Below are positions 1 through 64,000 of a DNA stretch of 64,000 bases, piece after piece. The notes beneath the pieces were generated by a model. It saw only the letters and a list, made by a program, of their open reading frames with translations, was not told where the DNA came from and searched no databases. Positions within the stretch are counted from its first letter, which is position 1. Each line of letters starts with the position of its first letter. Source of the DNA: an uncultured Aliarcobacter sp. (lineage in GTDB: Bacteria; Campylobacterota; Campylobacteria; Campylobacterales; Arcobacteraceae); the NCBI GenBank assembly GCA_963664305.2, contig CAXXLV010000002.1:1536001-1600000 (forward strand), given 5' to 3'. The position numbers were made by a program, and so were the translations under genes.

Positions 1-56
1 TTGGTTATATTCAAAAGCTTTAAAAGAAGATGATTTTATAAGTTTTGCAAAAAATT

Positions 57-1988
57 TTAAATAGTTTTTTCATCAACTAAAGAAAAAGAAACTTCAAAAA
101 GAGCTCCTTTATAACTCACTTTTTCATGAACAAACTCTTGATTTGATACGAAAATTTTTCCTTTCATATGTTTTTCAATAATCTCTTTAGACATGTATAA
201 CCCTATACCTGTTCCTTGAGATTTGAATTTTGTTGTGAAATATGGTTCAAAAATTTTATCCATAATTTTCTCATCAATTCCACCAGCGTTATCTTTTATT
301 AATATTTTAACTTCATTATTTTTTTCTTCAATTGATATAAAAATATATTTATTATCTAACTCTTTTCTCTCAAATTCATCTTTTGCATTGTTTAAAATAT
401 TTATTATTACTTGTAAAAATTCATTCTCAAAACCAAAAATATAAACATCATTTAAATTTTTAACAAATTTTATATTATTCAAATTAAATTGAACCTCTAA
501 TAATTCAAAAGCTTTATTAAATATATCTCTTATATTAAAATATGCTGCTTCTTTATGTGGATTAAAATAGTCTCTAAAATCATCTATTGTTTGTGATAAA
601 TATTTTGTTGTTGAAGTTATTGAATCCATCGCATGAAGTAATTCTTCTTTTTCTATTCCACCATATTCATATCTAATTTTAACTCCTGTTGAAAGAGTTG
701 AAATAGAACTTAAAGGTTGTCTCCATTGATGTGCAATATTTTCAAGCATTTCTCCCATGGCAGCCATTTTTGACTGTTGAGCTAACATACTATCTTTTTC
801 TTTACTTTTTTTAATATTACTTATTACTTGTTGTCTATATTTATAAAATCTTAATTCTAATCTTTTTGATATGTAAAAAGATAAAAATAAAAATAAAACT
901 GTTAATAATCCACTAGCTGTAAAAAGACTCAATAAATTATGCAAATAATTTTCTTTATACTCTTTCTCTTTTAATTTTATCTGCTGTTTTAGTTCATCTG
1001 TATAAAATCCAGTTGCTATTGCCCATTCCCAATCTTTAAAACCTTTTACATAAGTTATTTTTTCAGAAGGAAGATTTGTTTCTGGTTTTATGGTACTTAT
1101 ATATTTTAAAAAACCCTCACCTTGATTAGCTAAATTTATAATCTCTTGTGTAATCATAACGCCATTAGGGTCTTTCAAATTAATTCGATTAACACCAATA
1201 TAAGCCTTATTTAAATGTGATAAATAAACTCCAAATTTATCTATAACAAAAATAAAACCATTTGTTGAATATTTTATACTTGTTATATATTCTAAAATCT
1301 CTCTTTTTATTTTCTCTTCAAAATCACCAACATATTCACCTGTTCCAACAAACCAATTATATGGCTCAAATACTTTATTAAAAGTGATTTTTTTATATTG
1401 TTTTAGTTTTTCATCTGACTCAGGTTTTTTCCAATAATACTCATTGTAAGACTCTGTTTTATCTTTTAAACCATTTATAGTATTTTCTACAAATCTAAAA
1501 CCAAAATTATCTTCAAAATCTATAATTGTTTTATTTTCAAAATTCTGATTTAGAGGATATAATACAGATTTCCCCTCTAAGCTAACTATATAAAAATATC
1601 CTCTTCCATCATTAAATCTCAAAGCCCTAAGAGCATCTTTAATTCTCTCTTTTATTTTTTCTTCTGGTTCTGTATCTTTATATTTTTCATAAATAAAAGT
1701 CATGATATTATGTGCTTCATTTACTCTATTTTTAATATCTTGTTTTAGTTCTCTTTCACTATTTAATTTTTTATGAACAATATATTCATAAACTTTTTCA
1801 AGTTCATTTTTTATTATATTTTCATTTCTTTTTAAATATTCATTTTGTAATGTATTTAAATCTGCTTGTAATGTAATATTTTTATCAATGTACAATAAAA
1901 ACGTAACCATAATACATACTAAAGTAACAATAGCAACGGGTGTGAATTTTATTAATTTTATAAGTTTTTTTTCTTTTTTTGTCAACAT
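57..1988 (-). CDS. Sensor histidine kinase with periplasmic Cache domains
   Basis: Two TM segments flanking Cache-like repeats (GYFYIV/GFIFVID...W.IATG); H-box IAHQWRQPL; DNAGGI and GTGIGLYMS ATPase motifs. Confidence 0.9.
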   Translation of the reverse strand: MLTKKEKKLIKLIKFTPVAIVTLVCIMVTFLLYIDKNITLQADLNTLQNEYLKRNENIIKNELEKVYEYIVHKKLNSERELKQDIKNRVNEAHNIMTFIYEKYKDTEPEEKIKERIKDALRALRFNDGRGYFYIVSLEGKSVLYPLNQNFENKTIIDFEDNFGFRFVENTINGLKDKTESYNEYYWKKPESDEKLKQYKKITFNKVFEPYNWFVGTGEYVGDFEEKIKREILEYITSIKYSTNGFIFVIDKFGVYLSHLNKAYIGVNRINLKDPNGVMITQEIINLANQGEGFLKYISTIKPETNLPSEKITYVKGFKDWEWAIATGFYTDELKQQIKLKEKEYKENYLHNLLSLFTASGLLTVLFLFLSFYISKRLELRFYKYRQQVISNIKKSKEKDSMLAQQSKMAAMGEMLENIAHQWRQPLSSISTLSTGVKIRYEYGGIEKEELLHAMDSITSTTKYLSQTIDDFRDYFNPHKEAAYFNIRDIFNKAFELLEVQFNLNNIKFVKNLNDVYIFGFENEFLQVIINILNNAKDEFERKELDNKYIFISIEEKNNEVKILIKDNAGGIDEKIMDKIFEPYFTTKFKSQGTGIGLYMSKEIIEKHMKGKIFVSNQEFVHEKVSYKGALFEVSFSLVDEKTI

Positions 1989-2034
1989 CTGCGCAATATT
2001 ATCTTTTTTTTCATTAATTATAAAAAATTTTTAT

Positions 2035-2910
2035 TTATCGACCTAATTTATGTTCATATCTCTCTTTCATAGAGATATTTCCAAGAATACCACCTTGATG
2101 AATATATAAAAATTCATATTCATCATTTTTATCAAAATCTTTTACATATTGTTCAAAACAAAGCCAACCTAAACTATCATAAAGTAAATCAAATTCAATG
2201 TTTGTTTGATTTAATAATTCATTATGAATTTCATATAACTCTTTATAAAGCTTCCCAAAATGATATTTTTTCTCTTTTTTTAAAATTGTTGGAAAATTAG
2301 ATTTTTCAAGTTCTAAAAACTGTTTTTTTAAATATTCATCATCACCAACACAAGCACAAGTCAAAACTTCAAATGGAAGAAATTTTTGTAGATAAAGGGA
2401 TGTTGTTCCTGTACCACTTGGCAAAAAAACTTTTAGATTTTTTATTTGATTTTCTTTTGCCCACTCTTTTATCTCATTTGCTAAAATCTCTATTCCAAAA
2501 GAGGCTTCACTTACAGCTCCACCTTCACTAATAAAAAGTTCATCTTCTTTGAAACTTTTTGGAACTTCAGCTTCAATAATATTCATTCCAAATTCTTTTG
2601 CAAATTTATAATTTCCAACTGGATTTTCTTTTAAATATGAAGCAATATGGTCAACATAATAATCAAATTTCCAACCTTTGATTTTGCATAATACAGAAAG
2701 AGAATACATTGCATTTGATTGTGCAGAACCAAAAGATATAACTTTTTTTATTTTGGGAAAATCATTTTTCAAAAAATAATAAAACTTTCTAGCCTTATTT
2801 CCTGAAAAATCTTTGTGTAATAAATCATCTCTTTTTACAAAATATTTTTTATTATTAAAGATTATTTGTTGAATTAAAGAATTTGTATAGTTCATGAAAA
2901 ATTGTACCAT
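2035..2910 (-). CDS. PLP-dependent ACC deaminase/D-cysteine desulfhydrase family protein (start may be 2895)
   Basis: KRDDL...SGNKARK PLP-lysine motif, SFGSAQSNA, PSGTGTT. Confidence 0.85.
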   Translation of the reverse strand: MVQFFMNYTNSLIQQIIFNNKKYFVKRDDLLHKDFSGNKARKFYYFLKNDFPKIKKVISFGSAQSNAMYSLSVLCKIKGWKFDYYVDHIASYLKENPVGNYKFAKEFGMNIIEAEVPKSFKEDELFISEGGAVSEASFGIEILANEIKEWAKENQIKNLKVFLPSGTGTTSLYLQKFLPFEVLTCACVGDDEYLKKQFLELEKSNFPTILKKEKKYHFGKLYKELYEIHNELLNQTNIEFDLLYDSLGWLCFEQYVKDFDKNDEYEFLYIHQGGILGNISMKERYEHKLGR

Positions 2911-2932
2911 CTCTTAGCAAAATTTTTATACA

Positions 2933-3430
2933 ATGTCACAAAAAATTATTGGGGTCGTTATGGATTTAATGGGATACATTGATAAAGGTGGAGTTATTGT
3001 TTATATTTTAATATTTTTAAATGTAATAGGATTTACTATTATTTTATGGAAATTTTTTACACTTCCTAGAAAAAATACAATTATAAATCAAATAAAACAC
3101 AAAGTTACAAATAACGCTTCTATTACTTCTCAAATAGAATATGAAGTTAAAAAACTTGAATCTGGTCTTACTATTATAAAAAACATAGCAACAGTTGCAC
3201 CTCTTTTAGGATTATTAGGTACTGTTATTGGAGTTTATAAATCTTTTGAAGCAATTACTCAAAATGGTTTAGGTGACCCAACTATATTTTCAAATGGAAT
3301 TGGAATTGCTTTAATTACAACAATTGCTGGATTAATTGTTGCAATTCCTCACCAAATAGCTTATAACCATTTTATCTCTTTAATTGATTCTATTGAATTA
3401 AAAGCTAAAAAAGAGCTAGTGAGCGAATAA
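2933..3430 (+). CDS. exbB: MotA/TolQ/ExbB proton channel protein (start probably a later Met)
   Basis: APLLGLLGTVIG and ALITTIAGLIVAIP motifs; followed by exbD-like gene. Confidence 0.85.
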   Translation: MSQKIIGVVMDLMGYIDKGGVIVYILIFLNVIGFTIILWKFFTLPRKNTIINQIKHKVTNNASITSQIEYEVKKLESGLTIIKNIATVAPLLGLLGTVIGVYKSFEAITQNGLGDPTIFSNGIGIALITTIAGLIVAIPHQIAYNHFISLIDSIELKAKKELVSE

Positions 3431-3822
3431 TGAAAAGACGTGAAGCTCTAGGCTTAGATTTAACTCCTGTTATTGACGTTGTTTTTATTTTACTTATCTT
3501 TTTTATTGTTACTTCTGTATTCAAAAAAGAAGAACTTGCTTTAATGTTAGATTTACCTACATCAAATGCAAAAGAGATGGAAATAAAAGAGGAACAAGTC
3601 TTTATAGAATTAAATCAAAATAAGTTAGCTATCAAAGGAATTGAAGTATCTTTTGAATCTTTAGAAGATAACTTAAAAGCAATAAAAAATAAAAATAAAC
3701 CAGTTATTGTAAGAATTGATAAAAAAGTCGAGTATCAAAGAGTGGTTAAAGTTTTAGATTTACTTCAAAAATATGATTTAACAAATCTAGCTTTAGTTAC
3801 AAATGAAGAAGGGAAAAAGTAG
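3430..3822 (+). CDS. exbD: ExbD/TolR biopolymer transport protein
   Basis: LTPVIDVVFILLIFFIVT motif; start overlaps exbB stop. Confidence 0.85.
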   Translation: MKRREALGLDLTPVIDVVFILLIFFIVTSVFKKEELALMLDLPTSNAKEMEIKEEQVFIELNQNKLAIKGIEVSFESLEDNLKAIKNKNKPVIVRIDKKVEYQRVVKVLDLLQKYDLTNLALVTNEEGKK

Positions 3823-3842
3823 TTTTTCTTCTTCATTTTATA

Positions 3843-4655
3843 TTAGTCTTCTAATAAATTTGTATTATTAATTGCATAATTCAAATATTCTAAATCAAAA
3901 TTATACTCTTTTGCTTTTTCTAAAGCTTTTTGTTTATTTTCTTCACTCAATGGATTTCTTAAATCAAAAAGAGTTCTAACAATATCTAAAATCTGGCATT
4001 TTTCTCTATTATCTTTACTACAAGCATTTACGTCATCTACAAACTCTATAATTTCTATTAAATTATTATTGAACTTCCAATATCTAAAAATTTCAGCTGT
4101 AACTTTATGTGTTGTAATTTCAACTAACTCATTTTCAATAGTTGTTATATCTATTCCAGCATCTATTTTTTCTCTAAACTCTTCTAATAAACCTCTGTTT
4201 ATAATTGTTTCTGATAATAAGAATTTGCCAGTTTCATGTAACAAACATGCCAGAATTACTTCATCTTTAAAACTTCTATCCATTTTAGTTATCCATAAAT
4301 CAACAAAACGTAGAGAGCTATGTGTAATTTTTGTAAAATTTTCACAATTTATTCCATAAGGATGTAAATCAATTTTTAAAACACTATCTATAGCCTCTTT
4401 TATTGCAACGTATATTGTAAAATTTATACCTAAAAGATTTATTACTCTTTTTACTGTTTCAATTTTAGAATTAAATCCAAATAGTGATGAATTAGAAATT
4501 TTTAATAGTGTCGCTACACATAAAGGATCTTTTTCAACAATTTTTACTAATTCATCTGCATCTTGATTAGCTTGTTTTTTAAATGTTTCTATTTCTAAAA
4601 TTGTCTCTGGTAAAGGAGGTAATGTTTCAATTTTTTCTAATATATTTTCTAACAT
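3843..4655 (-). CDS. HDOD domain protein
   Basis: LPPLP...DPLCVATLLKISNS...LLHETGK pattern. Confidence 0.85.
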   Translation of the reverse strand: MLENILEKIETLPPLPETILEIETFKKQANQDADELVKIVEKDPLCVATLLKISNSSLFGFNSKIETVKRVINLLGINFTIYVAIKEAIDSVLKIDLHPYGINCENFTKITHSSLRFVDLWITKMDRSFKDEVILACLLHETGKFLLSETIINRGLLEEFREKIDAGIDITTIENELVEITTHKVTAEIFRYWKFNNNLIEIIEFVDDVNACSKDNREKCQILDIVRTLFDLRNPLSEENKQKALEKAKEYNFDLEYLNYAINNTNLLED

Positions 4656-4737
4656 AATTTACCCTTTTGTCTGTTCTTCTAGTCAAATTATATTTAGAAA
4701 TAATATCAAAGTAGTATCATTTTAAAAAGAAGAGAAA

Positions 4738-5112
4738 TTAATTTTTCTCTTCTTCTAAAAGTTGTTTATACTCTTCGTCAGTAAAAATTCTTGATTTTGT
4801 TATAAATTGATAACCTAAATCTATTTCAAGGGAAAATGAGTTTCCAAAGGCAGCTTTTTCTTCTCTTACATCTATTGTTATAAAAGAGTGTTTAAAATAT
4901 TCAAATTGTTGTGGATCAATAAAAAATTCACATCCACAAATTTCTCCCATTTTTACATTACGGCTAGGGACATAAAAATCACCTTTTTCATAACACATAG
5001 GAGCCGTACCATCACAACAACCACCACTTTGATTAAAAACTAATTCACCATGAAGTTCTTTTAGTTTTTCTATCACTTTTGCTGCTGCATCTGTAACATC
5101 TACTCTTTTCAT
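4738..5112 (-). CDS. DUF779 family protein (aldehyde dehydrogenase-associated)
   Basis: QSGGCCDGTAPMC and FSLE motifs; directly downstream of the ALDH. Confidence 0.85.
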   Translation of the reverse strand: MKRVDVTDAAAKVIEKLKELHGELVFNQSGGCCDGTAPMCYEKGDFYVPSRNVKMGEICGCEFFIDPQQFEYFKHSFITIDVREEKAAFGNSFSLEIDLGYQFITKSRIFTDEEYKQLLEEEKN

Positions 5113-5136
5113 TTTTTATCCTTTTGAATAAAAAAA

Positions 5137-5161
5137 CCCATAGAGGAGAACTTCTATGGGT
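5137..5161 (-). terminator. Hairpin/intrinsic terminator after the aldehyde dehydrogenase
   Basis: ACCCATAGAG...CTTCTATGGGT stem; T-run follows on the minus strand. Confidence 0.6.
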
Positions 5162-5189
5162 ATTTATGGATTTATTTTCGCGTTAAATC

Positions 5190-6695
5190 CTAGAAGAAAC
5201 CTAATTTATTTTTATTGTATGAAGTTAAAATATTTTTTGTATGTCTATATGAATTTAACATCATCATATGAGTTTCTCTTCCGATTCCTGATTTTTTATA
5301 TCCTCCGAATGATGCATGAGATGGATACATGTGGTAGCAGTTAACCCATACTCTTCCAGCTTCTATACCTCTACTCATTCTATGTAATTGGTGAGCATCT
5401 CTTGACCATACACCTGAACCTAAACCATAGATTGTATCATTTGCAATTGCTAATGCTTCTGCTTCATCTTTGAAAGTTGTAACAGCAAGAACTGGTCCAA
5501 AAATCTCTTCTTGGAAGATTCTCATTTTGTTGTGACCTTTAAACAGTGTTGGTTGAATATAGAATCCATTTGGATTAGTTTCAGATTCAAATACATCTCC
5601 ACCAATTAACAGTTCAGCACCTTCTTCTTTACCAATATTGATGTATTCCATAATTTTTTCTTTTTGATTTAAAGAACATTGAGCACCCATCATATTTTCT
5701 GTATCTAAAGGATTTCCTAATTTAATTGCTTTAACTCTTTCAAGTACTCTTGCAATAAATGGCTCATAAATTGACTCTTGAATTAATGCTCTTGATGGAC
5801 AAGTACAAACTTCACCAGAGTTAAATGCGAATAATACTAAACCTTCGATTGCTTTATCAAAGAACTCATCATCAGCATCCATAATTGATTCAAAGAATAC
5901 ATTTGGAGATTTTCCACCTAACTCTAAAGTTGAAGGAATAATATTTTCTGTTGCATATTGCATAATTAATTGACCAGTTGTTGTTTCACCAGTAAATCCA
6001 ACTTTTTTAACTAATGGATGAGTAGATAAATATTTACCAATTTTTCCTCCAGCACCATTGATGATATTTACAACACCTTTTGGTAATACATCTTGAACTG
6101 CTTCCATTAATAATAAAATTGACATAGGTGTAGCAGATGCAGGTTTCATAACGATACAATTTCCAGCAGCAATAGCAGGAGCTAATTTCCAAGCAGCCAT
6201 TAATAATGGGAAATTCCAAGGAATAATTTGAGCAACAACACCATATGGCTCATAAATTTCTTGAGAAACTGTGTTTTCATCTAAATCTGAAACTGTTCCA
6301 GACTCAGCTCTAATTACAGATGCAAAATATCTAAAGTGGTCAACAACTAAAGGAACGTCTGCATTTAAAGTTTCTCTAATAGTTTTACCATTATCTAAAG
6401 TTTCAGCAATAGCTAATTTTTCTAAATTTGCTTCAATTGCATCAGCCATTTTATTTAATAAGTTACTTCTTTCAACAATTGATGTATGTTTAAAAGATTT
6501 GAATGCAGTATCAGCTGCAATAATTGCTGCTTCAACATCAGCTTCATTTGATCTTGGAATTCTTGTTAATAATGTTCCATCAACTGGAGAAATATTATCA
6601 AAGTACTCACCACTTTTTGGAGCAACCCATTCTCCACCTATAAAATTCTCATATTGAGCTTTGTATGTTGGTTTTGTATAAATCATTTTTTTCAT
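5190..6695 (-). CDS. NAD-dependent aldehyde dehydrogenase (AldB/ExaC/AcoD type)
   Basis: IIPWNFP, GFTGETTTG, LELGGKSP, GEVCTCPSR (catalytic Cys), EEIFGPV. Confidence 0.93.
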   Translation of the reverse strand: MKKMIYTKPTYKAQYENFIGGEWVAPKSGEYFDNISPVDGTLLTRIPRSNEADVEAAIIAADTAFKSFKHTSIVERSNLLNKMADAIEANLEKLAIAETLDNGKTIRETLNADVPLVVDHFRYFASVIRAESGTVSDLDENTVSQEIYEPYGVVAQIIPWNFPLLMAAWKLAPAIAAGNCIVMKPASATPMSILLLMEAVQDVLPKGVVNIINGAGGKIGKYLSTHPLVKKVGFTGETTTGQLIMQYATENIIPSTLELGGKSPNVFFESIMDADDEFFDKAIEGLVLFAFNSGEVCTCPSRALIQESIYEPFIARVLERVKAIKLGNPLDTENMMGAQCSLNQKEKIMEYINIGKEEGAELLIGGDVFESETNPNGFYIQPTLFKGHNKMRIFQEEIFGPVLAVTTFKDEAEALAIANDTIYGLGSGVWSRDAHQLHRMSRGIEAGRVWVNCYHMYPSHASFGGYKKSGIGRETHMMMLNSYRHTKNILTSYNKNKLGFF

Positions 6696-6762
6696 CCTTT
6701 TAAATTTAGAAATTGAAGAAAATATCTTTTAAAAAGAGTAATTTTTTTCTTCCATTGATGAA

Positions 6763-6816
6763 ATCTTACACCACATTTATAGCATAAATTTAGCGTAAGT
6801 ATAGCATGAGTATAGC
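6763..6816 (-). promoter_or_regulatory. ALDH promoter: four GCTA repeats (11-bp period) plus -10 TAAGAT
   Basis: TAGC on + strand at 6780, 6791, 6802, 6813; ATCTTA at 6763-6768. Confidence 0.75.
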
Positions 6817-6907
6817 AATGTAGTTTTTTGTTACAAATTACGATAAATTCGGCGTTTTTATCAATTTTTTTTCTTTGAAAATTTCAAAATATGTGTTACA
6901 ATTTTTT

Positions 6908-8815
6908 ATGAAAACTTTTACATATACAATAAATAATAAACCTTTAGAAAAGATAATTGATTTTTCAATGTTTGAAAACGAAAAAAATATTTTAATTCAA
7001 ATTTTTTGTGGTGAAACAAAAGAAAAATTAGAAAACATATTAGATGTTATTACAAAAAGATTAGCTCATGCTGTTTGTATAGGTTCTTCTACAGATGGAG
7101 AAATAAGTAATGATACTATTACAACAAATCAAACTATCATATCTATTTCTACTTTTGAAACAACAACAATTAAATATGCATATGTTGAAGAAGAAGACTC
7201 TTTTTCAAATGGTGTGGAACTTGCTACAAAACTTTGTACAGATACAACAAAAGCTATTATTGCTTTTAGTGATGGAGCTACTACAAATGGAGAAGAATTT
7301 TTAAATGGTATCAATTTTGTAAATAACAAAGTAATTGTAAGTGGTGGTATGGCTGCTGATAATGCAAACTTTACTCAGACATTTATCTCTTGTCAAAATA
7401 AAATATTAACAAAAGGTGCTGTTGGTATTTCTTTAAATTCTGAAGATTTAAAAGTATGTAATGCTTTTAATTTTAATTGGTCTCCAATAGGAATAGAGCA
7501 TGTTATTGAAGAAGTTGTTGGAAATAGAGTTTACAAAATCTCTGGCCTTACACCTTTAGATTTTTATGAAAAATATTTAGGAGAATATGTTGCTCGGTCA
7601 CTTCCAGCAACAGGAATAGAATTTCCTTTAATTGTACAAAAAAATAGAATTCCAATTGCAAGAGCTGTTATAGCAAAACATGAAGATGGAAGTTTGAGTT
7701 TTGCAGGGAATCTTCATAAAGGAGATGTTGTAAGACTTGGTTTTGGAAATGTTGAATTAATTCTAAGTAATCCTCTAAAATCTTTATTAGATAAATGTGC
7801 AATGAATGAAACTCAAAGTATTTTTATCTATACATGTATGGCAAGACGTAGATATATGCCAAGTTTAATTGATATAGAAATAAAACCTTTTTCAAAAATA
7901 GCACCAACTGTTGGTTTTTTTACTTATGGAGAGTTTTTTCATAATAAAGAGAATAATGAACTATTAAATCAAACACTAACGGTATTAGCTTTAACAGAAA
8001 AAACAAATTCAAATTTGGATTTGAAAGTTGAAATAAATAGTAATCAAGACAAACTTAGTGAGCATGCAAGAAGTCTGCAAGCTTTAACAAATCTAATTCA
8101 ACAATCTTCACGTGATTATAATGAACAATCAGAAAAATTAGAAAAAGGAAATAAATATGCACAAAATCTAATAGAATCTCAAAAACAGTTTTTAAAACAC
8201 GCAGTTCATGAAACAAATACTCCCTTATCAGTTATCATGGGAAATATTGAGATGTTTGAAATGGAAAATGGAAAAAACAAATACCTTTCAAATATTGAAG
8301 TTGCAATGAAAAATATCTTTAGTATTTATGATGATTTGAGTTATTTAATCAAAAAAGACCAAGTAAATTCTGCAATTCATAAAATAAATATAGTTGATTT
8401 TGTTAGAAGTAGAATTGATTTTTTTACATCTTCTGCTTTGAAATTTAAATCAAATTTTAAATTTCAATCATTAAAAGATGAAATAATTATGAATTTCAAT
8501 GAAATAAAACTTCAAAGAATAGTTGATAATAATCTTACAAATGCAATTAAATACACTCTTCCAAATGAAACAATATTTGTAAGGCTTTCTGAATTTAACT
8601 CTGAATGTCACTTTACAATTGAGAGTCGTTCAAAACAGATTTTAGACCCACAACAAATTTTTGAAGAATATTATAGAGAAGAGCTTTCAGAAGAAGGTTT
8701 TGGACTTGGACTAAATTTAGTAAAAAGAATTTGCAGTGAAGAAAATGTAGGAATTAGATTAGAATCTGGTGAAAACTTTGCTTCATTTACATATATTTTT
8801 AAAGGAGTACTATGA
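6908..8815 (+). CDS. Cytoplasmic FIST-domain sensor histidine kinase
   Basis: FIST N/C motifs (IGSSTDGEI, GGMAAD, CMARR, GFFTYGEF); H-box HETNTPL; GFGLGL; no TM segment seen; ATG at 6908 preferred over TTG 6875. Confidence 0.85.
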   Translation: MKTFTYTINNKPLEKIIDFSMFENEKNILIQIFCGETKEKLENILDVITKRLAHAVCIGSSTDGEISNDTITTNQTIISISTFETTTIKYAYVEEEDSFSNGVELATKLCTDTTKAIIAFSDGATTNGEEFLNGINFVNNKVIVSGGMAADNANFTQTFISCQNKILTKGAVGISLNSEDLKVCNAFNFNWSPIGIEHVIEEVVGNRVYKISGLTPLDFYEKYLGEYVARSLPATGIEFPLIVQKNRIPIARAVIAKHEDGSLSFAGNLHKGDVVRLGFGNVELILSNPLKSLLDKCAMNETQSIFIYTCMARRRYMPSLIDIEIKPFSKIAPTVGFFTYGEFFHNKENNELLNQTLTVLALTEKTNSNLDLKVEINSNQDKLSEHARSLQALTNLIQQSSRDYNEQSEKLEKGNKYAQNLIESQKQFLKHAVHETNTPLSVIMGNIEMFEMENGKNKYLSNIEVAMKNIFSIYDDLSYLIKKDQVNSAIHKINIVDFVRSRIDFFTSSALKFKSNFKFQSLKDEIIMNFNEIKLQRIVDNNLTNAIKYTLPNETIFVRLSEFNSECHFTIESRSKQILDPQQIFEEYYREELSEEGFGLGLNLVKRICSEENVGIRLESGENFASFTYIFKGVL

Positions 8816-9471
8816 AAATTTTATTAGTAGAAGATGATGAAATGTTAAATGAAATGATTACTGAATATATAAATTCAACTGGTCATGTAATAATAAGTAC
8901 AAAAACAGGTCAAGAATCTTTAGAAATCTTAGACTCCCAAAAATTTGATTTATTGATTTTAGATATTTCACTTCCAGATATAGATGGTTTTACGATTTTA
9001 GAAAAATTGCATGAACAAAAAAGAATGGTTCCAACTATTTATATTTCTGCATTAATTGATATAGAAGATATATCTAGAGCTTTTGATTTAGGTTGTTTTG
9101 ATTATCTAAAAAAACCTTTTCATCTAAAAGAACTGACTCTAAGAATAAATAAAATTCTAAAAACAAGATTGGTTCCTCAAAGACATAAAAGACTTTCAAA
9201 ACATTATAGTTTTGATGCAGAAACTATGACTTTATATTTTAATAATGAACCACATATTCTTCCAAGACGACAACTTCAAATTATTGAACTTTTAGCACAA
9301 AATAGAAGTTTAGTTGTAAACTATGATATGTTTAGAACTTATGTTTGGAATGATGATTATATAGATAATGCAACTATTAGAGCAGAAGTAAATAGAGTAA
9401 AAACTGTATTAAGAGAAGATTTTATTAAAAATATAAGAGGAAGCGGTTATATGGTTGAAAGACCTGATTAA
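8812..9471 (+). CDS. OmpR/PhoB-family response regulator
   Basis: Receiver (VEDD, LDISLP, KPF) plus winged helix ending IRGSGY; ATGA overlap with the kinase. Confidence 0.9.
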   Translation: MKILLVEDDEMLNEMITEYINSTGHVIISTKTGQESLEILDSQKFDLLILDISLPDIDGFTILEKLHEQKRMVPTIYISALIDIEDISRAFDLGCFDYLKKPFHLKELTLRINKILKTRLVPQRHKRLSKHYSFDAETMTLYFNNEPHILPRRQLQIIELLAQNRSLVVNYDMFRTYVWNDDYIDNATIRAEVNRVKTVLREDFIKNIRGSGYMVERPD

Positions 9472-9487
9472 GGTCTTTCTTTTTATA

Positions 9488-10588
9488 TTAAATAAAAGTC
9501 AAAGAATTTAATCTATTTCTATATATGATTTTATCATCTGCATAAATCATACTATCTTCAATTTTTTTATTTATTATTCCATGGTCTGGTGATTTTATAC
9601 AAACAGGGTCAGTTGCATTCATATCTTTTGTTAATGCAAATGCTTGACATCTGCATCCTCCAAAATCTTTCTCTTTTTCATCACAAGTACGACATGGTTC
9701 TTTCATCCATTTATCACCTCTAAAATAGTTAAAGGCTTCAGATTCATACCAAATATGTTCTACTGAACTCTCTTTTACATTTGGAAAAGTTAAAGGTAAA
9801 GTATTTGCTGTATTACAAGGAAGTGCTAAACCATCTGGATTAATAGTTAAAAATGTTGTTCCCCATCCATTCATACAAGCTTTTGGTCTTGTTGCAAAAT
9901 AATCAGGAACAACAAAAAATACTTTCATATCTGTTCTTTGTGTTCTATAATAATTTGTAACTTTTCTTGCTTCACTAATTTGTTCTTGAGATGGTAAAAG
10001 TGCATTTATATTTTTTAAAGCCCACCCATAATATTGGATATTTGCGATTTCTAAATAATTTGCACCTAATTTTTCAGCAAACTCTATGATATCTCCAACT
10101 TGATGAATATTTTGTCGAGTAATACAAGTATTAATAATAAGTTGAAGACCTGCATCTTTTACCTCTTTTGCAAATGCAATTTTTTCATCATAAGAGTTTT
10201 TATTGTTTGTTATTAAAGTCATAGTATTTTTATCATGTGATTGAATACCAAGTTGAACTGTTTTAAGTCCTGCTTCTTTTAATTTTGGAACAATTCCTTT
10301 TGGAGCACCAACTCCTGAAGTTATAAGATTTGTATAAAATTTTAAATCATTTGCTTTTTTTACAATCTCTAAAACATCTTTATTTAATAAAGGCTCTCCT
10401 CCACTAATTCCAAGTTGAACAGCACCTAATTCTCTTGCTTGTTCCATCACTCTAAACCAATCTTCTTTGCTCATAGCGTCTTTTGTTTTTGCAAAATCAA
10501 GTTGGTTATAACAATATGCACACTCTAAAGGACATTTATGAGTTAATTCTAAAAGAATCCATAATGGTGGTTTTATTTCATTGTTCAT
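9488..10588 (-). CDS. pqqE: PQQ biosynthesis radical SAM enzyme
   Basis: ELTHKCPLECAYCYN; SPASM motifs KACMNGWG and CRTC...GGCRCQA. Confidence 0.95.
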   Translation of the reverse strand: MNNEIKPPLWILLELTHKCPLECAYCYNQLDFAKTKDAMSKEDWFRVMEQARELGAVQLGISGGEPLLNKDVLEIVKKANDLKFYTNLITSGVGAPKGIVPKLKEAGLKTVQLGIQSHDKNTMTLITNNKNSYDEKIAFAKEVKDAGLQLIINTCITRQNIHQVGDIIEFAEKLGANYLEIANIQYYGWALKNINALLPSQEQISEARKVTNYYRTQRTDMKVFFVVPDYFATRPKACMNGWGTTFLTINPDGLALPCNTANTLPLTFPNVKESSVEHIWYESEAFNYFRGDKWMKEPCRTCDEKEKDFGGCRCQAFALTKDMNATDPVCIKSPDHGIINKKIEDSMIYADDKIIYRNRLNSLTFI

Positions 10589-10838
10589 ATTTAATCCAGT
10601 TTCTATTTTTTGCTTCTGCTAAAAAAGCATTTATATCTTGTGTTAAATCTTCCATTTCAAATTTTTCACATAAAATTTTATTTATATCTTTTACGCTGTT
10701 TTTTCCGTCACAAAGATTTAGAATTTCTCCTGCACTTTGATTTAATTGAACCATACCTTCTGGGTATAAAAGTACATAACAGTTTTGTTTTTCTTCCCAT
10801 TGAAATTGAAAATTCGGATTTACACTTATATTTTTCAT
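10578..10838 (-). CDS. pqqD: PQQ precursor peptide chaperone
   Basis: VLLYPEGMVQLNQSAGEIL..CDG motif; operon position. Confidence 0.93.
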   Translation of the reverse strand: MKNISVNPNFQFQWEEKQNCYVLLYPEGMVQLNQSAGEILNLCDGKNSVKDINKILCEKFEMEDLTQDINAFLAEAKNRNWIKYEQ

Positions 10839-10839
10839 T

Positions 10840-11550
10840 TTATCTTTCCACGTTAAAGTAAGGAGGTCTTTTTAATTCATAAGCTAAATATAAAGCATCA
10901 CAAATTGTCCATAAAATATCTAGTTTAAATTGTAAAATTGTAAAAGCTTTTTCTTGTAATTCTCTTGTATTAAACTCTTCAAGAGTAATTGCAAGTCCAT
11001 GTTGAACATCTCGTCTAGCTTCACTTAATCTTTTTTGGAAATATCTTAAACCCTTTTGTTCAATCCAAGGATAATTATCTGGCCAAGTATTTAATCTTTG
11101 TTGATGAATTTGTGGAGCAAACATCTCAGTTAAAGATGACATTGCAGCCTCTTTCCAAGGTCTTTGACGTGCAAAATTAACATAAGCATCAACTGCAAAT
11201 TTAACGCTAGGTAATAAAAATTTATGATTTATTAAATCCTCTTTTTTAAGTCCAACTGCTTCACCTAGTTCCAACCAAGCCTCTATTCCACCACCAACAC
11301 TATCATGGTCATTAATTCTATCTATCCATTTTCTTCTATCAACTAAACTATCACAGTTTGACATAATTGCAGCATCTTTAATAGGAATCATACATTGATA
11401 ATAAAATCTATTTGCAACCCAACCTTGAATCTCCTCTTTTGTACACTTACCTTCATACATTCTTATATGAAAAGGATGATGAATATGGTACATTTTTCCC
11501 ATATCTCTTAGTTTTGTTTCAAATTCTTCTTTACTAAAAACTTCTTGCAT
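10840..11550 (-). CDS. pqqC: Pyrroloquinoline-quinone synthase
   Basis: [26 protein letters not shown]. Confidence 0.95.
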
Positions 11551-11560
11551 TTTCTCTCCT

Positions 11561-12475
11561 TTAAATTTCTATACTCATACCATCATAAGATACTTCAATA
11601 CCATGGGATATAAGTTCTTTATACTCAGGGCTCTCTTCATCTAAGATAGGATTTGTATTATTTATATGAATTAATATCTTTCTTGGTTTTGTTAAGGTAT
11701 CTAATAAATCAATCAATCCACCCTTATCTCTTAGGGGTAAATGTCCCATATCAGTTCCAAGTTTTGAAGAAAATCCATTTTTTATCATCTCATCATTTGT
11801 CCAAACTGTTCCATCTACAAGTAAAATATCAGCTTGACTCATCTCTTCAATTATATGTTTTTCTAAAACACCAAGTCCTGGAAGATAAAACAATCTTTTC
11901 CCTGTTTTTTTATTTAAAACAACAACTCCAATATTATCACCAACTCTTGGTCTATCTCTATATTTTGAATATGGAGGTGCATTTGAAATTAGTGGAACGG
12001 CATAAAACTCACAATTTGGCATAACTGGTATAAAAAATGGTTGTTTATTAAAAGCTATTTCATTATAAACAACTCCTCCACCATCCCAGTGTTGAAGCAT
12101 TTTAAATAAAGGAAAAGAAGTATTTAACTCTTCATGAACTTCTTTTGTACAATAAACTTGATGAGGGCATCCTTCCCTTAACATCAAAAGTCCAGTTGTA
12201 TGGTCGATTTGAGCATCAATAAAAATAATAGCTTTTATTTTTGTTTCACGTCTTTGTTGTGGATGTAAAAATGGTGAATTATGAATTTGTTCTAAAATAT
12301 CAGGACTTGTATTAAATAAAACCCAATTCTCACCGTCTTCACTAATTGTAATAGAACTTTGTGTTCTTCTTTTTATAGATTTTTTTCCTTCTCTATAACC
12401 TTTACAATTATCGCAATTACAATTAAATTGAGGAAGTCCACCACCAGCAGATGAACCTAAAACTTCTATTCTCAT
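11561..12475 (-). CDS. pqqB: PQQ biosynthesis protein (MBL fold)
   Basis: [36 protein letters not shown]. Confidence 0.95.
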
Positions 12476-12530
12476 AACCTACCTTTATTTTCATAACTAA
12501 ATCTACAAAATTATAGATTTGGATATAAAA

Positions 12531-12558
12531 ATACAAGCTAGAAATTTCTAGCTTGTAT
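12531..12558 (-). terminator. Perfect 28-bp palindrome between pqqA and pqqB (stability or attenuation hairpin)
   Basis: ATACAAGCTAGAAATTTCTAGCTTGTAT. Confidence 0.7.
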
Positions 12559-12603
12559 CCAAGAACAAAATTTAATTTACAAACAGGATTTTTAATTTAT
12601 TTA

Positions 12604-12678
12604 TTATTCATGACAAATATACATTGTCACTTCAAAACCAAATCTATTGTCAACAAACATAGGTTTTTCCCATTTCAT
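12604..12678 (-). CDS. pqqA: PQQ precursor peptide, 24 aa (MKWEKPMFVDNRFGFEVTMYICHE); not in ORF track
   Basis: Translated by hand; RFGFEVTMY with E-x3-Y core; SD GGAGG upstream; lies just before pqqB. Confidence 0.95.
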   Translation of the reverse strand: MKWEKPMFVDNRFGFEVTMYICHE

Positions 12679-12704
12679 TTTTATTCCCTCCTTTATAAGA
12701 TTTT

Positions 12705-14495
12705 TTATTTGTGTAATTTAAACACGTGAACAGAGCCACCTTGGTTGATGTTTTTAACTGCTTTTGCAACTTCACCACCCCATAAAGGAACAGCTCCACC
12801 CCAACCAGAAACAACAGCTACATATTGCTCACCATTTTGTTCCCAAGTAATTGGAGAACCAACGATTCCTGAACCTACGTTAAATGAGTATAAAACTTTT
12901 CCATTTTGGTCATCTAAAGCTAATAATTTACCTTCAGGAGTTCCAGTAAATACTAAACCACCAGCTGTACTTAACACTCCTCCCCATAATGGAGCTTTAT
13001 TTTTGTAAACCCATTTAATTTGTCCAGTTACAGGATCAACCGCTTTTAAAGCACCAATGTGGTCTTCAAAAATTGGTTTAATTGTAAACCCTGCTCCTAA
13101 ATATGCTGCACCTTTTTTGTACGATACTGGTTGATTCCAAATATCCATTCCCCACTCATTTGTTGGAACATAGAATAATCCAGTGTTTTGAGAATATGAA
13201 ATTGGCATCCAGTTTTTAGCACCTAAGAATGAAGGAACTGTAAATACTGATGTTCCTTTTCCACCATCAACTGCTGCACCTGGTCTATTATCTTCATTTA
13301 CAATTGGTCTTCCATTTTCATCAATTCCTTTTGCCCAAGTAATATTCTCAGCAAAAGCAACTGATCTAATATATTTACCAGTTGTTCTATCTAAAACGTA
13401 GAAGAATCCATTTTTGTCAGCTGTTGCTCCAGCTTGAACTTTTTTACCATCTTTATCTTTGTAATCAAATGGAATAAACTCTGACATACCATCAAAATCC
13501 CATCCATCATGTGGAGTTGTTTGGAAATGCCATACAATTTTTCCAGTATCTGGATTAACTGCAACTCTTGAAGCAGAATATAAGTTATCCCCTTTTCTTA
13601 AGTGTGAATTCCATGGTGCTGGATTTCCAGTTGGAACGAAAATTAAATCTGTATCAGGGTCATATGTAACACCATTCCAAGGAGCAGCTCCACCTGATTG
13701 CCACATGTCACCTTCCCAAGTAGCGTTTAATGTACCACTAATTCCATTTTCTTTACCATTTAAGTATCCCATATGACCTTCAACCATTGGTCTCATCCAT
13801 ATAAGTTCACCAGTTTTTGGATCTCTAGCTTCTACTTTACCAACAACACCAAACTCACCACCTGAAATACCTGTGATAACTTTGTCTTTTACAATTAGTG
13901 GAGCAGCAGTTATAGAATAACCATCTTTATATTCAGAAACTTTTTTCTTCCAAACAACTTTTCCAGTTTTTCTGTCAAGTGCAACTAATTTTGCATCTAA
14001 AGTTCCAAAAATAATTAGATTATCATAAATAGCAGCACCTCTATTTATAACGTCACAACATGGTAAAATTGCATCTGGTAAGTTTGCATCATATTGCCAA
14101 ATTTCTTCACCCGTTGCTATATCAATAGCAAAAACTCTTGAATAAGAAGCTGTAACATACATTACACCATCTTTAACGATTGGTTGAGATTCTTGACCTC
14201 TTTGTTTTTCACCACCAAAACTAAAGTTCCAAACAGGAACTAAATCTTTAACACTATCTTTATTAATTTGTGTTAAAGATGAAAATCTTTGTCCTTGTTG
14301 TCCTAACCCATAAGTTAAAACATCATTTGTTGTTTTTGCATCATTTGCAATTTCTTTGTAAGTAACTGCATTATATGATGGTTCTGTAACATTAGTTGTG
14401 CTATTATTAGTAGCGTTGTTTGAAGCAACACAACCACTAATTAGTGCAGATAGTGTAACGGCAACTGCACTAGTTAGCAATTTATTTTTAATCAT
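12705..14495 (-). CDS. pedH: PQQ-dependent alcohol dehydrogenase, PedH/ExaF-like (lanthanide-type), predicted lipoprotein
   Basis: Vicinal CC (LPCCDV), [31 protein letters not shown]; lipobox LISG-C22. Confidence 0.85.
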
Positions 14496-14544
14496 ATTCT
14501 CTCCTTATATAATTTTAATAACAGACCAAATTTGTCTTATTGAA

Positions 14545-14576
14545 AGTATACATAACAAATATAGCCTAAGTTTAGC
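14545..14576 (-). promoter_or_regulatory. ADH-pqq operon promoter: two GCTA repeats plus -10 TATACT
   Basis: TAGC at 14562 and 14573; AGTATA at 14545-14550. Confidence 0.75.
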
Positions 14577-15354
14577 TATGGTTTATTTTTTTAGATTTAA
14601 ATCCAACAAACGCCATAAATAGGCTAATTACCAATGAAATTAGTAAGATAAAAAACACCTCAAAATCATATTTTCCATAAAGTGAAAAACGAATAGCCTC
14701 TACTATATAAGTAAAAGGATTAGATGATGAGATATTAAACAATAAAATAGACGAATCTTTTATCTTCCAAAGAGGATATAAAGCACTACTTAAAAAGAAC
14801 ATTGGGAAAATTACAAAGTTCATAACTGTTGCAAAATTCTCTAACTGTTTTATTACAGAAGAGATAAATAAAGCAAAAGCATTTAAGATTATTGATGAAA
14901 TTATGATTATTGGAACTGTTAGAAAAATATCTAAAACCGATAGTTCAACCCCATACCATTTAGCAATAAATAAAAAAGTTAAAGCTTGAAGAGTTGATAC
15001 GATTGCAGTTGCAAACATCTTACAAAAAAGTAGATAATTTCTATTTATATATGATGTTAAAAGTATTTTCATACTTCCCATCTCTCTATCAAAAATCATA
15101 GTTAAACTACTTTGCATTCCATTAAAAAGTAAAACCATTCCAACAAGCCCTGGAACTATATATGTTTCATAAGTAATATATGTTTCATAAGGTGGAATAA
15201 TTGCCAATCCAAGTGCTGTTTTAAATCCAACTGAAAAAATAAATAACCATAAAAGTGGTCTAACAAGTGCAGAAAAAAATCTACTTTTTTGTTTTAAAAA
15301 TCGTATTAACTCTTTATATACAATTCCATTCATGCAATAGATATATTTTTTCAT
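14572..15354 (-). CDS. ABC-2 permease of PQQ-ADH systems (PedC-like)
   Basis: LVRPLLWL, PPYETYITYETYIVPGL, DREMGSM, FFLSSALYPLWK. Confidence 0.85.
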   Translation of the reverse strand: MKKYIYCMNGIVYKELIRFLKQKSRFFSALVRPLLWLFIFSVGFKTALGLAIIPPYETYITYETYIVPGLVGMVLLFNGMQSSLTMIFDREMGSMKILLTSYINRNYLLFCKMFATAIVSTLQALTFLFIAKWYGVELSVLDIFLTVPIIIISSIILNAFALFISSVIKQLENFATVMNFVIFPMFFLSSALYPLWKIKDSSILLFNISSSNPFTYIVEAIRFSLYGKYDFEVFFILLISLVISLFMAFVGFKSKKINHS

Positions 15355-15358
15355 TTTT

Positions 15359-16078
15359 TCATCCTACAATTTGCTTGAATGTATCAACCAAATTCTCTTT
15401 TTCATATTTTTTAACAATATTTTTTACAATTCCAGTTTCTATTATTTCACCATTTTTTATTATTGAAATATTGTCATTTTCTTTTACCTCATCAAAAAGA
15501 TGTGTAATCCATAAAACAGAAATTTGTTTCTCTTCTACTAATTTTCTTACATAATCCAAAATATCAAATCTACTTTTTAAATCCAAACCAACAGTTGCTT
15601 CATCTAATAATAAAAGTTTTGGTTTATTTATCAATGCTCTTAAAATCTCTACTCGTCTTCTGTGTCCACCATTTAGTTTTCGCACTTGTGTATCCATAAC
15701 ATCTAAAAGTTCAAGTTTTTCTATTTCATCTTTTATTGAAAGAAGTGTCTCTTTAAAATTTAAACCTTTTAAAGAGCCATAGTAATAAAGATTTTGTTTT
15801 ACAGTTAAATCTAAATCCAAAGTTGGTTCTTGAAAAACAATCCCAATATCTTTTAAAGCATTTGAATAATCTTTTATTGAGTAGTTATTTATGAAGATTT
15901 CTCCAATTTGAAGAGATTGAAGTCTTGTAATCAAAGAAAAAATTGTAGATTTTCCTGCACCATTAAGTCCTAATAAAACAGAAAAAGCTCCCTCTTTTAT
16001 GGAAAAAGAGACATTATTTAATACTCTCTTTTTTCCATAATAAAAATCTATATCATTTAGTTCTAAAATATTTTTCAT
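15359..16078 (-). CDS. ABC transporter ATP-binding protein (PedB-like)
   Basis: GLNGAGKST, LNGGHRRRVE, LLLDEAT. Confidence 0.9.
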   Translation of the reverse strand: MKNILELNDIDFYYGKKRVLNNVSFSIKEGAFSVLLGLNGAGKSTIFSLITRLQSLQIGEIFINNYSIKDYSNALKDIGIVFQEPTLDLDLTVKQNLYYYGSLKGLNFKETLLSIKDEIEKLELLDVMDTQVRKLNGGHRRRVEILRALINKPKLLLLDEATVGLDLKSRFDILDYVRKLVEEKQISVLWITHLFDEVKENDNISIIKNGEIIETGIVKNIVKKYEKENLVDTFKQIVG

Positions 16079-16079
16079 T

Positions 16080-17039
16080 TTATTTATTTGGAATAACAGC
16101 TAATCCCCAAGGATATCTTCCTACAGGAATTGTTTTTTCAACTTTTAATGACTCAACATCAATTATTGAAACATCACCACTTACACCATTTGTTGTATAA
16201 AGTTTTTTCTCTCCATCTACAAAATGTAACTGCCAAACTCTTTTTCCTACAAGTAAATATTTAATTACTTTATATGTTTTTGCATCAATTACAGCAACAT
16301 GATTTGCAGGTCCTAAAGCAACAAAAGCATATTTTCCATCACTTGTAAGTTTAATTCCAACTGGTTGAATTAAATCTTTAAAAATTCCAGGAATTTTAAA
16401 TCCAATTTTTGCAACAGATGTTTTAGTTTTTGCATCAACTACCATAACTGTTCCACCAATTTCACTTGAAGCCCAAACCATACTTCCATCATGTGAAAAC
16501 TCAATATGTCTTGGTCTTTGATCAACCAATGTGTTATGAATAATCTTTTTTGTTTTTGTATCAATCCAGTGTAAAAAATTTGAAGTTTCTGTTGTATTAA
16601 TAGCAACACTTCCATCAGGACTTACAGCCATACCTTCTGGTTCAACACCTACATCGATTTGAGCTAATACAGATTTGTTTTGTGTATCAACAACAGTTAC
16701 AATTGCATCATCTTCATTTGAAATATATAACTCTTTTCCATCAGGAGTTAAAGCAAATTGTTCAGGGTCTTCACCTGAAGGTAAATCATATAAAATCTCA
16801 TTTGTTTTTGTATCCATTACTTGAACTGTATCATCATCACTTGCACAAATATAAAGTTTGCTATAGTCATTACTTAATAAAATTCCTCTTGGTCTTTGAC
16901 CTACTTTTACAGTTTTTACAACTTTATTTGTATCTGAATCTATTATGCTTAAAGTATTATCTTTTTCATTTGAAACATAAACTGTATCAGCCATAAGCAT
17001 ACTTGTTAAAATTGATATTGATAAAAAAGTCTTTTTCAT
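16080..17039 (-). CDS. YVTN beta-propeller protein of PQQ catabolism clusters (PedA2-like)
   Basis: Signal peptide; repeated YVSNE/VGxxP blades; SD GGAG before ATG 17039. Confidence 0.85.
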   Translation of the reverse strand: MKKTFLSISILTSMLMADTVYVSNEKDNTLSIIDSDTNKVVKTVKVGQRPRGILLSNDYSKLYICASDDDTVQVMDTKTNEILYDLPSGEDPEQFALTPDGKELYISNEDDAIVTVVDTQNKSVLAQIDVGVEPEGMAVSPDGSVAINTTETSNFLHWIDTKTKKIIHNTLVDQRPRHIEFSHDGSMVWASSEIGGTVMVVDAKTKTSVAKIGFKIPGIFKDLIQPVGIKLTSDGKYAFVALGPANHVAVIDAKTYKVIKYLLVGKRVWQLHFVDGEKKLYTTNGVSGDVSIIDVESLKVEKTIPVGRYPWGLAVIPNK

Positions 17040-17068
17040 ATTTTTATTCTCCATTTATTTTATGATGA

Positions 17069-17144
17069 ATTTTATATCATCTTTATAGCCTAAGTTTAGC
17101 GATTGTTTTATTGCTAAACTAAAGCTATAAATATCCATTATAAT
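17069..17144. promoter_or_regulatory. Divergent promoter pair, each with two GCTA repeats plus -10
   Basis: Minus: TAGC 17086/17097, -10 TAAAAT 17069-17074. Plus: GCTA 17113/17124, -10 TATAAT 17139-17144. Confidence 0.8.
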
Positions 17145-17167
17145 CAATGAACTAAAAAGGAGAAAAA

Positions 17168-18319
17168 ATGAAAATAATTTTATTTTTACTACTGCTATTA
17201 AATTTTATTTATGCAGATATCTTAAATACAAAAATTTTATATTTAGAACAAAAAATTGAAAAACCACCTGTTTTATCAAATATCATAGAAGAACCTGATG
17301 ATTTAGGTTTAAAAGGTGCCCAAATTGCTGTAATTGATAGTAATAAAAGTGCTAAATTTTTAAATCAAAACTTTGAACTTGAAACAAAAATATCTTATGA
17401 TGAAAATGAGTTAATAACTGCTTTTGAAGATTTTATAAAAGCAAATAACAGTTATGTGATTTTAAATGTTGAAACAACTCTTTTTGAAAAAATCGTTAAA
17501 AATCCACTTTCAAAAAATGCTTTATTAATAAACGCAAGCAATGAAAGCACACAAATTAGAAAAAATTATTGTGTTAAAAATCTAATCCACACAAGTGCAA
17601 GTAACGCAATGCTTTATGATGGATTAGTTCAATTTTTAGTAAAAAGAAATTTTAAAAATATTCTTTTAATAAGTGGAAAAAATCCAAAAGATATAGAAAT
17701 AGCAGATGATATAAAAAGAGCTGTTAAAAAATTTGGAGCAAAAATCGTTGCTGAAAAAACTTGGGAGAACAATAGTGATATCAGAAGAAAAGCTTCTGAT
17801 GAAATTCCTGTATTTACACAAGCAAAAGATTATGATGTAGTTTTAGTAGCAGATTATTATGGAGATTTTGGAGAGTTAATCTATTTTAACTCTTGGCTTC
17901 CAAGACCAGTTGCAGGAACTCAAGGATTAACTCCTGTTTTATGGCATAAAGTTATCGAAGCTTGGGGAGCTGCTCAAATGCAAAGTAGATTTGAAAAGTT
18001 CTCTTCAAGATGGATGCAATCGCGTGATTATTCAAATTGGCTTGCAGTTAGAACAATCATCACATCTATAGCAAAAACAAATACAAATGATTTAAAAACC
18101 AATCTTGATTTTATTTACTCTGATGAGTTTGATGTTGGTGCATATATGGGAAGAAAACTCTCTTTTAGAGATTATAATGGACAAGTTAGAATTCCTATTT
18201 CACTTGTTCAACCAAGAGCTTTGATTTCAACTTCACCACAAGTTGGTTTCTTACATCCAACAACAGATTTAGATACACTTGGAATTGCACCTTTTGAAAT
18301 GGAATGTAAAAATGAATAA
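17168..18319 (+). CDS. Substrate-binding protein of PQQ-ADH-associated ABC system (PedA1-like)
   Basis: Signal peptide; PRPVAGTQGL, EAWGAAQMQSRF, SFRDYNGQVRIP, LDTLG motifs. Confidence 0.8.
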   Translation: MKIILFLLLLLNFIYADILNTKILYLEQKIEKPPVLSNIIEEPDDLGLKGAQIAVIDSNKSAKFLNQNFELETKISYDENELITAFEDFIKANNSYVILNVETTLFEKIVKNPLSKNALLINASNESTQIRKNYCVKNLIHTSASNAMLYDGLVQFLVKRNFKNILLISGKNPKDIEIADDIKRAVKKFGAKIVAEKTWENNSDIRRKASDEIPVFTQAKDYDVVLVADYYGDFGELIYFNSWLPRPVAGTQGLTPVLWHKVIEAWGAAQMQSRFEKFSSRWMQSRDYSNWLAVRTIITSIAKTNTNDLKTNLDFIYSDEFDVGAYMGRKLSFRDYNGQVRIPISLVQPRALISTSPQVGFLHPTTDLDTLGIAPFEMECKNE

Positions 18320-18773
18320 AATCTTTTTATTCATTTTTCTTTTCTCTTCTTTTTTACACGCAAATTATGAAATCATAGAAAATGAAAACTTTTTTGTTGT
18401 AAAAACAGCAAACACAAATTTTCAAGAAAATCTTTTAAAACTAAAAGATGAGATAAACTTTCAAGGTTTTGTGATAGTTTATGAATTAAATCTAGCAAAA
18501 TCAACAAATGAAGTAGCAACTTTACTTGAAAAAAAATCTTATCTAAAAAATGGTACAAATCTAGGAATTTGTAAAGCAAGTTTTACGTATGAAATGGTAG
18601 AAGAAAATTTTAATAATATAAATTATTGCCCTCTTGGATTATCAATATATGAAGATTTTGATGGTTCTTTTTATATTTCATTTAAAAAATATAAACCCTT
18701 TAAAAATGAAGAAAAAATAGCAAATAAGATAAATGAAAAACTGAAAGATTTGATTTTTAAAAGTTTAGAGTAA
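18312..18773 (+). CDS. DUF302-like exported protein
   Basis: Signal peptide; IC...YCPLGLSIYE pattern; start overlaps upstream stop. Confidence 0.6.
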   Translation: MNKIFLFIFLFSSFLHANYEIIENENFFVVKTANTNFQENLLKLKDEINFQGFVIVYELNLAKSTNEVATLLEKKSYLKNGTNLGICKASFTYEMVEENFNNINYCPLGLSIYEDFDGSFYISFKKYKPFKNEEKIANKINEKLKDLIFKSLE

Positions 18774-18777
18774 AAAT

Positions 18778-19653
18778 TCAAACTTCTTTTAAGTACTCTA
18801 AAATTTTTAGATTTTTTATCTCAAACTTTGAAAAAGCGAACCATTTTTTCCCTAAATCTTTCAAACTTGCTCCTATATGAAAAACTTCTTTTTTATCGAT
18901 TATTAGAAATCTATCGTGAGAGCTTTTAAACTCATAAAGTTCTATATTTTTGTATTGTTTTTGGTACTTTTCAAAATCTAGTTTTAATGATTTTGAAATA
19001 GTATGAATATAAATTCTGGTTTTTATATTTGGATATTTAGAAAAAAGAGTAAAAACTGTTTCATCTATATAGTTATCGATTAAAGTTATTTCATTTGTTG
19101 CATTTTTTAATAAATCATTTATAAAAACATACGCATCAAAAATCTCTCCATTATAAAATATCCCTTGTTTTGGTTTTAGTTTTTTGTCTTCAAGCGAGTT
19201 TGAGATATTTTCTACTTTTGATTTTAGGATTATTACTTCTTTTTCCAGTTCTTTAAATCTTTGATTAGTAATTTTTTCACCATTAATAGCATAACCATTT
19301 TGAATATAATTTTTTAATATAGAAGTTGCCCATTGTCTAAATTTAACACCTTTTTGCGATTTCACACGATAACCAACAGAGATAATTACATCTAAATTAT
19401 AGTATTCAATATCTCTTCTTACTTCTCTTTCTCCTTCCTTTTGAAGTGTCGCAAATTTTGCGACAGTTGAATATATTTCTAATTCTTTATCTTTGAAAAC
19501 ATTACTAATATGTTTACCAATTGTTTTTATATCTCTACCAAAAAGTTCTGATATTTGGTTTCTATTTAGCCATACAGTTTCATTTTCAACCGAAACATTT
19601 AGTTCTAATTCACCATCATTATAAACTACTATATTTGATTTATTTTCTTCCAT
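18778..19653 (-). CDS. RhuM/virulence-protein family DNA-binding protein
   Basis: ETVWL, YYNLDVIISVGYRVKS, FRQWAT; C-terminal HDRFLIID...GASLKDLGKKWF domain. Confidence 0.8.
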   Translation of the reverse strand: MEENKSNIVVYNDGELELNVSVENETVWLNRNQISELFGRDIKTIGKHISNVFKDKELEIYSTVAKFATLQKEGEREVRRDIEYYNLDVIISVGYRVKSQKGVKFRQWATSILKNYIQNGYAINGEKITNQRFKELEKEVIILKSKVENISNSLEDKKLKPKQGIFYNGEIFDAYVFINDLLKNATNEITLIDNYIDETVFTLFSKYPNIKTRIYIHTISKSLKLDFEKYQKQYKNIELYEFKSSHDRFLIIDKKEVFHIGASLKDLGKKWFAFSKFEIKNLKILEYLKEV

Positions 19654-19761
19654 TTTTAGCCTTTTGGATTTATAGAAGTAATTATATGGATTTTGCTGAT
19701 TAATAATAAAAAATATTACAATTTGTTATTTTTTATTTCTTCAATTTTTTTAGGAAAAACA

Positions 19762-19781
19762 GCCATCTTAAAAAAGATGGC
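19762..19781 (-). terminator. Hairpin after the porin and small ORF
   Basis: GCCATCTT-AAAA-AAGATGGC followed by a T-rich tract on the minus strand. Confidence 0.6.
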
Positions 19782-19788
19782 ATATCTT

Positions 19789-19893
19789 TTAGTGAGTTAA
19801 AATATAATGAATTTGATAGAACATATTGATATAAATACCAATAAGTCCTATCATTCCTATCATACCCGCGCCATGTTCTTTTAGGAGTTTCAT
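19789..19893 (-). CDS. Putative 34-aa hydrophobic small protein (MKLLKEHGAGMIGMIGLIGIYINMFYQIHYILTH)
   Basis: Starts 6 nt after the porin stop and ends just before the hairpin; one hydrophobic segment; weak SD. Confidence 0.45.
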   Translation of the reverse strand: MKLLKEHGAGMIGMIGLIGIYINMFYQIHYILTH

Positions 19894-19899
19894 TTTATT

Positions 19900-21099
19900 T
19901 TAAAATTCGATATTAACTGCACCAACAACAGTATGCATATCTTCTAAACTGTTTTTATCAAAATCACCAAATGCATATCTTAAACCAAGAGTTGCACTTT
20001 TATTTAAAGCATAAGATAAACCTAAATCATATTCGTTGATTTTTAAATCTTCATTTAAACTTGAAAAAGTTGTATCTTTGATTTTATGTTGAGCTATATT
20101 TGACTCTAATGTTAAAGCTTGTGTTAAATCATATTCAAAATTTAAAGCAAAGATAGTTGTATCACCATATTTTCCAACTCTATTAAATGAATCCGTCCCT
20201 AAATCAGCATTTGTAAAATATGTTACAGGTAGATTTTCCCCTGATACATAACCATCTTTTGTATGAACTGCTGCTGCACCAATTTTAAAATCATTGATTT
20301 GTTTAGCAACTTTTAAATATGCTCCAAACATTTTTTCATCAACTTGTCCTGCTGTCGAATTACTTCTATCACCAGTTCTTTTTTCAACTTGTGTTTGTAA
20401 TTCTAATCCAGCAACTTCACCCATTGCAAAGGCATTGAACATATGACTTGTTGCATCATTATAAATTGCAGAATTTGTAGCTGTTTCAGTATTGTTTTGT
20501 AAGTAAACATATCTTCCACCAACAAGTAATTTATCAAGAATAACTTGTCCACCTAAACCATATGCATCAAAATCTCCAGTTCCAGTTCCTGATGAATTAG
20601 CACCTAAGAATGTATTTTGGTCATTATTTTTACCTTCAACTGCTTTAAAATCAAATGCATATAATAAAGTATTTTCAACTGGTGTATAACCTAAAAGAGC
20701 TAAATCAATTTTATCTCCATTAGAACCATAAAAAGGTGTTCCATATGTATCATTTATTCTTCCAGCAATTAGTAATTTATCTTGATTAAATGGAACTGTT
20801 ACATAAGCTTCTTCCCACTCAAAAGTATCGTTTGAGTTATCACCCCAAGCATCATTTTGTAATTTTATAGCTGTGTGAACTTTTATACCTTCAAGTGTAG
20901 TAAAGTCTAAATTTAGATTAACTTCTGAATCAATAATTTGTTTATCTTTTTTAACTGTTGCTGTATCACCTTTTACAGAAATTCCCCTAACTTCTGCATC
21001 ACCAGAGATTTTTAAATCTGATGCTATTTCTATAGTACCTGCCATTAATGAACTTACTACAACTGATGTTGCAAAACTGATTAATCCTAACTTTTTCAA
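19900..21099 (-). CDS. Outer membrane porin (Campylobacterota MOMP-like beta-barrel)
   Basis: Signal peptide, alternating beta-strand pattern, terminal Phe (VNIEF); TTG start with AGGA SD. Confidence 0.75.
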   Translation of the reverse strand: MKKLGLISFATSVVVSSLMAGTIEIASDLKISGDAEVRGISVKGDTATVKKDKQIIDSEVNLNLDFTTLEGIKVHTAIKLQNDAWGDNSNDTFEWEEAYVTVPFNQDKLLIAGRINDTYGTPFYGSNGDKIDLALLGYTPVENTLLYAFDFKAVEGKNNDQNTFLGANSSGTGTGDFDAYGLGGQVILDKLLVGGRYVYLQNNTETATNSAIYNDATSHMFNAFAMGEVAGLELQTQVEKRTGDRSNSTAGQVDEKMFGAYLKVAKQINDFKIGAAAVHTKDGYVSGENLPVTYFTNADLGTDSFNRVGKYGDTTIFALNFEYDLTQALTLESNIAQHKIKDTTFSSLNEDLKINEYDLGLSYALNKSATLGLRYAFGDFDKNSLEDMHTVVGAVNIEF

Positions 21100-21159
21100 A
21101 CTATTTCCTTTATAATTTTTTTTACATAAATTTATATGAAAATAAATTTTGTATTCGTT

Positions 21160-21235
21160 ATTATATCAAGGAGTTATAGCCTCAGAATAGCCCATAAATA
21201 GCCTATCTATAGCGTTTATATAGCTTAATTATAGC
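21160..21235 (-). promoter_or_regulatory. Porin promoter: six GCTA repeats at 11-bp period plus -10 TATAAT
   Basis: TAGC at 21177, 21188, 21199, 21210, 21221, 21232; ATTATA at 21160-21165. Confidence 0.85.
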
Positions 21236-21278
21236 ATTAATAAAAAATTATTTTTTTGTAATTTTAAGTACATTTTTT

Positions 21279-21683
21279 TTATTTGTATTTACCGTATTCC
21301 TTAAAAGTTTTATCTTCAAAAATAACAAAAACTGTTTTAGTTTCTTTATCATTTTCATAAGCTGGAAGAGATAATCCTATAGAATTTTTTACAGGATTTT
21401 TTAAAAAATCATTTATTGCTAGACTTGGAACATTTCCTTCAAATACAAAATCTTTATATATTGAAGTATTACAAGATTGTATCTCTTTTGGTATTCCAAC
21501 ATTTCTTTTTAATGCTTTCATATCAATCATTGATACAACATCCACACTTTCATTTACATCACTCTTGATTTTGTCTAACCAATCTTGGGGACAAGTGCTA
21601 CTAACTGGCTTAAATATTTGAATCTTTTCATCAAATGCAAATAGACTCAAAGCCAAAAACAAAATAAATACTAACTTTTTCAT
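21279..21683 (-). CDS. Exported DUF411-like protein with degenerate metal motifs
   Basis: GIPKEIQSCNT...FEGNVP...GLSLP resembles DUF411 SCHT...EGHVP...GLAVP. Confidence 0.55.
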   Translation of the reverse strand: MKKLVFILFLALSLFAFDEKIQIFKPVSSTCPQDWLDKIKSDVNESVDVVSMIDMKALKRNVGIPKEIQSCNTSIYKDFVFEGNVPSLAINDFLKNPVKNSIGLSLPAYENDKETKTVFVIFEDKTFKEYGKYK

Positions 21684-22381
21684 ATTTCTCCTTCTAATAT
21701 TTTGGGATAAGTTTTAAATAATCTATTTTTTATTTCATCAATTTTTTCCATATCAAACTCTTGATTATTTTCATTTTTATATTCATAGATTATTTTGGCT
21801 GGATTTTTACCAAAAAACAAAATCCTATTTGAAAGATATATCGCTTCACTTAAATCATGAGTAACTAAAATCACACTACTTTTAAACTCTTTGCAAAGAT
21901 TTAAAAAAAATCTTTTTAGATTTAGTGCAGTTGGAAAATCCAAAGATAAAAATGGTTCATCAAGAAGTACGATTTTTGGTTCATTGATAAAAGTTCTAAT
22001 CAAAGCAATTCGTCTTGCCATTCCACCAGAGATTTCATTTGGGTATTTTTCTAAAATATCTTTTTTTAATTCAACAAAAGATAAAAACTTTTCAATCTTT
22101 TTTATATCTTTATTTTTAGAAAATAAAAGCAAATTCTCTTTTATTGTAAGCCAAGGTAATAATAGATTTTCTTGAAACATATATCCGATATTTGAAGATT
22201 TTAAGTTTACATTTCCTATAAACTCTTTATCCAAAGAAGCAACTATTTTTAATAAAGTTGTTTTACCACAACCAGATGGTCCAATAATTGATAAAAATTC
22301 TGAATCTTTTATATTGATTTTTATATCTTCTAAAATTTTGTTTTTTTCATAATATTTTGTTTTGATTTCTATATTTATCAT
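21680..22381 (-). CDS. NitT/TauT-type ABC ATP-binding protein
   Basis: GPSGCGKTT, LLPWLT, ISGGMARR, LLDEPF. Confidence 0.88.
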   Translation of the reverse strand: MINIEIKTKYYEKNKILEDIKINIKDSEFLSIIGPSGCGKTTLLKIVASLDKEFIGNVNLKSSNIGYMFQENLLLPWLTIKENLLLFSKNKDIKKIEKFLSFVELKKDILEKYPNEISGGMARRIALIRTFINEPKIVLLDEPFLSLDFPTALNLKRFFLNLCKEFKSSVILVTHDLSEAIYLSNRILFFGKNPAKIIYEYKNENNQEFDMEKIDEIKNRLFKTYPKILEGEI

Positions 22382-22382
22382 T

Positions 22383-23117
22383 TTAAATCCATCTTCTATA
22401 TTTTTTTTCCATAGGAGTTAAAAACAATCTTTCAAACAAAAATATAATAAAAATAAAACAAAAAGTATAAGCAAATATTGATGTTATATCAAAGTATTGG
22501 AAAAACATAGAGATTTGAAAACCAACTCCATCACTTCTTCCTAAAAGTTCAACAACCAAAACCAATTTCCAAATCAAAGATATAGCAATTCTACTACTTG
22601 AAATCAAAGATGGATACAAATAAGGAATATAGATTTTAAATAGCGTCTCTTTAAAATTTAGGTTATATACTTTTACTAATTGTAAATATTTTTTATCCAA
22701 AGAACTAACTGCCTCTTTTATATTTACAATGATAATTGGAACTTTGTTTATAACAACAGCTAAAATCAAAGAAAAATCAGTTAATCCAAACCAAATATAA
22801 CAAATAACTATTGTTACAAGAGCTGGAATATTTAAAGCAATTAACAAAAAGATAGAAAAAAAGTTTTCAATTTTTGTTGAAATTCCCATCAAAAATCCCA
22901 AAAATATTCCAATAATCATAGTAATAACAAAAGCTAAAACAACTCGATATAAAGTAATACTAATATTTTCAATCAAATCTTTGTTTTTAAAATGTTCAAC
23001 AATAGAATAAAAAATATCAATCAAAGATGGAAAAAGTTCTGAATTTACTAAAAGTGAAATTGCTTGCCAAACAATACAAAAAAGAATTATTGAAAATATT
23101 TTTGTTTCATTAAACAT
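22383..23117 (-). CDS. NitT/TauT-type ABC permease
   Basis: Multiple TM segments; WKLVLVVELLG..DGVG motif. Confidence 0.85.
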   Translation of the reverse strand: MFNETKIFSIILFCIVWQAISLLVNSELFPSLIDIFYSIVEHFKNKDLIENISITLYRVVLAFVITMIIGIFLGFLMGISTKIENFFSIFLLIALNIPALVTIVICYIWFGLTDFSLILAVVINKVPIIIVNIKEAVSSLDKKYLQLVKVYNLNFKETLFKIYIPYLYPSLISSSRIAISLIWKLVLVVELLGRSDGVGFQISMFFQYFDITSIFAYTFCFIFIIFLFERLFLTPMEKKYRRWI

Positions 23118-24074
23118 TTATTGAACCTTATAAAAAATATCTTTTTCTAAAACTCTGCTCTCTTGTGATAAATCATCTTTTCCTTCATTTAATAAAAGTG
23201 AAAATATTTTTTCTATGTCTTTAATATTTTCATTTGTAAAATCTTTTATAATTGATTTTTTATATCCCTCTTTTAATGCTTCAAAATCATTTTCATTATC
23301 AACTTTCATTATATCTTTTAATCTATCCCACTCTTTTTCGCTACTATTTAAAATATCTTTTGCTTCAAAACTAGCCTTTAAAAAAGAGTTTATTAAATCA
23401 TGATTTTCAATTGAAAAATCTTTATAAAATGTCCAACCAACAAAAGGAATATCACTATTTACTCCAAATTCACTAAAAACATTTTCCATTAGAACTAAAG
23501 GTTTCATACCAAATTTTTCTAATTTTGCATTAAAATGCCAATAATTTATACTTGCATTCAAAGACTCATCTTCCATTTTTTTATATAAAATTGGTGCTGT
23601 TGCAAAAACTGGTTTTACTATATTTTTTAAATCTAAATTATATTTTTTCTTTGCATAAGCTCTTAAAATAATCCAAGTTTTATCATCAACTCCACCTGCA
23701 ATTCCCAATTCTTTATCTTTTAAATTTTCAAAAGTTTTTATTTCACTTTTAGGATTTATATAAAGAGTTCCTGTAGCTTTTGAATAAGGATAAAAAACAA
23801 ATTGTTTATTTTTATCTCTTTGTGTATTTACCCAAATCCAATCATTTACAATCATATCTACACTTTTTGATTGAAGTGCGATTAATTGGGCATTTTTTGA
23901 AGCTAATTGAGTAAGTTGTAAGTCAAATCCATACTTTTTATCAAGTTCATAATGTTTAATTACATCTAATTCCCAGTTTACTGTTCCATAATTTAAAACA
24001 CCTATTTTCAAAACATTTTGTGCATACAAATTTGATATTATTAAAGCTACTATAAATAGGACTTTTTTACTCAT
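23118..24074 (-). CDS. NitT/TauT-type ABC substrate-binding protein
   Basis: Signal peptide; GTVNWEL, DWIWV, GIAGGVDDKTW; SD GGGAG before ATG 24074. Confidence 0.8.
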   Translation of the reverse strand: MSKKVLFIVALIISNLYAQNVLKIGVLNYGTVNWELDVIKHYELDKKYGFDLQLTQLASKNAQLIALQSKSVDMIVNDWIWVNTQRDKNKQFVFYPYSKATGTLYINPKSEIKTFENLKDKELGIAGGVDDKTWIILRAYAKKKYNLDLKNIVKPVFATAPILYKKMEDESLNASINYWHFNAKLEKFGMKPLVLMENVFSEFGVNSDIPFVGWTFYKDFSIENHDLINSFLKASFEAKDILNSSEKEWDRLKDIMKVDNENDFEALKEGYKKSIIKDFTNENIKDIEKIFSLLLNEGKDDLSQESRVLEKDIFYKVQ

Positions 24075-24103
24075 AATTACTCCCAATTTTTATTAATTTT
24101 GCA

Positions 24104-24188
24104 ATTGTATATAAATTTTATAGCGTGAATTTAGCAATGAAAAGAATTTTTCCATCGCTATAATTAGGCTATAAAGAGGGTTTATAAT
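24104..24188. promoter_or_regulatory. Second divergent promoter pair with GCTA repeats
   Basis: Minus: TAGC 24121/24132, -10 TACAAT 24104-24109. Plus: GCTA 24157/24168, -10 TATAAT 24183-24188. Confidence 0.8.
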
Positions 24189-24221
24189 TCCACTAATCAA
24201 AAAAAATTGAAAAGGAAAATT

Positions 24222-24626
24222 ATGAAAAAAATAAGTTTAGCGGTTTTAGCAACTGCAGTTTTTGCTTTTGGACATGGAAGTGTTACACCTCAAGCAATTG
24301 ATACAAAATCATTAAAACAACTTGGAAAAGAGTGGTTAGGTGAGAATCCTTATAAAGGTGACAAAAAAGCTGAAGAGTTAGGAAAATATGCATATAGCGA
24401 AAACTGTGCTAGATGTCATGGTTTAGATGCAATTTCTGGTGGGGTTGCTCCTGATTTAAGAGCATTAGATGAAGGGATTGATGGTGATGAGTGGTTCTTA
24501 GAAAGAATCAGAGGTGGTGCTGTTAGAAATGGAAATGTTTATATGCCTCCATTTGAAGGTGTATTAACACAAGAAGCTATGTGGGCTATTAGAGCTTACT
24601 TAATTACATTACCAAAGCCTGAATAA
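24222..24626 (+). CDS. pedF: Cytochrome c-550 (PedF/ExaB-like)
   Basis: HGSVTPQAID, CARCHGL.AISGG.APDLR, YMPPF, QEAMWAIR. Confidence 0.88.
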   Translation: MKKISLAVLATAVFAFGHGSVTPQAIDTKSLKQLGKEWLGENPYKGDKKAEELGKYAYSENCARCHGLDAISGGVAPDLRALDEGIDGDEWFLERIRGGAVRNGNVYMPPFEGVLTQEAMWAIRAYLITLPKPE

Positions 24627-25486
24627 TGTTTTTCAAACTTTTTGTAATTCTATTCTTATCTGTTCTAGCAATTGCAAGAAGCATTGACCAAATAAAAGAG
24701 AGTGGAGAAATCATCATAGCAGTTTATGAGGATTTTCCTCCTTACTCTTTTAAAGAAAATGGTGTTGCAAAAGGTATAGATGTAGAAGTTGGAAAACTAA
24801 TCGCTAAATCTTTAAATGTAAAACCAGTATGGTATTTTACGGGTTTTGATGAAAATTTATCTGCAGATTTAAGAAATACAATTTGGAGAGGAAATCTTAT
24901 TCACAAAACAAAAGCTGATGTAATGCTTAGAATTCCTTATGATTACGATTATCTAAGAATGACTGATAAATACACTGGTGAATTAGAAAATGAAAAAGTA
25001 TCAATAAAAGCTCCATATCAAAGTGATAAATGGATTATTGCAACACATAAAAAAGTAATTCCAGAGATAAAAACACTTGGTATTTTTGCATATAACACTA
25101 TTGGTGTTGAAGTAGATACGCTTCCTGATTTTCATCTAATGAGTATTAGAACTATTGGTAAAAATGTAAAACACTACACAAAATTTGAAGATGCTTTTAA
25201 AGATTTTAAAGATGGGAAAATTGATGCAATTGCAGGTTTAAAAACTCAACTTCAATATCTTTTAAATTATAAAAAGAATAAAGATTTATACTATCTTACA
25301 GATGGTATTCCTATGCTTCCAACTAATCATTGGGATTTAGCAACTGCTGTTTCTAGTAGTTATAAAGACCTTAGTTATCATATTGATAATGTTGTAGAAG
25401 ATGCTTACAAAGATGGAAAAATTAAAAAAATCTTTGAAAAATTTAATGTGGAGTATCAAGAGCCGATTTCAAAAACACAAAAATAG
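24626..25486 (+). CDS. Periplasmic binding-fold protein of quinoprotein dehydrogenase clusters (PedG-like)
   Basis: VYEDFPPYSF, GIDVE, DENLSADLRN.IWRG, ADVMLRIPYD. Confidence 0.75.
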   Translation: MFFKLFVILFLSVLAIARSIDQIKESGEIIIAVYEDFPPYSFKENGVAKGIDVEVGKLIAKSLNVKPVWYFTGFDENLSADLRNTIWRGNLIHKTKADVMLRIPYDYDYLRMTDKYTGELENEKVSIKAPYQSDKWIIATHKKVIPEIKTLGIFAYNTIGVEVDTLPDFHLMSIRTIGKNVKHYTKFEDAFKDFKDGKIDAIAGLKTQLQYLLNYKKNKDLYYLTDGIPMLPTNHWDLATAVSSSYKDLSYHIDNVVEDAYKDGKIKKIFEKFNVEYQEPISKTQK

Positions 25487-25495
25487 GAGATTTAT

Positions 25496-26245
25496 ATGAA
25501 AAAAATATTTTTACTGGTTTTATCTTTTTTGATAATTCAAAATTTATACGCCAATAATCCAGTAGCTTCTCCTACTTTTGACTCACTATTAAGTGAATTT
25601 ATCAAAAATGACAAATATATTTTTGATGATAAAAATATAACTATCAAAGTACCAAGTTTTGCTGACAATCCAATCCAAGTGCCAATCTTCGTAGATGCTA
25701 AAAAAATAAAAAATGCAAAAAGAGTTATTGTTTTTGCAGATTTAAATCCAATCCCAAAAATCATTGATATGAATTTAGAAAATGGTCTTTTACCTATTAT
25801 TTCTGTAAATATAAAAGTAGCACAAGAGACACCTCTACGAGCATTAGTTTTAGATGATAAAAATATTTGGCATATTGGAAGTAAAAATATAAAAAGTTTT
25901 GGTGGAGGTTGTTCTGTTTCAAGTGCAGCTTCAGGAGATTCTGATTATGACAAACTTTTAGGTAAAGGTAAAGCTGAAATTTTTAAAAATGAAAATAGTT
26001 TTAGAATAAAAAGTTCAATATTTCATCCTATGGAAACAGGTTTAATATTTGGAAATACTGAATTTTATATAAATAAAATAGTTCTAAAAGCTAACAATAA
26101 AGAGTTTGGAGAAGTTTTAGTTTATTCTGCTGTTAGTGAAAATCCAAGATTTATTTTTGAAACAAATATAGATGAAAAAGAGTACAAACTTGAATTTATG
26201 GATACAGATTCAAATAAATTTATTCAAACAATAACTAAGGAATAA
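25496..26245 (+). CDS. Quinoprotein dehydrogenase-associated SoxYZ-like carrier (fused)
   Basis: DLNPIP, GGGCS swinging-arm Cys, HPMETG, SENP. Confidence 0.85.
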   Translation: MKKIFLLVLSFLIIQNLYANNPVASPTFDSLLSEFIKNDKYIFDDKNITIKVPSFADNPIQVPIFVDAKKIKNAKRVIVFADLNPIPKIIDMNLENGLLPIISVNIKVAQETPLRALVLDDKNIWHIGSKNIKSFGGGCSVSSAASGDSDYDKLLGKGKAEIFKNENSFRIKSSIFHPMETGLIFGNTEFYINKIVLKANNKEFGEVLVYSAVSENPRFIFETNIDEKEYKLEFMDTDSNKFIQTITKE

Positions 26246-26247
26246 AA

Positions 26248-27150
26248 ATGAGATTTTTAATTCTTTTTTATTGTACATTTTTATTTTCTGCCCAGTTTGA
26301 TTATAAGTTAAAACCTATAAAATTAAATGAAAATAGCTACTATTTTTATGGAAAAGAAGAATACTTTTCAACAAAAAATGGTGGAGATATAGCAAACACT
26401 TCATTTATAATCACAAAAAACAGTGTTATTTTAATAGATACCGGAAGTTCAGAACTTTATGGTGAGCAGATTAAAAAGGCTATTTCTAAAATCACTTCAA
26501 AACCTATAAAATATATCATAAACACGCACCATCATCCTGACCATTTTTTAGGAAATAGTGCTTTTATAAATAGCAATATTTATGCTTCAAAATTTACAAA
26601 AGAAGAGATAGAAAACAATGGAGAATTGTATATTACAAATCTAACAAATTTAGTTAATGAAGCAATATCAAATACTAAAGTAAAAGCTCCAAATCAAATA
26701 TTAAATTCAAAAGAATTAGATTTTGATGGTTACAAGTTGAAAGTTTTATATTTTGATGGACATACAAAAAGTGATGTTGCTATTTATGATGAAAAAACAA
26801 AAATTCTTTATGCCTCTGATTTAATTTTTAATAAAAGAACAATGGCTACACCACATGCAAATATAAATAAGTGGATAGCCTCTTTAAAAGAGTTAAAAAA
26901 TATAGATTTTAAACTCACAGTGCCAGGACATGGAATTGCTTTTGAAAATAAAAGTGTAATTGATGAAAATATTAATTATTTAAAATATTTGGATAATACT
27001 CTAAAAAATAGTGCAAAAAAAGGACTTGATATATTTGAAATTTTAAATCTTCCTATTCCAAAAGAGTTCAATAACTTTACAATGTTTAAAGAAGAGTTTG
27101 AAAGAAGTGTTATAAATCTTTATCCAACTTATGAAAAAGAGTTAAATTAA
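26248..27150 (+). CDS. Quinoprotein relay system zinc metallohydrolase (SoxH-like MBL fold)
   Basis: NGGDIAN, IDTG, THHHPDHFLGN, GHT..D, VPGHG. Confidence 0.85.
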   Translation: MRFLILFYCTFLFSAQFDYKLKPIKLNENSYYFYGKEEYFSTKNGGDIANTSFIITKNSVILIDTGSSELYGEQIKKAISKITSKPIKYIINTHHHPDHFLGNSAFINSNIYASKFTKEEIENNGELYITNLTNLVNEAISNTKVKAPNQILNSKELDFDGYKLKVLYFDGHTKSDVAIYDEKTKILYASDLIFNKRTMATPHANINKWIASLKELKNIDFKLTVPGHGIAFENKSVIDENINYLKYLDNTLKNSAKKGLDIFEILNLPIPKEFNNFTMFKEEFERSVINLYPTYEKELN

Positions 27151-27157
27151 AATTAAT

Positions 27158-28603
27158 TTAACTCTTTTTCTTTGAAACTTTTTCCATAAATCTAAAAAGT
27201 AATCTAACACCTGCACCAGTTGCTCCATAAGGATTACAATCCCACTCTTCTTGTCTATACGAAGGTCCAGCCAAATCAAAATGTAGCCATTTATTTTTAT
27301 TTTCTTCTTTGATAAATTTACTTAAAAATATCGCTGCTGTTATTGCTCCACCATTTTTGTTTGAACTTGTATTTATCATATCTGCAACTTCACTTTTTAA
27401 TCTTTTTTCTAAAAATTGATTAAAAGGTAAGAAACCTACTAATTCACCTGATTTCATTGAAGCTTTTTGGATTTTTGATTTTAACTTATCATTATAACCC
27501 ATAATTGCATGAGTATAACCACCAAATGCCATAATACTAGCTCCCGTTAAAGTTGCTAAATCAAAAATATAATCTATCTCTTTTATTTCATCTTGTGCGT
27601 AACATAAACAATCAGCAAGTACTAGTCTTCCTTCAGCATCAGTGTTTGTAACTTCTATTGATTTTCCATTTTTTGCAATCAAAACATCATCTGGTTTATA
27701 TGCATCTCCACCTATCATATTTTCAACTGCACCAATTATTCCATGAACTTCTAAAGGCAAATTATATTTTGATAAAACATCAAATATTCCCAAAATTGCA
27801 CTTGCTCCTGCTTTATCACATTTCATTGATACCATTCCATCACCTCTTTTAAGGCTTAATCCACCAGTATCATAAGTTACGCCTTTTCCAACAATTACAA
27901 TCTTTGCTTTAGCTTCTTTTGCTTTATATGATAGATGTACTAATTGACTCTCATTTACAGAAGCTTTTCCAACACTAAACATTGCATTCATACCATTTTT
28001 TAAAAGATAATCTTCTCCAAAAACTTTACATTTTATATTTTTATTTTTTGCAAGTTCTAAAGCTTTTTGAGAAAAACTTTTTGGAACAAATTCAAATGGA
28101 GGAGTATTAACTATATCTCTTGTATAGTTTACTCCTTGTGTTAATAATAGAGTTTTATTTAACTCATCTTCTAACTTTTCTTTACTTTTAGAACTTGATT
28201 TGATTGAAATCTTTATCTCATTTATATTTAAAATATTTTTTGAATTTTTATATCTATCAAAACTATAACTTCCAAGCATTAAACCTTCAACAATATCTTT
28301 TATTTTTAATTCTAATCCATTTTGATTTATGTCTAATTTGATAGTTTCAATTTTTTTATTTTTTAAAAAATTTATAGTTTTAAATATTGCTATTTTTATA
28401 TTTTCAGATTTAAAATCCAAACAAGAGATATAAAGTATTTTTGATTCATAATCCAAATGGATATTATAAGAATCTTTAAAAAAATTTATTTTTTCTAATG
28501 TTTCAATAAGTTTTGTAGATAATTTTTCACTTTTTTGAATAATTTTCAGTTCAAAAAAAGCATCAATTTTATTTATATTTTTTTCATAAAGATTTATTTG
28601 CAT
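27158..28603 (-). CDS. pepA: M17 leucyl aminopeptidase
   Basis: GKGVTYDTGG, MKCDKAG, NTDAEGRLVLAD, ATLTGA, WLHFDLAG. Confidence 0.88.
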   Translation of the reverse strand: MQINLYEKNINKIDAFFELKIIQKSEKLSTKLIETLEKINFFKDSYNIHLDYESKILYISCLDFKSENIKIAIFKTINFLKNKKIETIKLDINQNGLELKIKDIVEGLMLGSYSFDRYKNSKNILNINEIKISIKSSSKSKEKLEDELNKTLLLTQGVNYTRDIVNTPPFEFVPKSFSQKALELAKNKNIKCKVFGEDYLLKNGMNAMFSVGKASVNESQLVHLSYKAKEAKAKIVIVGKGVTYDTGGLSLKRGDGMVSMKCDKAGASAILGIFDVLSKYNLPLEVHGIIGAVENMIGGDAYKPDDVLIAKNGKSIEVTNTDAEGRLVLADCLCYAQDEIKEIDYIFDLATLTGASIMAFGGYTHAIMGYNDKLKSKIQKASMKSGELVGFLPFNQFLEKRLKSEVADMINTSSNKNGGAITAAIFLSKFIKEENKNKWLHFDLAGPSYRQEEWDCNPYGATGAGVRLLFRFMEKVSKKKS

Positions 28604-28673
28604 AATTATTCCTTTGGTTTTAATTATATATTTTTAATACCAAAAAAAGGATTTTATTTAGAAGAAAGAGTAG

Positions 28674-28702
28674 ATATTTTAGAGGAATTTCCTCTAAAAT
28701 AT
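28674..28702 (-). terminator. Hairpin after fba
   Basis: ATATTTTAGAGGA-ATT-TCCTCTAAAATAT inverted repeat. Confidence 0.6.
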
Positions 28703-29769
28703 TAGTTTTTATTTAAAGCACAAAGATCAGAGAAAGCAACTTCAAGTCTAGCTATCATTGTTTCTTGACCAGCTCTTAAGAATTTTCTTGGGTCATAGTA
28801 GTTTTTATTTGGTTTATCTTCACCTTCTGGGTTACCGATTTGTCCTTGTAAATAATCATGGTATTTAGCTTCGTAAGCTCTTACACCATCCCACATTGCC
28901 CATTGAGTATCAGTATCAATGTTCATTTTAATAACACCATAAGAGATAGCTTCTCTAATTTCACTTAAAAGTGAACCTGAACCACCATGGAAAACAAAGT
29001 CAACTGGTTTATCAGAAGTTTTTAATTTATCTTGAATATATTTTTGTGAATTATCTAAGATTTTTGGACTTAAAACAACATTTCCTGGTTTATATACACC
29101 ATGAACATTTCCAAAAGATGCAGCAATTGTAAAATTCTCTCCAACTTCTTTTAATTTTTCATAAGCATAACAAACTTCTTCTGGTTGTGTATAAAGTAAA
29201 GCATTATCAACATCACTGTTATCAACACCATCTTCTTCACCACCAGTAATTCCAAGTTCAATTTCAATCATCATATCTAATGCATTCATTTTTTTGAAAT
29301 ACTCAACACAAATTTCAATATTTTCTTCTAAACTCTCTTCACTTAAATCAAGCATATGAGAAGTAAATAAAGGTCTTCCTGTTTGTTCAAAATGTTTTTT
29401 ACCTGCATCTAATAATCCATCAATCCAAGGTAAAAGTTTTTTTGCTGCATGGTCAGTATGTAAAATAACTGGAATACCATAAGCTTTTGCCATTGTATGA
29501 ACATGGTTTGCACCACTAATTCCACCAAGAACTGCTGCATCTGAAGTTTTTAAACCTTTTCCAGCATAAAACCCAGCTCCACCATTTGAAAATTGGATAA
29601 TAACTGGCGAATTAACTTTTGCCGCTGCTTCTAAAACAGCATTAACTGAATCAGTTCCTACAACATTAACTGCAGGAATTGCAAAATTGTTCTCTTTTGC
29701 ATAATTAAAAAGTTTTTTTGCTTCACTACCAGTTAAAACACCTGGTTTTACTACATCTAATACACCCAA
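28702..29769 (-). CDS. fba: Fructose-bisphosphate aldolase class II
   Basis: LHTDH, SHMLDLSE, GGEEDG, FGNVHGVYKPG, YYDPR. Confidence 0.95.
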   Translation of the reverse strand: MGVLDVVKPGVLTGSEAKKLFNYAKENNFAIPAVNVVGTDSVNAVLEAAAKVNSPVIIQFSNGGAGFYAGKGLKTSDAAVLGGISGANHVHTMAKAYGIPVILHTDHAAKKLLPWIDGLLDAGKKHFEQTGRPLFTSHMLDLSEESLEENIEICVEYFKKMNALDMMIEIELGITGGEEDGVDNSDVDNALLYTQPEEVCYAYEKLKEVGENFTIAASFGNVHGVYKPGNVVLSPKILDNSQKYIQDKLKTSDKPVDFVFHGGSGSLLSEIREAISYGVIKMNIDTDTQWAMWDGVRAYEAKYHDYLQGQIGNPEGEDKPNKNYYDPRKFLRAGQETMIARLEVAFSDLCALNKN

Positions 29770-29779
29770 TTTAATCTCC

Positions 29780-30589
29780 TTATTTAATTACTATTTTTGC
29801 GTCTTTTCTTAATTCGTCTGTTAATTCTTTTACTTTTTTATTATACGTATTTCCTAATAAAATTTGAGAAATATTTCCTTCTACTTCATTGAAAGTTAAA
29901 GATTTTGCAGGAATTTTATCTTTTAAATAAATAATATGATAACCAAATTGTGTTTTTGTTGGAACTTTAGAATATGCACCTTTTGCTAATGCTTTTGCTG
30001 CAGTTGAAAATTCTGGAACCATTTGATCTGCTGCAAATTTACCTAAATATCCACCATTTTTTTTACCAGTTGGGTCTTCAGTTTTAGCTAAAGCTAATTC
30101 TTTAAATTTTTCTTCTTTGTTTGTAGCTTTATCTAATTGTTTGATGATATCAAAAGCTTCTTTTTCAGTTTTTACTAAAATGTGACTAGCTTCTAAAGTT
30201 TCTGGCATAACAAATTTTTCTTTGTTTTTTTCATAGAAATCTTTTTTTTCTGCATCTGTAAATTTGATTTTTTCAATTTGATTTTTTTGCCATACTTGGA
30301 AAGCTAAATCTTCTTTGATTTTTGTAATTGTTTCAACATATTGAGGATCTTTTTCAATTCCTTCTTCAATTGCTTTTTTAGCTAATAATTTTCTATTGAT
30401 TATTTGCTCTAAAACTTGTTTTTTTGCATTCTCTGGTAATTTATCAAAATCGATTCTTGGATCTTGTAAAGCCATTGAGATATCTTGTTTAGTGATTTGC
30501 TCACCATCAACTGTAGCATAAAAATCAGCTGCATTTAAAGTTGTAATTAAAGCAACTGAAGCAACGAAACTAGACACTATTTTTTTCAT
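29780..30589 (-). CDS. Periplasmic parvulin PPIase (Peb4/Cbf2/PrsA-like)
   Basis: ASHILV, GGYLG, MVPEF, TQFGYHII; signal peptide; upstream of fba. Confidence 0.9.
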   Translation of the reverse strand: MKKIVSSFVASVALITTLNAADFYATVDGEQITKQDISMALQDPRIDFDKLPENAKKQVLEQIINRKLLAKKAIEEGIEKDPQYVETITKIKEDLAFQVWQKNQIEKIKFTDAEKKDFYEKNKEKFVMPETLEASHILVKTEKEAFDIIKQLDKATNKEEKFKELALAKTEDPTGKKNGGYLGKFAADQMVPEFSTAAKALAKGAYSKVPTKTQFGYHIIYLKDKIPAKSLTFNEVEGNISQILLGNTYNKKVKELTDELRKDAKIVIK

Positions 30590-30630
30590 TTTATTCCTTG
30601 AAATTATATTTGGCGTATTTTATCTTTTCA

Positions 30631-30648
30631 TAGTTAATAAATAGTTGA
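30631..30648 (+). repeat. attL core TAGTTAATAAATAGTTGA
   Basis: Exact copy at 40015-40032; flanking sequences differ. Confidence 0.88.
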
Positions 30649-30784
30649 AAAAATTACTTTTTCTTTGTAATTATTTTGTATTCAAATTATAGATAAATTC
30701 GCACTTTCTACACATTTTCTAAAAAGCCTTACATATCTTTTAAATATAAAGATTATGTAAATATTTTTCACAAAAATTGCACAC

Positions 30785-31042
30785 CTATTTTATCTTTTCT
30801 TCTAGAAGTTTTATTTTTTCTTCTAAAGCTTTAATTGTTGGAATCATTTTACCAACTACTTCATCTAAATTCGTATATCCTTCTAGATTACCTTTGATTT
30901 CATTTTCTTTTTGTAAGCCCAATTCAATCAATTTAATTAATTCAGGTTTTGTATCTATCCAGTTATAAATTGTTCCAACAGATATATTAATTCTATCTGC
31001 AATTAATTCTTTTTCTTTTCTCGTTAGTTCTTTAATATACAT
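30785..31042 (-). CDS. Phage repressor-like HTH protein with C-terminal coiled coil
   Basis: ELIADRINISVGTIYNW HTH; divergent from structural operon; SD GGAG before ATG 31042. Confidence 0.7.
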   Translation of the reverse strand: MYIKELTRKEKELIADRINISVGTIYNWIDTKPELIKLIELGLQKENEIKGNLEGYTNLDEVVGKMIPTIKALEEKIKLLEEKIK

Positions 31043-31354
31043 TTTTCTCTCCTTTCCGTACAAATATTAAATTATATACAAATATTAAGCTTAATTTAAT
31101 TATTAAACTATTACAATTCATTAATTTAAATATTGAATTTTATTCAACTATTGAATTACTGTTTATAATTTAGATTAAAAGATTTAAATGCAAACTACAT
31201 GCAAATTCTATCAAAAATCTAATTATTGTACAAATTCTAATTATTTTAATATTGAATTTACTCCCTCTGTAAGTTCAGTTAGTCAAATGAGGGGAAAGAC
31301 ATTTTAGTCGTAGCCGATTGGTATTAAATCGATTAAATAATAAAAGGAAAAAAT

Positions 31355-31735
31355 ATGTCAACTGAAAAAACTACAAACAACTTAGTAAAACCAATTCAAT
31401 TAACTGAACATGGTTGTTATTTATATGGTACTTTAGATGGTATCGACTTTACTGCTTCTGGTGTATTCCCTGAAACTAAAAAACCTTATGGTGCTAGTGT
31501 TAAACTTAAATTTATTATGAAAACATTAAGTCATAAAGAATTAAATGGTGTAAAAATTCCAGTTCAAAATGCTAGGTCTGTAATTGTTAAATTAAATACA
31601 ACAGATGACAAATTACCTGCTTTAGTTCAAAAATATAATGAATTAGTAAGTAAAAACTTATTTGTAAATTATATTCCTAAAGATGGAGATGTTTTAAATA
31701 TTGATGATGAAAATGAGATTATTGAAATAAAGTAA
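31355..31735 (+). CDS. Putative phage ssDNA-binding protein (pV-like)
   Basis: Size and position as first gene before the coat genes; beta-rich; strong SD; no motif proof. Confidence 0.5.
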   Translation: MSTEKTTNNLVKPIQLTEHGCYLYGTLDGIDFTASGVFPETKKPYGASVKLKFIMKTLSHKELNGVKIPVQNARSVIVKLNTTDDKLPALVQKYNELVSKNLFVNYIPKDGDVLNIDDENEIIEIK

Positions 31736-32056
31736 TTTCTTAATGTTGGGGCATTGAGTTTTAATTCCGTACACTCTTGTAAGTCCCCCTCCATTATATA
31801 AGACTCGATTTTTAAAAATACAGAAGATATCTCGGCTCGTTAGATATGTAAGACTGTAATTTTTAAAAATGAGTAAACAAACGAAGTGCGTTAGGCTTCA
31901 AATGATGACTATGAAAAGTCTAGCTATTTGCTACTAGATGGCTCTTTGCACGAATAGAAAAAAATATAAATATTGTTGAGTACATATTTTTTGTGTATTC
32001 AATTTTCTTTATATATGTGTTTGTAGCACATAACTTTAATTTTACGGAGTCACGTT

Positions 32057-32173
32057 ATGGATTTAACAGGTTTAGTTTTTAATACTTCTGATGCTATGGA
32101 AGTTGGGGTTTTAGTTTTAATTGGTACTGGAGTAATCTGGGGTATTAGAAAAGCTATTGGTATGGCTAAGTAA
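32057..32173 (+). CDS. Major coat protein candidate (pVIII-like), 38 aa, no signal peptide: MDLTGLVFNTSDAMEVGVLVLIGTGVIWGIRKAIGMAK
   Basis: SD GGAG; acidic N-terminus, hydrophobic core, basic C-terminus; followed by a hairpin; not in ORF track. Confidence 0.75.
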   Translation: MDLTGLVFNTSDAMEVGVLVLIGTGVIWGIRKAIGMAK

Positions 32174-32190
32174 GGGGGATTTTCTCCCTT
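32172..32190 (+). terminator. Hairpin after the major coat gene
   Basis: AAGGGGGA-TTT-TCTCCCTT then T-rich tail; Ff phages have a terminator after gene VIII. Confidence 0.6.
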
Positions 32191-32226
32191 ATTTCTATTT
32201 CTAAATTTTTTTATAAAGGTTTACAA

Positions 32227-32349
32227 GTGGAAATATTACAAACTTTTACTATCTCTTTCTCTAACTTATCAATTCTTGGAACTGCTCTAATTTTATATCT
32301 AGCTGTTCTTTGGTCTGTAAAAAAAACAATTGAAATAATCTGGGCTTAA
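32227..32349 (+). CDS. Small single-TM virion protein candidate, 40 aa (pVII/pIX-like)
   Basis: GTG start, SD AAGG; MEILQTFTISFSNLSILGTALILYLAVLWSVKKTIEIIWA. Confidence 0.6.
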   Translation: MEILQTFTISFSNLSILGTALILYLAVLWSVKKTIEIIWA

Positions 32350-32350
32350 T

Positions 32351-32494
32351 ATGTATTCATCTACTGATATCGCAACTTATTTAAATCTTTCTTTACAAGA
32401 TTATAGTTTTTTAATGGCTTTAACTGGTTCTTTGTGTGGTTTTACTTTTTTGTTCTTTGCTTGTTATTTAGCTATTGAAATTGGGAGAAAATAA
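32351..32494 (+). CDS. Small single-TM virion protein candidate, 47 aa
   Basis: MYSSTDIATYLNLSLQDYSFLMALTGSLCGFTFLFFACYLAIEIGRK; 1-nt gaps to both neighbouring ORFs. Confidence 0.6.
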   Translation: MYSSTDIATYLNLSLQDYSFLMALTGSLCGFTFLFFACYLAIEIGRK

Positions 32495-32495
32495 T

Positions 32496-32666
32496 ATGAA
32501 ATTAGTTCTATTACTTTTAGTTTTTATTGTTCCATCTTTTGCAAATGATTTAATTATTGTTGCAATAACTCCAGATGATACTTTTAATTTTTTCTTTTCA
32601 ATTTATGTAAATATATCTTTAGTTCTAGCTACTCTTTTTGGTGCTATGGCTCTTATTAGGTCTTAA
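32496..32666 (+). CDS. Small phage membrane protein, 56 aa, with signal peptide
   Basis: MKLVLLLLVFIVPSFA-ND..., C-terminal TM segment; SD GGAG. Confidence 0.6.
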   Translation: MKLVLLLLVFIVPSFANDLIIVAITPDDTFNFFFSIYVNISLVLATLFGAMALIRS

Positions 32667-32668
32667 TT

Positions 32669-34125
<1,457 letters not shown>

Positions 34126-34129
<4 letters not shown>

Positions 34130-34539
34130 TTAATTTAATTTATGCTATTGGTACATATTTAATTACTAAGTTTGGAAAGACTGTTGCTCTTTCTATTATG
34201 TTTGCAACTAATAAAGCTTTGTTGTTTTCTTTAATAGTTTTGTTTATAACAACTCTTTTTAACCTTTTAATGACTACTTATGAAACTGTACAATCAATCT
34301 TCACTAAAATTGAATCTCTTGCTAATGGTTCTTCTATATCTGGATTATCTGATTGTTTTAATATTATTGTTTCATCAACAATCAATGCAACTGGTTTCTT
34401 TGAAGCTTTTAATGTTGTGGGTCCTACATTGTTTTTAGTTTACTTTACTTACTTCAATGTTTTTCTACTAGGTTTTTCTATTGATATCTATAGATTTATA
34501 GATAAATCTGTTACAGAATTTGCTCTTATTGTGAAGTAG
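34126..34539 (+). CDS. Hydrophobic virion protein (pVI-like)
   Basis: Multi-TM; lies between pIII and pI; TTGA overlap. Confidence 0.65.
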
Positions 34540-34545
34540 TTTAAC

Positions 34546-35637
34546 ATGATTCAATTTTGTACGGGAATACCAGGAAGTGGAAAAAGCTATTATGGAATTT
34601 TTAATATAGCTATTCACTTTGCTAAAGATTTAAAAGATAATAAAAAATTTAAATCTTTTGCTCTTAGTGATACTAAATATAAAACTTGTTTAACTAACTT
34701 GAATGAGTTTAAATTTGAAAAATTTGATAATGTTAAAGAATTAGATTTTACTCAATTCAAAGTTATATTAACTAGATTACATAATCTTTATAAAATAGGT
34801 AAATCAGATACAGAATTACAAGAATATGTAAAAGATGAAGATTTCTTTAATACTTTGATTGTTTTTGATGAATGTCAAAATTTCTTAAATAAAGATGATG
34901 AAGTTCTAGTGTGGTGGCTTTCATATCATAGACATTTCCATCAAGATATTATATTAATTACTCAAGATTTACCTTTAGTTCATAAAAAATATAAATCTTT
35001 TACAGAGTTTTATTATAAAGCAATTCCAAGCTCTAGAAAACTTTTTAATTCTCACATGATTTACCATCAATTTACAGGACACCAATTATTCCAAACTCAA
35101 AAAGCTAATACTAAAAAATTACCTATTGTAAAAGAAATGTTTTCTTTATATGGTTCTGGAGAAAACAATAAACAAAAATCTCTTGTAGTTCACTTCTTAG
35201 TTTTTTCATTCTTCTTATTAATTCTTTTATTTATTTTTGCATATTTTTTTGTTTCTTCAATGACTAAAGATGAACCTAAAAAAGATAATAAACCTTTACC
35301 AGTTCAAACACATAATATTAATTCTATTCCAACACCAGTAAAAAAAATTGATGAATTTGAAAGTGCAACTTACTATGAAATATTTTGTAATAAAAATCTT
35401 TGTTTTGTAAATAACAATGTTTTTACTAGAGAATATTTATTAAATATCTTGAGTAAAGAATATAAAACAAGATTTATTCAAATTACTAAAAATAAATATT
35501 ATCTAGTGACTACCGATAAATATAACCTATTTGAAAAAAAGGAGAAAATTAAAGATGAAAATAGTATTAATTCTGGGTTTGATTTTAAGTTGTTTAATAG
35601 CCAACCCCAACCAACAACAGAACCTAAATCAAAATAA
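34546..35637 (+). CDS. Morphogenesis ATPase pI / Zot-like
   Basis: GIPGSGKS Walker A, IVFDECQ Walker B, HRH...ILITQ, TM segment after the ATPase. Confidence 0.9.
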   Translation: MIQFCTGIPGSGKSYYGIFNIAIHFAKDLKDNKKFKSFALSDTKYKTCLTNLNEFKFEKFDNVKELDFTQFKVILTRLHNLYKIGKSDTELQEYVKDEDFFNTLIVFDECQNFLNKDDEVLVWWLSYHRHFHQDIILITQDLPLVHKKYKSFTEFYYKAIPSSRKLFNSHMIYHQFTGHQLFQTQKANTKKLPIVKEMFSLYGSGENNKQKSLVVHFLVFSFFLLILLFIFAYFFVSSMTKDEPKKDNKPLPVQTHNINSIPTPVKKIDEFESATYYEIFCNKNLCFVNNNVFTREYLLNILSKEYKTRFIQITKNKYYLVTTDKYNLFEKKEKIKDENSINSGFDFKLFNSQPQPTTEPKSK

Positions 35638-36826
35638 TTTAGAGTATGTAGAAACTGATTTAAAATCTTTTTCTATTGAAGTATTATCTAGTTTAGATAA
35701 AACATTCATCATTCAAGATGATTTGCTAAAAGATATAGTTGTTTACTATAAACCAGAACAAAATAATCTTAACTTCTTAATTCAAGTTTTAAATAACAAT
35801 GATTATGAAATTAAGATATCTAATAATGTTTACTATATTTTAAAAAAGAAAGAGTTAGAAGTTCTAAAAGAGGATTTAGTTGTTAATACTATCCAACTTC
35901 ATAAAATAGATTTTGAATATATAAAAACTCTTTTTGCAGTTTATAAAGATATAGAATATACTTTTATTCCATCTTCTAAACTTTTAATTTTAAAATCTAC
36001 TCAAGCTGATTATGAAAATATTAAAAAGATTGTTTCTTATGTTGATAACACTCCAAAACAATTAAAAGTTAAAATCACTATTCTTGATACAAACCTAAAC
36101 AAAATAAAAGAGTATGGAACAGAATTAACTCAAAATATAAATCAATCATCTAATTTTTTCTTTAATCTTTTAGCATATCCTTTTCAAGTATCTAGTAATA
36201 TAAACTCTACTCAAAAAGATAATTTTACTTCATTTGTTAAACTTCTTAATCAAAATAAAATTACTGAACTTGTTGCAAGTCCAACTTTAACACTTTCAGA
36301 TAATGAAGCAGTTGCTTTTAATCTTGTAAAAAATATTCCTTATCTTTCAGGCTCTACAACTGTTGATGATAATAACACTAAAACAACAAATACATACACT
36401 TACAAAGATATAGGTTTAAAAATCTCAATTACACCTAAAATTTATAATGATGAAGTTCAAATTAACTTAGAACTTACAAGTGAGTCAATCTTGGATAGTT
36501 CAAACACTCCTAAAACTTCAAAATCATTTATTAAACAAGTTTTTTCATTAGCTAAAAATAGATTATTTGTTTTAACTGGTATCAATCAAACTCAAAAATA
36601 TGAAGATACTCAAAAGACTACTTTTTTAGGAGATATTCCTTTTTTAGGTTGGTTATTTAAAACAGATACAAATGATACAACTTCTTCAAATTTAACTATT
36701 TTACTTGAACTAATAAATGAAGATGATTACTCAACAAATGACTTTAATGTGATAGTTCCAAATAAAAAAATTCAATCTTTGGAACATGAAAAAAGAGTTA
36801 ATGAAATCTTAGGTTTGAAAAATTAA
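35555..36826 (+). CDS. Secretin (pIV-like phage extrusion channel)
   Basis: SPTLTL.DN, YKDIGLKISITPKI, LGDIPFLGWLFK secretin motifs; signal peptide from ATG 35555. Confidence 0.88.
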   Translation: MKIVLILGLILSCLIANPNQQQNLNQNNLEYVETDLKSFSIEVLSSLDKTFIIQDDLLKDIVVYYKPEQNNLNFLIQVLNNNDYEIKISNNVYYILKKKELEVLKEDLVVNTIQLHKIDFEYIKTLFAVYKDIEYTFIPSSKLLILKSTQADYENIKKIVSYVDNTPKQLKVKITILDTNLNKIKEYGTELTQNINQSSNFFFNLLAYPFQVSSNINSTQKDNFTSFVKLLNQNKITELVASPTLTLSDNEAVAFNLVKNIPYLSGSTTVDDNNTKTTNTYTYKDIGLKISITPKIYNDEVQINLELTSESILDSSNTPKTSKSFIKQVFSLAKNRLFVLTGINQTQKYEDTQKTTFLGDIPFLGWLFKTDTNDTTSSNLTILLELINEDDYSTNDFNVIVPNKKIQSLEHEKRVNEILGLKN

Positions 36827-36841
36827 TTTAAAGGTTAAAAA

Positions 36842-37045
36842 ATGAAACAATCAAGAATACTAAAAATGAAAATTCTTATTTTAAAAACAAATATTTTTAA
36901 AACTATTAAAGATTATGATTTAAAACCTTCTTTTATTTATCATCCTTTTACAAAACAGTTTATTGGAAAGTGTATTTTAGATTGCAAATTATTAGAATTA
37001 AAAAAATTAGAAAATGAATTAAAAAATTTAGCCACGACTTTTTAA
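36842..37045 (+). CDS. Hypothetical 67-aa basic phage protein
   Basis: SD AAGG; co-oriented after pIV; no recognised motif. Confidence 0.5.
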   Translation: MKQSRILKMKILILKTNIFKTIKDYDLKPSFIYHPFTKQFIGKCILDCKLLELKKLENELKNLATTF

Positions 37046-37179
37046 ATCATAAAATTTAAAAAGTGTGGGAACTATTGGAAGATATCTAACCTATTAATGA
37101 ATATTTACCCAATAGTTTAACGAGCAAATGGTTTACCTTTTATAGGTTTTAAATTGAGTGGAGTAACAAAAACAACTTT

Positions 37180-37224
37180 CTCACAAGTGGCAGCTTGTCT
37201 GCCACTGTGAGGAAGTCTTGATTA
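37180..37224 (+). other. Candidate rolling-circle origin (GC-rich hairpin plus TCTTGATTA)
   Basis: CTCAC-A-AGTGGCAG/CTGCCACT-GTGAG stem at 37180-37211, directly upstream of rep. Confidence 0.55.
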
Positions 37225-37264
37225 CTTTTAAAAAAGTTACTACACCTAAATAGGAGAAATAGAA

Positions 37265-38578
37265 ATGTACGGAATTACTAAAGAAGATATCCAAGTTATT
37301 GATATAAAACTAGAAGAACAAAGAAAATATATTACAAGTAGATTTTTTGATTTTGGGGACGAGTCAAAGTCAGCTTTAGAGTTCACATACTCTGCAAACT
37401 TAAATCCTAAAAAGTATTTCGCAGAAATGAATAACAGAATTAACAGTATCTTTGATTATGCAAGGGAATTAAATTTAAAACCAGTATTTTGCACAATTAC
37501 AGCACCCTCAAAATATCACAAATGTAATGTAAATGGAGAGTTAAAAATCAATCCAAATGAAACAGCAAAAGAACTAACACAAATATTTAATAAATTTACA
37601 AATCTAAGGATTTTCCAAAAGATGAAAAAACAATTAGGACATGGGCTTATTTACTTTAGAGTTTATGAACCTCATAAATCAGGAGTTCCACATTTACACG
37701 CTATGTTATTTGTTCCAACTGATTATATACTAGATATAAAAAAGAAATTCTATGAATATTTTACAAATAAAGTAAAATGGGGAAATAATAGAAAATCTTT
37801 AGATTTTAAATATACTTGGTATAACTCTGCAGGTGGTGCAATAGCTTATATTATGAAGTATGTAACTAAGACTTTTAAAAATGAAAGTGATAAATCAACT
37901 CAATATGCTTCATATTGGTATATTAAACATAACATTAGAAGATTTCTTTGTTCAAGGACTTTAGCACCTCTTACAATTTATAGAAAAATTAGATACTTCT
38001 TTAAAAACCAAAAAAACGATTATCTAAAAGTTACTGAACTAATTAAGAATAATCAAATACATAGATTATTTGAAAATACAACTTACTCATATATGCGATT
38101 TAACTATGAAACTGGAGAAATTGAAGATATCACAGTTTGGCAAAAAAATACAGATTTAATTCTAAGAAGTAGAATAAAACTAAATGAAACTTTCAAACTA
38201 GAATATAAGAAAAAAGAACATAAAAAGGCTCTTTCTGTATTTGTAAATGACTTTGTAAAATATGTACATAGTGAAACTTTAAATAAATTTGTTTTACTTC
38301 CAGTAATACCAAGTAAACTAAAAGATTACCAACTAAATAACTATTACCATATTTTAGAAAATACAGATATTGATTCCCTTGATTTAGTACATTTTGAATT
38401 AGTTAAAAATGAAATGATTAAAAGAGGATTCCTAAATCAAACACCAACCAATATGAATGAATTTATAAAAGATTTTAATTTTAATCCCTTTATGAGTTCA
38501 ATCGAAAAAGTTAAATTTTCTAGAGTATTTGAACATGATTTAAACATTCCGTTTGTATCACATCAAAATTTATTTTAA
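37265..38578 (+). CDS. HUH rolling-circle replication initiator (gpA-like, two Tyr)
   Basis: FCTITAPSKYH (motif I), EPHKSGVPHLH (HUH), AYIMKYVTKT (YxxKY). Confidence 0.88.
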   Translation: MYGITKEDIQVIDIKLEEQRKYITSRFFDFGDESKSALEFTYSANLNPKKYFAEMNNRINSIFDYARELNLKPVFCTITAPSKYHKCNVNGELKINPNETAKELTQIFNKFTNLRIFQKMKKQLGHGLIYFRVYEPHKSGVPHLHAMLFVPTDYILDIKKKFYEYFTNKVKWGNNRKSLDFKYTWYNSAGGAIAYIMKYVTKTFKNESDKSTQYASYWYIKHNIRRFLCSRTLAPLTIYRKIRYFFKNQKNDYLKVTELIKNNQIHRLFENTTYSYMRFNYETGEIEDITVWQKNTDLILRSRIKLNETFKLEYKKKEHKKALSVFVNDFVKYVHSETLNKFVLLPVIPSKLKDYQLNNYYHILENTDIDSLDLVHFELVKNEMIKRGFLNQTPTNMNEFIKDFNFNPFMSSIEKVKFSRVFEHDLNIPFVSHQNLF

Positions 38579-38667
38579 GGATTAAAAAAAGACAAAAAAG
38601 AGTTATTTTCTTGTTATTTTATTTTCAATAGTTATTTACTATTATAAATTAATATAAAGGAAAATTT

Positions 38668-38951
38668 ATGTCGTATGATTCTTTTAAAAATTTGGATTTA
38701 ATTCCAACTTTGTTAGAGAAACTTTTTTTTTAGAGGAAAAAATAAAATTATTGGAAAATAATCTTATTCAAACTCCTGATTTAACAAAAAGAAAAAATGT
38801 GAGAGAATATCTTGATATCTCTGAATCAACTTTAAATAATATGTTTAAAGATGGAAGATTAAAACAAGGTTATCACTATCATAAATCTTTTAAGAATAAT
38901 AGGATTAAGATTGTATTTGTAGAAAGTGCGATTAAGGAGTTGAAAAAATGA
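38668..38951 (+). pseudogene. Excisionase-like HTH gene interrupted by a T9 tract (frameshifted or phase-variable)
   Basis: SD AAGGA plus ATG 38668; stop at codon 22 (TAG 38731); -1 frame continues LEEKIKLLENN...VREYLDISESTL (HTH) and overlaps the integrase start. Confidence 0.7.
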
Positions 38952-39964
38952 CTTTTTCTAATCGTAATGGAAAATTATATGTTTCGATAAATGGTGTAAG
39001 AAAATCAACTAAATTAAAATATTCAAAAGAGAATATTAAAAAGTTTAAATCTTATTATCAAGATGAAGAGTTCTTTAACAAATTTAATATTAATAAATCT
39101 GTTCCAACTATTGTAGATTTATGTTATGAAGTTCTTGAGATAAAAGAAAAGCATTTAAAACGAAATTCTTATAGGTGTTATCTTGCTTTAATTGAAAGTA
39201 GAATAGTTCCATATTTTAAAAAAATGTATGTTACTGAATTAAAACCTATAGATGTTTATAACTGGTTTAATACTTTTAGTTCTTCTCAAACTTTAAATAT
39301 CTGCTATACAATCCTAAAAAGTGCTTTTGAAAGAGCTATTATAAAAAACTATATTTCTTCAAGTCCTTTTATAATTAAAAGACCTAAAATAAAAACAAAT
39401 TATAAAATTAATCCTTTCACTTTTGATGAAGCTAAAAAAATTATTGAATTTGCTCCACATAATTTAAAAAACTTTTTTGGTTTTGCTTTCTTTACTGGGG
39501 CAAGAACTGGAGAAATATTTGGTTTAAAGTGGAATAATGTAGATTTTGAAAACTTCAATATAAAAATTGATTCTCAAATTACAATGGGTTGTATAGATAC
39601 TCCTAAAACTTTATCTAGTGAAAGAGTTATTGATATGCTGCCACAATGTGAATATTACTTAAAAGAACAATTTAAAATTACTGGAGCTTATGAATTTGTT
39701 TTTTTAAATGAGCATAATAATTACTATACTTCGACTTCTGTTTTTAAACATATTTGGGTTCAGCTCCTTAAAGATTTAAAATTAGAATATAGAAGTGTTT
39801 ATCAAACAAGACACACTTTTGCTAGTAATATGATTTCAGGTGGAGAGAATCCTCTTTGGGTTTCACAAATGTTAGGACATAAATCTCTAAATACTACTTT
39901 AACTAAGTATTCAAGATATATAAAAAGAAATGAAATAAGAAAATATACATTTTTAGATTCTTAA
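38948..39964 (+). CDS. Tyrosine recombinase / phage integrase
   Basis: TGARTGE (R), PKT (K), YQTRHTFAS, LGH, Y. Confidence 0.93.
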   Translation: MTFSNRNGKLYVSINGVRKSTKLKYSKENIKKFKSYYQDEEFFNKFNINKSVPTIVDLCYEVLEIKEKHLKRNSYRCYLALIESRIVPYFKKMYVTELKPIDVYNWFNTFSSSQTLNICYTILKSAFERAIIKNYISSSPFIIKRPKIKTNYKINPFTFDEAKKIIEFAPHNLKNFFGFAFFTGARTGEIFGLKWNNVDFENFNIKIDSQITMGCIDTPKTLSSERVIDMLPQCEYYLKEQFKITGAYEFVFLNEHNNYYTSTSVFKHIWVQLLKDLKLEYRSVYQTRHTFASNMISGGENPLWVSQMLGHKSLNTTLTKYSRYIKRNEIRKYTFLDS

Positions 39965-40014
39965 ATCCAATTTTTTAACAGTTTAAAATTAGGGATTGTT
40001 TTTTGGGGATTTTG

Positions 40015-40032
40015 TAGTTAATAAATAGTTGA
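40015..40032 (+). repeat. attR core TAGTTAATAAATAGTTGA
   Basis: 50 nt after the integrase stop; exact copy of 30631-30648. Confidence 0.88.
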
Positions 40033-40189
40033 TTTTTTGTAAATAAATTGCAAGTTTGTAAAATAATTTTTAGAAAATTTTTTTATATTTTATAAATTTA
40101 AAAATTTAGCTTAAAAAAGCTTTAAATTTTCTATTTTTTATGATACAATTCCGACCAAATTTAAATTTAACTTAAATTTAAGGAAAAAT

Positions 40190-40879
40190 ATGAGAATTTT
40201 GATTATTGAAGACGAAATTACACTAAACAGAACATTACAAGAAGGTCTAACTGACTTTGGATATCAAGTTGATACTGCAGAAAACTATAAAGATGCAGAA
40301 TATTTCATTGATATTAGAAACTATGACTTAGTATTAACAGATTGGATGTTACCAGATGGTGATGGTATTGAACTTTGCAAAATTGTAAAAAATAGAAGTT
40401 CAAGAACAGCTGTTGTTATAATCTCAGCTAGAGACGATAAAGAATCAGAAATTGAAGCATTAAAATCTGGTGCAGATGATTTTATTAAAAAACCATTTGA
40501 TTTTGACATTTTACTTGCAAGAATTGAAGCAAGATTAAGATTTGGTGGAACAAACGTAATCGAAATTGATGATTTAGTAATTAATCCTGATGAAGAAAAA
40601 ATTGAATATGCTGGTGAAGAGATTGAATTAAAAGGTAAACCTTTTGAAGTTTTAACTCACTTAGCAAGACACAGAGACCAAATTGTTTCTAAAGAGCAAT
40701 TATTAGATGCAATCTGGGAAGAACCAGAATTAGTTACTCCAAACGTTATTGAAGTTGCGATTAACCAAATTAGACAAAAAATGGATAAACCATTAAATAT
40801 CTCTACTATTGAAACTATCAGAAGAAGAGGATATAGATTCTGTTATCCAAATGCTGCGGAAGAAACTAAATTAAAATAA
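40190..40879 (+). CDS. OmpR-family regulator, HsrA(HP1043)/CosR type
   Basis: IRNYDLV, KGKPFEVLTHLARHRDQIVSKEQLLDAIWEEPE, VIEVAINQIRQKMDKPL. Confidence 0.9.
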   Translation: MRILIIEDEITLNRTLQEGLTDFGYQVDTAENYKDAEYFIDIRNYDLVLTDWMLPDGDGIELCKIVKNRSSRTAVVIISARDDKESEIEALKSGADDFIKKPFDFDILLARIEARLRFGGTNVIEIDDLVINPDEEKIEYAGEEIELKGKPFEVLTHLARHRDQIVSKEQLLDAIWEEPELVTPNVIEVAINQIRQKMDKPLNISTIETIRRRGYRFCYPNAAEETKLK

Positions 40880-40901
40880 TTTCTCTGTACGGTATTTAAA
40901 A

Positions 40902-42179
40902 ATGGAAAGCAAAAGTATTTATAGACAATTTTATAATAAATTGATTATAGCTACTTCGCTTTTTATTATTGCTCTCTCTTTTATTTTTTATGAATACGCA
41001 AGAAGCACTGTTTATGATGACATCCAAGAAAATATGATTGGACAAGCAAAACAAATCCAAAAAAACTACATTTCTCCTGATAAATTTACTTCTGTAAAAA
41101 CACAATTTCAAAGTATTGATATAGTTAAAAATGTTGAACTTCAAGATATTAAATTTTTTAATTATCAAATGGGTGGAAAATATTATATAAAACTACTATA
41201 TCCATTTAATCTAGAAAATGGAGAATTTTTACAAATTATAAAAAATATCAGTTTAGAAAGAGAACTTTTATACTCTGTTATTTTTAAAAATCTTTTTATT
41301 TTGGCAATTCCTGGTTTTATTTTAATGCTTTTATACTCTTTAGTGGTTTCTAAATCACTTTTAAAACCAATTATGCAAATAAATAAAAAACTTGCAAATA
41401 TGGATGAACACTCTTTATCTCAAATTGATACAAAAGATTTACCTATTGAATTTCACTCTTTAGCAAACTCTATTAACTCTTTAACAAATAGAATAGGTAC
41501 TTATGTAAAATTTAAAAAAGAGTTATTTATAGGTGCTGCACATGAGCTTAAAACACCACTTGCAGTTATGAAATTAAAAAATGAAGTTACATTAAAGAAA
41601 AAAAGAGAAATTGAACAATACGAAGAGACTTTAAGACTTACGATAAAATCAATTGATGATATGAATATTATGATTTCATCTATTTTAGATATAGGAAGAA
41701 CAGAAGGTGCTCAGTTTGAACAAACGACAGAAATAGACTTAGTTGAGTATATCAAGAAAAAAGCAAATGACTATAGAATGTTAAGTGCTCAAAAAAATAT
41801 TATAATCACATTTTTTTCAAATATAAACCATCTAAATACTTCTATTCAAGTAACACTATTTAATCAAATATTACAAAATTTTGTACAAAATGCTATTAAG
41901 TTTACTCCAAATGAAAAAACAATAGATATTAGACTTAGAAAAACAAAAAAAGAAATTATCATTACTGTAACTGATGAAGGTATTGGAATTGATGAGAATA
42001 TTGATTTGTTTGCACCATTTAAAAGAGTTGGAAATCAAAGTGGTGTTGGATTAGGATTATTTCTTGCTAAAAATGCAGCTGATGCATTAAGAGCAAATAT
42101 TAGTATAAAAAATAGAGAAGATGGAAAATCAGGATGTGTTGCTAAACTTGTACTTAACAACACATCAAAAAATGATTAA
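40902..42179 (+). CDS. Membrane sensor histidine kinase (HAMP-HisKA-HATPase)
   Basis: AHELKTPL, QNAIKF, DEGIGI, GVGLGL. Confidence 0.9.
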   Translation: MESKSIYRQFYNKLIIATSLFIIALSFIFYEYARSTVYDDIQENMIGQAKQIQKNYISPDKFTSVKTQFQSIDIVKNVELQDIKFFNYQMGGKYYIKLLYPFNLENGEFLQIIKNISLERELLYSVIFKNLFILAIPGFILMLLYSLVVSKSLLKPIMQINKKLANMDEHSLSQIDTKDLPIEFHSLANSINSLTNRIGTYVKFKKELFIGAAHELKTPLAVMKLKNEVTLKKKREIEQYEETLRLTIKSIDDMNIMISSILDIGRTEGAQFEQTTEIDLVEYIKKKANDYRMLSAQKNIIITFFSNINHLNTSIQVTLFNQILQNFVQNAIKFTPNEKTIDIRLRKTKKEIIITVTDEGIGIDENIDLFAPFKRVGNQSGVGLGLFLAKNAADALRANISIKNREDGKSGCVAKLVLNNTSKND

Positions 42180-42608
42180 CTAAAATAACTCTCTATGTTC
42201 TATCTTTGTACATTTATTTTGTACAACTTTTAAACCAGCCTCTTTTGCTTTTAAAGCTGCTTCATTATTCACAAGTCCCAATTGGAACCAAACTGTATCA
42301 ACATCACCTCTTTTTATTGCTTCATCAACGATTTCTGCAATTGCATCTGGTTTTCTAAAAATATCAACCATATCAATTTTAAAAGGTATTTCACTAATTG
42401 TTCTATAAACTTTTTCACCTAAAATAGTATCTTCTTTAGGATAAACTGGAACTATTTTAAATCCAGCATTTTGTAAATAAACTGCAACCATATTTGATGC
42501 TTTTGTTGAATCTGGTGAAAGTCCAGCTATTGCGATTGTTTTTGTATTTTTAAAAATTTCTAATATTTCTTCATTTTTTGAATTTACAGTTGGGAATTCA
42601 CATTCCAT
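42180..42608 (-). CDS. CoA-binding protein (YccU-like)
   Basis: TIAIAGLS, DMVDIFR, VWFQLG, CTKIEH. Confidence 0.88.
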   Translation of the reverse strand: MECEFPTVNSKNEEILEIFKNTKTIAIAGLSPDSTKASNMVAVYLQNAGFKIVPVYPKEDTILGEKVYRTISEIPFKIDMVDIFRKPDAIAEIVDEAIKRGDVDTVWFQLGLVNNEAALKAKEAGLKVVQNKCTKIEHRELF

Positions 42609-42677
42609 TTTATATCCTTTATAATAAATTGTTCTATTATAAAGAAAATATATTTAAAAGAATGCTAAAAAGATAAA

Positions 42678-43724
42678 TTAGATATTATCTAATTTATTTT
42701 GAATGTAGTTTCTTACTTCTTGGAAATCTATTGTTTCTTTGAAATCTTCAAATTTACCACCACTTGCATTTACGTGTCCACCACCATTTGCAAGCTTAGT
42801 TGCTAACATAGAAACATCAAGTTTTCCATCTGCTCTAAAAGAGGCATTTCCTTTTTTATTTATATCAATAAAAAAATCATAATCAGGATTTGCTTTTAAA
42901 AATGCATTTGCAGGAATTGAAATTGAACCTAAACAGTATGTTAATAATCCTTTTTGATTATTATAAACAACAGTTAACTCTTCTTTTATATCATCTAGAG
43001 TCTTAACTAAATATGTTGCACTTAAATTATCTAAAGTATCATCTTTATCATGTAGTTTTAAAAACTCTTTTTTAATAAAATGAACTTCATTGTCAAGTTT
43101 TATATAACCATCAATTTCATCTAAAAATTTTGAAGCTTCTTTTAAAAGATAAAATTTAAATTCTCTATTTAAATCTGCAAACAAAATATTATTAATCTCT
43201 TTTACTTTTGTTATCATTGACATTAAAACTTTTCCAAATTCAAAGTTTTTAATCTCATTTTCAAGCCAAATATCAACAGCATTGATAGCATCAACTAAAG
43301 GTTTTAGCCAAGTACTTGTTTGACAATCAAAACCTTCATACTCTTCAAACATATAATCATAAACTATTTTTGTAGCACATCTTTTATCATCTAAAAAATA
43401 CCAATAAAACTTTTCAGCACTTTTCTTTCCACTTATATGATGGTCTAATAATTGAAGTTTGATTTTATATCCATCTTCTATCATTTTATTGATATCATTA
43501 TCTAAATCTACAGATTCTTGGAAAGTTAGATTTAAATCACTAATTAAAAAAACTATCTCTTCGTCTTTATATTTTGATATATCTTCTAAAGCTTTTTTAA
43601 TAGTTAACTTTACTTCTAATCCATAGTTTGCATTATAAAAAAATCCTTCTTTAAAGAACTCTTTTGTAATTAATTGACATCCATATCCATCTAAATCAGT
43701 ATGGGAAATATGAAAAAGTTTCAT
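42678..43724 (-). CDS. DHH/DHHA1 family phosphoesterase
   Basis: SHTDLDG, ISDL, LDHH, GGGHVNASGG. Confidence 0.88.
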   Translation of the reverse strand: MKLFHISHTDLDGYGCQLITKEFFKEGFFYNANYGLEVKLTIKKALEDISKYKDEEIVFLISDLNLTFQESVDLDNDINKMIEDGYKIKLQLLDHHISGKKSAEKFYWYFLDDKRCATKIVYDYMFEEYEGFDCQTSTWLKPLVDAINAVDIWLENEIKNFEFGKVLMSMITKVKEINNILFADLNREFKFYLLKEASKFLDEIDGYIKLDNEVHFIKKEFLKLHDKDDTLDNLSATYLVKTLDDIKEELTVVYNNQKGLLTYCLGSISIPANAFLKANPDYDFFIDINKKGNASFRADGKLDVSMLATKLANGGGHVNASGGKFEDFKETIDFQEVRNYIQNKLDNI

Positions 43725-44122
43725 TAAGCAATATCTTTTAAAGTTAATTTAGCTAAAAAATCATTCACTTTGAATTGAAGATTATTTAATAATGGCCAAA
43801 TTGTACAAGACATAGCTTTATGGTTTGGACAACTTTGAAGTGAAGGAGCACACTCAAATACCATAGGCATTCTCTCTTCTGCTGCTTCAACAATTTCAAG
43901 TATTGTTATCTCTTCCCAAGATTTTTTTAGTGCAAATCCACCATTTACACCTCTATGAGAAACTACTAATTCATGTTTTGCTAAATTTTGCATGATTTTT
44001 GCTAAAAATGATTTTGATATATCTAACTCTTTTGATAAAACATCTACATTCATTGGTTCATCACTTTTAGCAATGCAAATTAATGAAAGTAATGCATATT
44101 CACTTTTTTTTGTTAATAACAT
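43724..44122 (-). CDS. Rrf2 family transcriptional regulator
   Basis: SEYAL, FLAKIMQ.L, RGVNGGF; three C-terminal Cys. Confidence 0.88.
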   Translation of the reverse strand: MLLTKKSEYALLSLICIAKSDEPMNVDVLSKELDISKSFLAKIMQNLAKHELVVSHRGVNGGFALKKSWEEITILEIVEAAEERMPMVFECAPSLQSCPNHKAMSCTIWPLLNNLQFKVNDFLAKLTLKDIA

Positions 44123-44224
44123 ATTATAATTTTCCAATTTTTTTATATTTTGTATATATTTTACAAGAAGTATTATTAAGATTCGTTATTAAAATCAATT
44201 AAATGAAATTTTTAATTAAAAAAA

Positions 44225-44253
44225 AAGGGTTGCAGTTAAAAACTACAACCCTT
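44225..44253 (-). terminator. Intrinsic terminator after rpsO
   Basis: AAGGGTTGCAGTT/AACTACAACCCTT stem with T-run on the minus strand. Confidence 0.7.
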
Positions 44254-44276
44254 CCAAACTTAATAATTTGAACAAA

Positions 44277-44549
44277 TTATTTAGCTCTGATTCCTAAAGA
44301 AGCTACTAATTCTACGAATCCAGCGTAGTTTGTTCTTCTTAAATATGTTAATAATCTTTTTCTTTTACCAACCATTTTTAAAAGACCTAATCTTGAAGAG
44401 TGATCTTTTTTGAAAACTTTTAAGTGTTCAGTTAAAATTTTAATTTGCTCTGTTAATAAAGCAATTTGAACTTCTGATGAACCAGTATCACCATCTTTTT
44501 TTCCGTATTTTGCAATTATAGCTGCTTTTACTTCCTGATCTAAAGCCAT
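44277..44549 (-). CDS. rpsO: 30S ribosomal protein S15
   Basis: [33 protein letters not shown]. Confidence 0.97.
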
Positions 44550-44648
44550 GTTGACCTCCTAATAGGTATATGTTAATTTTTTCATTTTCAAAATGAGTCG
44601 CAATTTTATATAAAAAATACTTTAACTTTACTTTAACTAAAATATTTC

Positions 44649-45620
44649 TTAACCACCAGTTTGATAAAAAGCTCTTGATGAAATTTCATTATCATCTTTT
44701 ACTGACCATTTATTTTTTTCTGGTTTGTTTTGTAAAACTTTTTTTAATATCTCAACAGCTTCATCAATTCTATTATTTTGCACTGCATCTTTTATGCTCA
44801 TTGCATCTTCAAAATATAAACAAGGTATTAAATACCCTTCTGCTGTTAATCTAATTCTATTACATGCAGCACAAAAGTCATCTTTATGTGGTTCAATTAT
44901 TCCGAATTCATATCCATCTTCAAATCTATAATATTGTGCAGGAGAGCTTGTATCTCTTGGAACCATTTCAAAATCTGGATATTTTGAAGAAATAATTGCT
45001 TTTAATTCATCCGAGTTTAATCCCTTGATACTCTCTTTTGCATGATGGTTTTCCATAAATTCAATAAATCTTACAACATAACCTTTTTGCCTACAAAATT
45101 CTAAAACATCAAGAACATCACTATCATTTATTCCTTTTACAGGAACACAATTTATTTTTATTTTTAAGCCTGCATCATCAGCTGCTTGAATTCCTTCTAA
45201 AACTGTTGCTAAAACATCTTTTTGAGCCATTTTAGCAGCTGTTGCATGATTTAAAGTATCAAGTGAAATATTTATTCTTTTTAATCCAGCATCTTTTAGT
45301 TTTTGAGCAACTCTTGGAAGTAAAAATCCATTTGTTGTTAGAGCTAAATCAATATCATTTTTATAATCAAATACCATTTTTATAAAAATATCTAAACCTT
45401 CTCTTAAAAGTGGTTCTCCACCAGTTATTCTTACTTTTTTTATTCCTTCATCTATTGAAACTTTGATAAATTTAAATAAATCTTCATAAGAAAGAAGATT
45501 TTCTCTAGGAACCCAAGAAAAAGGTTTTTCTGGCATACAGTATTGACATCTAAAATTACATCTTTCTGTTACAGAAACCCTTAGATAATCAACCTTTCTT
45601 CCAAATCCGTCTATTAACAT
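44649..45620 (-). CDS. moaA: GTP 3',8-cyclase (molybdenum cofactor biosynthesis)
   Basis: [30 protein letters not shown]-terminal GG. Confidence 0.95.
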
Positions 45621-45640
45621 TTTTTACCTTTTTATATCTA

Positions 45641-46558
45641 TTAATTTAATCTTTGCCATGCTTCATCTAATGAAGTAACTCTGTTAGAAAATAAAAGATA
45701 TAAAGCCACATTAAATTTTGCAAGTTTTAAAATCTCATCATCAGGATTTTTTACAATATTTAAAGCTTCTTCAAGAGTTATATTTTCAAACTCTTTAGAG
45801 TAATTAACTCCAAAATCTTTTAAAGAGAAGCTCTCTTCTACTATTTGCTCATCTTTCATTTTCCAATATTTACCATCTTTAAATACCTCAGGACTTCCTT
45901 CACTTGCCTTTACAACAACAACTTCTTTAAAATATGGTGCAAAAATTTCTAAATATTTTTGTACATAAGGTTTATGGAATGCTGTTGTTACACCAAATTC
46001 ACTTAAAGCAGGATTTAAAAGTTTTTCAACTGTGTTAAATGCTGTTCTTAAACCTAATTCATGTCGTAAAGGAGTAAGGTCACTTAATTCCTTCAAGTAT
46101 TCTACCCTATCAAAAAAATGTATGTATTGACCTTTGTCAATATTTTGATAAATCTCTTTTGTTGTAAGTCCAGCTTTTGCAGGTTGTAAATAATCTCCTG
46201 AAATTACTAAATTCAATCTTTTTACATCTGTATTCTTTTTATAAAACTCTTCTAAAATATTTTCAAATAAAGGAAATAAAAAAGGATTTTCACATCTTCC
46301 ATCAAATGAATATCCAAGTTCAATTGAATCTTCTACTTTTTTAAATTTTATATATTTTCTTAAAGCTTCAATTGCTCCGCTTAATTCTTCATTTGTTTCA
46401 AGTTTAGTTCTCCAACCAATAAGAAAAGCTCCTATTTGGGCTGGTGTGGCTTTATTTAATAAAATGTGTTCAGTTGCATCAAAAATTTCATCTTTTGATA
46501 AATCTCTATTACCTTTTAAACCTGTTCCAACAGCTTTTATATATTTTTTAAAATTCAT
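45641..46558 (-). CDS. Glycosyltransferase family 3 / YbiB-like protein
   Basis: YIKAVGTG, AQIGAFL, RHELGLRT, EGSPE. Confidence 0.7.
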   Translation of the reverse strand: MNFKKYIKAVGTGLKGNRDLSKDEIFDATEHILLNKATPAQIGAFLIGWRTKLETNEELSGAIEALRKYIKFKKVEDSIELGYSFDGRCENPFLFPLFENILEEFYKKNTDVKRLNLVISGDYLQPAKAGLTTKEIYQNIDKGQYIHFFDRVEYLKELSDLTPLRHELGLRTAFNTVEKLLNPALSEFGVTTAFHKPYVQKYLEIFAPYFKEVVVVKASEGSPEVFKDGKYWKMKDEQIVEESFSLKDFGVNYSKEFENITLEEALNIVKNPDDEILKLAKFNVALYLLFSNRVTSLDEAWQRLN

Positions 46559-46645
46559 TAATTTGCCTAATTTTTTATTTTTTAATTTATATTTTTACAA
46601 GGATAATATACAATTGCTTAAATAAAACAATCAGCAAAGGTTAGT

Positions 46646-47311
46646 GTGAATTTACTTGAAACCATCAGAAAAATAAGTTTTTTTAATAGTTTAACGGAAG
46701 AACAAATAGGAATGATTTCTTCCATATCAACTGTTTCTAAATTTGAAAGTAACTCTATATTATTTTATGAAAGTGATAGAAAAAACAACCTTCTTTTTTT
46801 AGTTGATGGTTTAATTAAAATTTACAAATATGATAAATTTGGGAATGAAATCTTTTTATATCATATTTATAAAAACTCAATGATTAGTGAACTCTCTTCT
46901 TTAAAATCTACTGATATTTATTGTTTTTCAAATGCAGAATTTATTGAAGATTCTGTTATTTTATCTGTAAATTTTGAAAAACTTCATGAATACTTTTTAT
47001 CTAAAAATATTTTACTAACTGAATTAATGGAAATACTTCTTGATAAAACTCATCAATTACAATGTATTGTAAATAGAGAATTGGTATTTGATGCTACGGC
47101 AAAAGTTGCGTTTATGTTAAAAAATGATTTAAAAATGTTTAATAAATTAAAAAGGCAAGAAGTCTCTTTTATGTTACATATTCAGCCAGAAACTCTATCT
47201 AGAGTTTTAAAAAGATTATCAAGAGATAATATAATTTCTGTTGAAAATGGTGATATTGTAATAAATGATGAAGAGAGTTTAATTTCAATCTTCAAAGGAG
47301 TTGGAGTATGA
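46646..47311 (+). CDS. Crp/Fnr family regulator (NssR/DNR-like)
   Basis: cNMP-binding-like N domain; HTH with PETLSR. Confidence 0.88.
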   Translation: MNLLETIRKISFFNSLTEEQIGMISSISTVSKFESNSILFYESDRKNNLLFLVDGLIKIYKYDKFGNEIFLYHIYKNSMISELSSLKSTDIYCFSNAEFIEDSVILSVNFEKLHEYFLSKNILLTELMEILLDKTHQLQCIVNRELVFDATAKVAFMLKNDLKMFNKLKRQEVSFMLHIQPETLSRVLKRLSRDNIISVENGDIVINDEESLISIFKGVGV

Positions 47312-48321
47312 ATAAAAATAAAATTAGTACAAAAATAAAATCTTTAGGAATTTTGTTTTTTGTTCTTATGATAAGTGTAATTGCAACTACTATTTATCTA
47401 AATAATAAAAGTAAAAAAGATGCTTTAATTATAAATATTGCGGGAAAACAAAGAATGTTAACTCAAAATATTTCTAAAAATGTCTTTTATTTATCTCAAC
47501 ATAAAGATTCATCTTTCGTTGAACTTGAAAATTCAATTACTGAATTTATTTATAATCTAAATTCTTTAAGAGATGGAAATCAATTATCAGGTATACAAAA
47601 AGCTCCAACGACAGAAATCGCAAATCAACTTGTAAAAATAGAAATTTTATGGAAAAGTTTTTTTCAAAATATTGTTAATTTTAAAGAATTAATAAATAAA
47701 AATGATTTTGCATCTGAAAACTCATTAAAAAATATTATTGATTTAATTTATACGACAAATCCTGTTTTATTAGAAGAAGTTGATAAATTAGTTTCAATGT
47801 ATACTCTTTACAGTGAAGAAAAAAGTAATGATGTTAGATATATGCAATATTTCTTTGCCCTTTTGATTTTATTATTAATTATTTATAGTTTTTCACAATT
47901 AAAATCTATGGAAGAAAATGCCAAAAAATTTTTAGAAGAATCTAAAAAAATAGTAGAACAAAATCCAACAAAACCTCTAACTCCAATAAAAATAGAGGGA
48001 GAAAATGAGATTATTGAAGCAACGCAAACAATAAACTGTTTTATTGAAAAAATAAATTCAGTTATGAATTATTCAGCAAGTGCCATTGAACAATCAAAAA
48101 ATGCTTCTTTAAAACTTGAAGAATTAACTGATGAATTTGACAAAATCATTTATGATTTAACTAATTCAGCTGATATTTCAAAGCAACTAAATAGAAGTGA
48201 AGATATTGCCATTCAATCTCAAGAATATTTAATTAACTCGACAAAAAGACTTCAAGAATTAAAAAAAGAGTTAGATAAAATCTTAAAATCTTGTAATAAT
48301 TCAGTATCTTCTGAAGCTTAA
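47308..48321 (+). CDS. Membrane protein with NarX/PilJ-like periplasmic sensor domain and coiled-coil tail
   Basis: IINIAGKQRMLTQ (P-box-like), two TM segments; no kinase or MCP tip motif. Confidence 0.7.
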   Translation: MNKNKISTKIKSLGILFFVLMISVIATTIYLNNKSKKDALIINIAGKQRMLTQNISKNVFYLSQHKDSSFVELENSITEFIYNLNSLRDGNQLSGIQKAPTTEIANQLVKIEILWKSFFQNIVNFKELINKNDFASENSLKNIIDLIYTTNPVLLEEVDKLVSMYTLYSEEKSNDVRYMQYFFALLILLLIIYSFSQLKSMEENAKKFLEESKKIVEQNPTKPLTPIKIEGENEIIEATQTINCFIEKINSVMNYSASAIEQSKNASLKLEELTDEFDKIIYDLTNSADISKQLNRSEDIAIQSQEYLINSTKRLQELKKELDKILKSCNNSVSSEA

Positions 48322-48375
48322 AAAAGTTTTAGATATAATTTATCTAAATAATATATATAAGGGATATTAATTATT

Positions 48376-49110
48376 ATGCCAAAAGTTTATCTAACTGGAG
48401 CAGGTCCAGGAGATGTAGAACTACTTACATTAAAAGCTGTAAGAGTTATTGAAAATGCTGATGTTTTAATTTATGATAGATTAGTTAATCCAGAAATTCT
48501 TAAAATGGTAAAAAGTTCTTGTGAATTAATTTATGTGGGAAAAGAAGATAAAAAACATACTCTTCCTCAAGAAGATATAAATGAATTAATTTATCAAGCT
48601 TCTCTTAAATATGAAAATGTTGTAAGATTAAAAGGTGGTGACCCTTTTGTTTTCGGTCGAGGTGCAGAAGAAGCTCTTTACTTACAAGAAAGAGGAATTA
48701 AATTTGAAATAATTCCTGGAATCACTTCAGCTATTGCAGTTCCAGCATATGCTGGAATTCCTGTAACTCATAGAGGAATTACAACTTCATTTAGAGTTGT
48801 AACTGGTCATGAAAATCCAAAGAAAAAAATCTCTCAAATAGAATGGGAAACTTTTTTAAATGATGAAACAATAGTTTTTTTGATGGGATATCATAATATT
48901 GAATTAATCTCTTCAAAATTAATAACTTTAGGAAAAAGAAAAGATTACCCATGTGCAGTAATATCAAAAGGAACAACTAAAGAACAAAAAGTAGTTGTTG
49001 GAACTTTAGAGAATATTGTTGAAAAATCAAAAGGTTTAGAAACTCCTGCCATGATTGTTATTGGTGAAGTTGTAAATTTGAAAGAAAAAATCAATTGGTT
49101 TAATATTTAG
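48376..49110 (+). CDS. cobA: Uroporphyrinogen-III C-methyltransferase
   Basis: GAGPGD..LLT, RLKGGDPFVFGRG.EE, PGITSA, GIPVTHRG. Confidence 0.93.
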   Translation: MPKVYLTGAGPGDVELLTLKAVRVIENADVLIYDRLVNPEILKMVKSSCELIYVGKEDKKHTLPQEDINELIYQASLKYENVVRLKGGDPFVFGRGAEEALYLQERGIKFEIIPGITSAIAVPAYAGIPVTHRGITTSFRVVTGHENPKKKISQIEWETFLNDETIVFLMGYHNIELISSKLITLGKRKDYPCAVISKGTTKEQKVVVGTLENIVEKSKGLETPAMIVIGEVVNLKEKINWFNI

Positions 49111-49162
49111 TCAAAATCTTTGATAGAATAATAAAATAATTTTTTTAGGCAAGGAAACAGTT

Positions 49163-50785
49163 ATGAATAATTCTCTTCAAACAGAAAATTTTCTTAAATT
49201 AATCTCAAAACATCTACCTGATATGTTATGGGCAAAAGATTTAGAGGGGAATTACTTATATGCAAATGAATCTATTTGCAAAAATCTATTAATGGCCACA
49301 CCCGAAGAGGTTCCTGGAAAAAATGATATCTACTTTGCAAAAAGAGAAAGAGAAAGACATCCTCAAAATAAACAATGGCATACTTTTGGAGAATTATGTG
49401 CAAACTCTGATTTATTAGTTCTTGAAAGTATGAAACCTATGATATTCCAAGAGTATGGAAATATCAAAGGAAAACTTGTTTATTTAGAAGTTAATAAAGC
49501 TCCTTTACATGATGAGAAAGGAAAACTAATTGGTACAATTGGAAGTGGAAGAGATATTACTGAACAAGTAAAACTTGAAGAAAAAGCAGAAAAACTTGCA
49601 TATTATGACCAATTAACAGCTTTACCAAATAGACAAAAAATTCTTTTAGATATCTCAGAAAAATCCCCAACTGCTTGTGCTATTTTTAATATAGATGAAT
49701 TTAAAGAGATAAATGATTTTTTTGGAACAGATAATGGAGATAAAATTCTTCAAGAAATTGCGAATTGGTTTTTAGAACTAGATTTTACAACTTATAGAAT
49801 TGACGGGGATGAATTTGCAATTTTATTTTATGATGAACATCCAATAGAAGTTTTAAAACATAATGTTGAAAATATTTTATCTCTATTTGAAGAAGAGATG
49901 TTTCATATTGAAGAAGAACATATTCATATTAGATTTTCTGTAGGTATTGCAAAAGAAAAACAAAACTTACTAACAAAAGCAGATATTGCTGTTCATTATG
50001 CAAAAGAAAACAAAGAAAAAGTTGCAATTTATGAAGAAAAAGCAAATATCGAACAAACTTACAAAAAGAATATTGCAATAGCATCTTCTATTAGAGAAGC
50101 CTTACTAGATAATAGAATCGTTTGTTATTATCAACCAATTATGGATTTAGCTACAGGAGAAATTAAAAAATATGAAACCTTAGTTAGAATGGTTGATACG
50201 GAGAATAAAATTATTCTTCCTTTAGATTTTTTAAATATTGCAAAAAAGACAAAACTATATTCTCATTTAACAAAAGAGATTATCCATCAAGCGTGCAATA
50301 CTTTCAAAGATAGAGATGAAACTTTTTCAATAAATTTATCAATAGATGACATCAAAGATTTAACTACACTTCAAGAAATTATTCAAACAATAATAAAAAC
50401 AAAAACTTCAGATAGAATCATTTTTGAAATTTTAGAATCAGAAGGAATTGAGAATTATGATGAAATTACAAATTTTATCACTCAAGTAAAAGCTCTTGGT
50501 GCAAAAATTGCAATTGATGATTTTGGTACAGGATATTCTAACTTTGAACATATTTTACGGTTACATGTTGATTACATAAAAATTGATGGTTCATTAATAA
50601 AAAATATTGACAAAAATGATAGACATAAAATTATTGTTGAAACAATTGTAGAGTTTTCAAAAAAAATTGGAGCTAAAACTATCGCTGAATTCGTTGCTGA
50701 TGAAAATGTTTTTAATATTATAAAAAACATTGGTGTTGATTTTTCACAGGGATATTACACAGGAAAACCAACAACTCTTATATAA
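49163..50785 (+). CDS. PAS-GGDEF(degenerate)-EAL protein, probable c-di-GMP phosphodiesterase
   Basis: PAS/PAC; RIDGDEF; YQPI, ETLVR, IDDFGTGYS, KIDGS. Confidence 0.88.
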   Translation: MNNSLQTENFLKLISKHLPDMLWAKDLEGNYLYANESICKNLLMATPEEVPGKNDIYFAKRERERHPQNKQWHTFGELCANSDLLVLESMKPMIFQEYGNIKGKLVYLEVNKAPLHDEKGKLIGTIGSGRDITEQVKLEEKAEKLAYYDQLTALPNRQKILLDISEKSPTACAIFNIDEFKEINDFFGTDNGDKILQEIANWFLELDFTTYRIDGDEFAILFYDEHPIEVLKHNVENILSLFEEEMFHIEEEHIHIRFSVGIAKEKQNLLTKADIAVHYAKENKEKVAIYEEKANIEQTYKKNIAIASSIREALLDNRIVCYYQPIMDLATGEIKKYETLVRMVDTENKIILPLDFLNIAKKTKLYSHLTKEIIHQACNTFKDRDETFSINLSIDDIKDLTTLQEIIQTIIKTKTSDRIIFEILESEGIENYDEITNFITQVKALGAKIAIDDFGTGYSNFEHILRLHVDYIKIDGSLIKNIDKNDRHKIIVETIVEFSKKIGAKTIAEFVADENVFNIIKNIGVDFSQGYYTGKPTTLI

Positions 50786-50822
50786 TTAAGACTATTTTAG
50801 TCTTAATTTATTCTTAAACAAA

Positions 50823-50864
50823 TTGATATAAGTCAATTCTATTTCATTATTTTATAGTTACAAT
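50823..50864 (+). promoter_or_regulatory. Crp/Fnr (Nss-box-like) site plus -10 for napA
   Basis: TTGATATAAGTCAA at 50823-50836; TACAAT at 50859-50864. Confidence 0.75.
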
Positions 50865-50899
50865 TCATTGTTAAGAATTTATTTCATAAAGGAGAAATC

Positions 50900-53710
50900 A
50901 TGTCGCTTTCAAGAAGAGACTTCCTAAAAAGCTCAGCAGCAGCAAGTGCAGCAGCAGCTATTGGTATGACTGTACCAGCTGATTTAAAAGCACAGGCTAA
51001 TGTAGCAGAAGGTGGATGGAGATGGGACAAGGCAGCTTGTAGATTCTGTGGAACTGGTTGTGGAATTATGCTTGCAACAAAAGAGGGAAAAATTGTTGCA
51101 GTAAAAGGAGATCCAGCAGCGCCAGTTAATAGAGGACTTAACTGTATCAAAGGTTATTTTAATGCTAAAATCATGTATGGTGCAGATAGATTAAAACAAC
51201 CTTTACTTAGAGTAAATGCAAAAGGTGAATTTGACAAGAAAGGTGATTTTGCACCAGTTTCTTGGAAAAGAGCATTTGATGAGATGGAAAAACATATCAG
51301 AATTGCATTGAAAGAAAAAGGTCCAGAAGGTGTAGGAATTTTTGCTTCAGGGCAATATACAATCATGGAAGGTTATGCTGCTCAAAAATTGATGAAAGCT
51401 GGATTTAGATCAAATGCAATTGATCCAAATGCAAGACATTGTATGGCATCAGCGGTTGTTGGTTTTTATCAAACTTTTGGAATTGATGAACCTTCAGGTT
51501 GTTATGATGATATTGAACTTACAGATACAGTTGTAACTTGGGGTTCAAATATGGCAGAAATGCACCCTATTTTATGGTCAAGGGTAACGGATAGAAAATT
51601 AAGTGCACCAGATAAAGTAAAAGTTGTAAATATTTCTACATACAGACATAGAACTTCTGATTTAGCTGATATTGAAATTATCTTTACTCCAAATACAGAT
51701 TTAGCTTTATGGAATTATATTGCAAGAGAAATTGTATACAACCATCCAGAAGCAATTGATTGGGATTTCGTAAAAGAACATATTGTATTTGCTGCAAGTC
51801 CAGTAAATATGGGTTATGGTATGAGACGATCTGATGAAAAATCAATAAAAGATGGAAAATATTCTGAAAAAGAGATGGAAACAATCTCTAAAGAGATGGA
51901 AAAAATAGTTTCTGAAACGGAAGCTCCGGCACTTGCTCCTTATGGATATAAAGCTGGTGATAAAATGGTAAATAAAAATGCGGGATTAGACCACTGGGAA
52001 ATCTCTTTTGAAGAGTATAAAAAATTCCTAGAACCTTATACTTTAGATTATGTTGCAAAAATTTCTAAAGGAAATCCTGATGAAAGTATAGAAGAGTTTA
52101 AAAACAAACTTCAAGCTTTAGCAGATTTATATATTGAAAAAGAAAGAAAAGTTGTATCTTTCTGGACAATGGGTATGAATCAACACACAAGAGGAACATG
52201 GGTTAATACTTTAGCTTATAACGTTCACTTCTTATTAAATAAACAAGCAAAACCAGGTTCTGGAGCATTCTCATTAACAGGACAACCAAGTGCTTGTGGA
52301 ACAGCAAGAGAAGTTGGAACTTTCGCACATAGATTACCTGCTGATATGATGGTTGCAAATCCAAAACATAGAGAAATCACTGAAAAAGCTTGGAAAGTAC
52401 CTGCTGGAACATTAAATCCAAAAGGTCATCAACATATTATGAAAATTCATAGAGATATTGAAGATGGAAATATTAAATTTGCTTGGGTAAATGTTTGTAA
52501 TCCATATCAAGATACAGCAAGTGCAACACACTGGATTAAAGCAGCAAGAGAGATGGATAACTTCATCGTAACTTCAGATGGATATCCTGGAATTTCTGCA
52601 AAAGTATCTGACTTAATCTTACCATCTGCTATGATTTATGAAAAATGGGGTGGTTATGGAAATGCTGAGAGAAGAACTCAACTTTGGAGACAACAAGTAG
52701 TTCCAGTTGGTGATTCAATGAGTGATACATGGCAATGGGTTGAACTTTCAAAAAGATTTACTGTAAAAGATTTATGGGGTGAACAAACACTTGCAAGTAC
52801 AAAAGGAGAAACTAAACTTCCTGATATAATTGAAGCTGCAAAAGCACTAGGATATAATGAAAATACAACAATGTATGAAATTTTATTCGCAAATGAAAGA
52901 GCAAAATCTTATAAATTAGACCCTAAAGACCCTGTTCAAGCTGGTTTTGATAATACAGACGGTTTTGGAGATTCAAGAAATGTTATAGGAAGTGATGGAA
53001 AACCATGGAAAGGTTATGGATTCTTCATCCAAAAATATCTATTTGAAGAGTACGCAGATTTTGGAAGAGGTCATGGACACGATTTAGCTGATTTTGACAC
53101 TTATCACAAAGTAAGAGGATTAAAATGGCCAGTTGTTGATGGTAAAGAGACTCAATGGAGATTTAATACAAAATATGACCCTTATGCAAAAAAAGCAAAT
53201 CCAGATAGTGATTTTGCATTCTATGGAACATTAGCAAAAGAGTTAGCACAAGGTGATTTACTTGGAGTTAAAGACCAAACAAAAAAATCATTAAAAAATA
53301 AAGCAAAAATCTTTGCAAGACCTTATATGGATCCACCAGAAGTTCCAAATGAAGAGTATCCAGTTTGGTTATCAACAGGAAGGGTTTTAGAACATTGGCA
53401 TAGTGGAACTATGACGATGAGAGTTCCAGAACTTTATAGAGCAGTTCCAGAAGCACTTTGTTATATGCACCCAGAAGATGCTAAAAAATATGGTGTTCAA
53501 CAAGGTGGATTATGCTGGGTTGAAAGTAGAAGAGGAAAAGTAAAAGCTAGAGTTGAAACAAGAGGAAGAAATAGACCTAGTCGTGGTTTAGTATTTGTTC
53601 CATGGTTTGATGAAAAAGTATTTATTAATAAAGTTTGTTTAGATGCAACTTGTCCACAATCAGCGCAAACAGATTTCAAAAAATGTGCAGTTAAAATCTA
53701 TCAAGCATAA
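50900..53710 (+). CDS. napA: Periplasmic nitrate reductase catalytic subunit
   Basis: Tat [35 protein letters not shown]. Confidence 0.97.
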
Positions 53711-53731
53711 AGTTAAAAAAAAGAGAAAAAA

Positions 53732-54538
53732 ATGAATTTAAAGCAAAACCAACCCATAACAGAAAGAAGAAGATTTTTTCTTACAGTTGCAAGGGCTGCT
53801 GGATTAGCAATTCTTGGTGGGTTAACTTGGAGTGCCTATGTAGATGAAGTAAAAGCTACTTCATTAATATTAAGACCTCCTGCTGCTTTAGATGAAGAAG
53901 ATTTTTTAGCTACTTGTATCAAATGTGGTATGTGTGTAGAAGCGTGTCCTTTTGATACATTAAAATTGGCAAAACCAGGGGATAATAAACCATTAGGGAC
54001 ACCTTTTTTTGAACCAAGAAAGATTCCTTGTCATATGTGTATAGATATTCCTTGTGTTCCAGTTTGTCCAACTGATGCTTTAAATATTAGATTAGTTCAA
54101 GATTCACAAAAAAATCTTGATATAAATAAAGCCCAAATGGGAGTTGCTGTTATTGATGATAGTTCATGTATAGCATTTTGGGGTATTCAATGTGATGCTT
54201 GTTATAGAGCTTGTCCTCTTTTAGGAAAAGCAATTTCTATTGAATATTCAAAAAATGAAAGAACAGGAAAACATGCATTTTTAAAACCTATTGTAAATCC
54301 TGATATTTGTACAGGTTGTGGATTATGTGAAAAAGCATGTGTTACAGAAAAAGCAGCAATTTTTATTCTTCCTAGAAAAGTAGCTTTAGGAAAAGTTGGT
54401 GATTATTATGTTAGAGGTTGGGATAAACAAGACGAACAAAGAGTTCAAAATGCAACAAGTGAAATTAATAAAACACAAATAAACAAAAAAAGTGCAATTG
54501 ATTCTTTAAATAGTGGAATGGAGGATTTATTAAAATGA
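53732..54538 (+). CDS. napG: Ferredoxin-type protein NapG
   Basis: Tat-like RRRFF, LRPP, four Cys clusters. Confidence 0.93.
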   Translation: MNLKQNQPITERRRFFLTVARAAGLAILGGLTWSAYVDEVKATSLILRPPAALDEEDFLATCIKCGMCVEACPFDTLKLAKPGDNKPLGTPFFEPRKIPCHMCIDIPCVPVCPTDALNIRLVQDSQKNLDINKAQMGVAVIDDSSCIAFWGIQCDACYRACPLLGKAISIEYSKNERTGKHAFLKPIVNPDICTGCGLCEKACVTEKAAIFILPRKVALGKVGDYYVRGWDKQDEQRVQNATSEINKTQINKKSAIDSLNSGMEDLLK

Positions 54539-55356
54539 TAAAAAAATATAGATTTTTAATATCAAGAAGAATCACTCAAATTTCACTAATGGTTTTATAT
54601 ATCATTGCAAATATATATGGAATTGAAATATTAATGGGAAATTTAAGTTCATCACTTATTTTTAAAACTGTTCCCTTAAGTGACCCATATGCTGTTAGTC
54701 AAATGCTGTTTGCTGGTGCAATTTTATCTTTTGATGTTGTACTTGGAGCGTTGATTATCACACTATTTTATATGTTTATTGGTGGACGTTCATTTTGTTC
54801 TTGGGTTTGTCCTGTAAATATCATAACTGATTTTGCAAATTATTTGAGAAGAAAATTAGGATTTAACCAAATAGAAAAAAAACAACCTGCATCTAGAAAA
54901 ATTAGATATGTAGTAATTATTCTTAGTTTTATAATCTCTTTTTTTATGGGAGTAACAGCTTTTGAATTAATTTCACCAGTATCTATGGTTCAAAGGGGAA
55001 TTATCTTTGGTCTTGGATTTGGTTGGGCAACAATTCTTGTAATTTTTCTTTTTGATTTGTTTGTTTTAAAAAATGGTTGGTGTGGACATATTTGTCCCCT
55101 TGGTGGATTTTATTCACTAATTGGAAGATTTAGTTTAATTAGAGTTCATCATAATGCACAAAAATGTACAGCTTGTATGAAATGTAAAGAAGTTTGCCCT
55201 GAGAATCAAGTTCTTCATATGGTAACAAAAACTTCTATGCCTGTTTTAAATGGTGAATGTACAAATTGTGGAAGATGTATTGAAGTGTGTGAAGATGATG
55301 CACTTAATTTTTCAATAAAAAATTTAAAAAAGGAAAAAGAAAATGAAGTTAGATAA
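54535..55356 (+). CDS. napH: Quinol dehydrogenase membrane subunit NapH
   Basis: CSWVCP, CGHICPLG, two 4Fe-4S motifs. Confidence 0.93.
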   Translation: MIKKYRFLISRRITQISLMVLYIIANIYGIEILMGNLSSSLIFKTVPLSDPYAVSQMLFAGAILSFDVVLGALIITLFYMFIGGRSFCSWVCPVNIITDFANYLRRKLGFNQIEKKQPASRKIRYVVIILSFIISFFMGVTAFELISPVSMVQRGIIFGLGFGWATILVIFLFDLFVLKNGWCGHICPLGGFYSLIGRFSLIRVHHNAQKCTACMKCKEVCPENQVLHMVTKTSMPVLNGECTNCGRCIEVCEDDALNFSIKNLKKEKENEVR

Positions 55357-55948
55357 ATTAACTTTAGGAATAATAGCTTCAGCTGTACTTTTTGCTGCTA
55401 GTACATTTGCAGCAAATAGTACTGTAAAAGAAGAATCTTTAGGTCTTAGAAAAACTTCAGTATATTCTGAAGACAAAACGACAGGTGATAAAACTCAGTA
55501 TGGAACTGATGCAGCAGGAACAAGTAAAAAGTTTGATAGAGCTTTTGAAAATGCTCCACCTATGATTCCTCATGATGTTGAAGGAATGCTTCCTATTACA
55601 ATTGATAATAATCAATGTATTATGTGTCATGATCCAGCTGTTGCTGAATCAATGGGTGCTATTCCATTCCCAAAATCTCATCTTACAAACTTTAGACCAG
55701 AAACTAAGTTAGATAAAGATGGAAATATTGAGAAAGAAGGAAAAGTTATAACAAATACAAGTGATATAAAAGTTGTTGAGAAACCTCTTGAAAAACTTGC
55801 AGGAGCTAGATTTAATTGTTCTCAATGTCATGCGCCACAATCAAATGCAACAGAAGCTCCAAAAAACAACTTCAAACCTGATTTTAGAGGAGTAGGATTA
55901 AATAGTAAATCAAACTTAATTGATAATATCGATGAGGGTGTAAAATAA
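55343..55948 (+). CDS. napB: Diheme cytochrome c NapB
   Basis: APPMIPH, CIMCH, RFNCSQCHAPQ. Confidence 0.93.
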   Translation: MKLDKLTLGIIASAVLFAASTFAANSTVKEESLGLRKTSVYSEDKTTGDKTQYGTDAAGTSKKFDRAFENAPPMIPHDVEGMLPITIDNNQCIMCHDPAVAESMGAIPFPKSHLTNFRPETKLDKDGNIEKEGKVITNTSDIKVVEKPLEKLAGARFNCSQCHAPQSNATEAPKNNFKPDFRGVGLNSKSNLIDNIDEGVK

Positions 55949-55950
55949 AG

Positions 55951-56436
55951 ATGGAAAGAAGAGAACTTTTTAGTTCTCTTGCTTCATCTTTTTCAAAAAA
56001 AGAGAAACAAGAGAAAATCCTAAGACCTCCTTATTTTAATGAAAAAGATGAATCTCTTTTTTTTACAAACTGTATCAATTGTGAAGGTTTATGCAGTACA
56101 GTTTGTGGAGAAAATATAATTATTATTCAAGAAGATTTAACACCTAAACTTGATTTTTCAAATAGTGGTTGCACTTACTGTGACAAATGTGCAGAAGTTT
56201 GTCCAACAAATGTTTTACAAATTGAGAATAAAAGATATATTGATGCTAAAATAGAAATAGATGTTCTATCTTGTTTATCATGGAATCAAACAATGTGTTT
56301 TTCATGTAAAGACCCTTGCTTTTATGATGCAATAGATTTTTTAGCAATGTTTAGACCAAGTATAAATGATAAGTGTGTTTCATGTGGACTTTGTGTTAGA
56401 ACTTGTCCAACAAATGCTATAAAAATAATCAGTTAA
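55951..56436 (+). CDS. napF: Ferredoxin-type protein NapF
   Basis: RRELF, LRPP, multiple CxxCxxC motifs. Confidence 0.88.
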   Translation: MERRELFSSLASSFSKKEKQEKILRPPYFNEKDESLFFTNCINCEGLCSTVCGENIIIIQEDLTPKLDFSNSGCTYCDKCAEVCPTNVLQIENKRYIDAKIEIDVLSCLSWNQTMCFSCKDPCFYDAIDFLAMFRPSINDKCVSCGLCVRTCPTNAIKIIS

Positions 56437-56447
56437 AAGGAAAAAGT

Positions 56448-57413
56448 ATGAAAATATTAAAAAGTTTTATTATTTTAATGATATTTTTTTTAAATATAAA
56501 TGCTAAAGAATTAACTCCCAACTTTTTTTTAACAGCAAGTGGTGGAGTAACTGATTTAATTTTAAAAGACAATAAACTTTATGCCTCAACAACAGCCTCT
56601 TTTATTGATATTTTTGATGTAAATTCTAAAGAAAAAATTGAATCTATTAAAATTCCAAAAATAAAAGATTTTTTAGGAGATATAATTGATTCAAAGATTT
56701 ATAGTATTGATGCACTTGAAAATAAACTTCTTATTCTTTCTCAAGGAGAAAAAGGTGGAAGAAATATTTTTTTATATGAAAACAATCAATTAACAAATCT
56801 AATAGAAGATAAAGAAAGACTATTTATTGGACGAGCTAAATTTTTAGATGAAAATCACATAATTTATGCCTTACTTTCAAATCAAATATTTTTATATGAT
56901 ATTAAAAATAAGAAAATTATAAATGAAATACAAATCTCTCAATCTAAATTTTCAAATTTTAGATTATCAGCTGATAAAAGTAAACTTATTGTTTGTGATG
57001 AAAGTGGTGTTCTAACCATGATTGATTCAAAAACTTTTAAAGTAATCAAAACTTTTAGAAATCAAAATTTAGATAATGTTTTCCAAGTTGATTATAAAAA
57101 TAATATTATTCTAACAGCAGGACAAGATAGAAGAAGTGCAGTTTATAGTGATGATGGAAGAATTTCTTATTATAAAGAATTTAGTTTTTTAATATATAGT
57201 GCAGGATTAAGTCCAAACGGTAATTTAGCAGCAGTTGCTAGTGATGAAGAGAATAATGTAACAGTTTTTAATACAACTAGTAAAGAAGAACTATTTTTAT
57301 TAACACAAAATAAAACAACTTTAACAAATATATTATTTAAAAATGAAAATGAGATTTTTATCTCAAGTGATGATAATAAAATTAACTATTATAAACTTAA
57401 CTCAAAGGATTAA
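56448..57413 (+). CDS. napL: WD40-like periplasmic protein NapL
   Basis: Between napF and napD; signal peptide; beta-propeller pattern; SD AAGGA. Confidence 0.8.
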   Translation: MKILKSFIILMIFFLNINAKELTPNFFLTASGGVTDLILKDNKLYASTTASFIDIFDVNSKEKIESIKIPKIKDFLGDIIDSKIYSIDALENKLLILSQGEKGGRNIFLYENNQLTNLIEDKERLFIGRAKFLDENHIIYALLSNQIFLYDIKNKKIINEIQISQSKFSNFRLSADKSKLIVCDESGVLTMIDSKTFKVIKTFRNQNLDNVFQVDYKNNIILTAGQDRRSAVYSDDGRISYYKEFSFLIYSAGLSPNGNLAAVASDEENNVTVFNTTSKEELFLLTQNKTTLTNILFKNENEIFISSDDNKINYYKLNSKD

Positions 57414-57414
57414 A

Positions 57415-57801
57415 ATGAATATTTCAAGTATCGTAGTACAAACTACTCCAAAATATCTAGATGAAGTTGTTGAAACTTTAAAAAAATCAGATGTTTGTGA
57501 CTATCATATGCATGATGAATTAGGAAGAATAATTATTACAATTGAAGGTGATGGAGTACAAGAAGAGTTAAAAAAACTAAAAGTAATTGAAGCTATTCCC
57601 CATGTAATTAGTGCAGATATGCAAATGGCATATAGTGAAGAAGAATTAAGTTCACATATGGATGTTTTAGAAAATTCTGATGTTGTTCCTAAAGTTTTAA
57701 ATGATAATGATATTAAACCTTATGAAATTGTTTATAATGGTGATTTAAAGAAAAAAGATTTAGAAGGTTTTGCAAAACAATTTGATAATACAGGAAAATA
57801 A
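57415..57801 (+). CDS. napD: NapA chaperone NapD
   Basis: MNISSIVV, GRIIITIEG. Confidence 0.9.
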   Translation: MNISSIVVQTTPKYLDEVVETLKKSDVCDYHMHDELGRIIITIEGDGVQEELKKLKVIEAIPHVISADMQMAYSEEELSSHMDVLENSDVVPKVLNDNDIKPYEIVYNGDLKKKDLEGFAKQFDNTGK

Positions 57802-57802
57802 C

Positions 57803-58246
57803 ATGGAATATTTATCAGGAAATTTTTTATGTGAAACGATTGTCCCAAATGGAGAACTAATCGTTTCAAGAACTGACTTAAAAGGTATAATTACTTATGC
57901 AAATGAAACTTTTGCAGAAATTTCTGGTTATAGTGTTGAAGAGTTAGTTGGAAAACCTCATAATATTGTAAGACATCCTGATATGCCCAAAGAGATATTT
58001 TCAGATTTATGGAAGAAATTGGAAACAAGAGGTCATTGGAGTGGCTATATAAAAAATCTTAGAAAAGATGAAGGCTTTTATTGGGTTTATGCAGAGATAT
58101 CAGGTGTGTTTAAAGATGGGAATTTGGTTGAATATAAATCATTAAGAACACCTATCTCTTTTGAAAATAAAGTAAAATATCAGTTATACTACGACCAATT
58201 AAAAAAAGAAAATAATGAACCAATAAGAAAAGTAATTTATCAATAA
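57803..58246 (+). CDS. Stand-alone Aer/CetB-like PAS protein
   Basis: IVSRTDLKGIITYAN, GKPHNIVRHPDMP, YWV. Confidence 0.85.
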   Translation: MEYLSGNFLCETIVPNGELIVSRTDLKGIITYANETFAEISGYSVEELVGKPHNIVRHPDMPKEIFSDLWKKLETRGHWSGYIKNLRKDEGFYWVYAEISGVFKDGNLVEYKSLRTPISFENKVKYQLYYDQLKKENNEPIRKVIYQ

Positions 58247-58248
58247 AA

Positions 58249-58638
58249 ATGTTTTTAAAAAAATTTATCTTAGTTTTACATTTATTTATTTCATCTGTTT
58301 TTGCATTTGACTCCGATATTCAAGCTTCATATGCAATTGGAGTTTTCCATGAAAATGGAATGGGTGAAAATGTTCAACATAAAAAAATCACTGACCAAGA
58401 CTATAATGGAACTTGTTTCTCAAAAATTGTAATATTTGGAAATTATAGCAATCACTCAAAAATTGAAGTTAAGATTGGAAACTCATTAGGATATTACAAA
58501 AGTAAAATACCTATATTTAATGATTTTAAAATAAAAATTGGAGATGAACTAACTTTTGAACATTATAATGTTTCAAAGGGTTATTTTCAAGTTAAAATCA
58601 ACAATAAACTTTATGATACAAAAGTTTTTGTAAAATAA
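58249..58638 (+). CDS. Hypothetical exported protein
   Basis: Signal peptide (SVFA-FD); starts 2 nt after the PAS gene. Confidence 0.6.
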   Translation: MFLKKFILVLHLFISSVFAFDSDIQASYAIGVFHENGMGENVQHKKITDQDYNGTCFSKIVIFGNYSNHSKIEVKIGNSLGYYKSKIPIFNDFKIKIGDELTFEHYNVSKGYFQVKINNKLYDTKVFVK

Positions 58639-58830
58639 TTTTTCTAATTTTTCATTATTTATTATTTTTTTTACATATAAGCAAGCCTTATCTTTTTAGT
58701 AAAAGCAATCCTCCTAAAACACCTATTTTATGGTAAAATTTATTTTACTAAAAAATCGGATACTTTTTATCTGATTCCTAAATATCGTAATAACTTCAAA
58801 TAATACAAGATGAACAGTTATTCATTTTTC

Positions 58831-58872
58831 TTGACTTAGGTCAATTAAATTAAACTTTTAACTACCTATACT
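58831..58872 (+). promoter_or_regulatory. Crp/Fnr (Nss-box-like) site plus -10 for nrfH
   Basis: TTGACTTAGGTCAA at 58831-58844; TATACT at 58867-58872. Confidence 0.75.
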
Positions 58873-58898
58873 TTCACTATGTCTTACAAGGATATACA

Positions 58899-59438
58899 AT
58901 GGAAAAAAATAAGAAAATAATCGTTTATGGAACATTTCTTAGTATTCTAATTGCTGCTGGATTATTTATTTACACTGTGTATGCATCTCAAATGTTGTCT
59001 TATCTTTCTAGTGACCCTAAAGCTTGTATTAACTGCCATGTTATGGATTCAGCTTATTCAACTTGGGAAAAAAGTTCACATAAAAATGTGGCAACATGTA
59101 TAGAATGTCATCTTCCTGTTGGAGATGAAATCGCAAAATATGAAGCAAAAGCAAGAGATGGATGGAACCATTCTGTTGCCTTTACTTTAAACACTTATAA
59201 AAATAATATTCGTATAAGTGAAGATGGTGCTAATCGTGTTCAAGCAAATTGTATTAGATGTCACTCAAGTATAAATGAGACATTAAAAGCAAATGCAGAT
59301 AAATATCACAACGCACACAATGGAAATATTGATAATGAGCGTAAATGTTGGGAGTGTCACAAATATGTGCCACATGGAAAAGTTAGAAGTTTAACTTCAA
59401 CCCCATATAATTTGGGAATAAAAGAAAACTTAAAATAG
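58899..59438 (+). CDS. nrfH: Cytochrome c nitrite reductase small subunit (tetraheme)
   Basis: N-terminal TM; CINCH, CIECH, CIRCH, CWECH. Confidence 0.93.
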   Translation: MEKNKKIIVYGTFLSILIAAGLFIYTVYASQMLSYLSSDPKACINCHVMDSAYSTWEKSSHKNVATCIECHLPVGDEIAKYEAKARDGWNHSVAFTLNTYKNNIRISEDGANRVQANCIRCHSSINETLKANADKYHNAHNGNIDNERKCWECHKYVPHGKVRSLTSTPYNLGIKENLK

Positions 59439-59447
59439 AGGTTCATC

Positions 59448-60938
59448 ATGGGAAAATATAAATTATTGTTTGCAATTTCAATCATTGCAATAGGATTAAT
59501 GACTGCGTTATTAGCTTCAATAAATGAAAAAAAAGAAGAAAAAGAACAACTACAACAAGTTCCTCATATTGAAAGATGGGAAACTAAAAATGAAGAGTTT
59601 AGAAAATTTTATCCAAGGGAGTATGATTCTTGGAAACAAACAAAAAACTCTGATAATATAGAAGATATGTTAAAAAAATATCCTGAATTAGTAGTACTTT
59701 GGGCTGGATATGGTTTTGCAAAAGATTATAATGCACCAAGAGGTCACTTCTATGCAGTTGAAGATAATAGAAATACTTTAAGAACTGGTGGACCAACTGA
59801 TGATAAAACAGGTCCTATGCCAACTGCATGTTGGACTTGTAAATCTCCTGATGTACCAAGAATAATGAAAAAAGATGGAGATGATGAATACTATACAGGA
59901 AAATGGGCTAAATATGGTTCAGATATAATTAATCCTATTGGTTGTGTTGATTGTCATAATCCAGAAACGATGGAACTTCAAGTTAATAGAAACTATTTAA
60001 ATGAAGCTTTAAAAGCTGAAGGTAATAGTGTTACACTTGAAAATGCGACTCAACAAGATATGAGAACAATGGTTTGTGCTCAATGTCACGTTGAATACTA
60101 TTTCAAAAAAACACCTTTAACAAATGGTAAAACAGCTGCTGTTGTAACTCTTCCTTGGGCAGAAGGTACAAAAGTTGAAGATATGGAAAAATATTATGAC
60201 AACATAAATTTTAACGATTGGGTACATCCAATTTCTAAAACTCCTATGTTAAAAGCTCAACACCCAGGTTATGAAATGTGGAAAACAGGGGCTCATGGTA
60301 AAAACAATGTATCTTGTGTAGATTGTCACATGCCATATACGCAAGAAGGTGGGGTTAAATATACAGACCATAAAATTGGTAATCCATTAGAAAGTATGGA
60401 TAAAACTTGTATGAATTGTCATAGAGTTAGTGAAAAATCTCTACTTGATAATATAAATGAGAAAAAAGCTAGAAGAGATGAACTTCAAACTAAAGCTATT
60501 AAACAACTTGCAGCTGCGCATTTTGAAGCTGGAAAAGCTTGGGAAGTTGGAGCAACTGAAGAAGAAATGAAAGCAATTTTAACAGATATTAGACATGCTC
60601 AATGGAGATGGGATTATGCTGTTGCATCACATCCTGCATTCTTCCATGCACCAGAAGAGACATTAAGAATTTTAGGAACAGCTTTAGAAAAAGCTGGAAA
60701 TGCAAGAATTGCTCTTGCTAAAGTTTTAGCTAAACATGGAGCAGGAGATTATAAAGCACCTGAAATAACTGATAAAAAACAAGCTCAAGAGTTAACAGGA
60801 TTACCTTTTGAAAAAATTGTTGAAGAGAAAAAGAAATTCCAAAATGGTTTAATGCAAGATTGGAAAAAAGAGGCTCAAGAAAAAGGATTATACAATCCTG
60901 AATCTACAAAAGGTATTGAAACTAAAACTTCATACTAA
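59448..60938 (+). CDS. nrfA: Ammonia-forming cytochrome c nitrite reductase
   Basis: CWTCK Lys-ligated heme plus four CxxCH; KAQHP; QWRWDY. Confidence 0.97.
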   Translation: MGKYKLLFAISIIAIGLMTALLASINEKKEEKEQLQQVPHIERWETKNEEFRKFYPREYDSWKQTKNSDNIEDMLKKYPELVVLWAGYGFAKDYNAPRGHFYAVEDNRNTLRTGGPTDDKTGPMPTACWTCKSPDVPRIMKKDGDDEYYTGKWAKYGSDIINPIGCVDCHNPETMELQVNRNYLNEALKAEGNSVTLENATQQDMRTMVCAQCHVEYYFKKTPLTNGKTAAVVTLPWAEGTKVEDMEKYYDNINFNDWVHPISKTPMLKAQHPGYEMWKTGAHGKNNVSCVDCHMPYTQEGGVKYTDHKIGNPLESMDKTCMNCHRVSEKSLLDNINEKKARRDELQTKAIKQLAAAHFEAGKAWEVGATEEEMKAILTDIRHAQWRWDYAVASHPAFFHAPEETLRILGTALEKAGNARIALAKVLAKHGAGDYKAPEITDKKQAQELTGLPFEKIVEEKKKFQNGLMQDWKKEAQEKGLYNPESTKGIETKTSY

Positions 60939-60940
60939 TA

Positions 60941-60969
60941 TTTTAAGAAGAGATTTTCTCTTCTTAAAA
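60941..60969 (+). terminator. Hairpin after nrfA
   Basis: TTTTAAGAAGAGA-TTT-TCTCTTCTTAAAA. Confidence 0.6.
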
Positions 60970-61060
60970 ATTCTAACATTTCTAAATAACACTCCTTTAA
61001 TTTATATTTTTTATTTCGATTTGATATAGTGTTATTTATAAATTTTATAAAAGAGTAAAT

Positions 61061-64000
61061 ATGAATAAATTATTAAAAAATATTTTCAGTATGGAAGTAA
61101 TGACTGTTTTTTTGATATTTTTAGCTTTATCATGTGCAGTTGCAACATTTATTGAAAATGATTTTGGACCACTTGGTTCTAAATCTTTTGTATATGGACA
61201 AACTTGGTTTGAAGCAATTATGTTAATCCTTACAATTGGAATATCTTTTAATATTTTATGGTTCAAAATGTACAAAAAAGAAAAATTCTTTATTTTTATG
61301 ATTCATATCTCTTTAATTTTTATTTTCGTAGGTTCAGCACTTACTAGATATTTAGGTTACGAAGCTATTATGACTATTCCTGAAGGTGCTATGGAAAATC
61401 GAATTTATTCAACTGATGAATACATTCAAATAAAAATAGATGATAAAATTTTTGATAAAAAAGTTTTAATGACACCATTAAATCAAACATATTTTGAATA
61501 TCAAACAACATTAAATAATAAACCACTAACTATAAAATTTGATAATTTTATTCAAAATGGTGTTGAAAAAGTTGTTCCTAGTTCAAATGGAAAAATTATT
61601 ATGGATATTTTAGTTTCTGAAATGATGGGAGCTAAAAATATAAATTTAGAAAACAATCAAGAGATAGAAACAAACTTTTTAGTATTTACACTAAATAAAA
61701 AAATAGATACAAATAAACCAACTGTAAATTTTGAAACAATAAATGGTGATTTTTTTATTAGTTCAAATATTCAACTTACTTTATATTCAAATGATTTACA
61801 AAAAGAGTTATCAATTGATGCAAATACAAAAACAAAAATAGAACAAAATAAAATCTATAAAATTGGACAAACTCAATTTAAAATTTCAACTGCTTTATTA
61901 AATGGAGAATTAAAAGTTGTGAGTGTTAATCCATCAGAAATTCCAAAAGAACAACAACTGAATGTTGTGATGGTAAATTTAAACTATGACAATAAAAATA
62001 TAAAAATTCCGCTTTATGGGAAAGGTGGTTCAAATAAAGGAATTATAAAAAAAGTAACACTTGAAAATAGTGAAATTGAACTACAATGGGGAAGTAAAGA
62101 GTTTTTATTACCTTTTTCAATTTTATTAAATGATTTTGTACTTGAAAGATATCCTGGGTCTAATGCTCCATCAGCTTATTCAAGTGATGTAAAAGTTTAT
62201 GATAAACAAAACAATAATTCATTTGAGTATAAAATTTTTATGAACAATGTTTTGGATTATAAAGGATATAGATTTTTCCAATCATCTTATAAAATGGACG
62301 AAAGTGCAACTATTTTATCTGTAAATAAAGACCCAGGGAAAATCCCAACATATATTGGATATTTTTTACTTTTTAGTGGACTTTTTTTAACTTTTTTTGT
62401 AAAAAATAGTAGATTCAAAAAACTTAGCTCTAAAAAATATACTATTGAAGATATTAAAAAAAGCTATTATCTAAAAAAATCATTAGCTACTCTTTTATTT
62501 ATTTCATTATTTCTATTTGCTCCTCAAAAAGCTATTTGTGAAGATAATGATTTTATCTTTAATATAAATAAACAACATAGTGAAAAATTAGGAAGTTTGA
62601 TAATTCAAGATTATCAAGGAAGATTAAAACCATTAAATTCCCTTGCTATTGAAATCATAAATAAGATTTCTAGAAAAAATGAGATAAAAGGTTTAGATGC
62701 AAATCAATTTTTTATTAGTATGATGTTATATCCTGAAATTTGGAAAACTCTACCAATTTATAATGTAAAAGATGAAAATATTAAAGAATTACTAAAAATA
62801 AAATCTTCAGAATCATTTTTTAAATTCAATGACATCTACTCAATTTATGGCGGAGGATATAAACTTGAAAATTCTTTGGAAATTTCAAACAATAAACCAA
62901 GTTCAACTAGAGACAATTTCGATAAAGAATTAATCAAAATTGATGAGAGATTAAATATCTCTTACTCATTATTTAATGGAGATTTTTTTAAAGTTTTTCC
63001 TTTAAAAGATGATTTAAATAACAAATGGTTAAATATAAATGAAGCCTCTTCTTTACAAAACGAACAATCAAAAATCATAAAAGAATTAATCAAAAACTAC
63101 TATTTTGCACTTTTAGAGGCAACAAAATCAAATGATTGGGAAAAAGCAGATATCTATTTAGAACAAATCAAAACTTATCAACATAGTTTTAATTTAGATA
63201 TTATGCCTAGTGAATTAAAAGTAAATATTGAACTTTTATTTAATAAATTTAATATCTTTGAAAGACTTACACCTTTTTACTTAATCTTAGGTTTTATACT
63301 AATTATTTTAGTATTTATAAATATCTTTAATCCAAATATCAAAATTGAAAAAGTTAAAAAAATCACTTTATATTTGTTGATTATTGGTTTCTTCTTTCAT
63401 ACATTTGGATTAGGTTTAAGATGGTATATTTCAGGTCACGCACCTTGGTCAAATGGATATGAATCTATGATTTATATTGCTTGGGCAATTGTACTTTCGG
63501 GAATATATTTTTCAAAACAATCACATCTAGCACTTGCTGTTACTTCAATTTTAAGTGGAATTACACTTTTTGTAGCACACTTAAGTTGGATGGAACCACA
63601 AATAACAACATTAACTCCTGTTCTAAAATCATATTGGCTTACTATTCATGTAAGTGTTATTACTGCTAGTTATGGTTTTTTAGCACTTAGTTGTTTACTT
63701 GGATTTATTTCTCTTTGCTTATTTATATTCCTTAATCCAAAAAAAGAAGATGAAAAGTTTTTTAGAATACTACTAAGTATAAAAGAATCAAATAGAATAA
63801 ATGAAATGTCTATTTTAATAGGTTTAGTTTTTCTTGTTATTGGAAATTTCTTAGGTGGAATTTGGGCAAATGAATCATGGGGAAGATATTGGGGTTGGGA
63901 TCCTAAAGAGACATGGACACTAATTTCAATAATTATTTATGCAATTATTATTCATTTAAAATATATAAAAGGCGTTTTAAATGACTATTTATTTAGTTTA
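61061..64000 (+). CDS. nrfI: System II cytochrome c synthase, CcsBA fusion (NrfI-type); runs off window end; not in ORF track
   Basis: ATG 61061; ATFIENDFG, HISLIFI; same-frame WWD domain WANESWGRYWGWDPKETW near 63860-63915; directly after nrfA. Confidence 0.85.
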   Translation, partial: MNKLLKNIFSMEVMTVFLIFLALSCAVATFIENDFGPLGSKSFVYGQTWFEAIMLILTIGISFNILWFKMYKKEKFFIFMIHISLIFIFVGSALTRYLGYEAIMTIPEGAMENRIYSTDEYIQIKIDDKIFDKKVLMTPLNQTYFEYQTTLNNKPLTIKFDNFIQNGVEKVVPSSNGKIIMDILVSEMMGAKNINLENNQEIETNFLVFTLNKKIDTNKPTVNFETINGDFFISSNIQLTLYSNDLQKELSIDANTKTKIEQNKIYKIGQTQFKISTALLNGELKVVSVNPSEIPKEQQLNVVMVNLNYDNKNIKIPLYGKGGSNKGIIKKVTLENSEIELQWGSKEFLLPFSILLNDFVLERYPGSNAPSAYSSDVKVYDKQNNNSFEYKIFMNNVLDYKGYRFFQSSYKMDESATILSVNKDPGKIPTYIGYFLLFSGLFLTFFVKNSRFKKLSSKKYTIEDIKKSYYLKKSLATLLFISLFLFAPQKAICEDNDFIFNINKQHSEKLGSLIIQDYQGRLKPLNSLAIEIINKISRKNEIKGLDANQFFISMMLYPEIWKTLPIYNVKDENIKELLKIKSSESFFKFNDIYSIYGGGYKLENSLEISNNKPSSTRDNFDKELIKIDERLNISYSLFNGDFFKVFPLKDDLNNKWLNINEASSLQNEQSKIIKELIKNYYFALLEATKSNDWEKADIYLEQIKTYQHSFNLDIMPSELKVNIELLFNKFNIFERLTPFYLILGFILIILVFINIFNPNIKIEKVKKITLYLLIIGFFFHTFGLGLRWYISGHAPWSNGYESMIYIAWAIVLSGIYFSKQSHLALAVTSILSGITLFVAHLSWMEPQITTLTPVLKSYWLTIHVSVITASYGFLALSCLLGFISLCLFIFLNPKKEDEKFFRILLSIKESNRINEMSILIGLVFLVIGNFLGGIWANESWGRYWGWDPKETWTLISIIIYAIIIHLKYIKGVLNDYLFSL

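Follow-up and report, generated by a model that had tools for sequence, protein, structure and literature searches.

Seven transcription units of an alcohol/aldehyde-oxidation cluster carry short direct repeats with a GCTA core upstream, which raises the question of which protein reads these repeats and to what effect. We searched the window, meaning the whole 64-kb stretch of DNA analysed, for GCTA-N7-GCTA and found 14 matches, against a mean of 0.84 (largest 5) in shuffled sequence; none of 100 shuffles attained 14. Thirteen of them coincided in coordinate and strand with those of the preliminary description, whose copy numbers of 4, 2, 2, 2, 6, 2 and 2 at the seven units were reproduced exactly. 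The odd match, at 3404 on the plus strand, lies inside a coding sequence and lacks a TAnnnT 11 nt further on.

Domain and family profile matches confirmed the gene identities proposed earlier. Four tandem boxes of 11-bp period (6780..6816, minus strand), the proximal one followed at 11 nt by the -10-like hexamer TAAGAT (6763..6768, minus), precede an ExaC-like NAD-dependent aldehyde dehydrogenase gene (5190..6695, minus; PF00171, E 1.3e-154), which scored 834 bits against NF050026 ExaC, just under the cut-off of 900. The array sits in the intergenic region common to the aldehyde dehydrogenase and the kinase/regulator operon. Two boxes at 14562..14576 (minus), the pair with the top weight-matrix score (39.0 bits), and the hexamer TATACT (14545..14550, minus) lie ahead of a PedH-like PQQ-dependent alcohol dehydrogenase gene (12705..14495, minus; TIGR03075, 782 bits), whose best solved match is 6zcw/6zcv (E 2e-259), ahead of 1flg. 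The distal box of this pair overlaps the TAG stop codon of the permease gene upstream. Directly after the dehydrogenase, an unlisted small ORF for pqqA (24 aa; 12604..12678, minus) was read from the sequence, followed by a hairpin at about 12525-12562. The genes pqqB, pqqC, pqqD and pqqE (9488..12475, minus; profile matches) have no box of their own, and are probably read through from the dehydrogenase promoter.

The remaining promoters serve transport and electron transfer genes. The PedA2-PedB-PedC-like beta-propeller/ABC operon (14572-17054, minus; family profiles) has two boxes at 17086..17100 and the hexamer TAAAAT at 17069..17074, both on the minus strand, and the divergent gene for a binding protein (17168-18319, plus; family profile PQQ_ABC_bind) has two at 17113..17127 and TATAAT at 17139..17144, both on the plus strand. 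Six tandem boxes (21177..21235, minus) with TATAAT (21160..21165, minus) precede a probable porin gene (19900-21099, minus), the porin assignment being a lead only (score 0.99); six-box arrays are present also in loci L001 and L036. Two boxes each are found at a second ABC transporter operon (21279-24086, minus; domain profiles), at 24121..24135 with TACAAT at 24104..24109 (both minus), and at an operon for cytochrome c550 (PedF), a binding protein, a SoxYZ-like carrier and a relay metallohydrolase (24207-27150, plus; family profiles), at 24157..24171 with TATAAT at 24183..24188 (both plus). Among ped-type families, TIGR03075, TIGR04494, TIGR03861, TIGR03866 and TIGR04558 scored above cut-off, and TIGR03863 (412.9 versus 413.6) and TIGR04557 (138 versus 140) marginally under it. 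The dehydrogenase, PedF c550, PedC permease, beta-propeller, SoxYZ-like carrier and metallohydrolase together constitute a ped-type PQQ alcohol-oxidation cluster, which is probably lanthanide-dependent.

All seven cluster sites are intergenic and oriented toward the downstream gene. In 7 of 7, TAnnnT stands exactly 11 nt after the proximal GCTA, with the very hexamers that had been written down before. Across these promoters the hexamer stands anywhere between 15 and 68 nt from the listed ORF start, and hence it is the -10, not the start codon, from which the boxes keep a constant distance. Searching the whole 2.78-Mb genome for the composite GCTA-N7-GCTA-N11-TAnnnT gave 12 occurrences, 7 of them in the 17.4-kb cluster; in 10 second-order Markov simulations the mean was 0.8 and the maximum 2. 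Bare GCTA pairs, numbering 38 genome-wide, are not above the expectation of 31.7; TAnnnT follows at 11 nt in 12 of these pairs, and in 1-4 at each of the other recorded spacings (5-17 nt). The signal is local concentration and spacing, not the bare pair count. A weight-matrix scan returned 11 matches of at least 14 bits in 2.78 Mb, and the cluster promoters fill seven of the top eight ranks. The other of the eight is an unlinked site, C1:615212, upstream of a Pyr_redox_2 flavoprotein gene. Of 5 other genomes tested, 3 have a strict site directly upstream of the flavoprotein ortholog, and one of the 3 (G286) has no dehydrogenase. The regulon is predicted to reach beyond the window, to this gene on the other contig.

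All 12 related Campylobacterota loci also keep the boxes and their spacing ahead of the orthologous genes, two of them as a one-mismatch variant. These two loci, which have no exact pairs, carry CCTA-N7-GCTA-N11-TAnnnT or GCTA-N7-GCTT-N11-TAnnnT ahead of the same genes. In the window and the 12 loci taken together, TAnnnT was found at exactly 11 nt from 59 of 66 proximal pairs, and a Sulfurimonadaceae locus of 51% GC is among those that keep this spacing. The consensus of two adjacent 11-bp units is GCTAAAyTcAg GCTATAAAnnT. In a genus further removed, the boxes are scattered round the chromosome, ahead of different aldehyde-oxidising enzymes (other aldehyde oxidoreductases).

Since the boxes always adjoin a -10-like hexamer, one could ask whether they are protein operators at all, or rather belong to the promoter of an alternative sigma factor or to some repeated or mobile sequence; several ECF sigma factors are described in Arcobacter species in passages of PMC3445524. 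The gap from GCTATA to the hexamer, however, is 9 nt for the proximal and 20 nt for the distal box, neither of which fits a -35/-10 pair, and sigma elements do not come in arrays of 4-6 units. A mobile repeat is at odds with the comparison between species, in which conservation is limited to the GCTA core and a few positions flanking it and the intervening bases vary. We consider such explanations extremely improbable.

We then looked for the reader of the boxes. The cluster encodes a single transcription factor, a response regulator of 219 residues (8812..9471, plus strand), with a receiver domain (PF00072, 92.3 bits; cut-off 30.2) and a winged-helix DNA-binding domain (Trans_reg_C, PF00486, 38 bits; cut-off 26.2). 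Residues E7, D8, D51, S79 and K101 are invariant across 12 orthologs and paralogs, and the protein aligns over its full length to DrrD (1kgs, E 2.5e-26), as well as to PmrA/BasR, RpaA, PhoP and KdpE. By these features it is a canonical OmpR/PhoB-family protein. Among the best 25 of 93 NCBIfam families, none reached its cut-off, and the best named equivalog, RprY, gave 110 bits against a cut-off of 370. The recognition-helix region, IDNATIRAEVNRVK, is identical in the compared orthologs except the most distant one (G023, 62% identical), in agreement with the invariant GCTA core. The gene upstream (6875..8815, plus) encodes a sensor histidine kinase with the Pfam domains FIST_N, FIST_C, HisKA and HATPase_c and an H-box. 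No transmembrane segment was found in this kinase (best 19-residue hydropathy 0.9), which marks it as soluble.

The proposal that this OmpR-type regulator controls the box promoters draws support from comparative genomics, namely from co-occurrence, neighbourhood and conservation. In all 19 Arcobacteraceae genomes that have the regulator, tandem boxes lie between the kinase operon and the divergent aldehyde dehydrogenase; 8 of these 19 have no PQQ dehydrogenase, yet retain regulator, boxes and aldehyde dehydrogenase. Judged by this distribution, the motif tracks the FIST-kinase/OmpR-type regulator pair and not the PQQ alcohol dehydrogenase, and the common theme of the regulon would be aldehyde oxidation, not lanthanide or PQQ metabolism. 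Of 401 Campylobacterales genomes, 50 have a close regulator match; all 29 genomes with at least four strict motif matches belong to these 50, and 0 of the 351 others reach four, a threshold picked after the data were seen and applied to related genomes that are not independent. Fewer than four strict matches were found in 21 of the 50. The regulator was present in 16 of 16 checked dehydrogenase-bearing genomes (11 + 5), two of which may be the same genome, the regulator coordinates of G404 being those of G357. In the 18 more distant loci examined, the boxes adjoin the kinase/regulator operon in 10, and 7 have no strict site beside the kinase. The co-occurrence is partly linkage rather than function, because boxes, regulator and targets are often inherited as one cluster. 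Autoregulation is common in two-component systems of this kind; it was not seen here, as no box was found ahead of the kinase operon itself.

An unlinked transcription factor from outside the cluster could in principle bind the boxes, with the adjacent two-component system serving another purpose, and the inclusion of unlinked genes in the regulon would fit this. On the other side, the kinase/regulator pair alone is common to genomes whose box-bearing genes differ greatly, and direct repeats with an 11-bp period suit OmpR-type proteins. We regard an outside factor as quite unlikely. Taken together, the comparative evidence indicates that the GCTA boxes are probably operators of the 8812-9471 protein, which would form with the 6875-8815 kinase a two-component system dedicated to alcohol/aldehyde oxidation.

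The same genome encodes a paralogous regulator (C2:1394339-1394986), 53% identical to the 8812-9471 protein and near-identical in the recognition-helix region (IDNPTIRAEISRLK versus IDNATIRAEVNRVK). Its partner kinase has a Cache-domain sensor (sCache_2/dCache_2) in place of FIST, and its target genes concern acetate uptake and pta-ackA (DUF4212/DUF485 with a sodium:solute symporter, acetyl-CoA synthetase, pta-ackA) rather than alcohol/aldehyde oxidation. The two systems share a related GCTA-N7-GCTA box with the same 11 nt to TAnnnT: the composite immediately follows the paralog gene in all 6 genomes examined (G000, G286, G310, G023, G221, G331), and it was found upstream of pta-ackA as well. 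The GCTA core motif is therefore predicted not to be unique to the 8812-9471 regulator, and cross-recognition must be considered. If the paralog read the cluster boxes, alone or jointly, the cluster would answer to acetate or another carboxylate and not to its own kinase. The identity, the similar helices and the composite sites would all agree with that. However, flanking positions separate the two box classes (GCTAWAyTnAg GCTATA in the cluster, GCTAyNwwAwT GCTAyG at the paralog). The paralog was found in all 16 other same-genus genomes sampled, with or without the alcohol cluster, and all 12 same-genus genomes that carry it and have no ortholog of the 8812-9471 regulator contain 0-3 strict matches, none of the cluster type. 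Reading by the paralog is accordingly judged improbable.

If the cluster regulator reads the boxes, the signal sensed by the FIST domain would be a cytoplasmic one, most likely an aldehyde or something formed when alcohols or aldehydes are oxidised, and the kinase would phosphorylate Asp51 of the regulator. Regulator dimers would bind two adjacent 11-bp units head-to-tail, as box geometry and co-occurrence suggest. Together the two units would reach from about -38 to -17, a region in which the promoters of Campylobacterota have no -35 element, and RNA polymerase would be recruited from a fixed phase 11 nt before the -10, as by PhoB at pho boxes. Further upstream units, in the arrays of 4 at the aldehyde dehydrogenase and 6 at the porin promoter, would permit cooperative oligomerisation. 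Activation rather than repression we infer from geometry: an activator that must touch RNA polymerase should be phased exactly to the -10, whatever its distance to the start codon, and the promoters show this pattern. A look for public sequencing runs bearing on RNA starts turned up assembled contigs only.

A site over -38 to -17 could also repress. The regulator would then occlude RNA polymerase until the signal released it; the boxes do overlap the core promoter region, 4 of the 7 hexamers are consensus-like (TATAAT or TACAAT) and could act unaided, and arrays of 4-6 boxes would also suit promoter coating. Repressors, however, have no need of single-base phasing to the -10, whereas the 11-nt distance is exact at 59 of 66 sites across families, and the arrays run upstream, away from the promoter, never across the -10 or the start. 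PhoB-type regulators placed at -38 to -17 activate. Repression therefore seems rather unlikely to us.

This architecture has a precedent in PhoB of Escherichia coli, also of the OmpR/PhoB family. In pho boxes, 11-bp tandem direct repeats take the place of the -35, a short and constant distance away from the -10, and extra upstream units occur at some promoters. The equivalent arrangement, at least two 11-bp direct repeats upstream of the -10 and in constant register with it, was found in 7 of 7 cases in the window and 59 of 66 across the 13 loci. Unlike the pho system, the box has a GCTA core, the sensor is a soluble FIST kinase and not a membrane protein such as PhoR, the regulon concerns alcohol/aldehyde oxidation, and the host promoters have no -35 consensus. 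The regulator also scored far below the NCBIfam PhoB cut-offs (TIGR02154, 87.9 versus 296 bits; NF053854, 99.9 versus 270).

The gene content resembles the ped/exa system of Pseudomonas, which according to the review PMC12997753 comprises a PQQ dehydrogenase, PedF c550, a PedA1A2BC transporter, a porin, an ExaC-type aldehyde dehydrogenase and pqq genes. Its regulators are given there as AgmR/ErbR, PedS2-PedR2/EraSR and the NosP-like PP_2663 with PedS1/NahK; the response regulators (AgmR, PedR2) are LuxR-type and the kinases hybrid or membrane-bound, and the term 'OmpR' does not occur in that review. The cluster here has instead a single OmpR-type regulator and a soluble kinase with a fused FIST domain. 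A LuxR regulator of the ped/exa type was rejected as an identity for the 8812-9471 protein, in which Trans_reg_C is present and no LuxR-type domain was reported. A FIST/NosP-type sensor accompanies the cluster in both cases. The N-terminal part of the kinase (36-373) aligns to the whole length of the model of NosP, a haem-based nitric-oxide sensor of the FIST fold (E 1.8e-15); as a NosP equivalog the kinase was rejected (NF041558, 56.9 bits; cut-off 450), its FIST_N and FIST_C Pfam domains notwithstanding. Unlike NosP, the FIST domain here is fused to the kinase, and the genes of the regulon would suit a signal related to aldehydes better than nitric oxide.

We conclude that this is a real and new regulon of a mechanistic kind already known; no description of the two-component system or its regulon was found in the literature searched. 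The system, which is present in Arcobacteraceae, Sulfurimonadaceae and families related to them, can now be assigned a DNA motif and a regulon, together with a probable role in physiology; to our knowledge, few regulators have been characterised in these groups. It would place a ped-type cluster under a regulator type other than the LuxR-type of Pseudomonas. The specificity of the motif (8 top matches in 2.78 Mb) allows the regulon to be annotated in new genomes from sequence. As far as we know, the ligands of FIST sensor domains are largely unknown, and this system, with its soluble kinase, its regulator of 219 residues and its promoters of 2 to 6 defined boxes, offers a clean experimental handle on them.

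More tentatively, and with considerable doubt, a Campylobacterota-specific OmpR-type clade may share the GCTA-N7-GCTA-N11-(-10) grammar and split the ethanol-to-acetyl-CoA route between two sister systems. The FIST system would respond to cytoplasmic aldehyde by switching on the aldehyde/alcohol-oxidising enzymes of each lineage, the PQQ dehydrogenase and NAD-dependent aldehyde dehydrogenase in Arcobacteraceae and molybdenum and tungsten aldehyde oxidoreductases in the Sulfurimonadaceae genus, and the Cache system would respond to the acetate produced by switching on its uptake and activation. If this is true, FIST sensor domains would gain their first small-molecule ligand class besides the haem/nitric-oxide case, and the two systems would be a natural example of near-identical recognition helices that keep two regulons apart or deliberately couple them.

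The direct repeat GCTA-N7-GCTA, in which GCTA boxes recur with an 11-bp period, was found 14 times in the window against 0.84 expected, a count reached in none of 100 shuffled sequences. Thirteen of the matches coincide in position and strand with the boxes of the preliminary description, forming arrays of 4, 2, 2, 2, 6, 2 and 2 boxes at seven promoters between 6763 and 24188, and the fourteenth (3404) lies within a gene. All seven promoter sites are intergenic and oriented toward the downstream gene. The claim that a −10-like TAnnnT hexamer stands exactly 11 nt past the proximal GCTA also held when the sequence was read, in seven of seven cases (TAAGAT, TATACT, TAAAAT, TATAAT, TATAAT, TACAAT, and TATAAT). 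The distance from the hexamer to the listed ORF start varied from 15 to 68 nt, which points to a constraint on the promoter, not on the start codon.

The cluster contains an ExaC-like aldehyde dehydrogenase (5190–6695, minus strand), a histidine kinase with FIST_N, FIST_C, HisKA and HATPase_c domains (the FIST kinase; 6875–8815, plus), and an OmpR/PhoB-type response regulator (8812–9471, plus), which is its sole transcription factor. It further contains pqqEDCB (9488–12475, minus), a PQQ alcohol dehydrogenase (12705–14495, minus), homologs of PedC, PedB and the beta-propeller protein PedA2 (14572–17054, minus), a PedA1-type binding protein (17168–18319, plus), a probable porin, which is a lead only (19900–21099, minus), a second ABC transporter with a DUF411 protein (21279–24086, minus), and cytochrome c550 PedF with a binding protein, a SoxYZ-like carrier and a relay metallohydrolase (24207–27150, plus). 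An unlisted pqqA of 24 codons (MKWEKPMFVDNRFGFEVTMYICHE; 12604–12678, minus), with its own ribosome-binding site, directly follows the PQQ dehydrogenase gene, and a GC-rich hairpin with a T run (about 12525–12562) lies between pqqA and pqqB. This suggests a single operon in which read-through is attenuated. A RhuM-family gene (18778–19653, minus) separates the binding-protein operon from the porin; it is probably an insertion, since L036 is the only one of the 12 related loci to have it there.

The best solved relative of the PQQ dehydrogenase was 6zcw/6zcv (E 2e-259; 865 bits), ahead of 1flg (679 bits); we take 6zcw/6zcv to be the lanthanide-dependent PedH. The enzyme has the sequence WDFDG, and an aspartate two residues past the catalytic aspartate is the mark of lanthanide enzymes. 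If both the PedH identity and this marker hold, the enzyme is probably lanthanide-dependent. Public sequencing runs were also compared with the window. Nineteen are listed, two of them recorded as RNA, and all are kept as assembled contigs without molecule starts. Of the four compared (X1, X2, X3, and X11), three are probably DNA, and the one true RNA run, X11, gave seven short contigs, derived from a relative and uninformative on promoters, at 5218–5452, 11257–11462, 12669–14007 (four contigs) and 24215–24484.

The spacing-constrained pattern stood up to a genome-wide scan. In the 2.78-Mb genome (27% GC), the composite GCTA-N7-GCTA-N11-TAnnnT (the strict site) occurred 12 times, compared with a mean of 0.8 and a maximum of 2 in 10 second-order Markov simulations, and 7 of the 12 sites belong to this cluster. 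The bare pair GCTA-N7-GCTA was not enriched genome-wide (38 versus 31.7 expected); the genome-wide signal is one of local concentration plus spacing. TAnnnT stood at 11 nt in 12 of the 38 pairs; each other spacing recorded in the range of 5 to 17 nt accounted for 1 to 4. Codon periodicity made the whole-genome counts of GCTA-Nx-GCTA peak at x = 5, 8, 11 and 14 (61, 121, 83 and 80), and short spaced repeats therefore need to be counted separately in coding and intergenic DNA. When the genome was scanned at 14 bits or more with a weight matrix built from 59 sites, the top eight of 11 matches (28–39 bits) were the seven promoters originally described and a site on contig C1 of the same genome (C1:615212; 32.7 bits). 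In this eighth case, 101 nt separate the site from the listed start of the downstream gene, which encodes a 400-residue Pyr_redox_2 flavoprotein (region L081:7212–8546 = C1:615212–616546) and is followed by an SNF-family symporter gene. Orthologs of the flavoprotein had a strict site directly upstream in three of five other genomes tested (G294, G286, and G357; not G382 or G192). Speculatively, the flavoprotein may serve the aldehyde dehydrogenase as a partner that reoxidises NADH.

A search with the PQQ dehydrogenase yielded 80 loci, 12 from Campylobacterota and 68 proteobacterial. Exact box pairs were present at orthologous promoters in 10 of the 12 Campylobacterota loci, including one Sulfurimonadaceae locus of 51% GC. 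The loci L032 (Sulfurospirillum) and L033 carry CCTA-N7-GCTA-N11-TAnnnT or GCTA-N7-GCTT-N11-TAnnnT before the PQQ dehydrogenase and the beta-propeller operon; they were rejected as motif-free negative controls, having one-mismatch boxes at the same promoters and a regulator 71–73% identical elsewhere in their genomes. The recognition helix did not co-vary with the box variant (CCTA/GCTA), being identical in all these orthologs. Over the window and the 12 loci, TAnnnT lay exactly 11 nt away in 59 of 66 proximal pairs. One of the seven exceptions is the coding match at 3404, and in at least three the array is broken where a box is degenerate or the register shifts. The resulting consensus runs GCTAAAyTcAg GCTATAAAnnT and, after four variable bases, TAtAaT. 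Pairs of any kind were present in only 4 of the 68 proteobacterial loci, and the two of those four that were inspected had no TAnnnT at 11 nt. At two loci (L001:8796–8830 and L037:20915–20950), divergent, overlapping box pairs occupy the interval between a second pqqC-like and a second pqqE-like gene, which suggests that the regulon of some species includes another peptide-maturation operon. The reading of the boxes as part of an ECF sigma-factor promoter was rejected on the grounds of spacing and array structure.

The regulator, the motif and the PQQ dehydrogenase were then searched for in the same 401 Campylobacterales genomes. The 11 genomes with the PQQ dehydrogenase all encoded the regulator (at least 74% identity) and had 5–13 strict hits. 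The regulator (at least 69% identity) was present in 19 Arcobacteraceae genomes including the present one, 8 of which lacked the PQQ dehydrogenase. With the upstream DNA of the 18 others fetched, the FIST kinase/regulator operon proved divergent from an aldehyde dehydrogenase gene in 19 of 19 (called in the 18 by Pfam for 4 and by tblastn at 83–95% identity for 14), and 2 to 5 tandem GCTA boxes were directed at that gene in every case, with one degenerate GCTT unit in four arrays. The five genomes behind L001, L003, L032, L033 and L037 likewise all encode the regulator (70–90% identity). Four or more strict hits, a threshold set after the data had been seen, occurred in 29 of the 401 genomes, which are related and not independent; all 29 belonged to a group of 50 with a best regulator match of E ≤4.1e-85, and none of the other 351 reached the threshold. 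The remaining 21 of the 50 had fewer than four hits, 12 same-genus genomes without an ortholog had 0–3, and the reversed motif pattern gave almost no hits in the 401 genomes. The co-occurrence is partly due to the linkage of boxes, regulator and targets in one cluster. Together with the 19 adjoining arrays, it backs the OmpR-type regulator proposed in the preliminary description as the candidate reader of the boxes.

A second regulator of the same genome, 53% identical to the first (C2:1394339–1394986), adjoins a kinase with sCache_2/dCache_2 domains. Each of the 16 other same-genus genomes sampled has this paralog. In six of six genomes inspected, a strict site immediately followed its gene and stood before genes for a sodium:solute symporter and for either a DUF4212 or a DUF485 protein. 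In the present genome, the system (L083:2775–5001 = C2:1392775–1395001) is followed by a site at L083:5086 before a DUF4212 protein and the symporter; in genome G023, acetyl-CoA synthetase comes after the symporter. A similar site precedes pta-ackA (L082:4691 = C2:1409691; 22.1 bits), about 15 kb from the paralog. It is conserved in same-genus genomes without an ortholog of the cluster regulator (G302, G364, G078, and G350), and therefore fits the paralog system and was left out of the FIST-system regulon. The paralog system appears to be a regulon for taking up and activating acetate; it is conserved in genomes that lack the alcohol cluster. The recognition-helix regions of the two regulators read IDNATIRAEVNRVK and IDNPTIRAEISRLK, and the two box classes have the GCTA core in common, the differences being at flanking positions. 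Recognition of the cluster boxes by the paralog is accordingly kept as a rival to reading by the cluster regulator.

In a more distant, Sulfurimonadaceae-like genus (g36, family f23), the regulator is 61–63% identical and the FIST kinase is conserved; the boxes read GCTATTTTCATGCTA, keep the 11-nt spacing, and are scattered over the chromosome. In G023 (L084–L091) the boxes stand before the genes for a molybdenum aldehyde oxidoreductase, divergent from the kinase operon next to it, and for a tungsten-type aldehyde:ferredoxin oxidoreductase; an OprD-family porin, a ferredoxin and a FIST-domain chemoreceptor also have them, as does an operon with first a 4Fe-4S (Fer4) protein and then Proton_antipo_M and NADHdh membrane subunits. 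One further site in G023 is now parted from a chemoreceptor gene by an insertion sequence. A ligand shared by the FIST-domain chemoreceptor and the FIST kinase was considered and rejected, as BLASTP found no significant similarity between them (best E 0.23). The site in L003 precedes a three-ORF operon, possibly a three-subunit aldehyde oxidoreductase as read from ORF sizes alone. Among 18 more distant FIST kinase/regulator loci, the kinase was directly preceded by a divergently oriented strict site in 10, one (L139) had sites at an aldehyde dehydrogenase downstream of the regulator, and seven (L115, L119, L121, L134, L136, L137, and L031) had no strict site. At L120:2516 and L129:2449, GCTAT-N6-GCTAT-N11-TAnnnT lies just upstream of a non-FIST kinase gene, with paired regulators 56–60% identical.

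All phospho-acceptor residues are present in the regulator, which can be aligned from end to end with solved OmpR/PhoB members. With −12 to −7 assigned to the hexamer, the two proximal units cover about −38 to −17, the region in which PhoB, with its pho-box geometry, replaces the −35 element. Bound there, the regulator would activate through contact with RNA polymerase. Repression from the boxes is possible; that families keep the phase to a single base speaks for an activator touching the polymerase. The FIST kinase lacks a hydrophobic segment (its best 19-residue hydropathy is 0.9) and is therefore predicted to be cytoplasmic, which together with the regulon content suggests that the system would answer an aldehyde-related intracellular signal. 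A haem or gas signal is a possible alternative, given a weak similarity to the NosP model (56.9 bits, cut-off 450). A search by sequence for a solved FIST structure matched kinase cores only.

The Pseudomonas ped/exa cluster is controlled by LuxR-type regulators (AgmR/ErbR and PedR2/EraR) together with hybrid kinases, a NosP-like protein being a separate component (PMC12997753), whereas the Campylobacterota system has a regulator of another family, OmpR-type, and a sensor fused to its kinase. Neither the two-component system nor the motif is mentioned in the consulted parts of a paper on A. butzleri ECF sigma factors (PMC3445524), and no description of either was found in a full-text search of the openly accessible literature. 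The system is an OmpR-type two-component system with putative tandem direct-repeat operators. Judged from gene content, the kinase/regulator pair is what all box-bearing genomes have in common, and aldehyde oxidation is the predicted common function of its target genes. The box grammar itself may be common to a wider clade of Campylobacterota regulators.

Follow-up and report, generated by a model that had tools for sequence, protein, structure and literature searches.

A PedH-type alcohol dehydrogenase, predicted to be lanthanide-dependent, and its ped-like gene cluster in Arcobacteraceae

The window analysed here is a 64,000-nucleotide stretch from an uncultured Aliarcobacter sp., and it contains a gene for a PedH-type PQQ alcohol dehydrogenase at positions 12705–14495. 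The gene is on the minus strand, a detail absent from the preliminary description, and its reading frame of 596 codons is intact, with no internal stops; the plus-strand reading of the same interval is full of stops and was ruled out. The protein has a lipobox (ISGC22) close to its start, a vicinal cysteine pair (C146–C147, encoded at 14055–14060), and residues E214, N291, D333 and D335. The D333-F334-D335 codons at 13491–13499 (D333 at 13497–13499, D335 at 13491–13493) specify the catalytic Asp and the lanthanide-diagnostic Asp, and align with D-F-D of PedH (6ZCW) and with D-F-S of ExaA (1FLG). Asp333-x-Asp335 within the segment PHDGWDFDG, and the Cys146–Cys147 pair, had been pointed out in the preliminary description, and both are present with the coordinates reported there. 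Only three cysteines occur in the protein (22, 146 and 147) and there is therefore no CxxCH motif for haem c. A promoter scan of 12400–14700 returned 9 sites where 10.2 are expected, and is uninformative. Contigs from RNA libraries (four runs in three studies, located with 11500–17100) cover parts of the dehydrogenase gene, the pqq genes and pedF, and come mostly from relatives; one spans 599 bases at 13409–14007 with 8 differences. Such contigs cannot reveal transcription or its level, and they are not counted as evidence.

The dehydrogenase gene lies within a 23-kb ped-like cluster that extends from 4738 to 28603. The minus-strand genes at 4738–6695 code for a DUF779 protein (PF05610) and an ExaC/AldB-like aldehyde dehydrogenase (NF050026, 834 bits, below the cut-off of 900), and the pair is conserved beside the cluster in related loci. 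A fused FIST-domain histidine kinase (FIST, FIST_C, HisKA and HATPase domains) and a response regulator follow on the plus strand (6875–9471); they adjoin the cluster in most related loci, are the only two-component pair inside it, and are likely to be the local regulator. The pqqB, pqqC, pqqD and pqqE genes (minus strand, 9488–12475) match TIGR02108, TIGR02111, TIGR03859/NF002535 and TIGR02109 above cut-off, and the 24-residue pqqA precursor peptide (minus strand, 12607–12681) matches PF08042 and, likewise above cut-off, TIGR02107. Beyond the dehydrogenase gene are three further minus-strand genes, for a pedC-type ABC permease (14572–15354; TIGR03861, 338.8 bits against a cut-off of 241), a pedB-type ABC ATPase (15359–16078; best match TIGR03864, 285.8 bits, under the cut-off of 302) and a pedA2-type YVTN beta-propeller protein (16080–17054; TIGR03866, 502.6 against 287), and then a plus-strand gene for a pedA1-type periplasmic binding protein (17168–18319; TIGR03863, 412.9, just below 413.6).

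A conserved small protein, weakly DUF302-like (plus strand, 18279–18773; PF03625, E 0.017) and found in most related clusters, is separated by a RhuM-family gene from a probable outer-membrane porin (minus strand, 19900–21099), for which the first ESM Atlas match is titled 'porin' (score 0.99) and Pfam and NCBIfam give no match. No TonB-dependent receptor was found within the cluster in the gene list or with Pfam and NCBIfam profiles. The interval 21279–24086 (minus strand) holds a weakly DUF411-like gene and a second ABC system, whose PqqT-like binding protein (23118–24086) matches 9B1U (E 6e-44), described in the available part of its report as PqqT, a periplasmic PQQ-binding protein (PMC11331073). 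On the plus strand are the cytochrome c550 PedF (24207–24626; TIGR04494, 192.8 against 122), a family-3 binding protein (24626–25486; PF00497) that stands behind pedF in related loci and takes its putative PedG/XoxJ name from that position, and a quinoprotein-associated SoxYZ-like carrier with a SoxH-like metallohydrolase of the PP_2677/PP_2678 type (25496–27150; TIGR04557, 138 against 140, and TIGR04558, 370.6 against 300). The cluster closes with a gene for a second M17 leucyl aminopeptidase (minus strand, 27158–28603), a cluster-linked candidate for trimming PqqA. The associates of PedH-type enzymes are present, with PedC, PedA2 and PedF above cut-off; PedA1 and PedB, as well as the SoxYZ-like protein and the aldehyde dehydrogenase, are best matches that each fall slightly below the curated cut-off.

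The vicinal cysteine pair, the PQQ beta-propeller fold and the lack of a C-terminal haem c domain are all as a type I enzyme requires, and the protein scores 782.6 bits with TIGR03075 (NCBIfam), for which the cut-off is 480. Compared with solved structures it gives 865 bits with 6ZCW, 860 with 6ZCV, 680 with ExaA (1FLG, which has D-F-S at the motif), at most 373 with type II quinohaemoproteins and at most 363 with XoxF and MxaF; a close likeness to PedH had been proposed in the preliminary description, and these scores bear it out. An AlphaFold model, metal-free and built from a 47-row alignment (mean pLDDT 81.8, pTM 0.87), has as its best matches entries titled 'lanthanide-dependent alcohol dehydrogenase PedH' (TM 0.89 and 0.94, 65–66% identity), and superposes on 6ZCV, 6ZCW and 1FLG with TM 0.88–0.89; identity is 54% to ExaA and 31–38% to XoxF and MxaF. 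Confidence (pLDDT) drops near the active-site loops, to below 50 at residues 214–216. E214 and N291, which we take to be metal ligands, align with the equivalent residues of 6ZCW, and F423 and W572 correspond to the Phe and Trp of that structure. Both of the latter positions are changed in 6ZCV, presumably an engineered variant at these sites. Since F423 and W572 are as in 6ZCW, a PedH-like range of substrates is likely.

Phylogeny had been suggested as a check of the assignment, and we built three trees, with plasmid-borne distant homologues as outgroups: a FastTree phylogeny of 135 distinct rows (from 151 aligned over at least 480 residues), an IQ-TREE phylogeny of 57 chosen rows under LG+G4, and a tree of 37 rows under a C20 mixture model. 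The Campylobacterota D-x-D proteins, including that of the window, form one clade (support 99, 99 and 100/100) in which the Sulfurimonadaceae copies are nested, and its sister is a group of Gammaproteobacteria with Pseudomonas, Stutzerimonas, Amphritea, Alteromonas and Zhongshania (99, 97, and 84/92 with the mixture model). All D-x-D rows are monophyletic at 87–91 in two trees and the third gave no resolution. The D-F-S proteins form a separate clade, and a single origin for the Campylobacterota D-x-D and D-F-S enzymes is rejected by an AU test (p 6e-97). The proteobacterial rows represent 80 of 582 confirmed loci, and KT2440 PedH and ExaF are not among them. Three other identities were considered and excluded: a calcium-type PedE/ExaA enzyme by Asp335 where Ser is required at +2, XoxF/MxaF by the low identity and a position outside the clade (both act as outgroup), and a type II quinohaemoprotein by the low score and the three cysteines. 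The motif and sequence, the fold, the tree and the genes nearby all lead us to conclude that the dehydrogenase is of the PedH type, and in itself it is an ordinary PedH, a known type of enzyme.

For PedH, the available part of PMC5487730 reports an Asp where PedE has Ser, and activity with La, Ce, Pr, Nd and Sm and not with Ca; the extra Asp is reported to be essential in XoxF1 and ExaF (bioRxiv 2020.02.25.964783). That calcium-dependent types carry Ala or Ser at +2, as had been asserted at the outset, is consistent with D-F-S in 1FLG, with D-Y-A in a Paracoccus gene beside moxJ, and with the PedE/PedH difference just cited. Exceptions are on record: the XoxF1 of M. oxyfera, a D-x-D enzyme, is reported with Ca only (PMC6028718, in the portion available), and proteins predicted to use Ca and others predicted to use lanthanides are said to occur together in PQQ-ADH types 2b and 6a (bioRxiv 2026.07.10.737718, likewise in part). 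D-x-D is thus a marker with reported exceptions, short of proof. We predict with considerable confidence that the dehydrogenase is lanthanide-dependent.

The genome, which is 99.96% complete and was examined with 8000 bases withheld, contains no second PQQ alcohol dehydrogenase by tblastn, TIGR03075 or a PedE-type query; the preliminary description had noted that the window lacks a calcium-type paralogue and had proposed a genome search for one, and the statement proves true of the whole genome. No pentapeptide PedD was found in the genome either. Across the family, a PQQ alcohol dehydrogenase is present in 58 of 184 Arcobacteraceae genomes and in 10 of 22 genera, the closest named relatives being Aliarcobacter, Arcobacter, Poseidonibacter and Malaciobacter. 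The 58 genomes divide into 49 with the PedH type only, 5 with the PedE type only and 4 with both. PedH-type copies (53 genomes) are 68–88% identical to the window protein, with 100% for its own entry, and the sequences from 51 of these genomes show D-x-D directly, whereas in the remaining two the contig ends before the motif. The D-F-S copies are about 50% identical to the window protein and occur in nine genomes, in four beside a D-x-D copy and in five alone, each next to a pentapeptide gene; for one of them, compared with the PDB, ExaA 1FLG is the nearest structure (1024 against 678 bits).

The accessory genes follow the two types differently. Of the 53 PedH-type genomes, 49 have PedA1 and 51 have PedA2, and those lacking either are 61–78% complete or broken into 290 contigs; both are absent from all 5 PedE-only genomes (95–100% complete) and from all 126 dehydrogenase-free genomes. 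Fisher tests of this co-occurrence give p near 1e-5 for genomes whose kinship makes them non-independent, the five PedE-only genomes representing three genera. Because PedA1 and PedA2 go with the PedH type and not with PedE-only genomes, lanthanide use is supported independently of the motif. In searches of the PedE-only genomes that ran partly without a positive control, PqqT was not found in any of the five, the PedG-like protein gave one weak match of 58 residues, and PedC was retained in three. By comparison, 57 of the 58 genomes with a dehydrogenase also have pqqC, which none of the other 126 has.

An alternative is that the enzyme is metal-promiscuous, preferring lanthanides and working adequately with Ca2+ in vivo, such that PedE is dispensable in most family members. 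The 49 genomes without a calcium-type partner, the calcium-only report for a D-x-D XoxF1, and a cluster with no dedicated outer-membrane receptor would all suit this explanation. However, PedH, at 65–66% identity, was inactive with Ca in the source cited above, PedA1 and PedA2 are retained with D-x-D and missing where D-F-S alone remains, and the presence of both types side by side in four genomes is sensible if their metals differ. We regard promiscuity as quite improbable, and dependence on lanthanides as the better account of the enzyme.

Outside the Arcobacteraceae, none of 377 genomes in a phylum sample of 401 gave a match, yet the same gene and cluster are present, at the hosts' own higher GC, in named records of Sulfurimonadaceae and Sulfuricurvum, so the enzyme is rare there rather than absent. 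The gap in the phylum sample, together with a GC content of 35% for the gene against 27% for the genome, might suggest that the cluster was inserted recently from elsewhere, belongs to a contaminant contig, or survives as a silent relic. Yet GC3 of the dehydrogenase gene is 0.144, host-like beside the 0.114 (sd 0.023) averaged over 1130 long ORFs of the genome, and its frame is intact; the orthologues keep their gene order across the 10 genera, and the cluster is embedded in a contig of 1.78 Mb, surrounded by genes of Campylobacterota type, such as the nap genes. This explanation is largely refuted and we give it almost no credence; recent transfer in particular is ruled out by the host-like GC3 and the spread over the family. 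The host-like GC3 argues instead for an old acquisition, and a single ancient transfer from Gammaproteobacteria is the probable source of the cluster, the donor being suggested rather than fixed because of the 80 of 582 loci sampled and the absence of KT2440 PedH and ExaF from the trees. Gene order suggests later loss in some lineages, or a swap for a PedE module: genome G042 has pedE-pedD where relatives have pedH-pedCBA2A1, adjoining a short remnant of the second ABC permease, and genome G097, without dehydrogenase or pqqC, has the FIST-kinase and regulator genes about 3 kb from a cluster-type pepA.

The N-terminus of the dehydrogenase has the lipobox followed by an Asn/Thr-rich linker. By a simple pattern, a lipobox occurs in 28 of 50 distinct N-termini of Campylobacterota D-x-D proteins and in 3 of 69 D-x-D proteins from elsewhere; the counts leave out rows whose start could not be read, and one start is visibly mis-picked. 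To judge from these N-termini, the dehydrogenase is probably lipid-anchored in the periplasm.

Elsewhere in the genome is a housekeeping pepA, 48% identical to the M17 aminopeptidase of the cluster. At least two pepA matches, some of which may be fragments, are found in 53 of the 58 dehydrogenase genomes and in 11 of the 126 others; the copies from the cluster group in a clade of their own and have intact catalytic motifs, and in both Sulfurimonadaceae loci pepA is directly after pqqE on the same strand. PqqF gave nothing above cut-off in this genome. M17 enzymes are not listed among the PQQ peptidases of PMC10531626, and a leucyl aminopeptidase mutant of M. extorquens from an XoxF1 screen is reported to have a methanol growth defect, with PQQ processing suggested (PMC7391723, in the part available). 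The extra pepA copies from genomes without pqqC fall in the cluster clade in all five cases tested, and for this reason the linkage of pepA may be one of position. That the cluster aminopeptidase matures PQQ, as a candidate for trimming PqqA, is a tentative proposal with somewhat less than an even chance of being right.

From the genes, residues, fold match, clade, co-occurrence and paralogue absence observed here, a mechanism can be outlined in which metal, substrates, electron path and transporter roles are inferred from the biochemistry of PedH, ExaF and XoxF. The exported periplasmic enzyme would oxidise ethanol and other alcohols with a light lanthanide held by PQQ, E214, N291, D333 and the extra ligand D335. 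Electrons would leave by way of the C146–C147 disulfide for the cytochrome PedF, from which a terminal oxidase, for instance cbb3 (ccoN is present in the genome), would receive them, and the aldehyde product would be taken up by the neighbouring ExaC-like dehydrogenase. PQQ would be made by the products of pqqA–E and handled by the PqqT-like protein, and the metal would be handled by PedA1A2BC. According to partially available sources, PedF reoxidises PQQ (PMC12997753) and PedA1A2BC is required in P. putida for growth at nanomolar lanthanide (PMC6839425). Since the genome encodes no other PQQ alcohol dehydrogenase, the periplasmic route should need lanthanides; alcohol use overall need not be strictly lanthanide-dependent, because one Fe-ADH-family and three ADH_N-domain proteins are also encoded, and these NAD-type genes could bypass the PQQ route in vivo.

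The same genes raise the possibility that the enzyme depends on lanthanides and has another job, detoxifying aldehydes or alcohols or acting on some other substrate, with NAD-linked enzymes carrying the bulk of catabolism. No AcsA-type acetate-CoA ligase scores above cut-off in the genome, and PedH is described as broad in substrate and as taking aldehydes too (PMC5487730, in part); on the other hand, F423 and W572 are kept as in 6ZCW, the ExaC-like aldehyde dehydrogenase and DUF779 protein are conserved at the cluster, and three ackA genes offer a route from acetate. We consider another job unlikely. The fullest version of the alcohol-oxidation reading would have lanthanide-only periplasmic alcohol respiration in 53 of 184 Arcobacteraceae and a few Sulfurimonadaceae, with a lipid-anchored PedH, the FIST-kinase replacing PedS2-PedR2, and the M17 aminopeptidase trimming PqqA without PqqF, a combination that we put forward as doubtful in its entirety.

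The suggestion that such an enzyme is uncharacterised in Arcobacteraceae agrees with our literature search, which, among the papers within reach, turned up no lanthanide or PQQ alcohol dehydrogenase described from Arcobacteraceae or Campylobacterota; sequences of this kind may be listed in survey tables, supplements or subscription papers beyond that reach. Arcobacteraceae are not mentioned for such an enzyme in PMC11996626 (text and supplementary text), PMC11845868, or the available parts of PMC6028718 and bioRxiv 2026.07.10.737718, and in PMC7284936 the transcripts for PQQ dehydrogenase are attributed to Colwellia, those for aldB in part to Arcobacter. The finding appears to be one of known chemistry in a phylum where it is undescribed, and widespread there. 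If confirmed, it would extend lanthanide biochemistry to Campylobacterota as a common rather than exceptional trait (a PedH-type gene is present in 53 of 184 Arcobacteraceae genomes, and 49 of these lack a calcium-type enzyme to fall back on), and lanthanide-free media would give false negatives when these bacteria are tested for alcohol use. Were the lanthanide-only reading true, lanthanides would be a growth factor for a phylum so far unlinked to them, and a role for the cluster aminopeptidase would add M17 peptidases to the classes of enzyme that mature PQQ. The family also offers a natural comparison of lanthanide-only, calcium-only and dual clusters, through which one can test which accessory genes belong strictly to lanthanide use (PedA1, PedA2, PqqT and PedG track PedH, and PedBC often stay with PedE), how a rare-earth switch operates outside Pseudomonas and methylotrophs, and whether PQQ is matured by an M17 aminopeptidase.

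Among known systems, the closest is PedH of P. putida KT2440 (PP_2679, 6ZCW/6ZCV, PQQ-ADH type 2b), which has the same fold, vicinal cysteines and D-F-D motif at 65–66% identity. As far as the available part of PMC12997753 describes the P. putida ped genes, PedA1A2BC, PedF, a PedG-like protein, the PP_2677/PP_2678 types, an aldehyde dehydrogenase and a porin are common to both clusters, and a FIST-type NosP homologue lies beside PedS1 in P. putida. The host here is a member of the Campylobacterota and has neither PedE nor PedD in its genome; pqqA–E are directly downstream of the dehydrogenase gene, with no pqqF above cut-off, and the PqqT-like ABC system is within the cluster. In addition, the enzyme has a lipobox whereas P. 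putida PedH has an ordinary signal peptide, and the only two-component pair in the cluster is the fused FIST-kinase with its regulator. The Pseudomonas rare-earth switch (pedE/pedH with PedS2-PedR2) has no counterpart in this genome as a calcium/lanthanide enzyme pair, although such pairs occur in four relatives.

Calcium-dependent type I enzymes, ExaA of Pseudomonas aeruginosa (1FLG) and PedE, share the fold, the vicinal cysteines and the catalytic Asp at 54% identity, but have Ser for Asp at +2 and form a separate clade, a type found in nine family genomes and not in this one. XoxF and MxaF (6DAM, 6OC5 and 4MAE; 1H4I) have the PQQ eight-bladed propeller in common with the window protein, and XoxF also the extra Asp, but they are 31–38% identical with scores of about 310–360 bits, there is no mxa or xox operon here, and methylotrophy is not indicated. 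Methylorubrum extorquens AM1, according to partly available sources, has in ExaF a lanthanide ethanol dehydrogenase with an essential Asp (bioRxiv 2020.02.25.964783) and in its lut genes an ABC transporter homologous to PedA1A2BC (PMC6839425); this cluster differs in having no LutH-like receptor, and shares with that organism a homologue of PqqT.

A second M17 leucyl aminopeptidase gene (pepA), at positions 27158–28603 of the window, is linked to the PQQ cluster. Among the family genomes, at least two pepA matches, any of which may represent a gene fragment, are present in 53 of the 58 that encode the dehydrogenase versus 11 of the 126 others, and the cluster-type copies form a clade of their own. 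In Sulfurimonadaceae loci an M17 aminopeptidase gene directly follows pqqE. The window's genome has no match above cut-off to PqqF, a PQQ-maturation peptidase, and we regard the second aminopeptidase as a candidate for the peptidase that trims the PQQ precursor peptide PqqA in a genome where PqqF is not detected.

Two other elements lie within or beside the ped-like cluster. A RhuM-family gene (18778–19653) is inserted within it; one relative (locus L121) has this gene at the same cluster position, and a partial second copy is present elsewhere in the window's genome. The cluster is flanked by an exbB-exbD pair (2933–3822), a feature shared by several relatives, and no TonB-dependent receptor is encoded close by. 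Elsewhere in the window, translations at approximately 31000–40000 show small ORFs together with a Gly/Ser/Thr-rich protein, an integrase and proteins resembling a Zot ATPase, a secretin and a replication initiator, and judged from these the region looks like an integrated filamentous prophage. Translations also point to a nap-type periplasmic nitrate reductase cluster with nrfH/nrfA-like genes at 50900–60938.

The loci of relatives vary in content and integrity. In locus L031, a block (7549–16451) between the dehydrogenase gene and pqqB carries a divergent second pqqC-like gene, a further radical SAM gene and genes resembling those for U32 peptidases; a second pqqC-like match occurs in three genomes (G004, G019 and G025). 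In locus L120 (genome G167), frameshifts break four genes, those for the kinase, the regulator and both the PQQ alcohol dehydrogenase and the aldehyde dehydrogenase, and that all four are affected points to either cluster decay or assembly errors.

Many Arcobacteraceae clusters have a gene for a secreted protein of about 139 residues between pedA2 and pedA1, and the protein is also encoded near PedH genes in marine Alphaproteobacteria (in all, L130, at 5954–6382, and 37 further loci); it is missing from the window's own genome. It matches no Pfam or NCBIfam profile, and its ESM Atlas neighbours are labelled copper-binding or cupredoxin; it is possibly a metal chaperone.

The PedH-type (D-x-D) and PedE/ExaA-type (D-F-S) enzymes are encoded together, no more than about 15 kb apart, in four genomes (G168, G170, G155 and G156; loci L113, L114, L118 and L119). 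Three PedE-only clusters (L112, L116 and L117, in G017, G090 and G107) retain pedC and pedB and lack pedA1 and pedA2. For the PedA1A2BC ABC system, to which metal handling is ascribed from Pseudomonas putida, this pattern hints that PedBC has a function independent of lanthanides, such as export.

What the first reader, a model, noticed from the sequence alone, without database searches (positions are those of the whole stretch)
30631..40032. Apparently complete filamentous prophage with its own integrase and secretin
Seen: full inovirus-like gene order between exact 18-bp repeats, giving a predicted 9,384-nt circle. It encodes a tyrosine integrase (as Pf4-type phages do, rather than relying on host Xer/dif), a pIV-like secretin (as Ff phages do) and a two-tyrosine HUH Rep. 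Inference: a potentially active inovirus; I know of few characterised examples from Campylobacterota.
Basis: partly seen in the sequence, partly recalled or inferred. Interest (0 to 1): 0.75.

Follow-up and report, generated by a model that had tools for sequence, protein, structure and literature searches.

The report
Filamentous prophage with a frameshifted excisionase
A 9.4-kb filamentous-phage genome of a type common in Campylobacter and Arcobacter relatives sits in this chromosome between two exact 18-base repeats, but its excision-helper gene carries a frameshift, so it is likely locked in or only rarely released.

Summary
Exact 18-bp repeats (the only two copies in the genome) flank a full inovirus gene set, and 16 of 16 orthologous loci in relatives show one core and no insert. 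It was present in 18 of 19 further loci I picked, and it was published for Campylobacter 'zot prophages' in 2016. So this is a new member of a known kind. 'Complete' needs a correction: the excisionase gene shifts frame in a run of nine T's, while 25 of 25 homologues are one intact ORF. Contigs from the likely source sample show no circle or empty-site junction. The prophage is therefore likely excision-impaired, unless slippage or an intact 72-76% identical Xis from a 5.2-kb satellite-like element in the same genome rescues it. That element shares a covarying hairpin with the phage. The more novel result lies outside the window: four integrase-less relatives sit between difH-like sites near xerH, a route I found in none of three literature searches.

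The parts
30631..30648 (+). attL core, 18 bp; fits TTAA-N7-TT(A/G)A, a pattern shared by the att cores of this integrase clade
30785..31042 (-). 85-aa HTH protein, likely repressor, divergent from the structural operon
   Evidence: weak HTH hits; homologues in the same position in relatives; start chosen by RBS
31355..31735 (+). gV-like ssDNA-binding protein (OB fold), 126 aa
   Evidence: AlphaFold2 mean pLDDT 70.8; Foldseek top hits are PriB/SSB, best E 8e-4
31803..31874 (+). conserved long imperfect hairpin, candidate packaging signal or minus-strand origin; also present in the co-resident 5.2-kb element
   Evidence: z -3.55; 6 of 31 pairs with changes on both sides in 5 sequences
32057..32173 (+). 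38-aa leaderless membrane protein, likely major coat protein pVIII
   Evidence: acidic N-terminus, hydrophobic core, basic C-terminus; 63-74% identical in 3 relatives; followed by the only strong plus-strand terminator, 32168-32194
32227..32666 (+). three small membrane proteins (40, 47 and 56 aa), likely minor coat proteins
32669..34129 (+). pIII-like adsorption protein, 486 aa: signal peptide, Cys-rich domain, Gly/Ser/Thr linker, C-terminal membrane anchor
   Evidence: sequence; repeats D1/D2; 16 Cys and one TM segment at 454-472; N-terminal part differs in close environmental relatives
34126..34539 (+). pVI-like membrane protein, 137 aa
   Evidence: position and two TM segments; homologues
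34546..35637 (+). pI morphogenesis ATPase (Zot family), Walker A at residue 7, Walker B at 104, TM segment near 209-240
35555..36826 (+). pIV secretin, 423 aa, overlapping the end of the pI gene
36842..37045 (+). 67-aa ORF of unknown function in a slot that varies between relatives
   Evidence: no family hit; replaced by other sequence in X3 and X6 contigs
37176..37233 (+). GC-rich hairpin (37176-37215) followed by a conserved 17-nt motif (37217-37233), predicted double-strand origin and nick site
   Evidence: hairpin z -5.62; motif upstream of Rep in the window and 13 related loci, single copy in this genome
37265..38578 (+). HUH rolling-circle initiator of P2 gpA type, with two catalytic-type tyrosines (Y195, Y199)
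38668..38951 (+). excisionase-like gene, frameshifted in a T9 run at 38723-38731: the first frame stops after 21 codons and the HTH part lies in another frame
38948..39964 (+). tyrosine integrase, 338 aa, catalytic residues intact
40015..40032 (+). attR core, 18 bp

Best explanation
This is an inovirus-type prophage inserted at an 18-bp intergenic core, with intact coat, export, replication and integrase reading frames but a frameshifted excisionase gene, so it is likely held in the chromosome and released rarely or only with outside help. Shown: the duplicated core, the empty site in relatives, the gene set and the frameshift. Inferred: Int recombined a 9,384-nt circle into the core, probably across the 7-nt spacer of TTAA-N7-TT(A/G)A. 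The divergent HTH protein would keep the prophage quiet. Only one origin motif is present, so progeny circles would need excision by Int plus Xis. After excision, Rep would nick the conserved motif beside the GC hairpin, the OB-fold protein would coat the displaced strand, and pI with pIV would extrude it in a pVIII coat without lysis. Full-length Xis would come only from slippage at the T9 run or, in trans, from the related Xis of the co-resident 5.2-kb element.
For: att duplication and empty sites. Family hits and fold match. Intact catalytic motifs. The xis ATG at 38668 has a good RBS, aligns with the start of intact homologues and meets a stop just after the T9 run. Of 32 rows, I set aside the window itself, 4 duplicates and 2 with no hit; all 25 remaining homologues are one ORF of 84-150 aa. 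Contigs of runs X1 and X2 (one sample, probably the source) match the window across the run with 0 differences and 0 gaps, carry attL and attR on continuous contigs, and list no circle or empty-site joint. Att cores of four other members of this integrase clade fit the same pattern. Slippage at runs of nine A or T is efficient in vivo (PMC5009743, passage).
Against: X1/X2 are low-depth contigs (about 9-12) that drop rare variants and are probably not independent of the assembly, so the absence of junctions is weak evidence. A 66-aa ORF from a TTG start keeps the whole HTH domain and might suffice. In Pf4 the excisionase promotes excision but is not essential (PMC7379572 abstract). T9 is near the top of the genome's homopolymer range (104 runs of 9, 3 of 10), where read errors concentrate. 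No receptor, expression data or particles could be checked. Coat-protein assignments rest on size, hydrophobicity and position, with no family hit.
Confidence: 0.65

Rival explanations
1. A fully active prophage: the short TTG-started Xis, slippage, or Int alone gives normal excision, or the T-run length is a read error.
For: All other frames are intact and coding density is 87%. Close relatives of the structural block, about 90-97% identical per piece, occur in five other runs from five studies (X3-X7), so the lineage circulates. XisF4 is not essential for Pf4 excision (abstract).
Against: The TTG start has its purine-rich stretch far upstream and loses the N-terminal part present in the close homologues. 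X1/X2 contigs repeat the T9 run and list no junctions.
Confidence: 0.2
2. A mutually dependent helper-satellite pair: the 5.2-kb element supplies Xis to excise the prophage and uses the shared hairpin to be packaged in its particles.
For: The element (L036, 5,222 bp between 18-bp cores of the same pattern) has Int 64% and an intact Xis 72-76% identical to the window's, and no morphogenesis genes. It carries a 113-nt, 75% identical copy of the phage's intergenic hairpin (E 5e-9) with compensatory changes. Among 151 family genomes the only long match to the hairpin was this element.
Against: The hairpin could be a minus-strand origin, which any rolling-circle element needs. It was aligned in only 5 sequences. 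The element lacks the phage's origin motif. Xis proteins are often element-specific: XisF4 and XisF5 do not substitute for each other (PMC7549136 passage).
Confidence: 0.12
3. Not a phage but an integrative rolling-circle element that happens to carry a secretin and an ATPase (a secretion island).
For: By sequence the secretin is closer to GspD than to the solved virion export protein in PDB.
Against: No pilins or other type II secretion parts lie inside the repeats. The order ssDNA-binding protein, small membrane proteins, pIII, pVI, pI, pIV and the PHROG hits to M13 pI and pIV match inoviruses.
Confidence: 0.03

Closest known systems
Campylobacter zot-containing prophages CON_phi2, CON_phi3, URE_phiZA/B, DOYLEI_phiZ and others (Liu et al. 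2016, PMC5025632; main text parts 1-3 of 4 and supplement file 2 read)
   Same: 9.3-11.3 kb between direct repeats; gene order integrase, P2/HP1-type replication protein, gene IV protein, Zot, small hypothetical proteins; same bacterial order
   Different: Their att sites are 25-105 bp at tRNA 3' ends, while this one is an 18-bp intergenic core. That paper treated them as toxin-bearing prophages, not as inoviruses. The xis frameshift is specific to this copy.
Sulfurimonas inovirus-like prophages, proposed 'Amplinoviridae' (Li et al. 2024, PMC11531552, passages; Roux et al. 2019, PMC6813254, passages)
   Same: Campylobacterota hosts; modules for structure, assembly/secretion, regulation, replication and integration; att sites beside an integrase; replication and integration genes frequently exchanged
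   Different: Different host genus. I did not test sequence relatedness to those vOTUs or family placement.
Pseudomonas Pf4/Pf5 prophages (PMC7379572 abstract; PMC7549136 and PMC4863604 passages)
   Same: Own tyrosine integrase at the prophage end next to the initiator, an excisionase, a divergent repressor, several integrase types matched to different sites
   Different: Pf4 has no pIV, uses a Rep_trans (PF02486) initiator, and has xis beside the repressor. Here pIV is present, Rep is HUH/gpA type, and xis lies directly before int.
Vibrio phage Vaf1 (OP297622, Inoviridae)
   Same: An inovirus record of 10 kb whose initiator matches this Rep (24% identity, E 4e-8)
   Different: No integrase annotated in its 13 features; distant sequence.

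Membership tests
Inoviruses (Tubulavirales; criteria of Roux 2019) | pI ATPase whose closest domain is Zot, with a transmembrane segment | tested here: met
   PF05707 E 1e-16, Walker A and B, TM segment
Inoviruses (Tubulavirales; criteria of Roux 2019) | small single-membrane-segment coat genes upstream of pI | tested here: met
   four ORFs of 38-56 aa, conserved in relatives; no family hit, so identity is by shape and position
Inoviruses (Tubulavirales; criteria of Roux 2019) | rolling-circle initiator and ssDNA-binding protein | tested here: met
Inoviruses (Tubulavirales; criteria of Roux 2019) | canonical att: direct repeat of 10 bp or more next to an integrase | tested here: met
   18 bp, 50 nt after the int stop codon
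Inoviruses (Tubulavirales; criteria of Roux 2019) | filamentous virions holding circular ssDNA, released without lysis | not testable with these tools
   no culture; contigs show no circle joint
Campylobacter zot prophages (Liu 2016) | integrase, gpA-type Rep, gene IV and Zot adjacent in a 9-11 kb unit | tested here: met
Campylobacter zot prophages (Liu 2016) | insertion in a tRNA-Met, tRNA-Ser or tRNA-Leu 3' end | tested here: not met
   no tRNA in the window; intergenic core
Pf4-type phages | own tyrosine integrase plus excisionase | tested here: inconclusive
   integrase intact; xis present but frameshifted
Pf4-type phages | no pIV, and a Rep_trans (PF02486) initiator | tested here: not met
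   pIV present; Rep is Phage_GPA/HUH
IMEX (elements using host Xer/dif) | no integrase and dif-derived att sites | tested here: not met
   not met for the window element (own Int; host difH single and distant). Met for relatives L024, L026, L029 and L041.

The most novel reading that the evidence does not exclude
This phage family swaps integration cassettes freely. It uses at least three private integrase clades and, in integrase-less members, the host's single-recombinase XerH/difH system, which would be the first mobile elements exploiting XerH (about 0.75 likely taken alone, for relatives outside the window). In this genome the prophage is an excision-crippled helper, gated by a slippery T-run and rescued by the Xis of a satellite that carries its packaging hairpin, so that helper and satellite need each other (about 0.15-0.2 taken alone). 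The probability given is for both holding together.
Probability: 0.15. Interest if true: 0.7.

Novelty: new member of a known kind. Interest (0 to 1): 0.38.

Why it matters
As a prophage type it is ordinary for Campylobacterales. A Zot/pI match at E 1e-6 or better was present in 61 of 401 genomes of the order (my count). It would still be a tractable example, since I found no report of particles from an inovirus of this phylum. Its 'Zot' is best read as the phage's export ATPase, not as evidence of a toxin. Two side results carry more weight. Integrase-less relatives at difH would extend Xer hijacking to the single-recombinase systems and give natural attP variants for testing XerH. The frameshifted xis beside a satellite-like element with a matching Xis and hairpin gives a direct test of satellite-helper dependence in filamentous phages outside Vibrio.

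Tried and rejected
Activity from reads: no RNA holder was listed. All 8 runs laid were contigs, and none listed an attP joint, which proves nothing either way. Run X22, from the same study, barely covered the stretch and was not informative. A metagenome scan with the integrase gave 21 loci, best 66% identity, none with this module. IMG/VR scans gave 3 related contigs, none with terminal repeats. A complex prediction of the repressor with the satellite-like element's Xis, prompted by a shared LEEKIKLLE stretch, returned no answer (score 0.02). Rfam found 0 matches. The promoter scan was at chance level (62 found, 67 expected). No CRISPR array or self-targeting spacer turned up in a simple repeat scan, and a loose DNA search for spacers in 44 genus genomes gave only noise-level short hits. 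The protein atlas gave no result, so the pIII receptor domain remains unassigned. The careful pIV and Int trees timed out and were redone with FastTree; the Rep tree is the quick version and has long branches. No clear att repeat was found for L021, L023, L028, L030, L042 or L043. Rejected: dif use by the window element; a tRNA target; Ff- or Pf-type Rep. The weak PF05707 hits in roughly 800-aa ORFs were not counted as pI.
Full report
Observation. The 18-mer is exact at 30631-30648 and 40015-40032, 9,384 nt apart. There is no other match in the window at up to 2 mismatches (chance mean 0.04) and no other exact copy in the genome. The window is G000:C2:1,536,001-1,600,000. The host is likely an Arcobacteraceae member: 26.9% GC, and its difH matches the 24-nt core of the published A. 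butzleri site exactly. The left flank is a SurA/PPIC-type PPIase gene and the right flank an OmpR-family regulator. One search returned 19 non-self loci. Three were phage Rep hits and were set aside. All 16 others carry a single core-like site with both flanking genes adjacent, exact in 5, and in G027 the 60 nt on each side equal the window's flanks. Contigs of runs X3 and X6 join across the site, skipping 9,384.

Anatomy. Between the repeats lie 14 genes covering 87% of the element. In order: a divergent HTH gene; a 126-aa OB-fold protein (model pLDDT 70.8, top Foldseek hits PriB/SSB); a 38-aa leaderless membrane protein, conserved at 63-74% and followed by the only strong plus-strand terminator, which fits pVIII by analogy with Ff (recalled); three more small membrane proteins; a pIII-like protein with Cys-rich head, Gly/Ser/Thr linker and C-terminal anchor; a pVI-like protein; pI (Zot E 1e-16); pIV (PHROG 'protein IV of M13' E 1e-42); a 67-aa ORF; Rep (Phage_GPA E 1e-20); xis; and int. 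Rep keeps HLH and YxxKY in 9 of 9 aligned sequences, so 'two-tyrosine HUH' is right. Int keeps R186, K220, R288, H311 and Y321. Two cis elements stand out. A GC hairpin (z -5.62) precedes a 17-nt motif found upstream of Rep in the window and 13 related loci, each after a different hairpin-like stretch. It starts with CTTG-AT, like phiX174 and pC194 nick sites (recalled), and I read it as the double-strand origin. A long hairpin at 31803-31874 is conserved in 5 sequences, with 6 of 31 pairs changed on both sides (0 of 500 shuffles reached the covariation score, but the set is small and related).

The xis gene starts at 38668 with a good RBS, aligns with intact homologues, and loses frame in a run of nine T's at 38723-38731. 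The first frame stops after 21 codons and the HTH part lies in another frame. Of 32 rows, after removing the window, 4 duplicates and 2 no-hits, 25 of 25 homologues are a single ORF. Contigs of X1 and X2 reproduce the window across this run with no gaps, run continuously across attL and attR, and list no circle or empty-site joint. These two runs are one sample, probably the source, at low depth, so they argue against a simple assembly slip but do not exclude rare excision. Slippage at nine A/T is efficient in vivo (PMC5009743, passage), so leaky expression is plausible. The genome also holds a 5,222-bp element with an intact Xis (72-76% identical over the aligned part), an Int of the same clade (64%), a core of the same TTAA-N7-TT(A/G)A pattern, no morphogenesis genes and a copy of the 31803-31874 hairpin. 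An earlier AI note (e1-8052712) also read it as a probable satellite; that note is a lead, not support.

How common is the layout? The pI protein matched 10 of 44 genus genomes, counting the host. The 9 others hold 12 elements, all with Rep, 11 with pIV and 9 with an integrase. Across the order, PF05707 matched 100 of 401 genomes at E 0.001 or better, many of them weak hits in unrelated 800-aa ORFs; 61 have E 1e-6 or better by my count. I picked 19 pI loci from 18 of these genomes, favouring long contigs, so the sample is not random. All 19 have pI, pIV and Rep and 18 have an integrase hit, one of them weak. Liu et al. 2016 (PMC5025632; main text parts 1-3 of 4 and supplement file 2 read) already list integrase, P2/HP1-type Rep, gene IV and Zot for Campylobacter prophages of 9.3-11.3 kb at tRNA genes. 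A zot gene was noted in two A. thereius strains (PMC5495459, passages). Sixteen inovirus vOTUs were reported in Sulfurimonas (PMC11531552, passages). Roux et al. (PMC6813254 and bioRxiv 10.1101/548222, passages) include Campylobacterota hosts and note that replication and integration genes are widely exchanged. Their supplementary tables, which I did not read, may list relatives of this element. Pf4 differs in lacking pIV and using a PF02486 initiator (PMC7549136 and PMC4863604, passages). PMC3781098 (passages) added nothing further.

Mosaicism and a fourth integration route. Trees and identities disagree gene by gene: the nearest pI, Rep, pIV and Int come from different elements. Near-identical structural blocks in X3 and X6 carry a different pIII head, and X3 has little cover over this integrase. 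Four relatives (L024, L026, L029, L041) have no recombinase hit between two difH-like sites near an XerH-like gene. In L026 the outer arms rebuild a perfect difH and the inner arms a degenerate one. The 2017 review (PMC5357621, passages) and PMC2731167 (passages and Table 2) name only XerCD-exploiting elements. Three searches (XerH+difH+phage, XerH+IMEX, difH+prophage+integration) listed no paper on such a case; I saw only the listings for the other papers they returned, and the library lacks most subscription journals. This concerns relatives, not the window element, whose host difH is single and distant.

Mechanism and verdict. Shown: insertion with core duplication, a full inovirus gene set, intact Int and Rep motifs, and a broken xis frame. 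Inferred: Int-mediated integration over a 7-nt overlap, repression by the HTH protein, a need for excision before rolling-circle replication because only one origin motif is present, extrusion through pI and pIV, and impaired or leaky excision. I put 0.65 on this reading, 0.2 on a fully active prophage, 0.12 on mutual helper-satellite dependence and 0.03 on a non-phage island. It is a new member of a known kind. Interest is 0.38, carried mostly by the xis frameshift with its possible satellite rescue and by the difH-integrated relatives.

Noticed in passing
L024 (sites 2777, 13412), L026 (5684, 15342), L029 (4341, 14408), L041 (5128, 13187); genomes G002, G012, G066, G087: Four related inovirus prophages of 8.1-10.6 kb have pI, pIV and Rep but no integrase hit between two difH-like sites, near an XerH-like gene. 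In three, the xerH-proximal site is near-perfect and the distal one has a degenerate right arm, ending CAGTAG in two of them. In L029 both sites are nearly full and xerH lies about 2.4 kb away on the other strand. These are candidate XerH-exploiting elements; three searches listed no paper whose title or abstract start describes one.
   Followed up: partly
L036:6710-11949 (G000:C2 about 1,252,700-1,257,950): 5,222-bp satellite-like element: Rep (34% identical to the window's), small ssDNA-binding-like ORF, intact Xis, Int (64%), 18-bp cores of the same pattern, no morphogenesis genes, and a copy of the phage's intergenic hairpin between xis and int.
   Followed up: partly
L040:6850-11755 (G000:C1 about 854,850-859,750): A third int-xis-Rep element with no morphogenesis genes in the same genome.
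   Followed up: no
L021-L039: The family is strongly mosaic. The window's pI is closest to L021/L022/L037 (56-58%), Rep to L025/L028/L032/L038 (79-80%), pIV to L030 (65%) and Int to L031 (67%). Among 12 elements in 9 other genus genomes, 2, 5 and 2 use three integrase clades and 3 have none; 11 of 12 have pIV.
   Followed up: yes
window 30631-30648: The core is more conserved than its flanks across empty sites (89% versus 72% and 54%, ungapped; 17 rows, one a false match, and the core was chosen by best match). It holds a short direct repeat at 11-bp spacing just upstream of the PPIase gene's promoter region, so it may be a host regulator binding site. The downstream regulator resembles CosR/HsrA (recalled, no call).
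   Followed up: partly
window 30795-30827 and 38729-38761: The repressor C-terminus and the Xis N-terminal region share LEEKIKLLE and a 33-nt, 79% inverted DNA match. Unexplained; possibly low-complexity chance.
   Followed up: partly
L025:637/14093 and L032:389/13907: Relatives using the 385-aa integrase clade insert into the first codons of a conserved host gene (N-terminus MIIRVYYED, thioesterase-like by recall) and duplicate 16-27 bp.
   Followed up: no
L034:9793-12941 (G003): A 3.1-kb Rep-xis-int unit between 15-bp cores, with the origin motif but no structural genes: a deletion remnant or minimal satellite.
   Followed up: no
L049 and L051 (G410): Tandem and repeated copies of one inovirus prophage, about 10 kb apart, next to a tRNA-Sec gene.
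   Followed up: no
G000:C1 about 476-483 kb and 196-198 kb: The host has two secretins of its own, one in a Tad-pilus-like cluster and one GspD-like (cluster naming is my reading of the ORFs). The pilus is a candidate receptor.
   Followed up: no
run X6, window 30652: A contig follows the left flank through the core and then continues into 255 or more unrelated bases, so another element may use the same site.
   Followed up: no

Follow-up and report, generated by a model that had tools for sequence, protein, structure and literature searches.

Derepression of mobile elements through protein-protein contact is known: RstC of RS1 is the antirepressor of the CTXphi repressor RstR, and the Stl repressors of PICIs sense helper-phage proteins, the inducing protein possibly coming from a co-resident element. 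We know of no homologous segment common to repressor and inducer in the RstC/RstR and Stl systems. In the filamentous prophages Pf4 and Pf5, the lysogeny decision is set jointly by an excisionase and a repressor, and in Pf4 each of the two, XisF4 and Pf4r, represses the transcription of the other (PMC7379572). In Bacillus, SinR is controlled by partners (SinI, SlrA, and SlrR) bearing a look-alike of its oligomerisation helix (PMC3917956; 10.1101/2025.11.23.689978), and the SinR-SlrR pair unites two DNA-binding proteins (PMC3917956). The arbitrium phage repressor AimC is also disabled via its oligomerisation domain, by the antirepressor AimX (10.1101/2025.11.23.689978).

The window, a 64,000-nucleotide stretch of DNA from an uncultured Aliarcobacter sp., contains an integrated filamentous prophage (inovirus) of 9.4 kb with att repeats at both ends (Table 1). 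The att-to-att span (30631-40032) represents a genome of about 10 kb with a rolling-circle initiator (PF05840) and a secretin (PF00263), and its assembly ATPase matches PF05707 with 61.3 bits against a cut-off of 20.3. The 18-bp att core has just these two copies in the genome. The small ORFs at 32057-32666 fit single-helix coat proteins; the three that were scanned gave no family match, and a terminator-like hairpin is located at 32168-32194 by the likely major coat gene. Pfam and PHROG scans gave no match for the pV-like protein, and promoter scans did not rise above shuffles or chance. Among 33 proteins encoded at 19.9-50.8 kb, none scored over the cut-off for drug-resistance families. An MBL-fold gene nearby is a quinoprotein-relay hydrolase.

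Table 1. Positions of prophage features in the window
Feature	Position	Strand	Basis or remark
attL core, 18-bp direct repeat	30631-30648	+	Identical to 40015-40032
Likely repressor, 85 aa, N-terminal HTH, long helix, and C-terminal coil	30785-31042	-	Divergent from phage operon; role putative
Repressor tail, residues 52-83, Xis-head-like	30794-30889	-	hhalign; LEEKIKLLE at 30800-30826
Two 12-bp direct repeats (31059, 31077), candidate operators	31059-31088	+	Immediately upstream of repressor start; function putative
Likely ssDNA-binding (pV-like) protein	31355-31735	+	Position, size; same-place homologues in related inoviruses
Likely major coat gene	32057-32173	+	Translation; 38-aa ORF
Three small hydrophobic ORFs	32227-32349, 32351-32494, 32496-32666	+	Translations
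Likely pIII-like adsorption protein, Gly/Ser/Thr repeats	32669-34129	+	phrog_6320, E 7.8e-5
Likely pVI-like membrane protein	34126-34539	+	Hydrophobicity, position
pI/Zot-family assembly ATPase	34546-35637	+	PF05707 over cut-off; phrog_197
pIV secretin	35531-36826	+	PF00263; phrog_1012
Rolling-circle replication initiator	37265-38578	+	PF05840, PF23343
xis-like gene, N-terminal coil and winged HTH, frameshifted in this strain	38668-38951	+	Weak excisionase PHROGs; overlaps integrase start
T9 run at frameshift	38723-38731	+	Stop codon 38731-38733; unconserved in relatives
LEEKIKLLE codons of xis-like gene	38730-38756	+	Downstream frame; out of frame with its ATG here
Tyrosine integrase	38948-39964	+	PF00589, PF14659; phrog_1
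attR core	40015-40032	+	Partner copy of attL core 30631-30648

The start codon of the likely repressor is most probably ATG 31042 (P0002, with a ribosome-binding site) and not TTG 31063. The HTH of the protein gives weak matches only (Pfam HTH_23, E 0.043; phrog_4779, E 0.025). Fold searches returned weak homeodomain or HTH rows and generic long helices and nothing else, and the Atlas value of 0.87 with a CI-repressor cluster is a lead only. The orientation of the gene, divergent from the phage operon, is as expected of a prophage repressor of the CI, RstR, or Pf4r type. Since near-identical proteins of Aliarcobacter butzleri are labelled by NCBI as TetR/AcrR regulators, the family is widespread and misannotated.

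The Xis-like protein is encoded beside the integrase, and 50 matching loci are placed directly before an integrase gene (51 heads including the window). The top three fold matches to a model of its intact paralogue are all excisionases, with Z values that are modest, being below 8: 2KVV from Klebsiella (Z 6.4, rmsd 5.2, 63 aligned), 4J2N, Pukovnik Xis (Z 5.6, rmsd 2.0, 51 aligned), and 8C3T, GIsul2 Xis (Z 5.4, rmsd 2.8, 52 aligned). HTH_17 is over the cut-off in a homologue (L030) and under it for the window protein. A Foldseek search with Xis gave nothing at E < 0.001, the plasmids searched held no match to it, the phage collection matched neither Xis nor the repressor, and single-protein viral scans were empty. 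Like the MerR-like winged-helix excisionases, Xis has a winged-HTH core and its gene is directly upstream of a tyrosine integrase; unlike them, it has an extra 25-residue N-terminal helix.

This helix should be noted, since it resembles the C-terminal end of the repressor. As the first-pass annotation had observed, the nine residues LEEKIKLLE are identical in the repressor (residues 73-81) and in the xis-like gene, the codons differ at 5 nt across three codons, every difference being synonymous, and NLD stands upstream in both. The mirrored domain order is also borne out, with predicted helices at residues 8-17, 22-56, and 59-84 in the repressor, and a helix at residues 9-33 followed by the winged HTH in Xis. 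A six-frame search of the 2.78-Mb genome finds the exact 9-mer at these two loci only; the two one-mismatch copies are in a second, intact xis-like gene and at one non-ORF site. The repressor C-terminal helix (the tail) aligns with the Xis N-terminal helix (the head) over 31 columns at 42% identity (hhalign 92.7%), a match that hhalign on whole proteins missed.

Short coils rich in Lys, Glu, Leu, and Ile in an AT-rich genome could arrive at a generic g-a-d-e pattern by convergence or chance, with no regulatory meaning. The core LExK[IV]xxLE is indeed a generic coil pattern, present in 7 of 2,412 host proteins, and it resembles the coil motif R-h-x-x-h-E (PMC3653964). The likeness, however, spans about 31 residues, extending well past the 9-mer and including a non-heptad F/Y-x-N-L-D/E start. 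It had been foreseen that a chance match would disappear in homologues; instead, LExK[IVML]xxLE is kept in 27/33 repressors and 43/50 Xis proteins, and NL[DE] in 26/33 and 47/50, respectively. A search with a Xis-head HMM places eight repressor rows, the best at 18.7 bits (E 1.7e-4), ahead of every one of the 2,412 host proteins. Host proteins nevertheless come near the scores of the true partners in both directions, two of them reaching 15.6 and 15.1 bits in this search and one being first in the reverse search (14.5 versus 14.3 bits).

The tails were also ranked against 1,052 host coiled-coil windows. In 6 of 17 tail clusters the best Xis head outscores every one of these windows, and in 10 of the 17 no more than one window is left unbeaten, counts that overstate the effect because the clusters are kin. 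The same marks are reached by 4.4% and 7.6% of 250 host coils, a null dominated by long coils rather than short terminal ones; of 14 control repressor ends, none reached the first mark and one the second. In a later test, 31 new tails (50 rows minus 16, of which 11 were unparsed or longer than 140 aa and five had short tails, and minus three already known) gave four that beat all host coils and six that beat all but at most one, a modest excess over the approximately 1.4 and 2.4 expected, and two of the successes are short basal ends. Taken with the length of the match, this enrichment makes convergence or chance an unlikely account of the likeness.

Other tails exist in relatives, and several of them mirror other types of Xis head. 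The L113 tail (EKVDLILKRMEFLEEEM) and the head of L052 (EKLDLIIKKLTVLEDEI), assigned to one element by flanking synteny, form a distinct matched type; the L063 tail scores 71 and 67 with the L032 and L030 heads, and a later search added P0228 with L053 and P0223 with L042. A helix-start Ile-Pro motif is among the mirrored features. All eight elements in which this repressor family occurs together with a Xis bearing the coil have the extended tail, whereas nine elements with an integrase but without a coil-bearing Xis have short or unrelated repressor ends, a contrast that largely tracks host family. In seven inoviruses the repressor accompanying a coil-bearing Xis is of the CI type and has no such tail, the Xis coil also occurs in elements without this repressor, and two loci (L100 and L111) have extended tails and no Xis found.

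The matching of tail to head inside one element is only partial. At the class level the observed matching is the best of 24 permutations. The cognate head ranks 1, 2, and 3 of 41 for the window, G056, and G033, and 7, 15, 20, 31, and 32 for the other five of the eight pairs (the L069 head was uncut in this ranking and cut in the host-coil test). The pair-level test on these eight pairs gives p 0.07-0.11 (gapped, 0.064; Mantel, p 0.19); twelve pairs give p 0.013, but four of them are related and tentative, having been paired solely by equal lengths of their longest contigs (P0015/P0045, P0130/P0055, P0132/P0052, and P0150/P0075).

Such nonsignificant pairing would suit the main rival explanation, in which the Xis coil came to the repressors as a module for self-oligomerisation, through repeated acquisition or a single inheritance; the two coils would be homologous, with no mutual regulation by binding. 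Tails have been traded among near-identical HTH cores (P0029 versus P0003-P0007; L020 versus P0015/P0019/P0021; L058/P0013 versus L064 versus L022, in a repressor tree of few columns without three unparsed rows), and several fit the Xis of another element better than their own: the G033 tail scores 52 with the L069 head versus 40 with its own, and the G019 tail 46 with the window head versus 22-25. Against this explanation, several head types are each mirrored, down to the Ile-Pro motif, whereas a neutral donor need not be tracked. Traces in the tails of DNA from upstream of xis, suggestive by eye, were nonsignificant in all six tests (fraction 0.09-0.78, versus 1,200 host upstream regions). 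Parallel, near-identical coiled coils sharing a cell are, moreover, expected to mix regardless of their origin. We regard a borrowed coil devoid of regulatory binding as less likely than not.

Because the tail resembles the front coil of Xis, the repressor and Xis may bind and neutralise each other. That the tail mimics the Xis coil, and that the two form mixed coiled coils and titrate each other, is a serious possibility, a little short of an even chance; heterodimerisation itself is what we infer from the likeness. The Xis coil would be the original, serving Xis self-assembly, and the repressor the mimic. With repressor in surplus, as in the lysogen, stray Xis would be captured and excision blocked; once induction had put Xis in surplus, it would break up the oligomers of the repressor, so that the switch would have a threshold. 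The tail adjoins attP-int-xis in the excised circle and could move with that module; the attP joint was not seen in same-sample contigs, which has no bearing either way on excision. A complex prediction for two repressor and two intact Xis chains with alignments scored 0.09 against a mark of 0.32, with controls not folded, and weighs neither for nor against the complex. More tentatively, the exchangeable tail in Arcobacteraceae inoviruses may copy the excisionase oligomerisation coil, so that the repressor directly sequesters the recombination directionality factor and vice versa; Xis proteins of co-resident integrative elements may be sensed or blocked by the tail as well.

The first-pass annotation knew of no such mechanism in filamentous phages. 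In Pf4, excision and derepression are indeed coupled, by mutual transcriptional repression and not by a shared coil (PMC7379572). The window prophage is likewise filamentous, but xisF4 and pf4r are adjacent and divergent, whereas in the window prophage 7.6 kb separates the two genes, which sit at its two ends and whose products have a helix in common. As in SinI and SinR, look-alike segments for oligomerisation are found in both partners, here tail and head. The Sin proteins, however, use helical hooks with proven binding in host biofilm control (PMC3917956), whereas the window pair has a putative heptad coil pairing, and the partner there is probably a recombination directionality factor. In tailed Bacillus phages, AimX is a small protein dedicated to antirepression (10.1101/2025.11.23.689978); the window partner is a likely excisionase with its own DNA-binding domain. 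Among the paper listings searched, which leave out most subscription papers, none described a repressor and an excisionase with a common coil. Should the coils mix, repression would be tied to excision at the protein level, and gene silencing to staying integrated, through a single short helix that can be swapped. Such a link would be unlike the coupling in Pf4, which acts on transcription, and unlike antirepressors made for that task alone, AimX among them. Such protein mimicry would link immunity to excision, with cross-talk among unrelated mobile elements, and would offer a simple, directly testable model of staying integrated and of mutual induction or blocking by co-resident elements.

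In this strain, translation of xis from ATG 38668 ends after 21 residues. The T9 run is present in both same-sample contig sets, contigs being prone to drop rare length variants. Assembly error was considered and set aside: same-sample contigs show zero difference over 30500-38861, though they are possibly the assembly's own source. The run had been proposed to gate the switch, that is, to be an evolved phase-variable element toggling the Xis coil. Its presence in same-sample contigs, the rarity of genome runs of 10 (three, versus 104 of 9), and the lack of a MutL match over the cut-off in the genome would agree with this. Furthermore, slippage by E. coli RNA polymerase is possible from 7 consecutive T upwards (PMC6260861), so leak or reversion of the frameshifted xis is possible. 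Among relatives, however, the gate does not hold. The gene is in frame with an interrupted run in 4/4 related contigs spanning the site, the other nine members of the 90% cluster, near-identical Xis proteins, are all in frame with the coil reading KITFLE, and a T run of at least 8 is found in 0/53 xis-like matches (including one duplicate and one doubtful row). The long simple repeat conserved among relatives that marks a phase-variable locus is not found here. A phase switch is thus largely refuted at the family level and very improbable, and the window allele is, on comparison with these relatives, a strain-specific frameshift. Because of it, the prophage is likely locked, barring an escape that could come from slippage on the T run or from the 72%-identical Xis of the second element.

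The genome carrying the window on its contig C2 (2.78 Mb, 27% G+C; homologues are named Aliarcobacter or Arcobacter) holds a 9.4-kb filamentous prophage between two 18-bp direct repeats, the only copies of that repeat in the whole genome. Its rightward genes are, in order, pV-like, small coat-like ORFs, pIII-like, pVI-like, pI/Zot ATPase, pIV secretin, rolling-circle Rep, xis-like and tyrosine integrase. The pI, secretin, Rep and integrase assignments lie above Pfam cut-offs, and the small structural genes, as well as the likely repressor, are named from position and weak matches.

Features of the prophage, related elements and neighbouring host genes (window coordinates unless a locus, L, is named)
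Feature	Position	Direction	Remark
18-bp direct repeat	30631 and 40015		
HTH gene (likely repressor)	30785-31042	leftward	named from position and weak matches
Rep-xis interval	38578-38681		variable cargo slot
xis-like gene	38668-38951	rightward	
T9 run	38723-38731		
Host quinoprotein (PQQ) dehydrogenase-associated cluster	24207-27150		
Cytochrome c-550 PedF	within 24207-27150		above cut-off
SoxYZ-like carrier	within 24207-27150		just under cut-off
Zinc metallohydrolase TIGR04558	within 24207-27150		above cut-off
Second integrated element, 5.2 kb	L001:7710-12949 (G000:C2, about 1,252,700-1,257,950)		flanked by an 18-bp repeat
Insertion sequence (transposase and ATPase helper)	L111:4310-6219		between rep and truncated integrase, at the expected xis place
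Small coil-bearing genes	L069:1255-1482, L080:2182-2412, L082:2030-2257		upstream of integrase

The 9-mer LEEKIKLLE, reported by the first-pass annotation as common to the repressor and Xis, is indeed encoded in both genes, with five nucleotide differences in three codons, all synonymous, and has no further copy in a six-frame translation of the genome. Its core is a generic pattern, since seven host proteins carry it and it is close to the R-h-x-x-h-E coil motif (PMC3653964); therefore, the 9-mer taken alone would prove little. The likeness is longer, however. Profiles of the repressor C-terminal tails and the Xis N-terminal heads align over 31 columns with one gap (92.7% probability, 42% identity), starting at F/Y-x-N-L-D and continuing through the coil. 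Nor does the similarity disappear in homologues: LExK[IVML]xxLE is present in 27/33 repressors and 43/50 Xis proteins (the exact 9-mer in 4 and 3, respectively). With the head HMM, eight repressor rows rank over all 2,412 host proteins by a thin margin (18.7 bits versus 15.6 and 15.1 for two host proteins), and a host protein ranks top in the reverse search with the tail HMM. The repressor is predicted to be HTH-helix-helix, and an intact Xis paralogue to have a helix at 9-33 followed by a winged HTH; the top three fold matches of the latter model are excisionases with modest Z scores (5.4-6.4).

The strongest evidence is that distinct tails mirror distinct Xis heads. The L113 repressor ends in DEKVDLILKRMEFLEEEM, and the Xis of its own element, paired by flanking synteny, begins EEKLDLIIKKLTVLEDEI; for the L063 tail, two heads of a different type give scores of 71 and 67. 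The 17 tail clusters were each compared with the same 41 heads and 1,052 host coil windows. In 6 clusters the top-scoring head surpassed all host coils, and in 10 at most one host coil was not surpassed, counts that are overstated because the clusters are kin. The corresponding values were 4.4% and 7.6% for 250 host coils, and 0 and 1 for 14 control repressor ends. A subsequent search echoed this more weakly: 4 and 6 of 31 new tails reached these levels, against expectations of about 1.4 and 2.4, and P0223, P0228 and P0235 were clear new matches. Convergence as the origin of the likeness is considered unlikely.

Tail and head of a single element match only in part: cognate heads rank 1, 2, 3, 7, 15, 20, 31 and 32 of 41, with a permutation p of 0.07-0.11 (0.064 with gaps) and a Mantel p of 0.19. 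Adding four tentative pairs, all of one class, gives p 0.013, and when heads are grouped into four classes, defined post hoc with the sequences already seen, the diagonal comes first among 24 permutations. Some tails score higher with another element's Xis than with their own, which suits mosaic shuffling, cross-talk or a merely borrowed module. That the tail is such a borrowed module serving self-oligomerisation is a somewhat doubtful reading. A search for DNA traces of capture found none.

Two settings have the Xis coil but lack the HTH-coil repressor: the genome's second element and seven inoviruses with CI-type repressors. The tail is extended in 8/8 elements where a repressor of this family occurs alongside a Xis with the coil, whereas the ends are short or unrelated in nine with integrase and no such Xis; L100 and L111, with extended tails and no Xis found, are exceptions, and the contrast tracks host family. 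Near-identical HTH cores exchange tails. We infer that the repressor mimics the Xis coil and that, once the element has excised as a circle, its tail moves together with attP-int-xis.

The 5.2-kb second element contains an integrase, Rep, a small pV-like gene, a CopG-like regulator and an intact xis-like gene whose product shares 68/94 residues with the window Xis. It has no pI gene, secretin gene or HTH-coil repressor, and is possibly a satellite and possibly a source of Xis in trans. The L069, L080 and L082 coil genes, missed by the Xis profile and giving no informative Pfam match for the one scanned, are likely another Xis family. Short repressor-family members (60-70 aa) are solo chromosomal genes in many Campylobacterales (L006-L019, L114-L123, L128-L132), with no inovirus markers in the fetched stretches. 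In L124, L125, L126, L140, L149, L151 and L153, the same HTH core is joined to another pair of C-terminal helices, with final residues like AEIKARV or FYKIMAE, a pair resembling the ends of CI-type inovirus repressors, e.g. L143; this suggests more domain shuffling.

The repressor/Xis heterodimer proposed by the first-pass annotation is plausible on these comparisons. As the likeliest reading, we tentatively suggest that the tail and the head assemble into mixed coiled coils through which the two proteins titrate each other: excess repressor would block excision, and excess Xis would loosen repression. The comparisons show the anatomy of the element, the tail/head similarity and the pattern of that similarity; that one protein represses, that the other acts as a directionality factor, that the two bind and in which direction the binding works are presumptions. 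The pair would work like SinI/SlrR-SinR (PMC3917956) and AimX-AimC (10.1101/2025.11.23.689978), where the partner attacks the repressor's oligomerisation domain, but it is a member of neither system. In Pf4, XisF4 and Pf4r are coupled through mutual transcriptional repression (PMC7379572). A literature search, with most subscription papers outside its coverage, yielded no described repressor with an excisionase-shared coil.

In the window strain, the motif of the xis-like gene does not share the reading frame of ATG 38668, from which translation runs for 21 codons before meeting a stop where the T9 run ends. The run, once proposed as a gate on Xis, is also present in same-sample contigs. However, all four related contigs spanning the place (three studies) are in frame with the run interrupted, the coil is in frame in the nine other members of the 90% cluster to which the window's Xis-like protein belongs, and none of 53 xis-like matches has at least 8 T in its first 120 bases. 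The run is thus not a conserved gate, and a phase switch is very improbable; the best interpretation is a frameshift particular to this strain, which probably keeps the prophage locked. Some leak through the run may occur, given that slippage of E. coli RNA polymerase takes place on at least 7 T (PMC6260861) and no MutL was found over cut-off in the genome. A MutS-like frame of 984 aa falls under the MutS1 cut-off.

Close relatives in runs X3 and X4 have 1.0-2.3 kb of additional DNA between rep and xis, and L020 has additional genes in the same slot. The L111 element, with its insertion sequence, which we take to be IS21-like, is likely another locked prophage.
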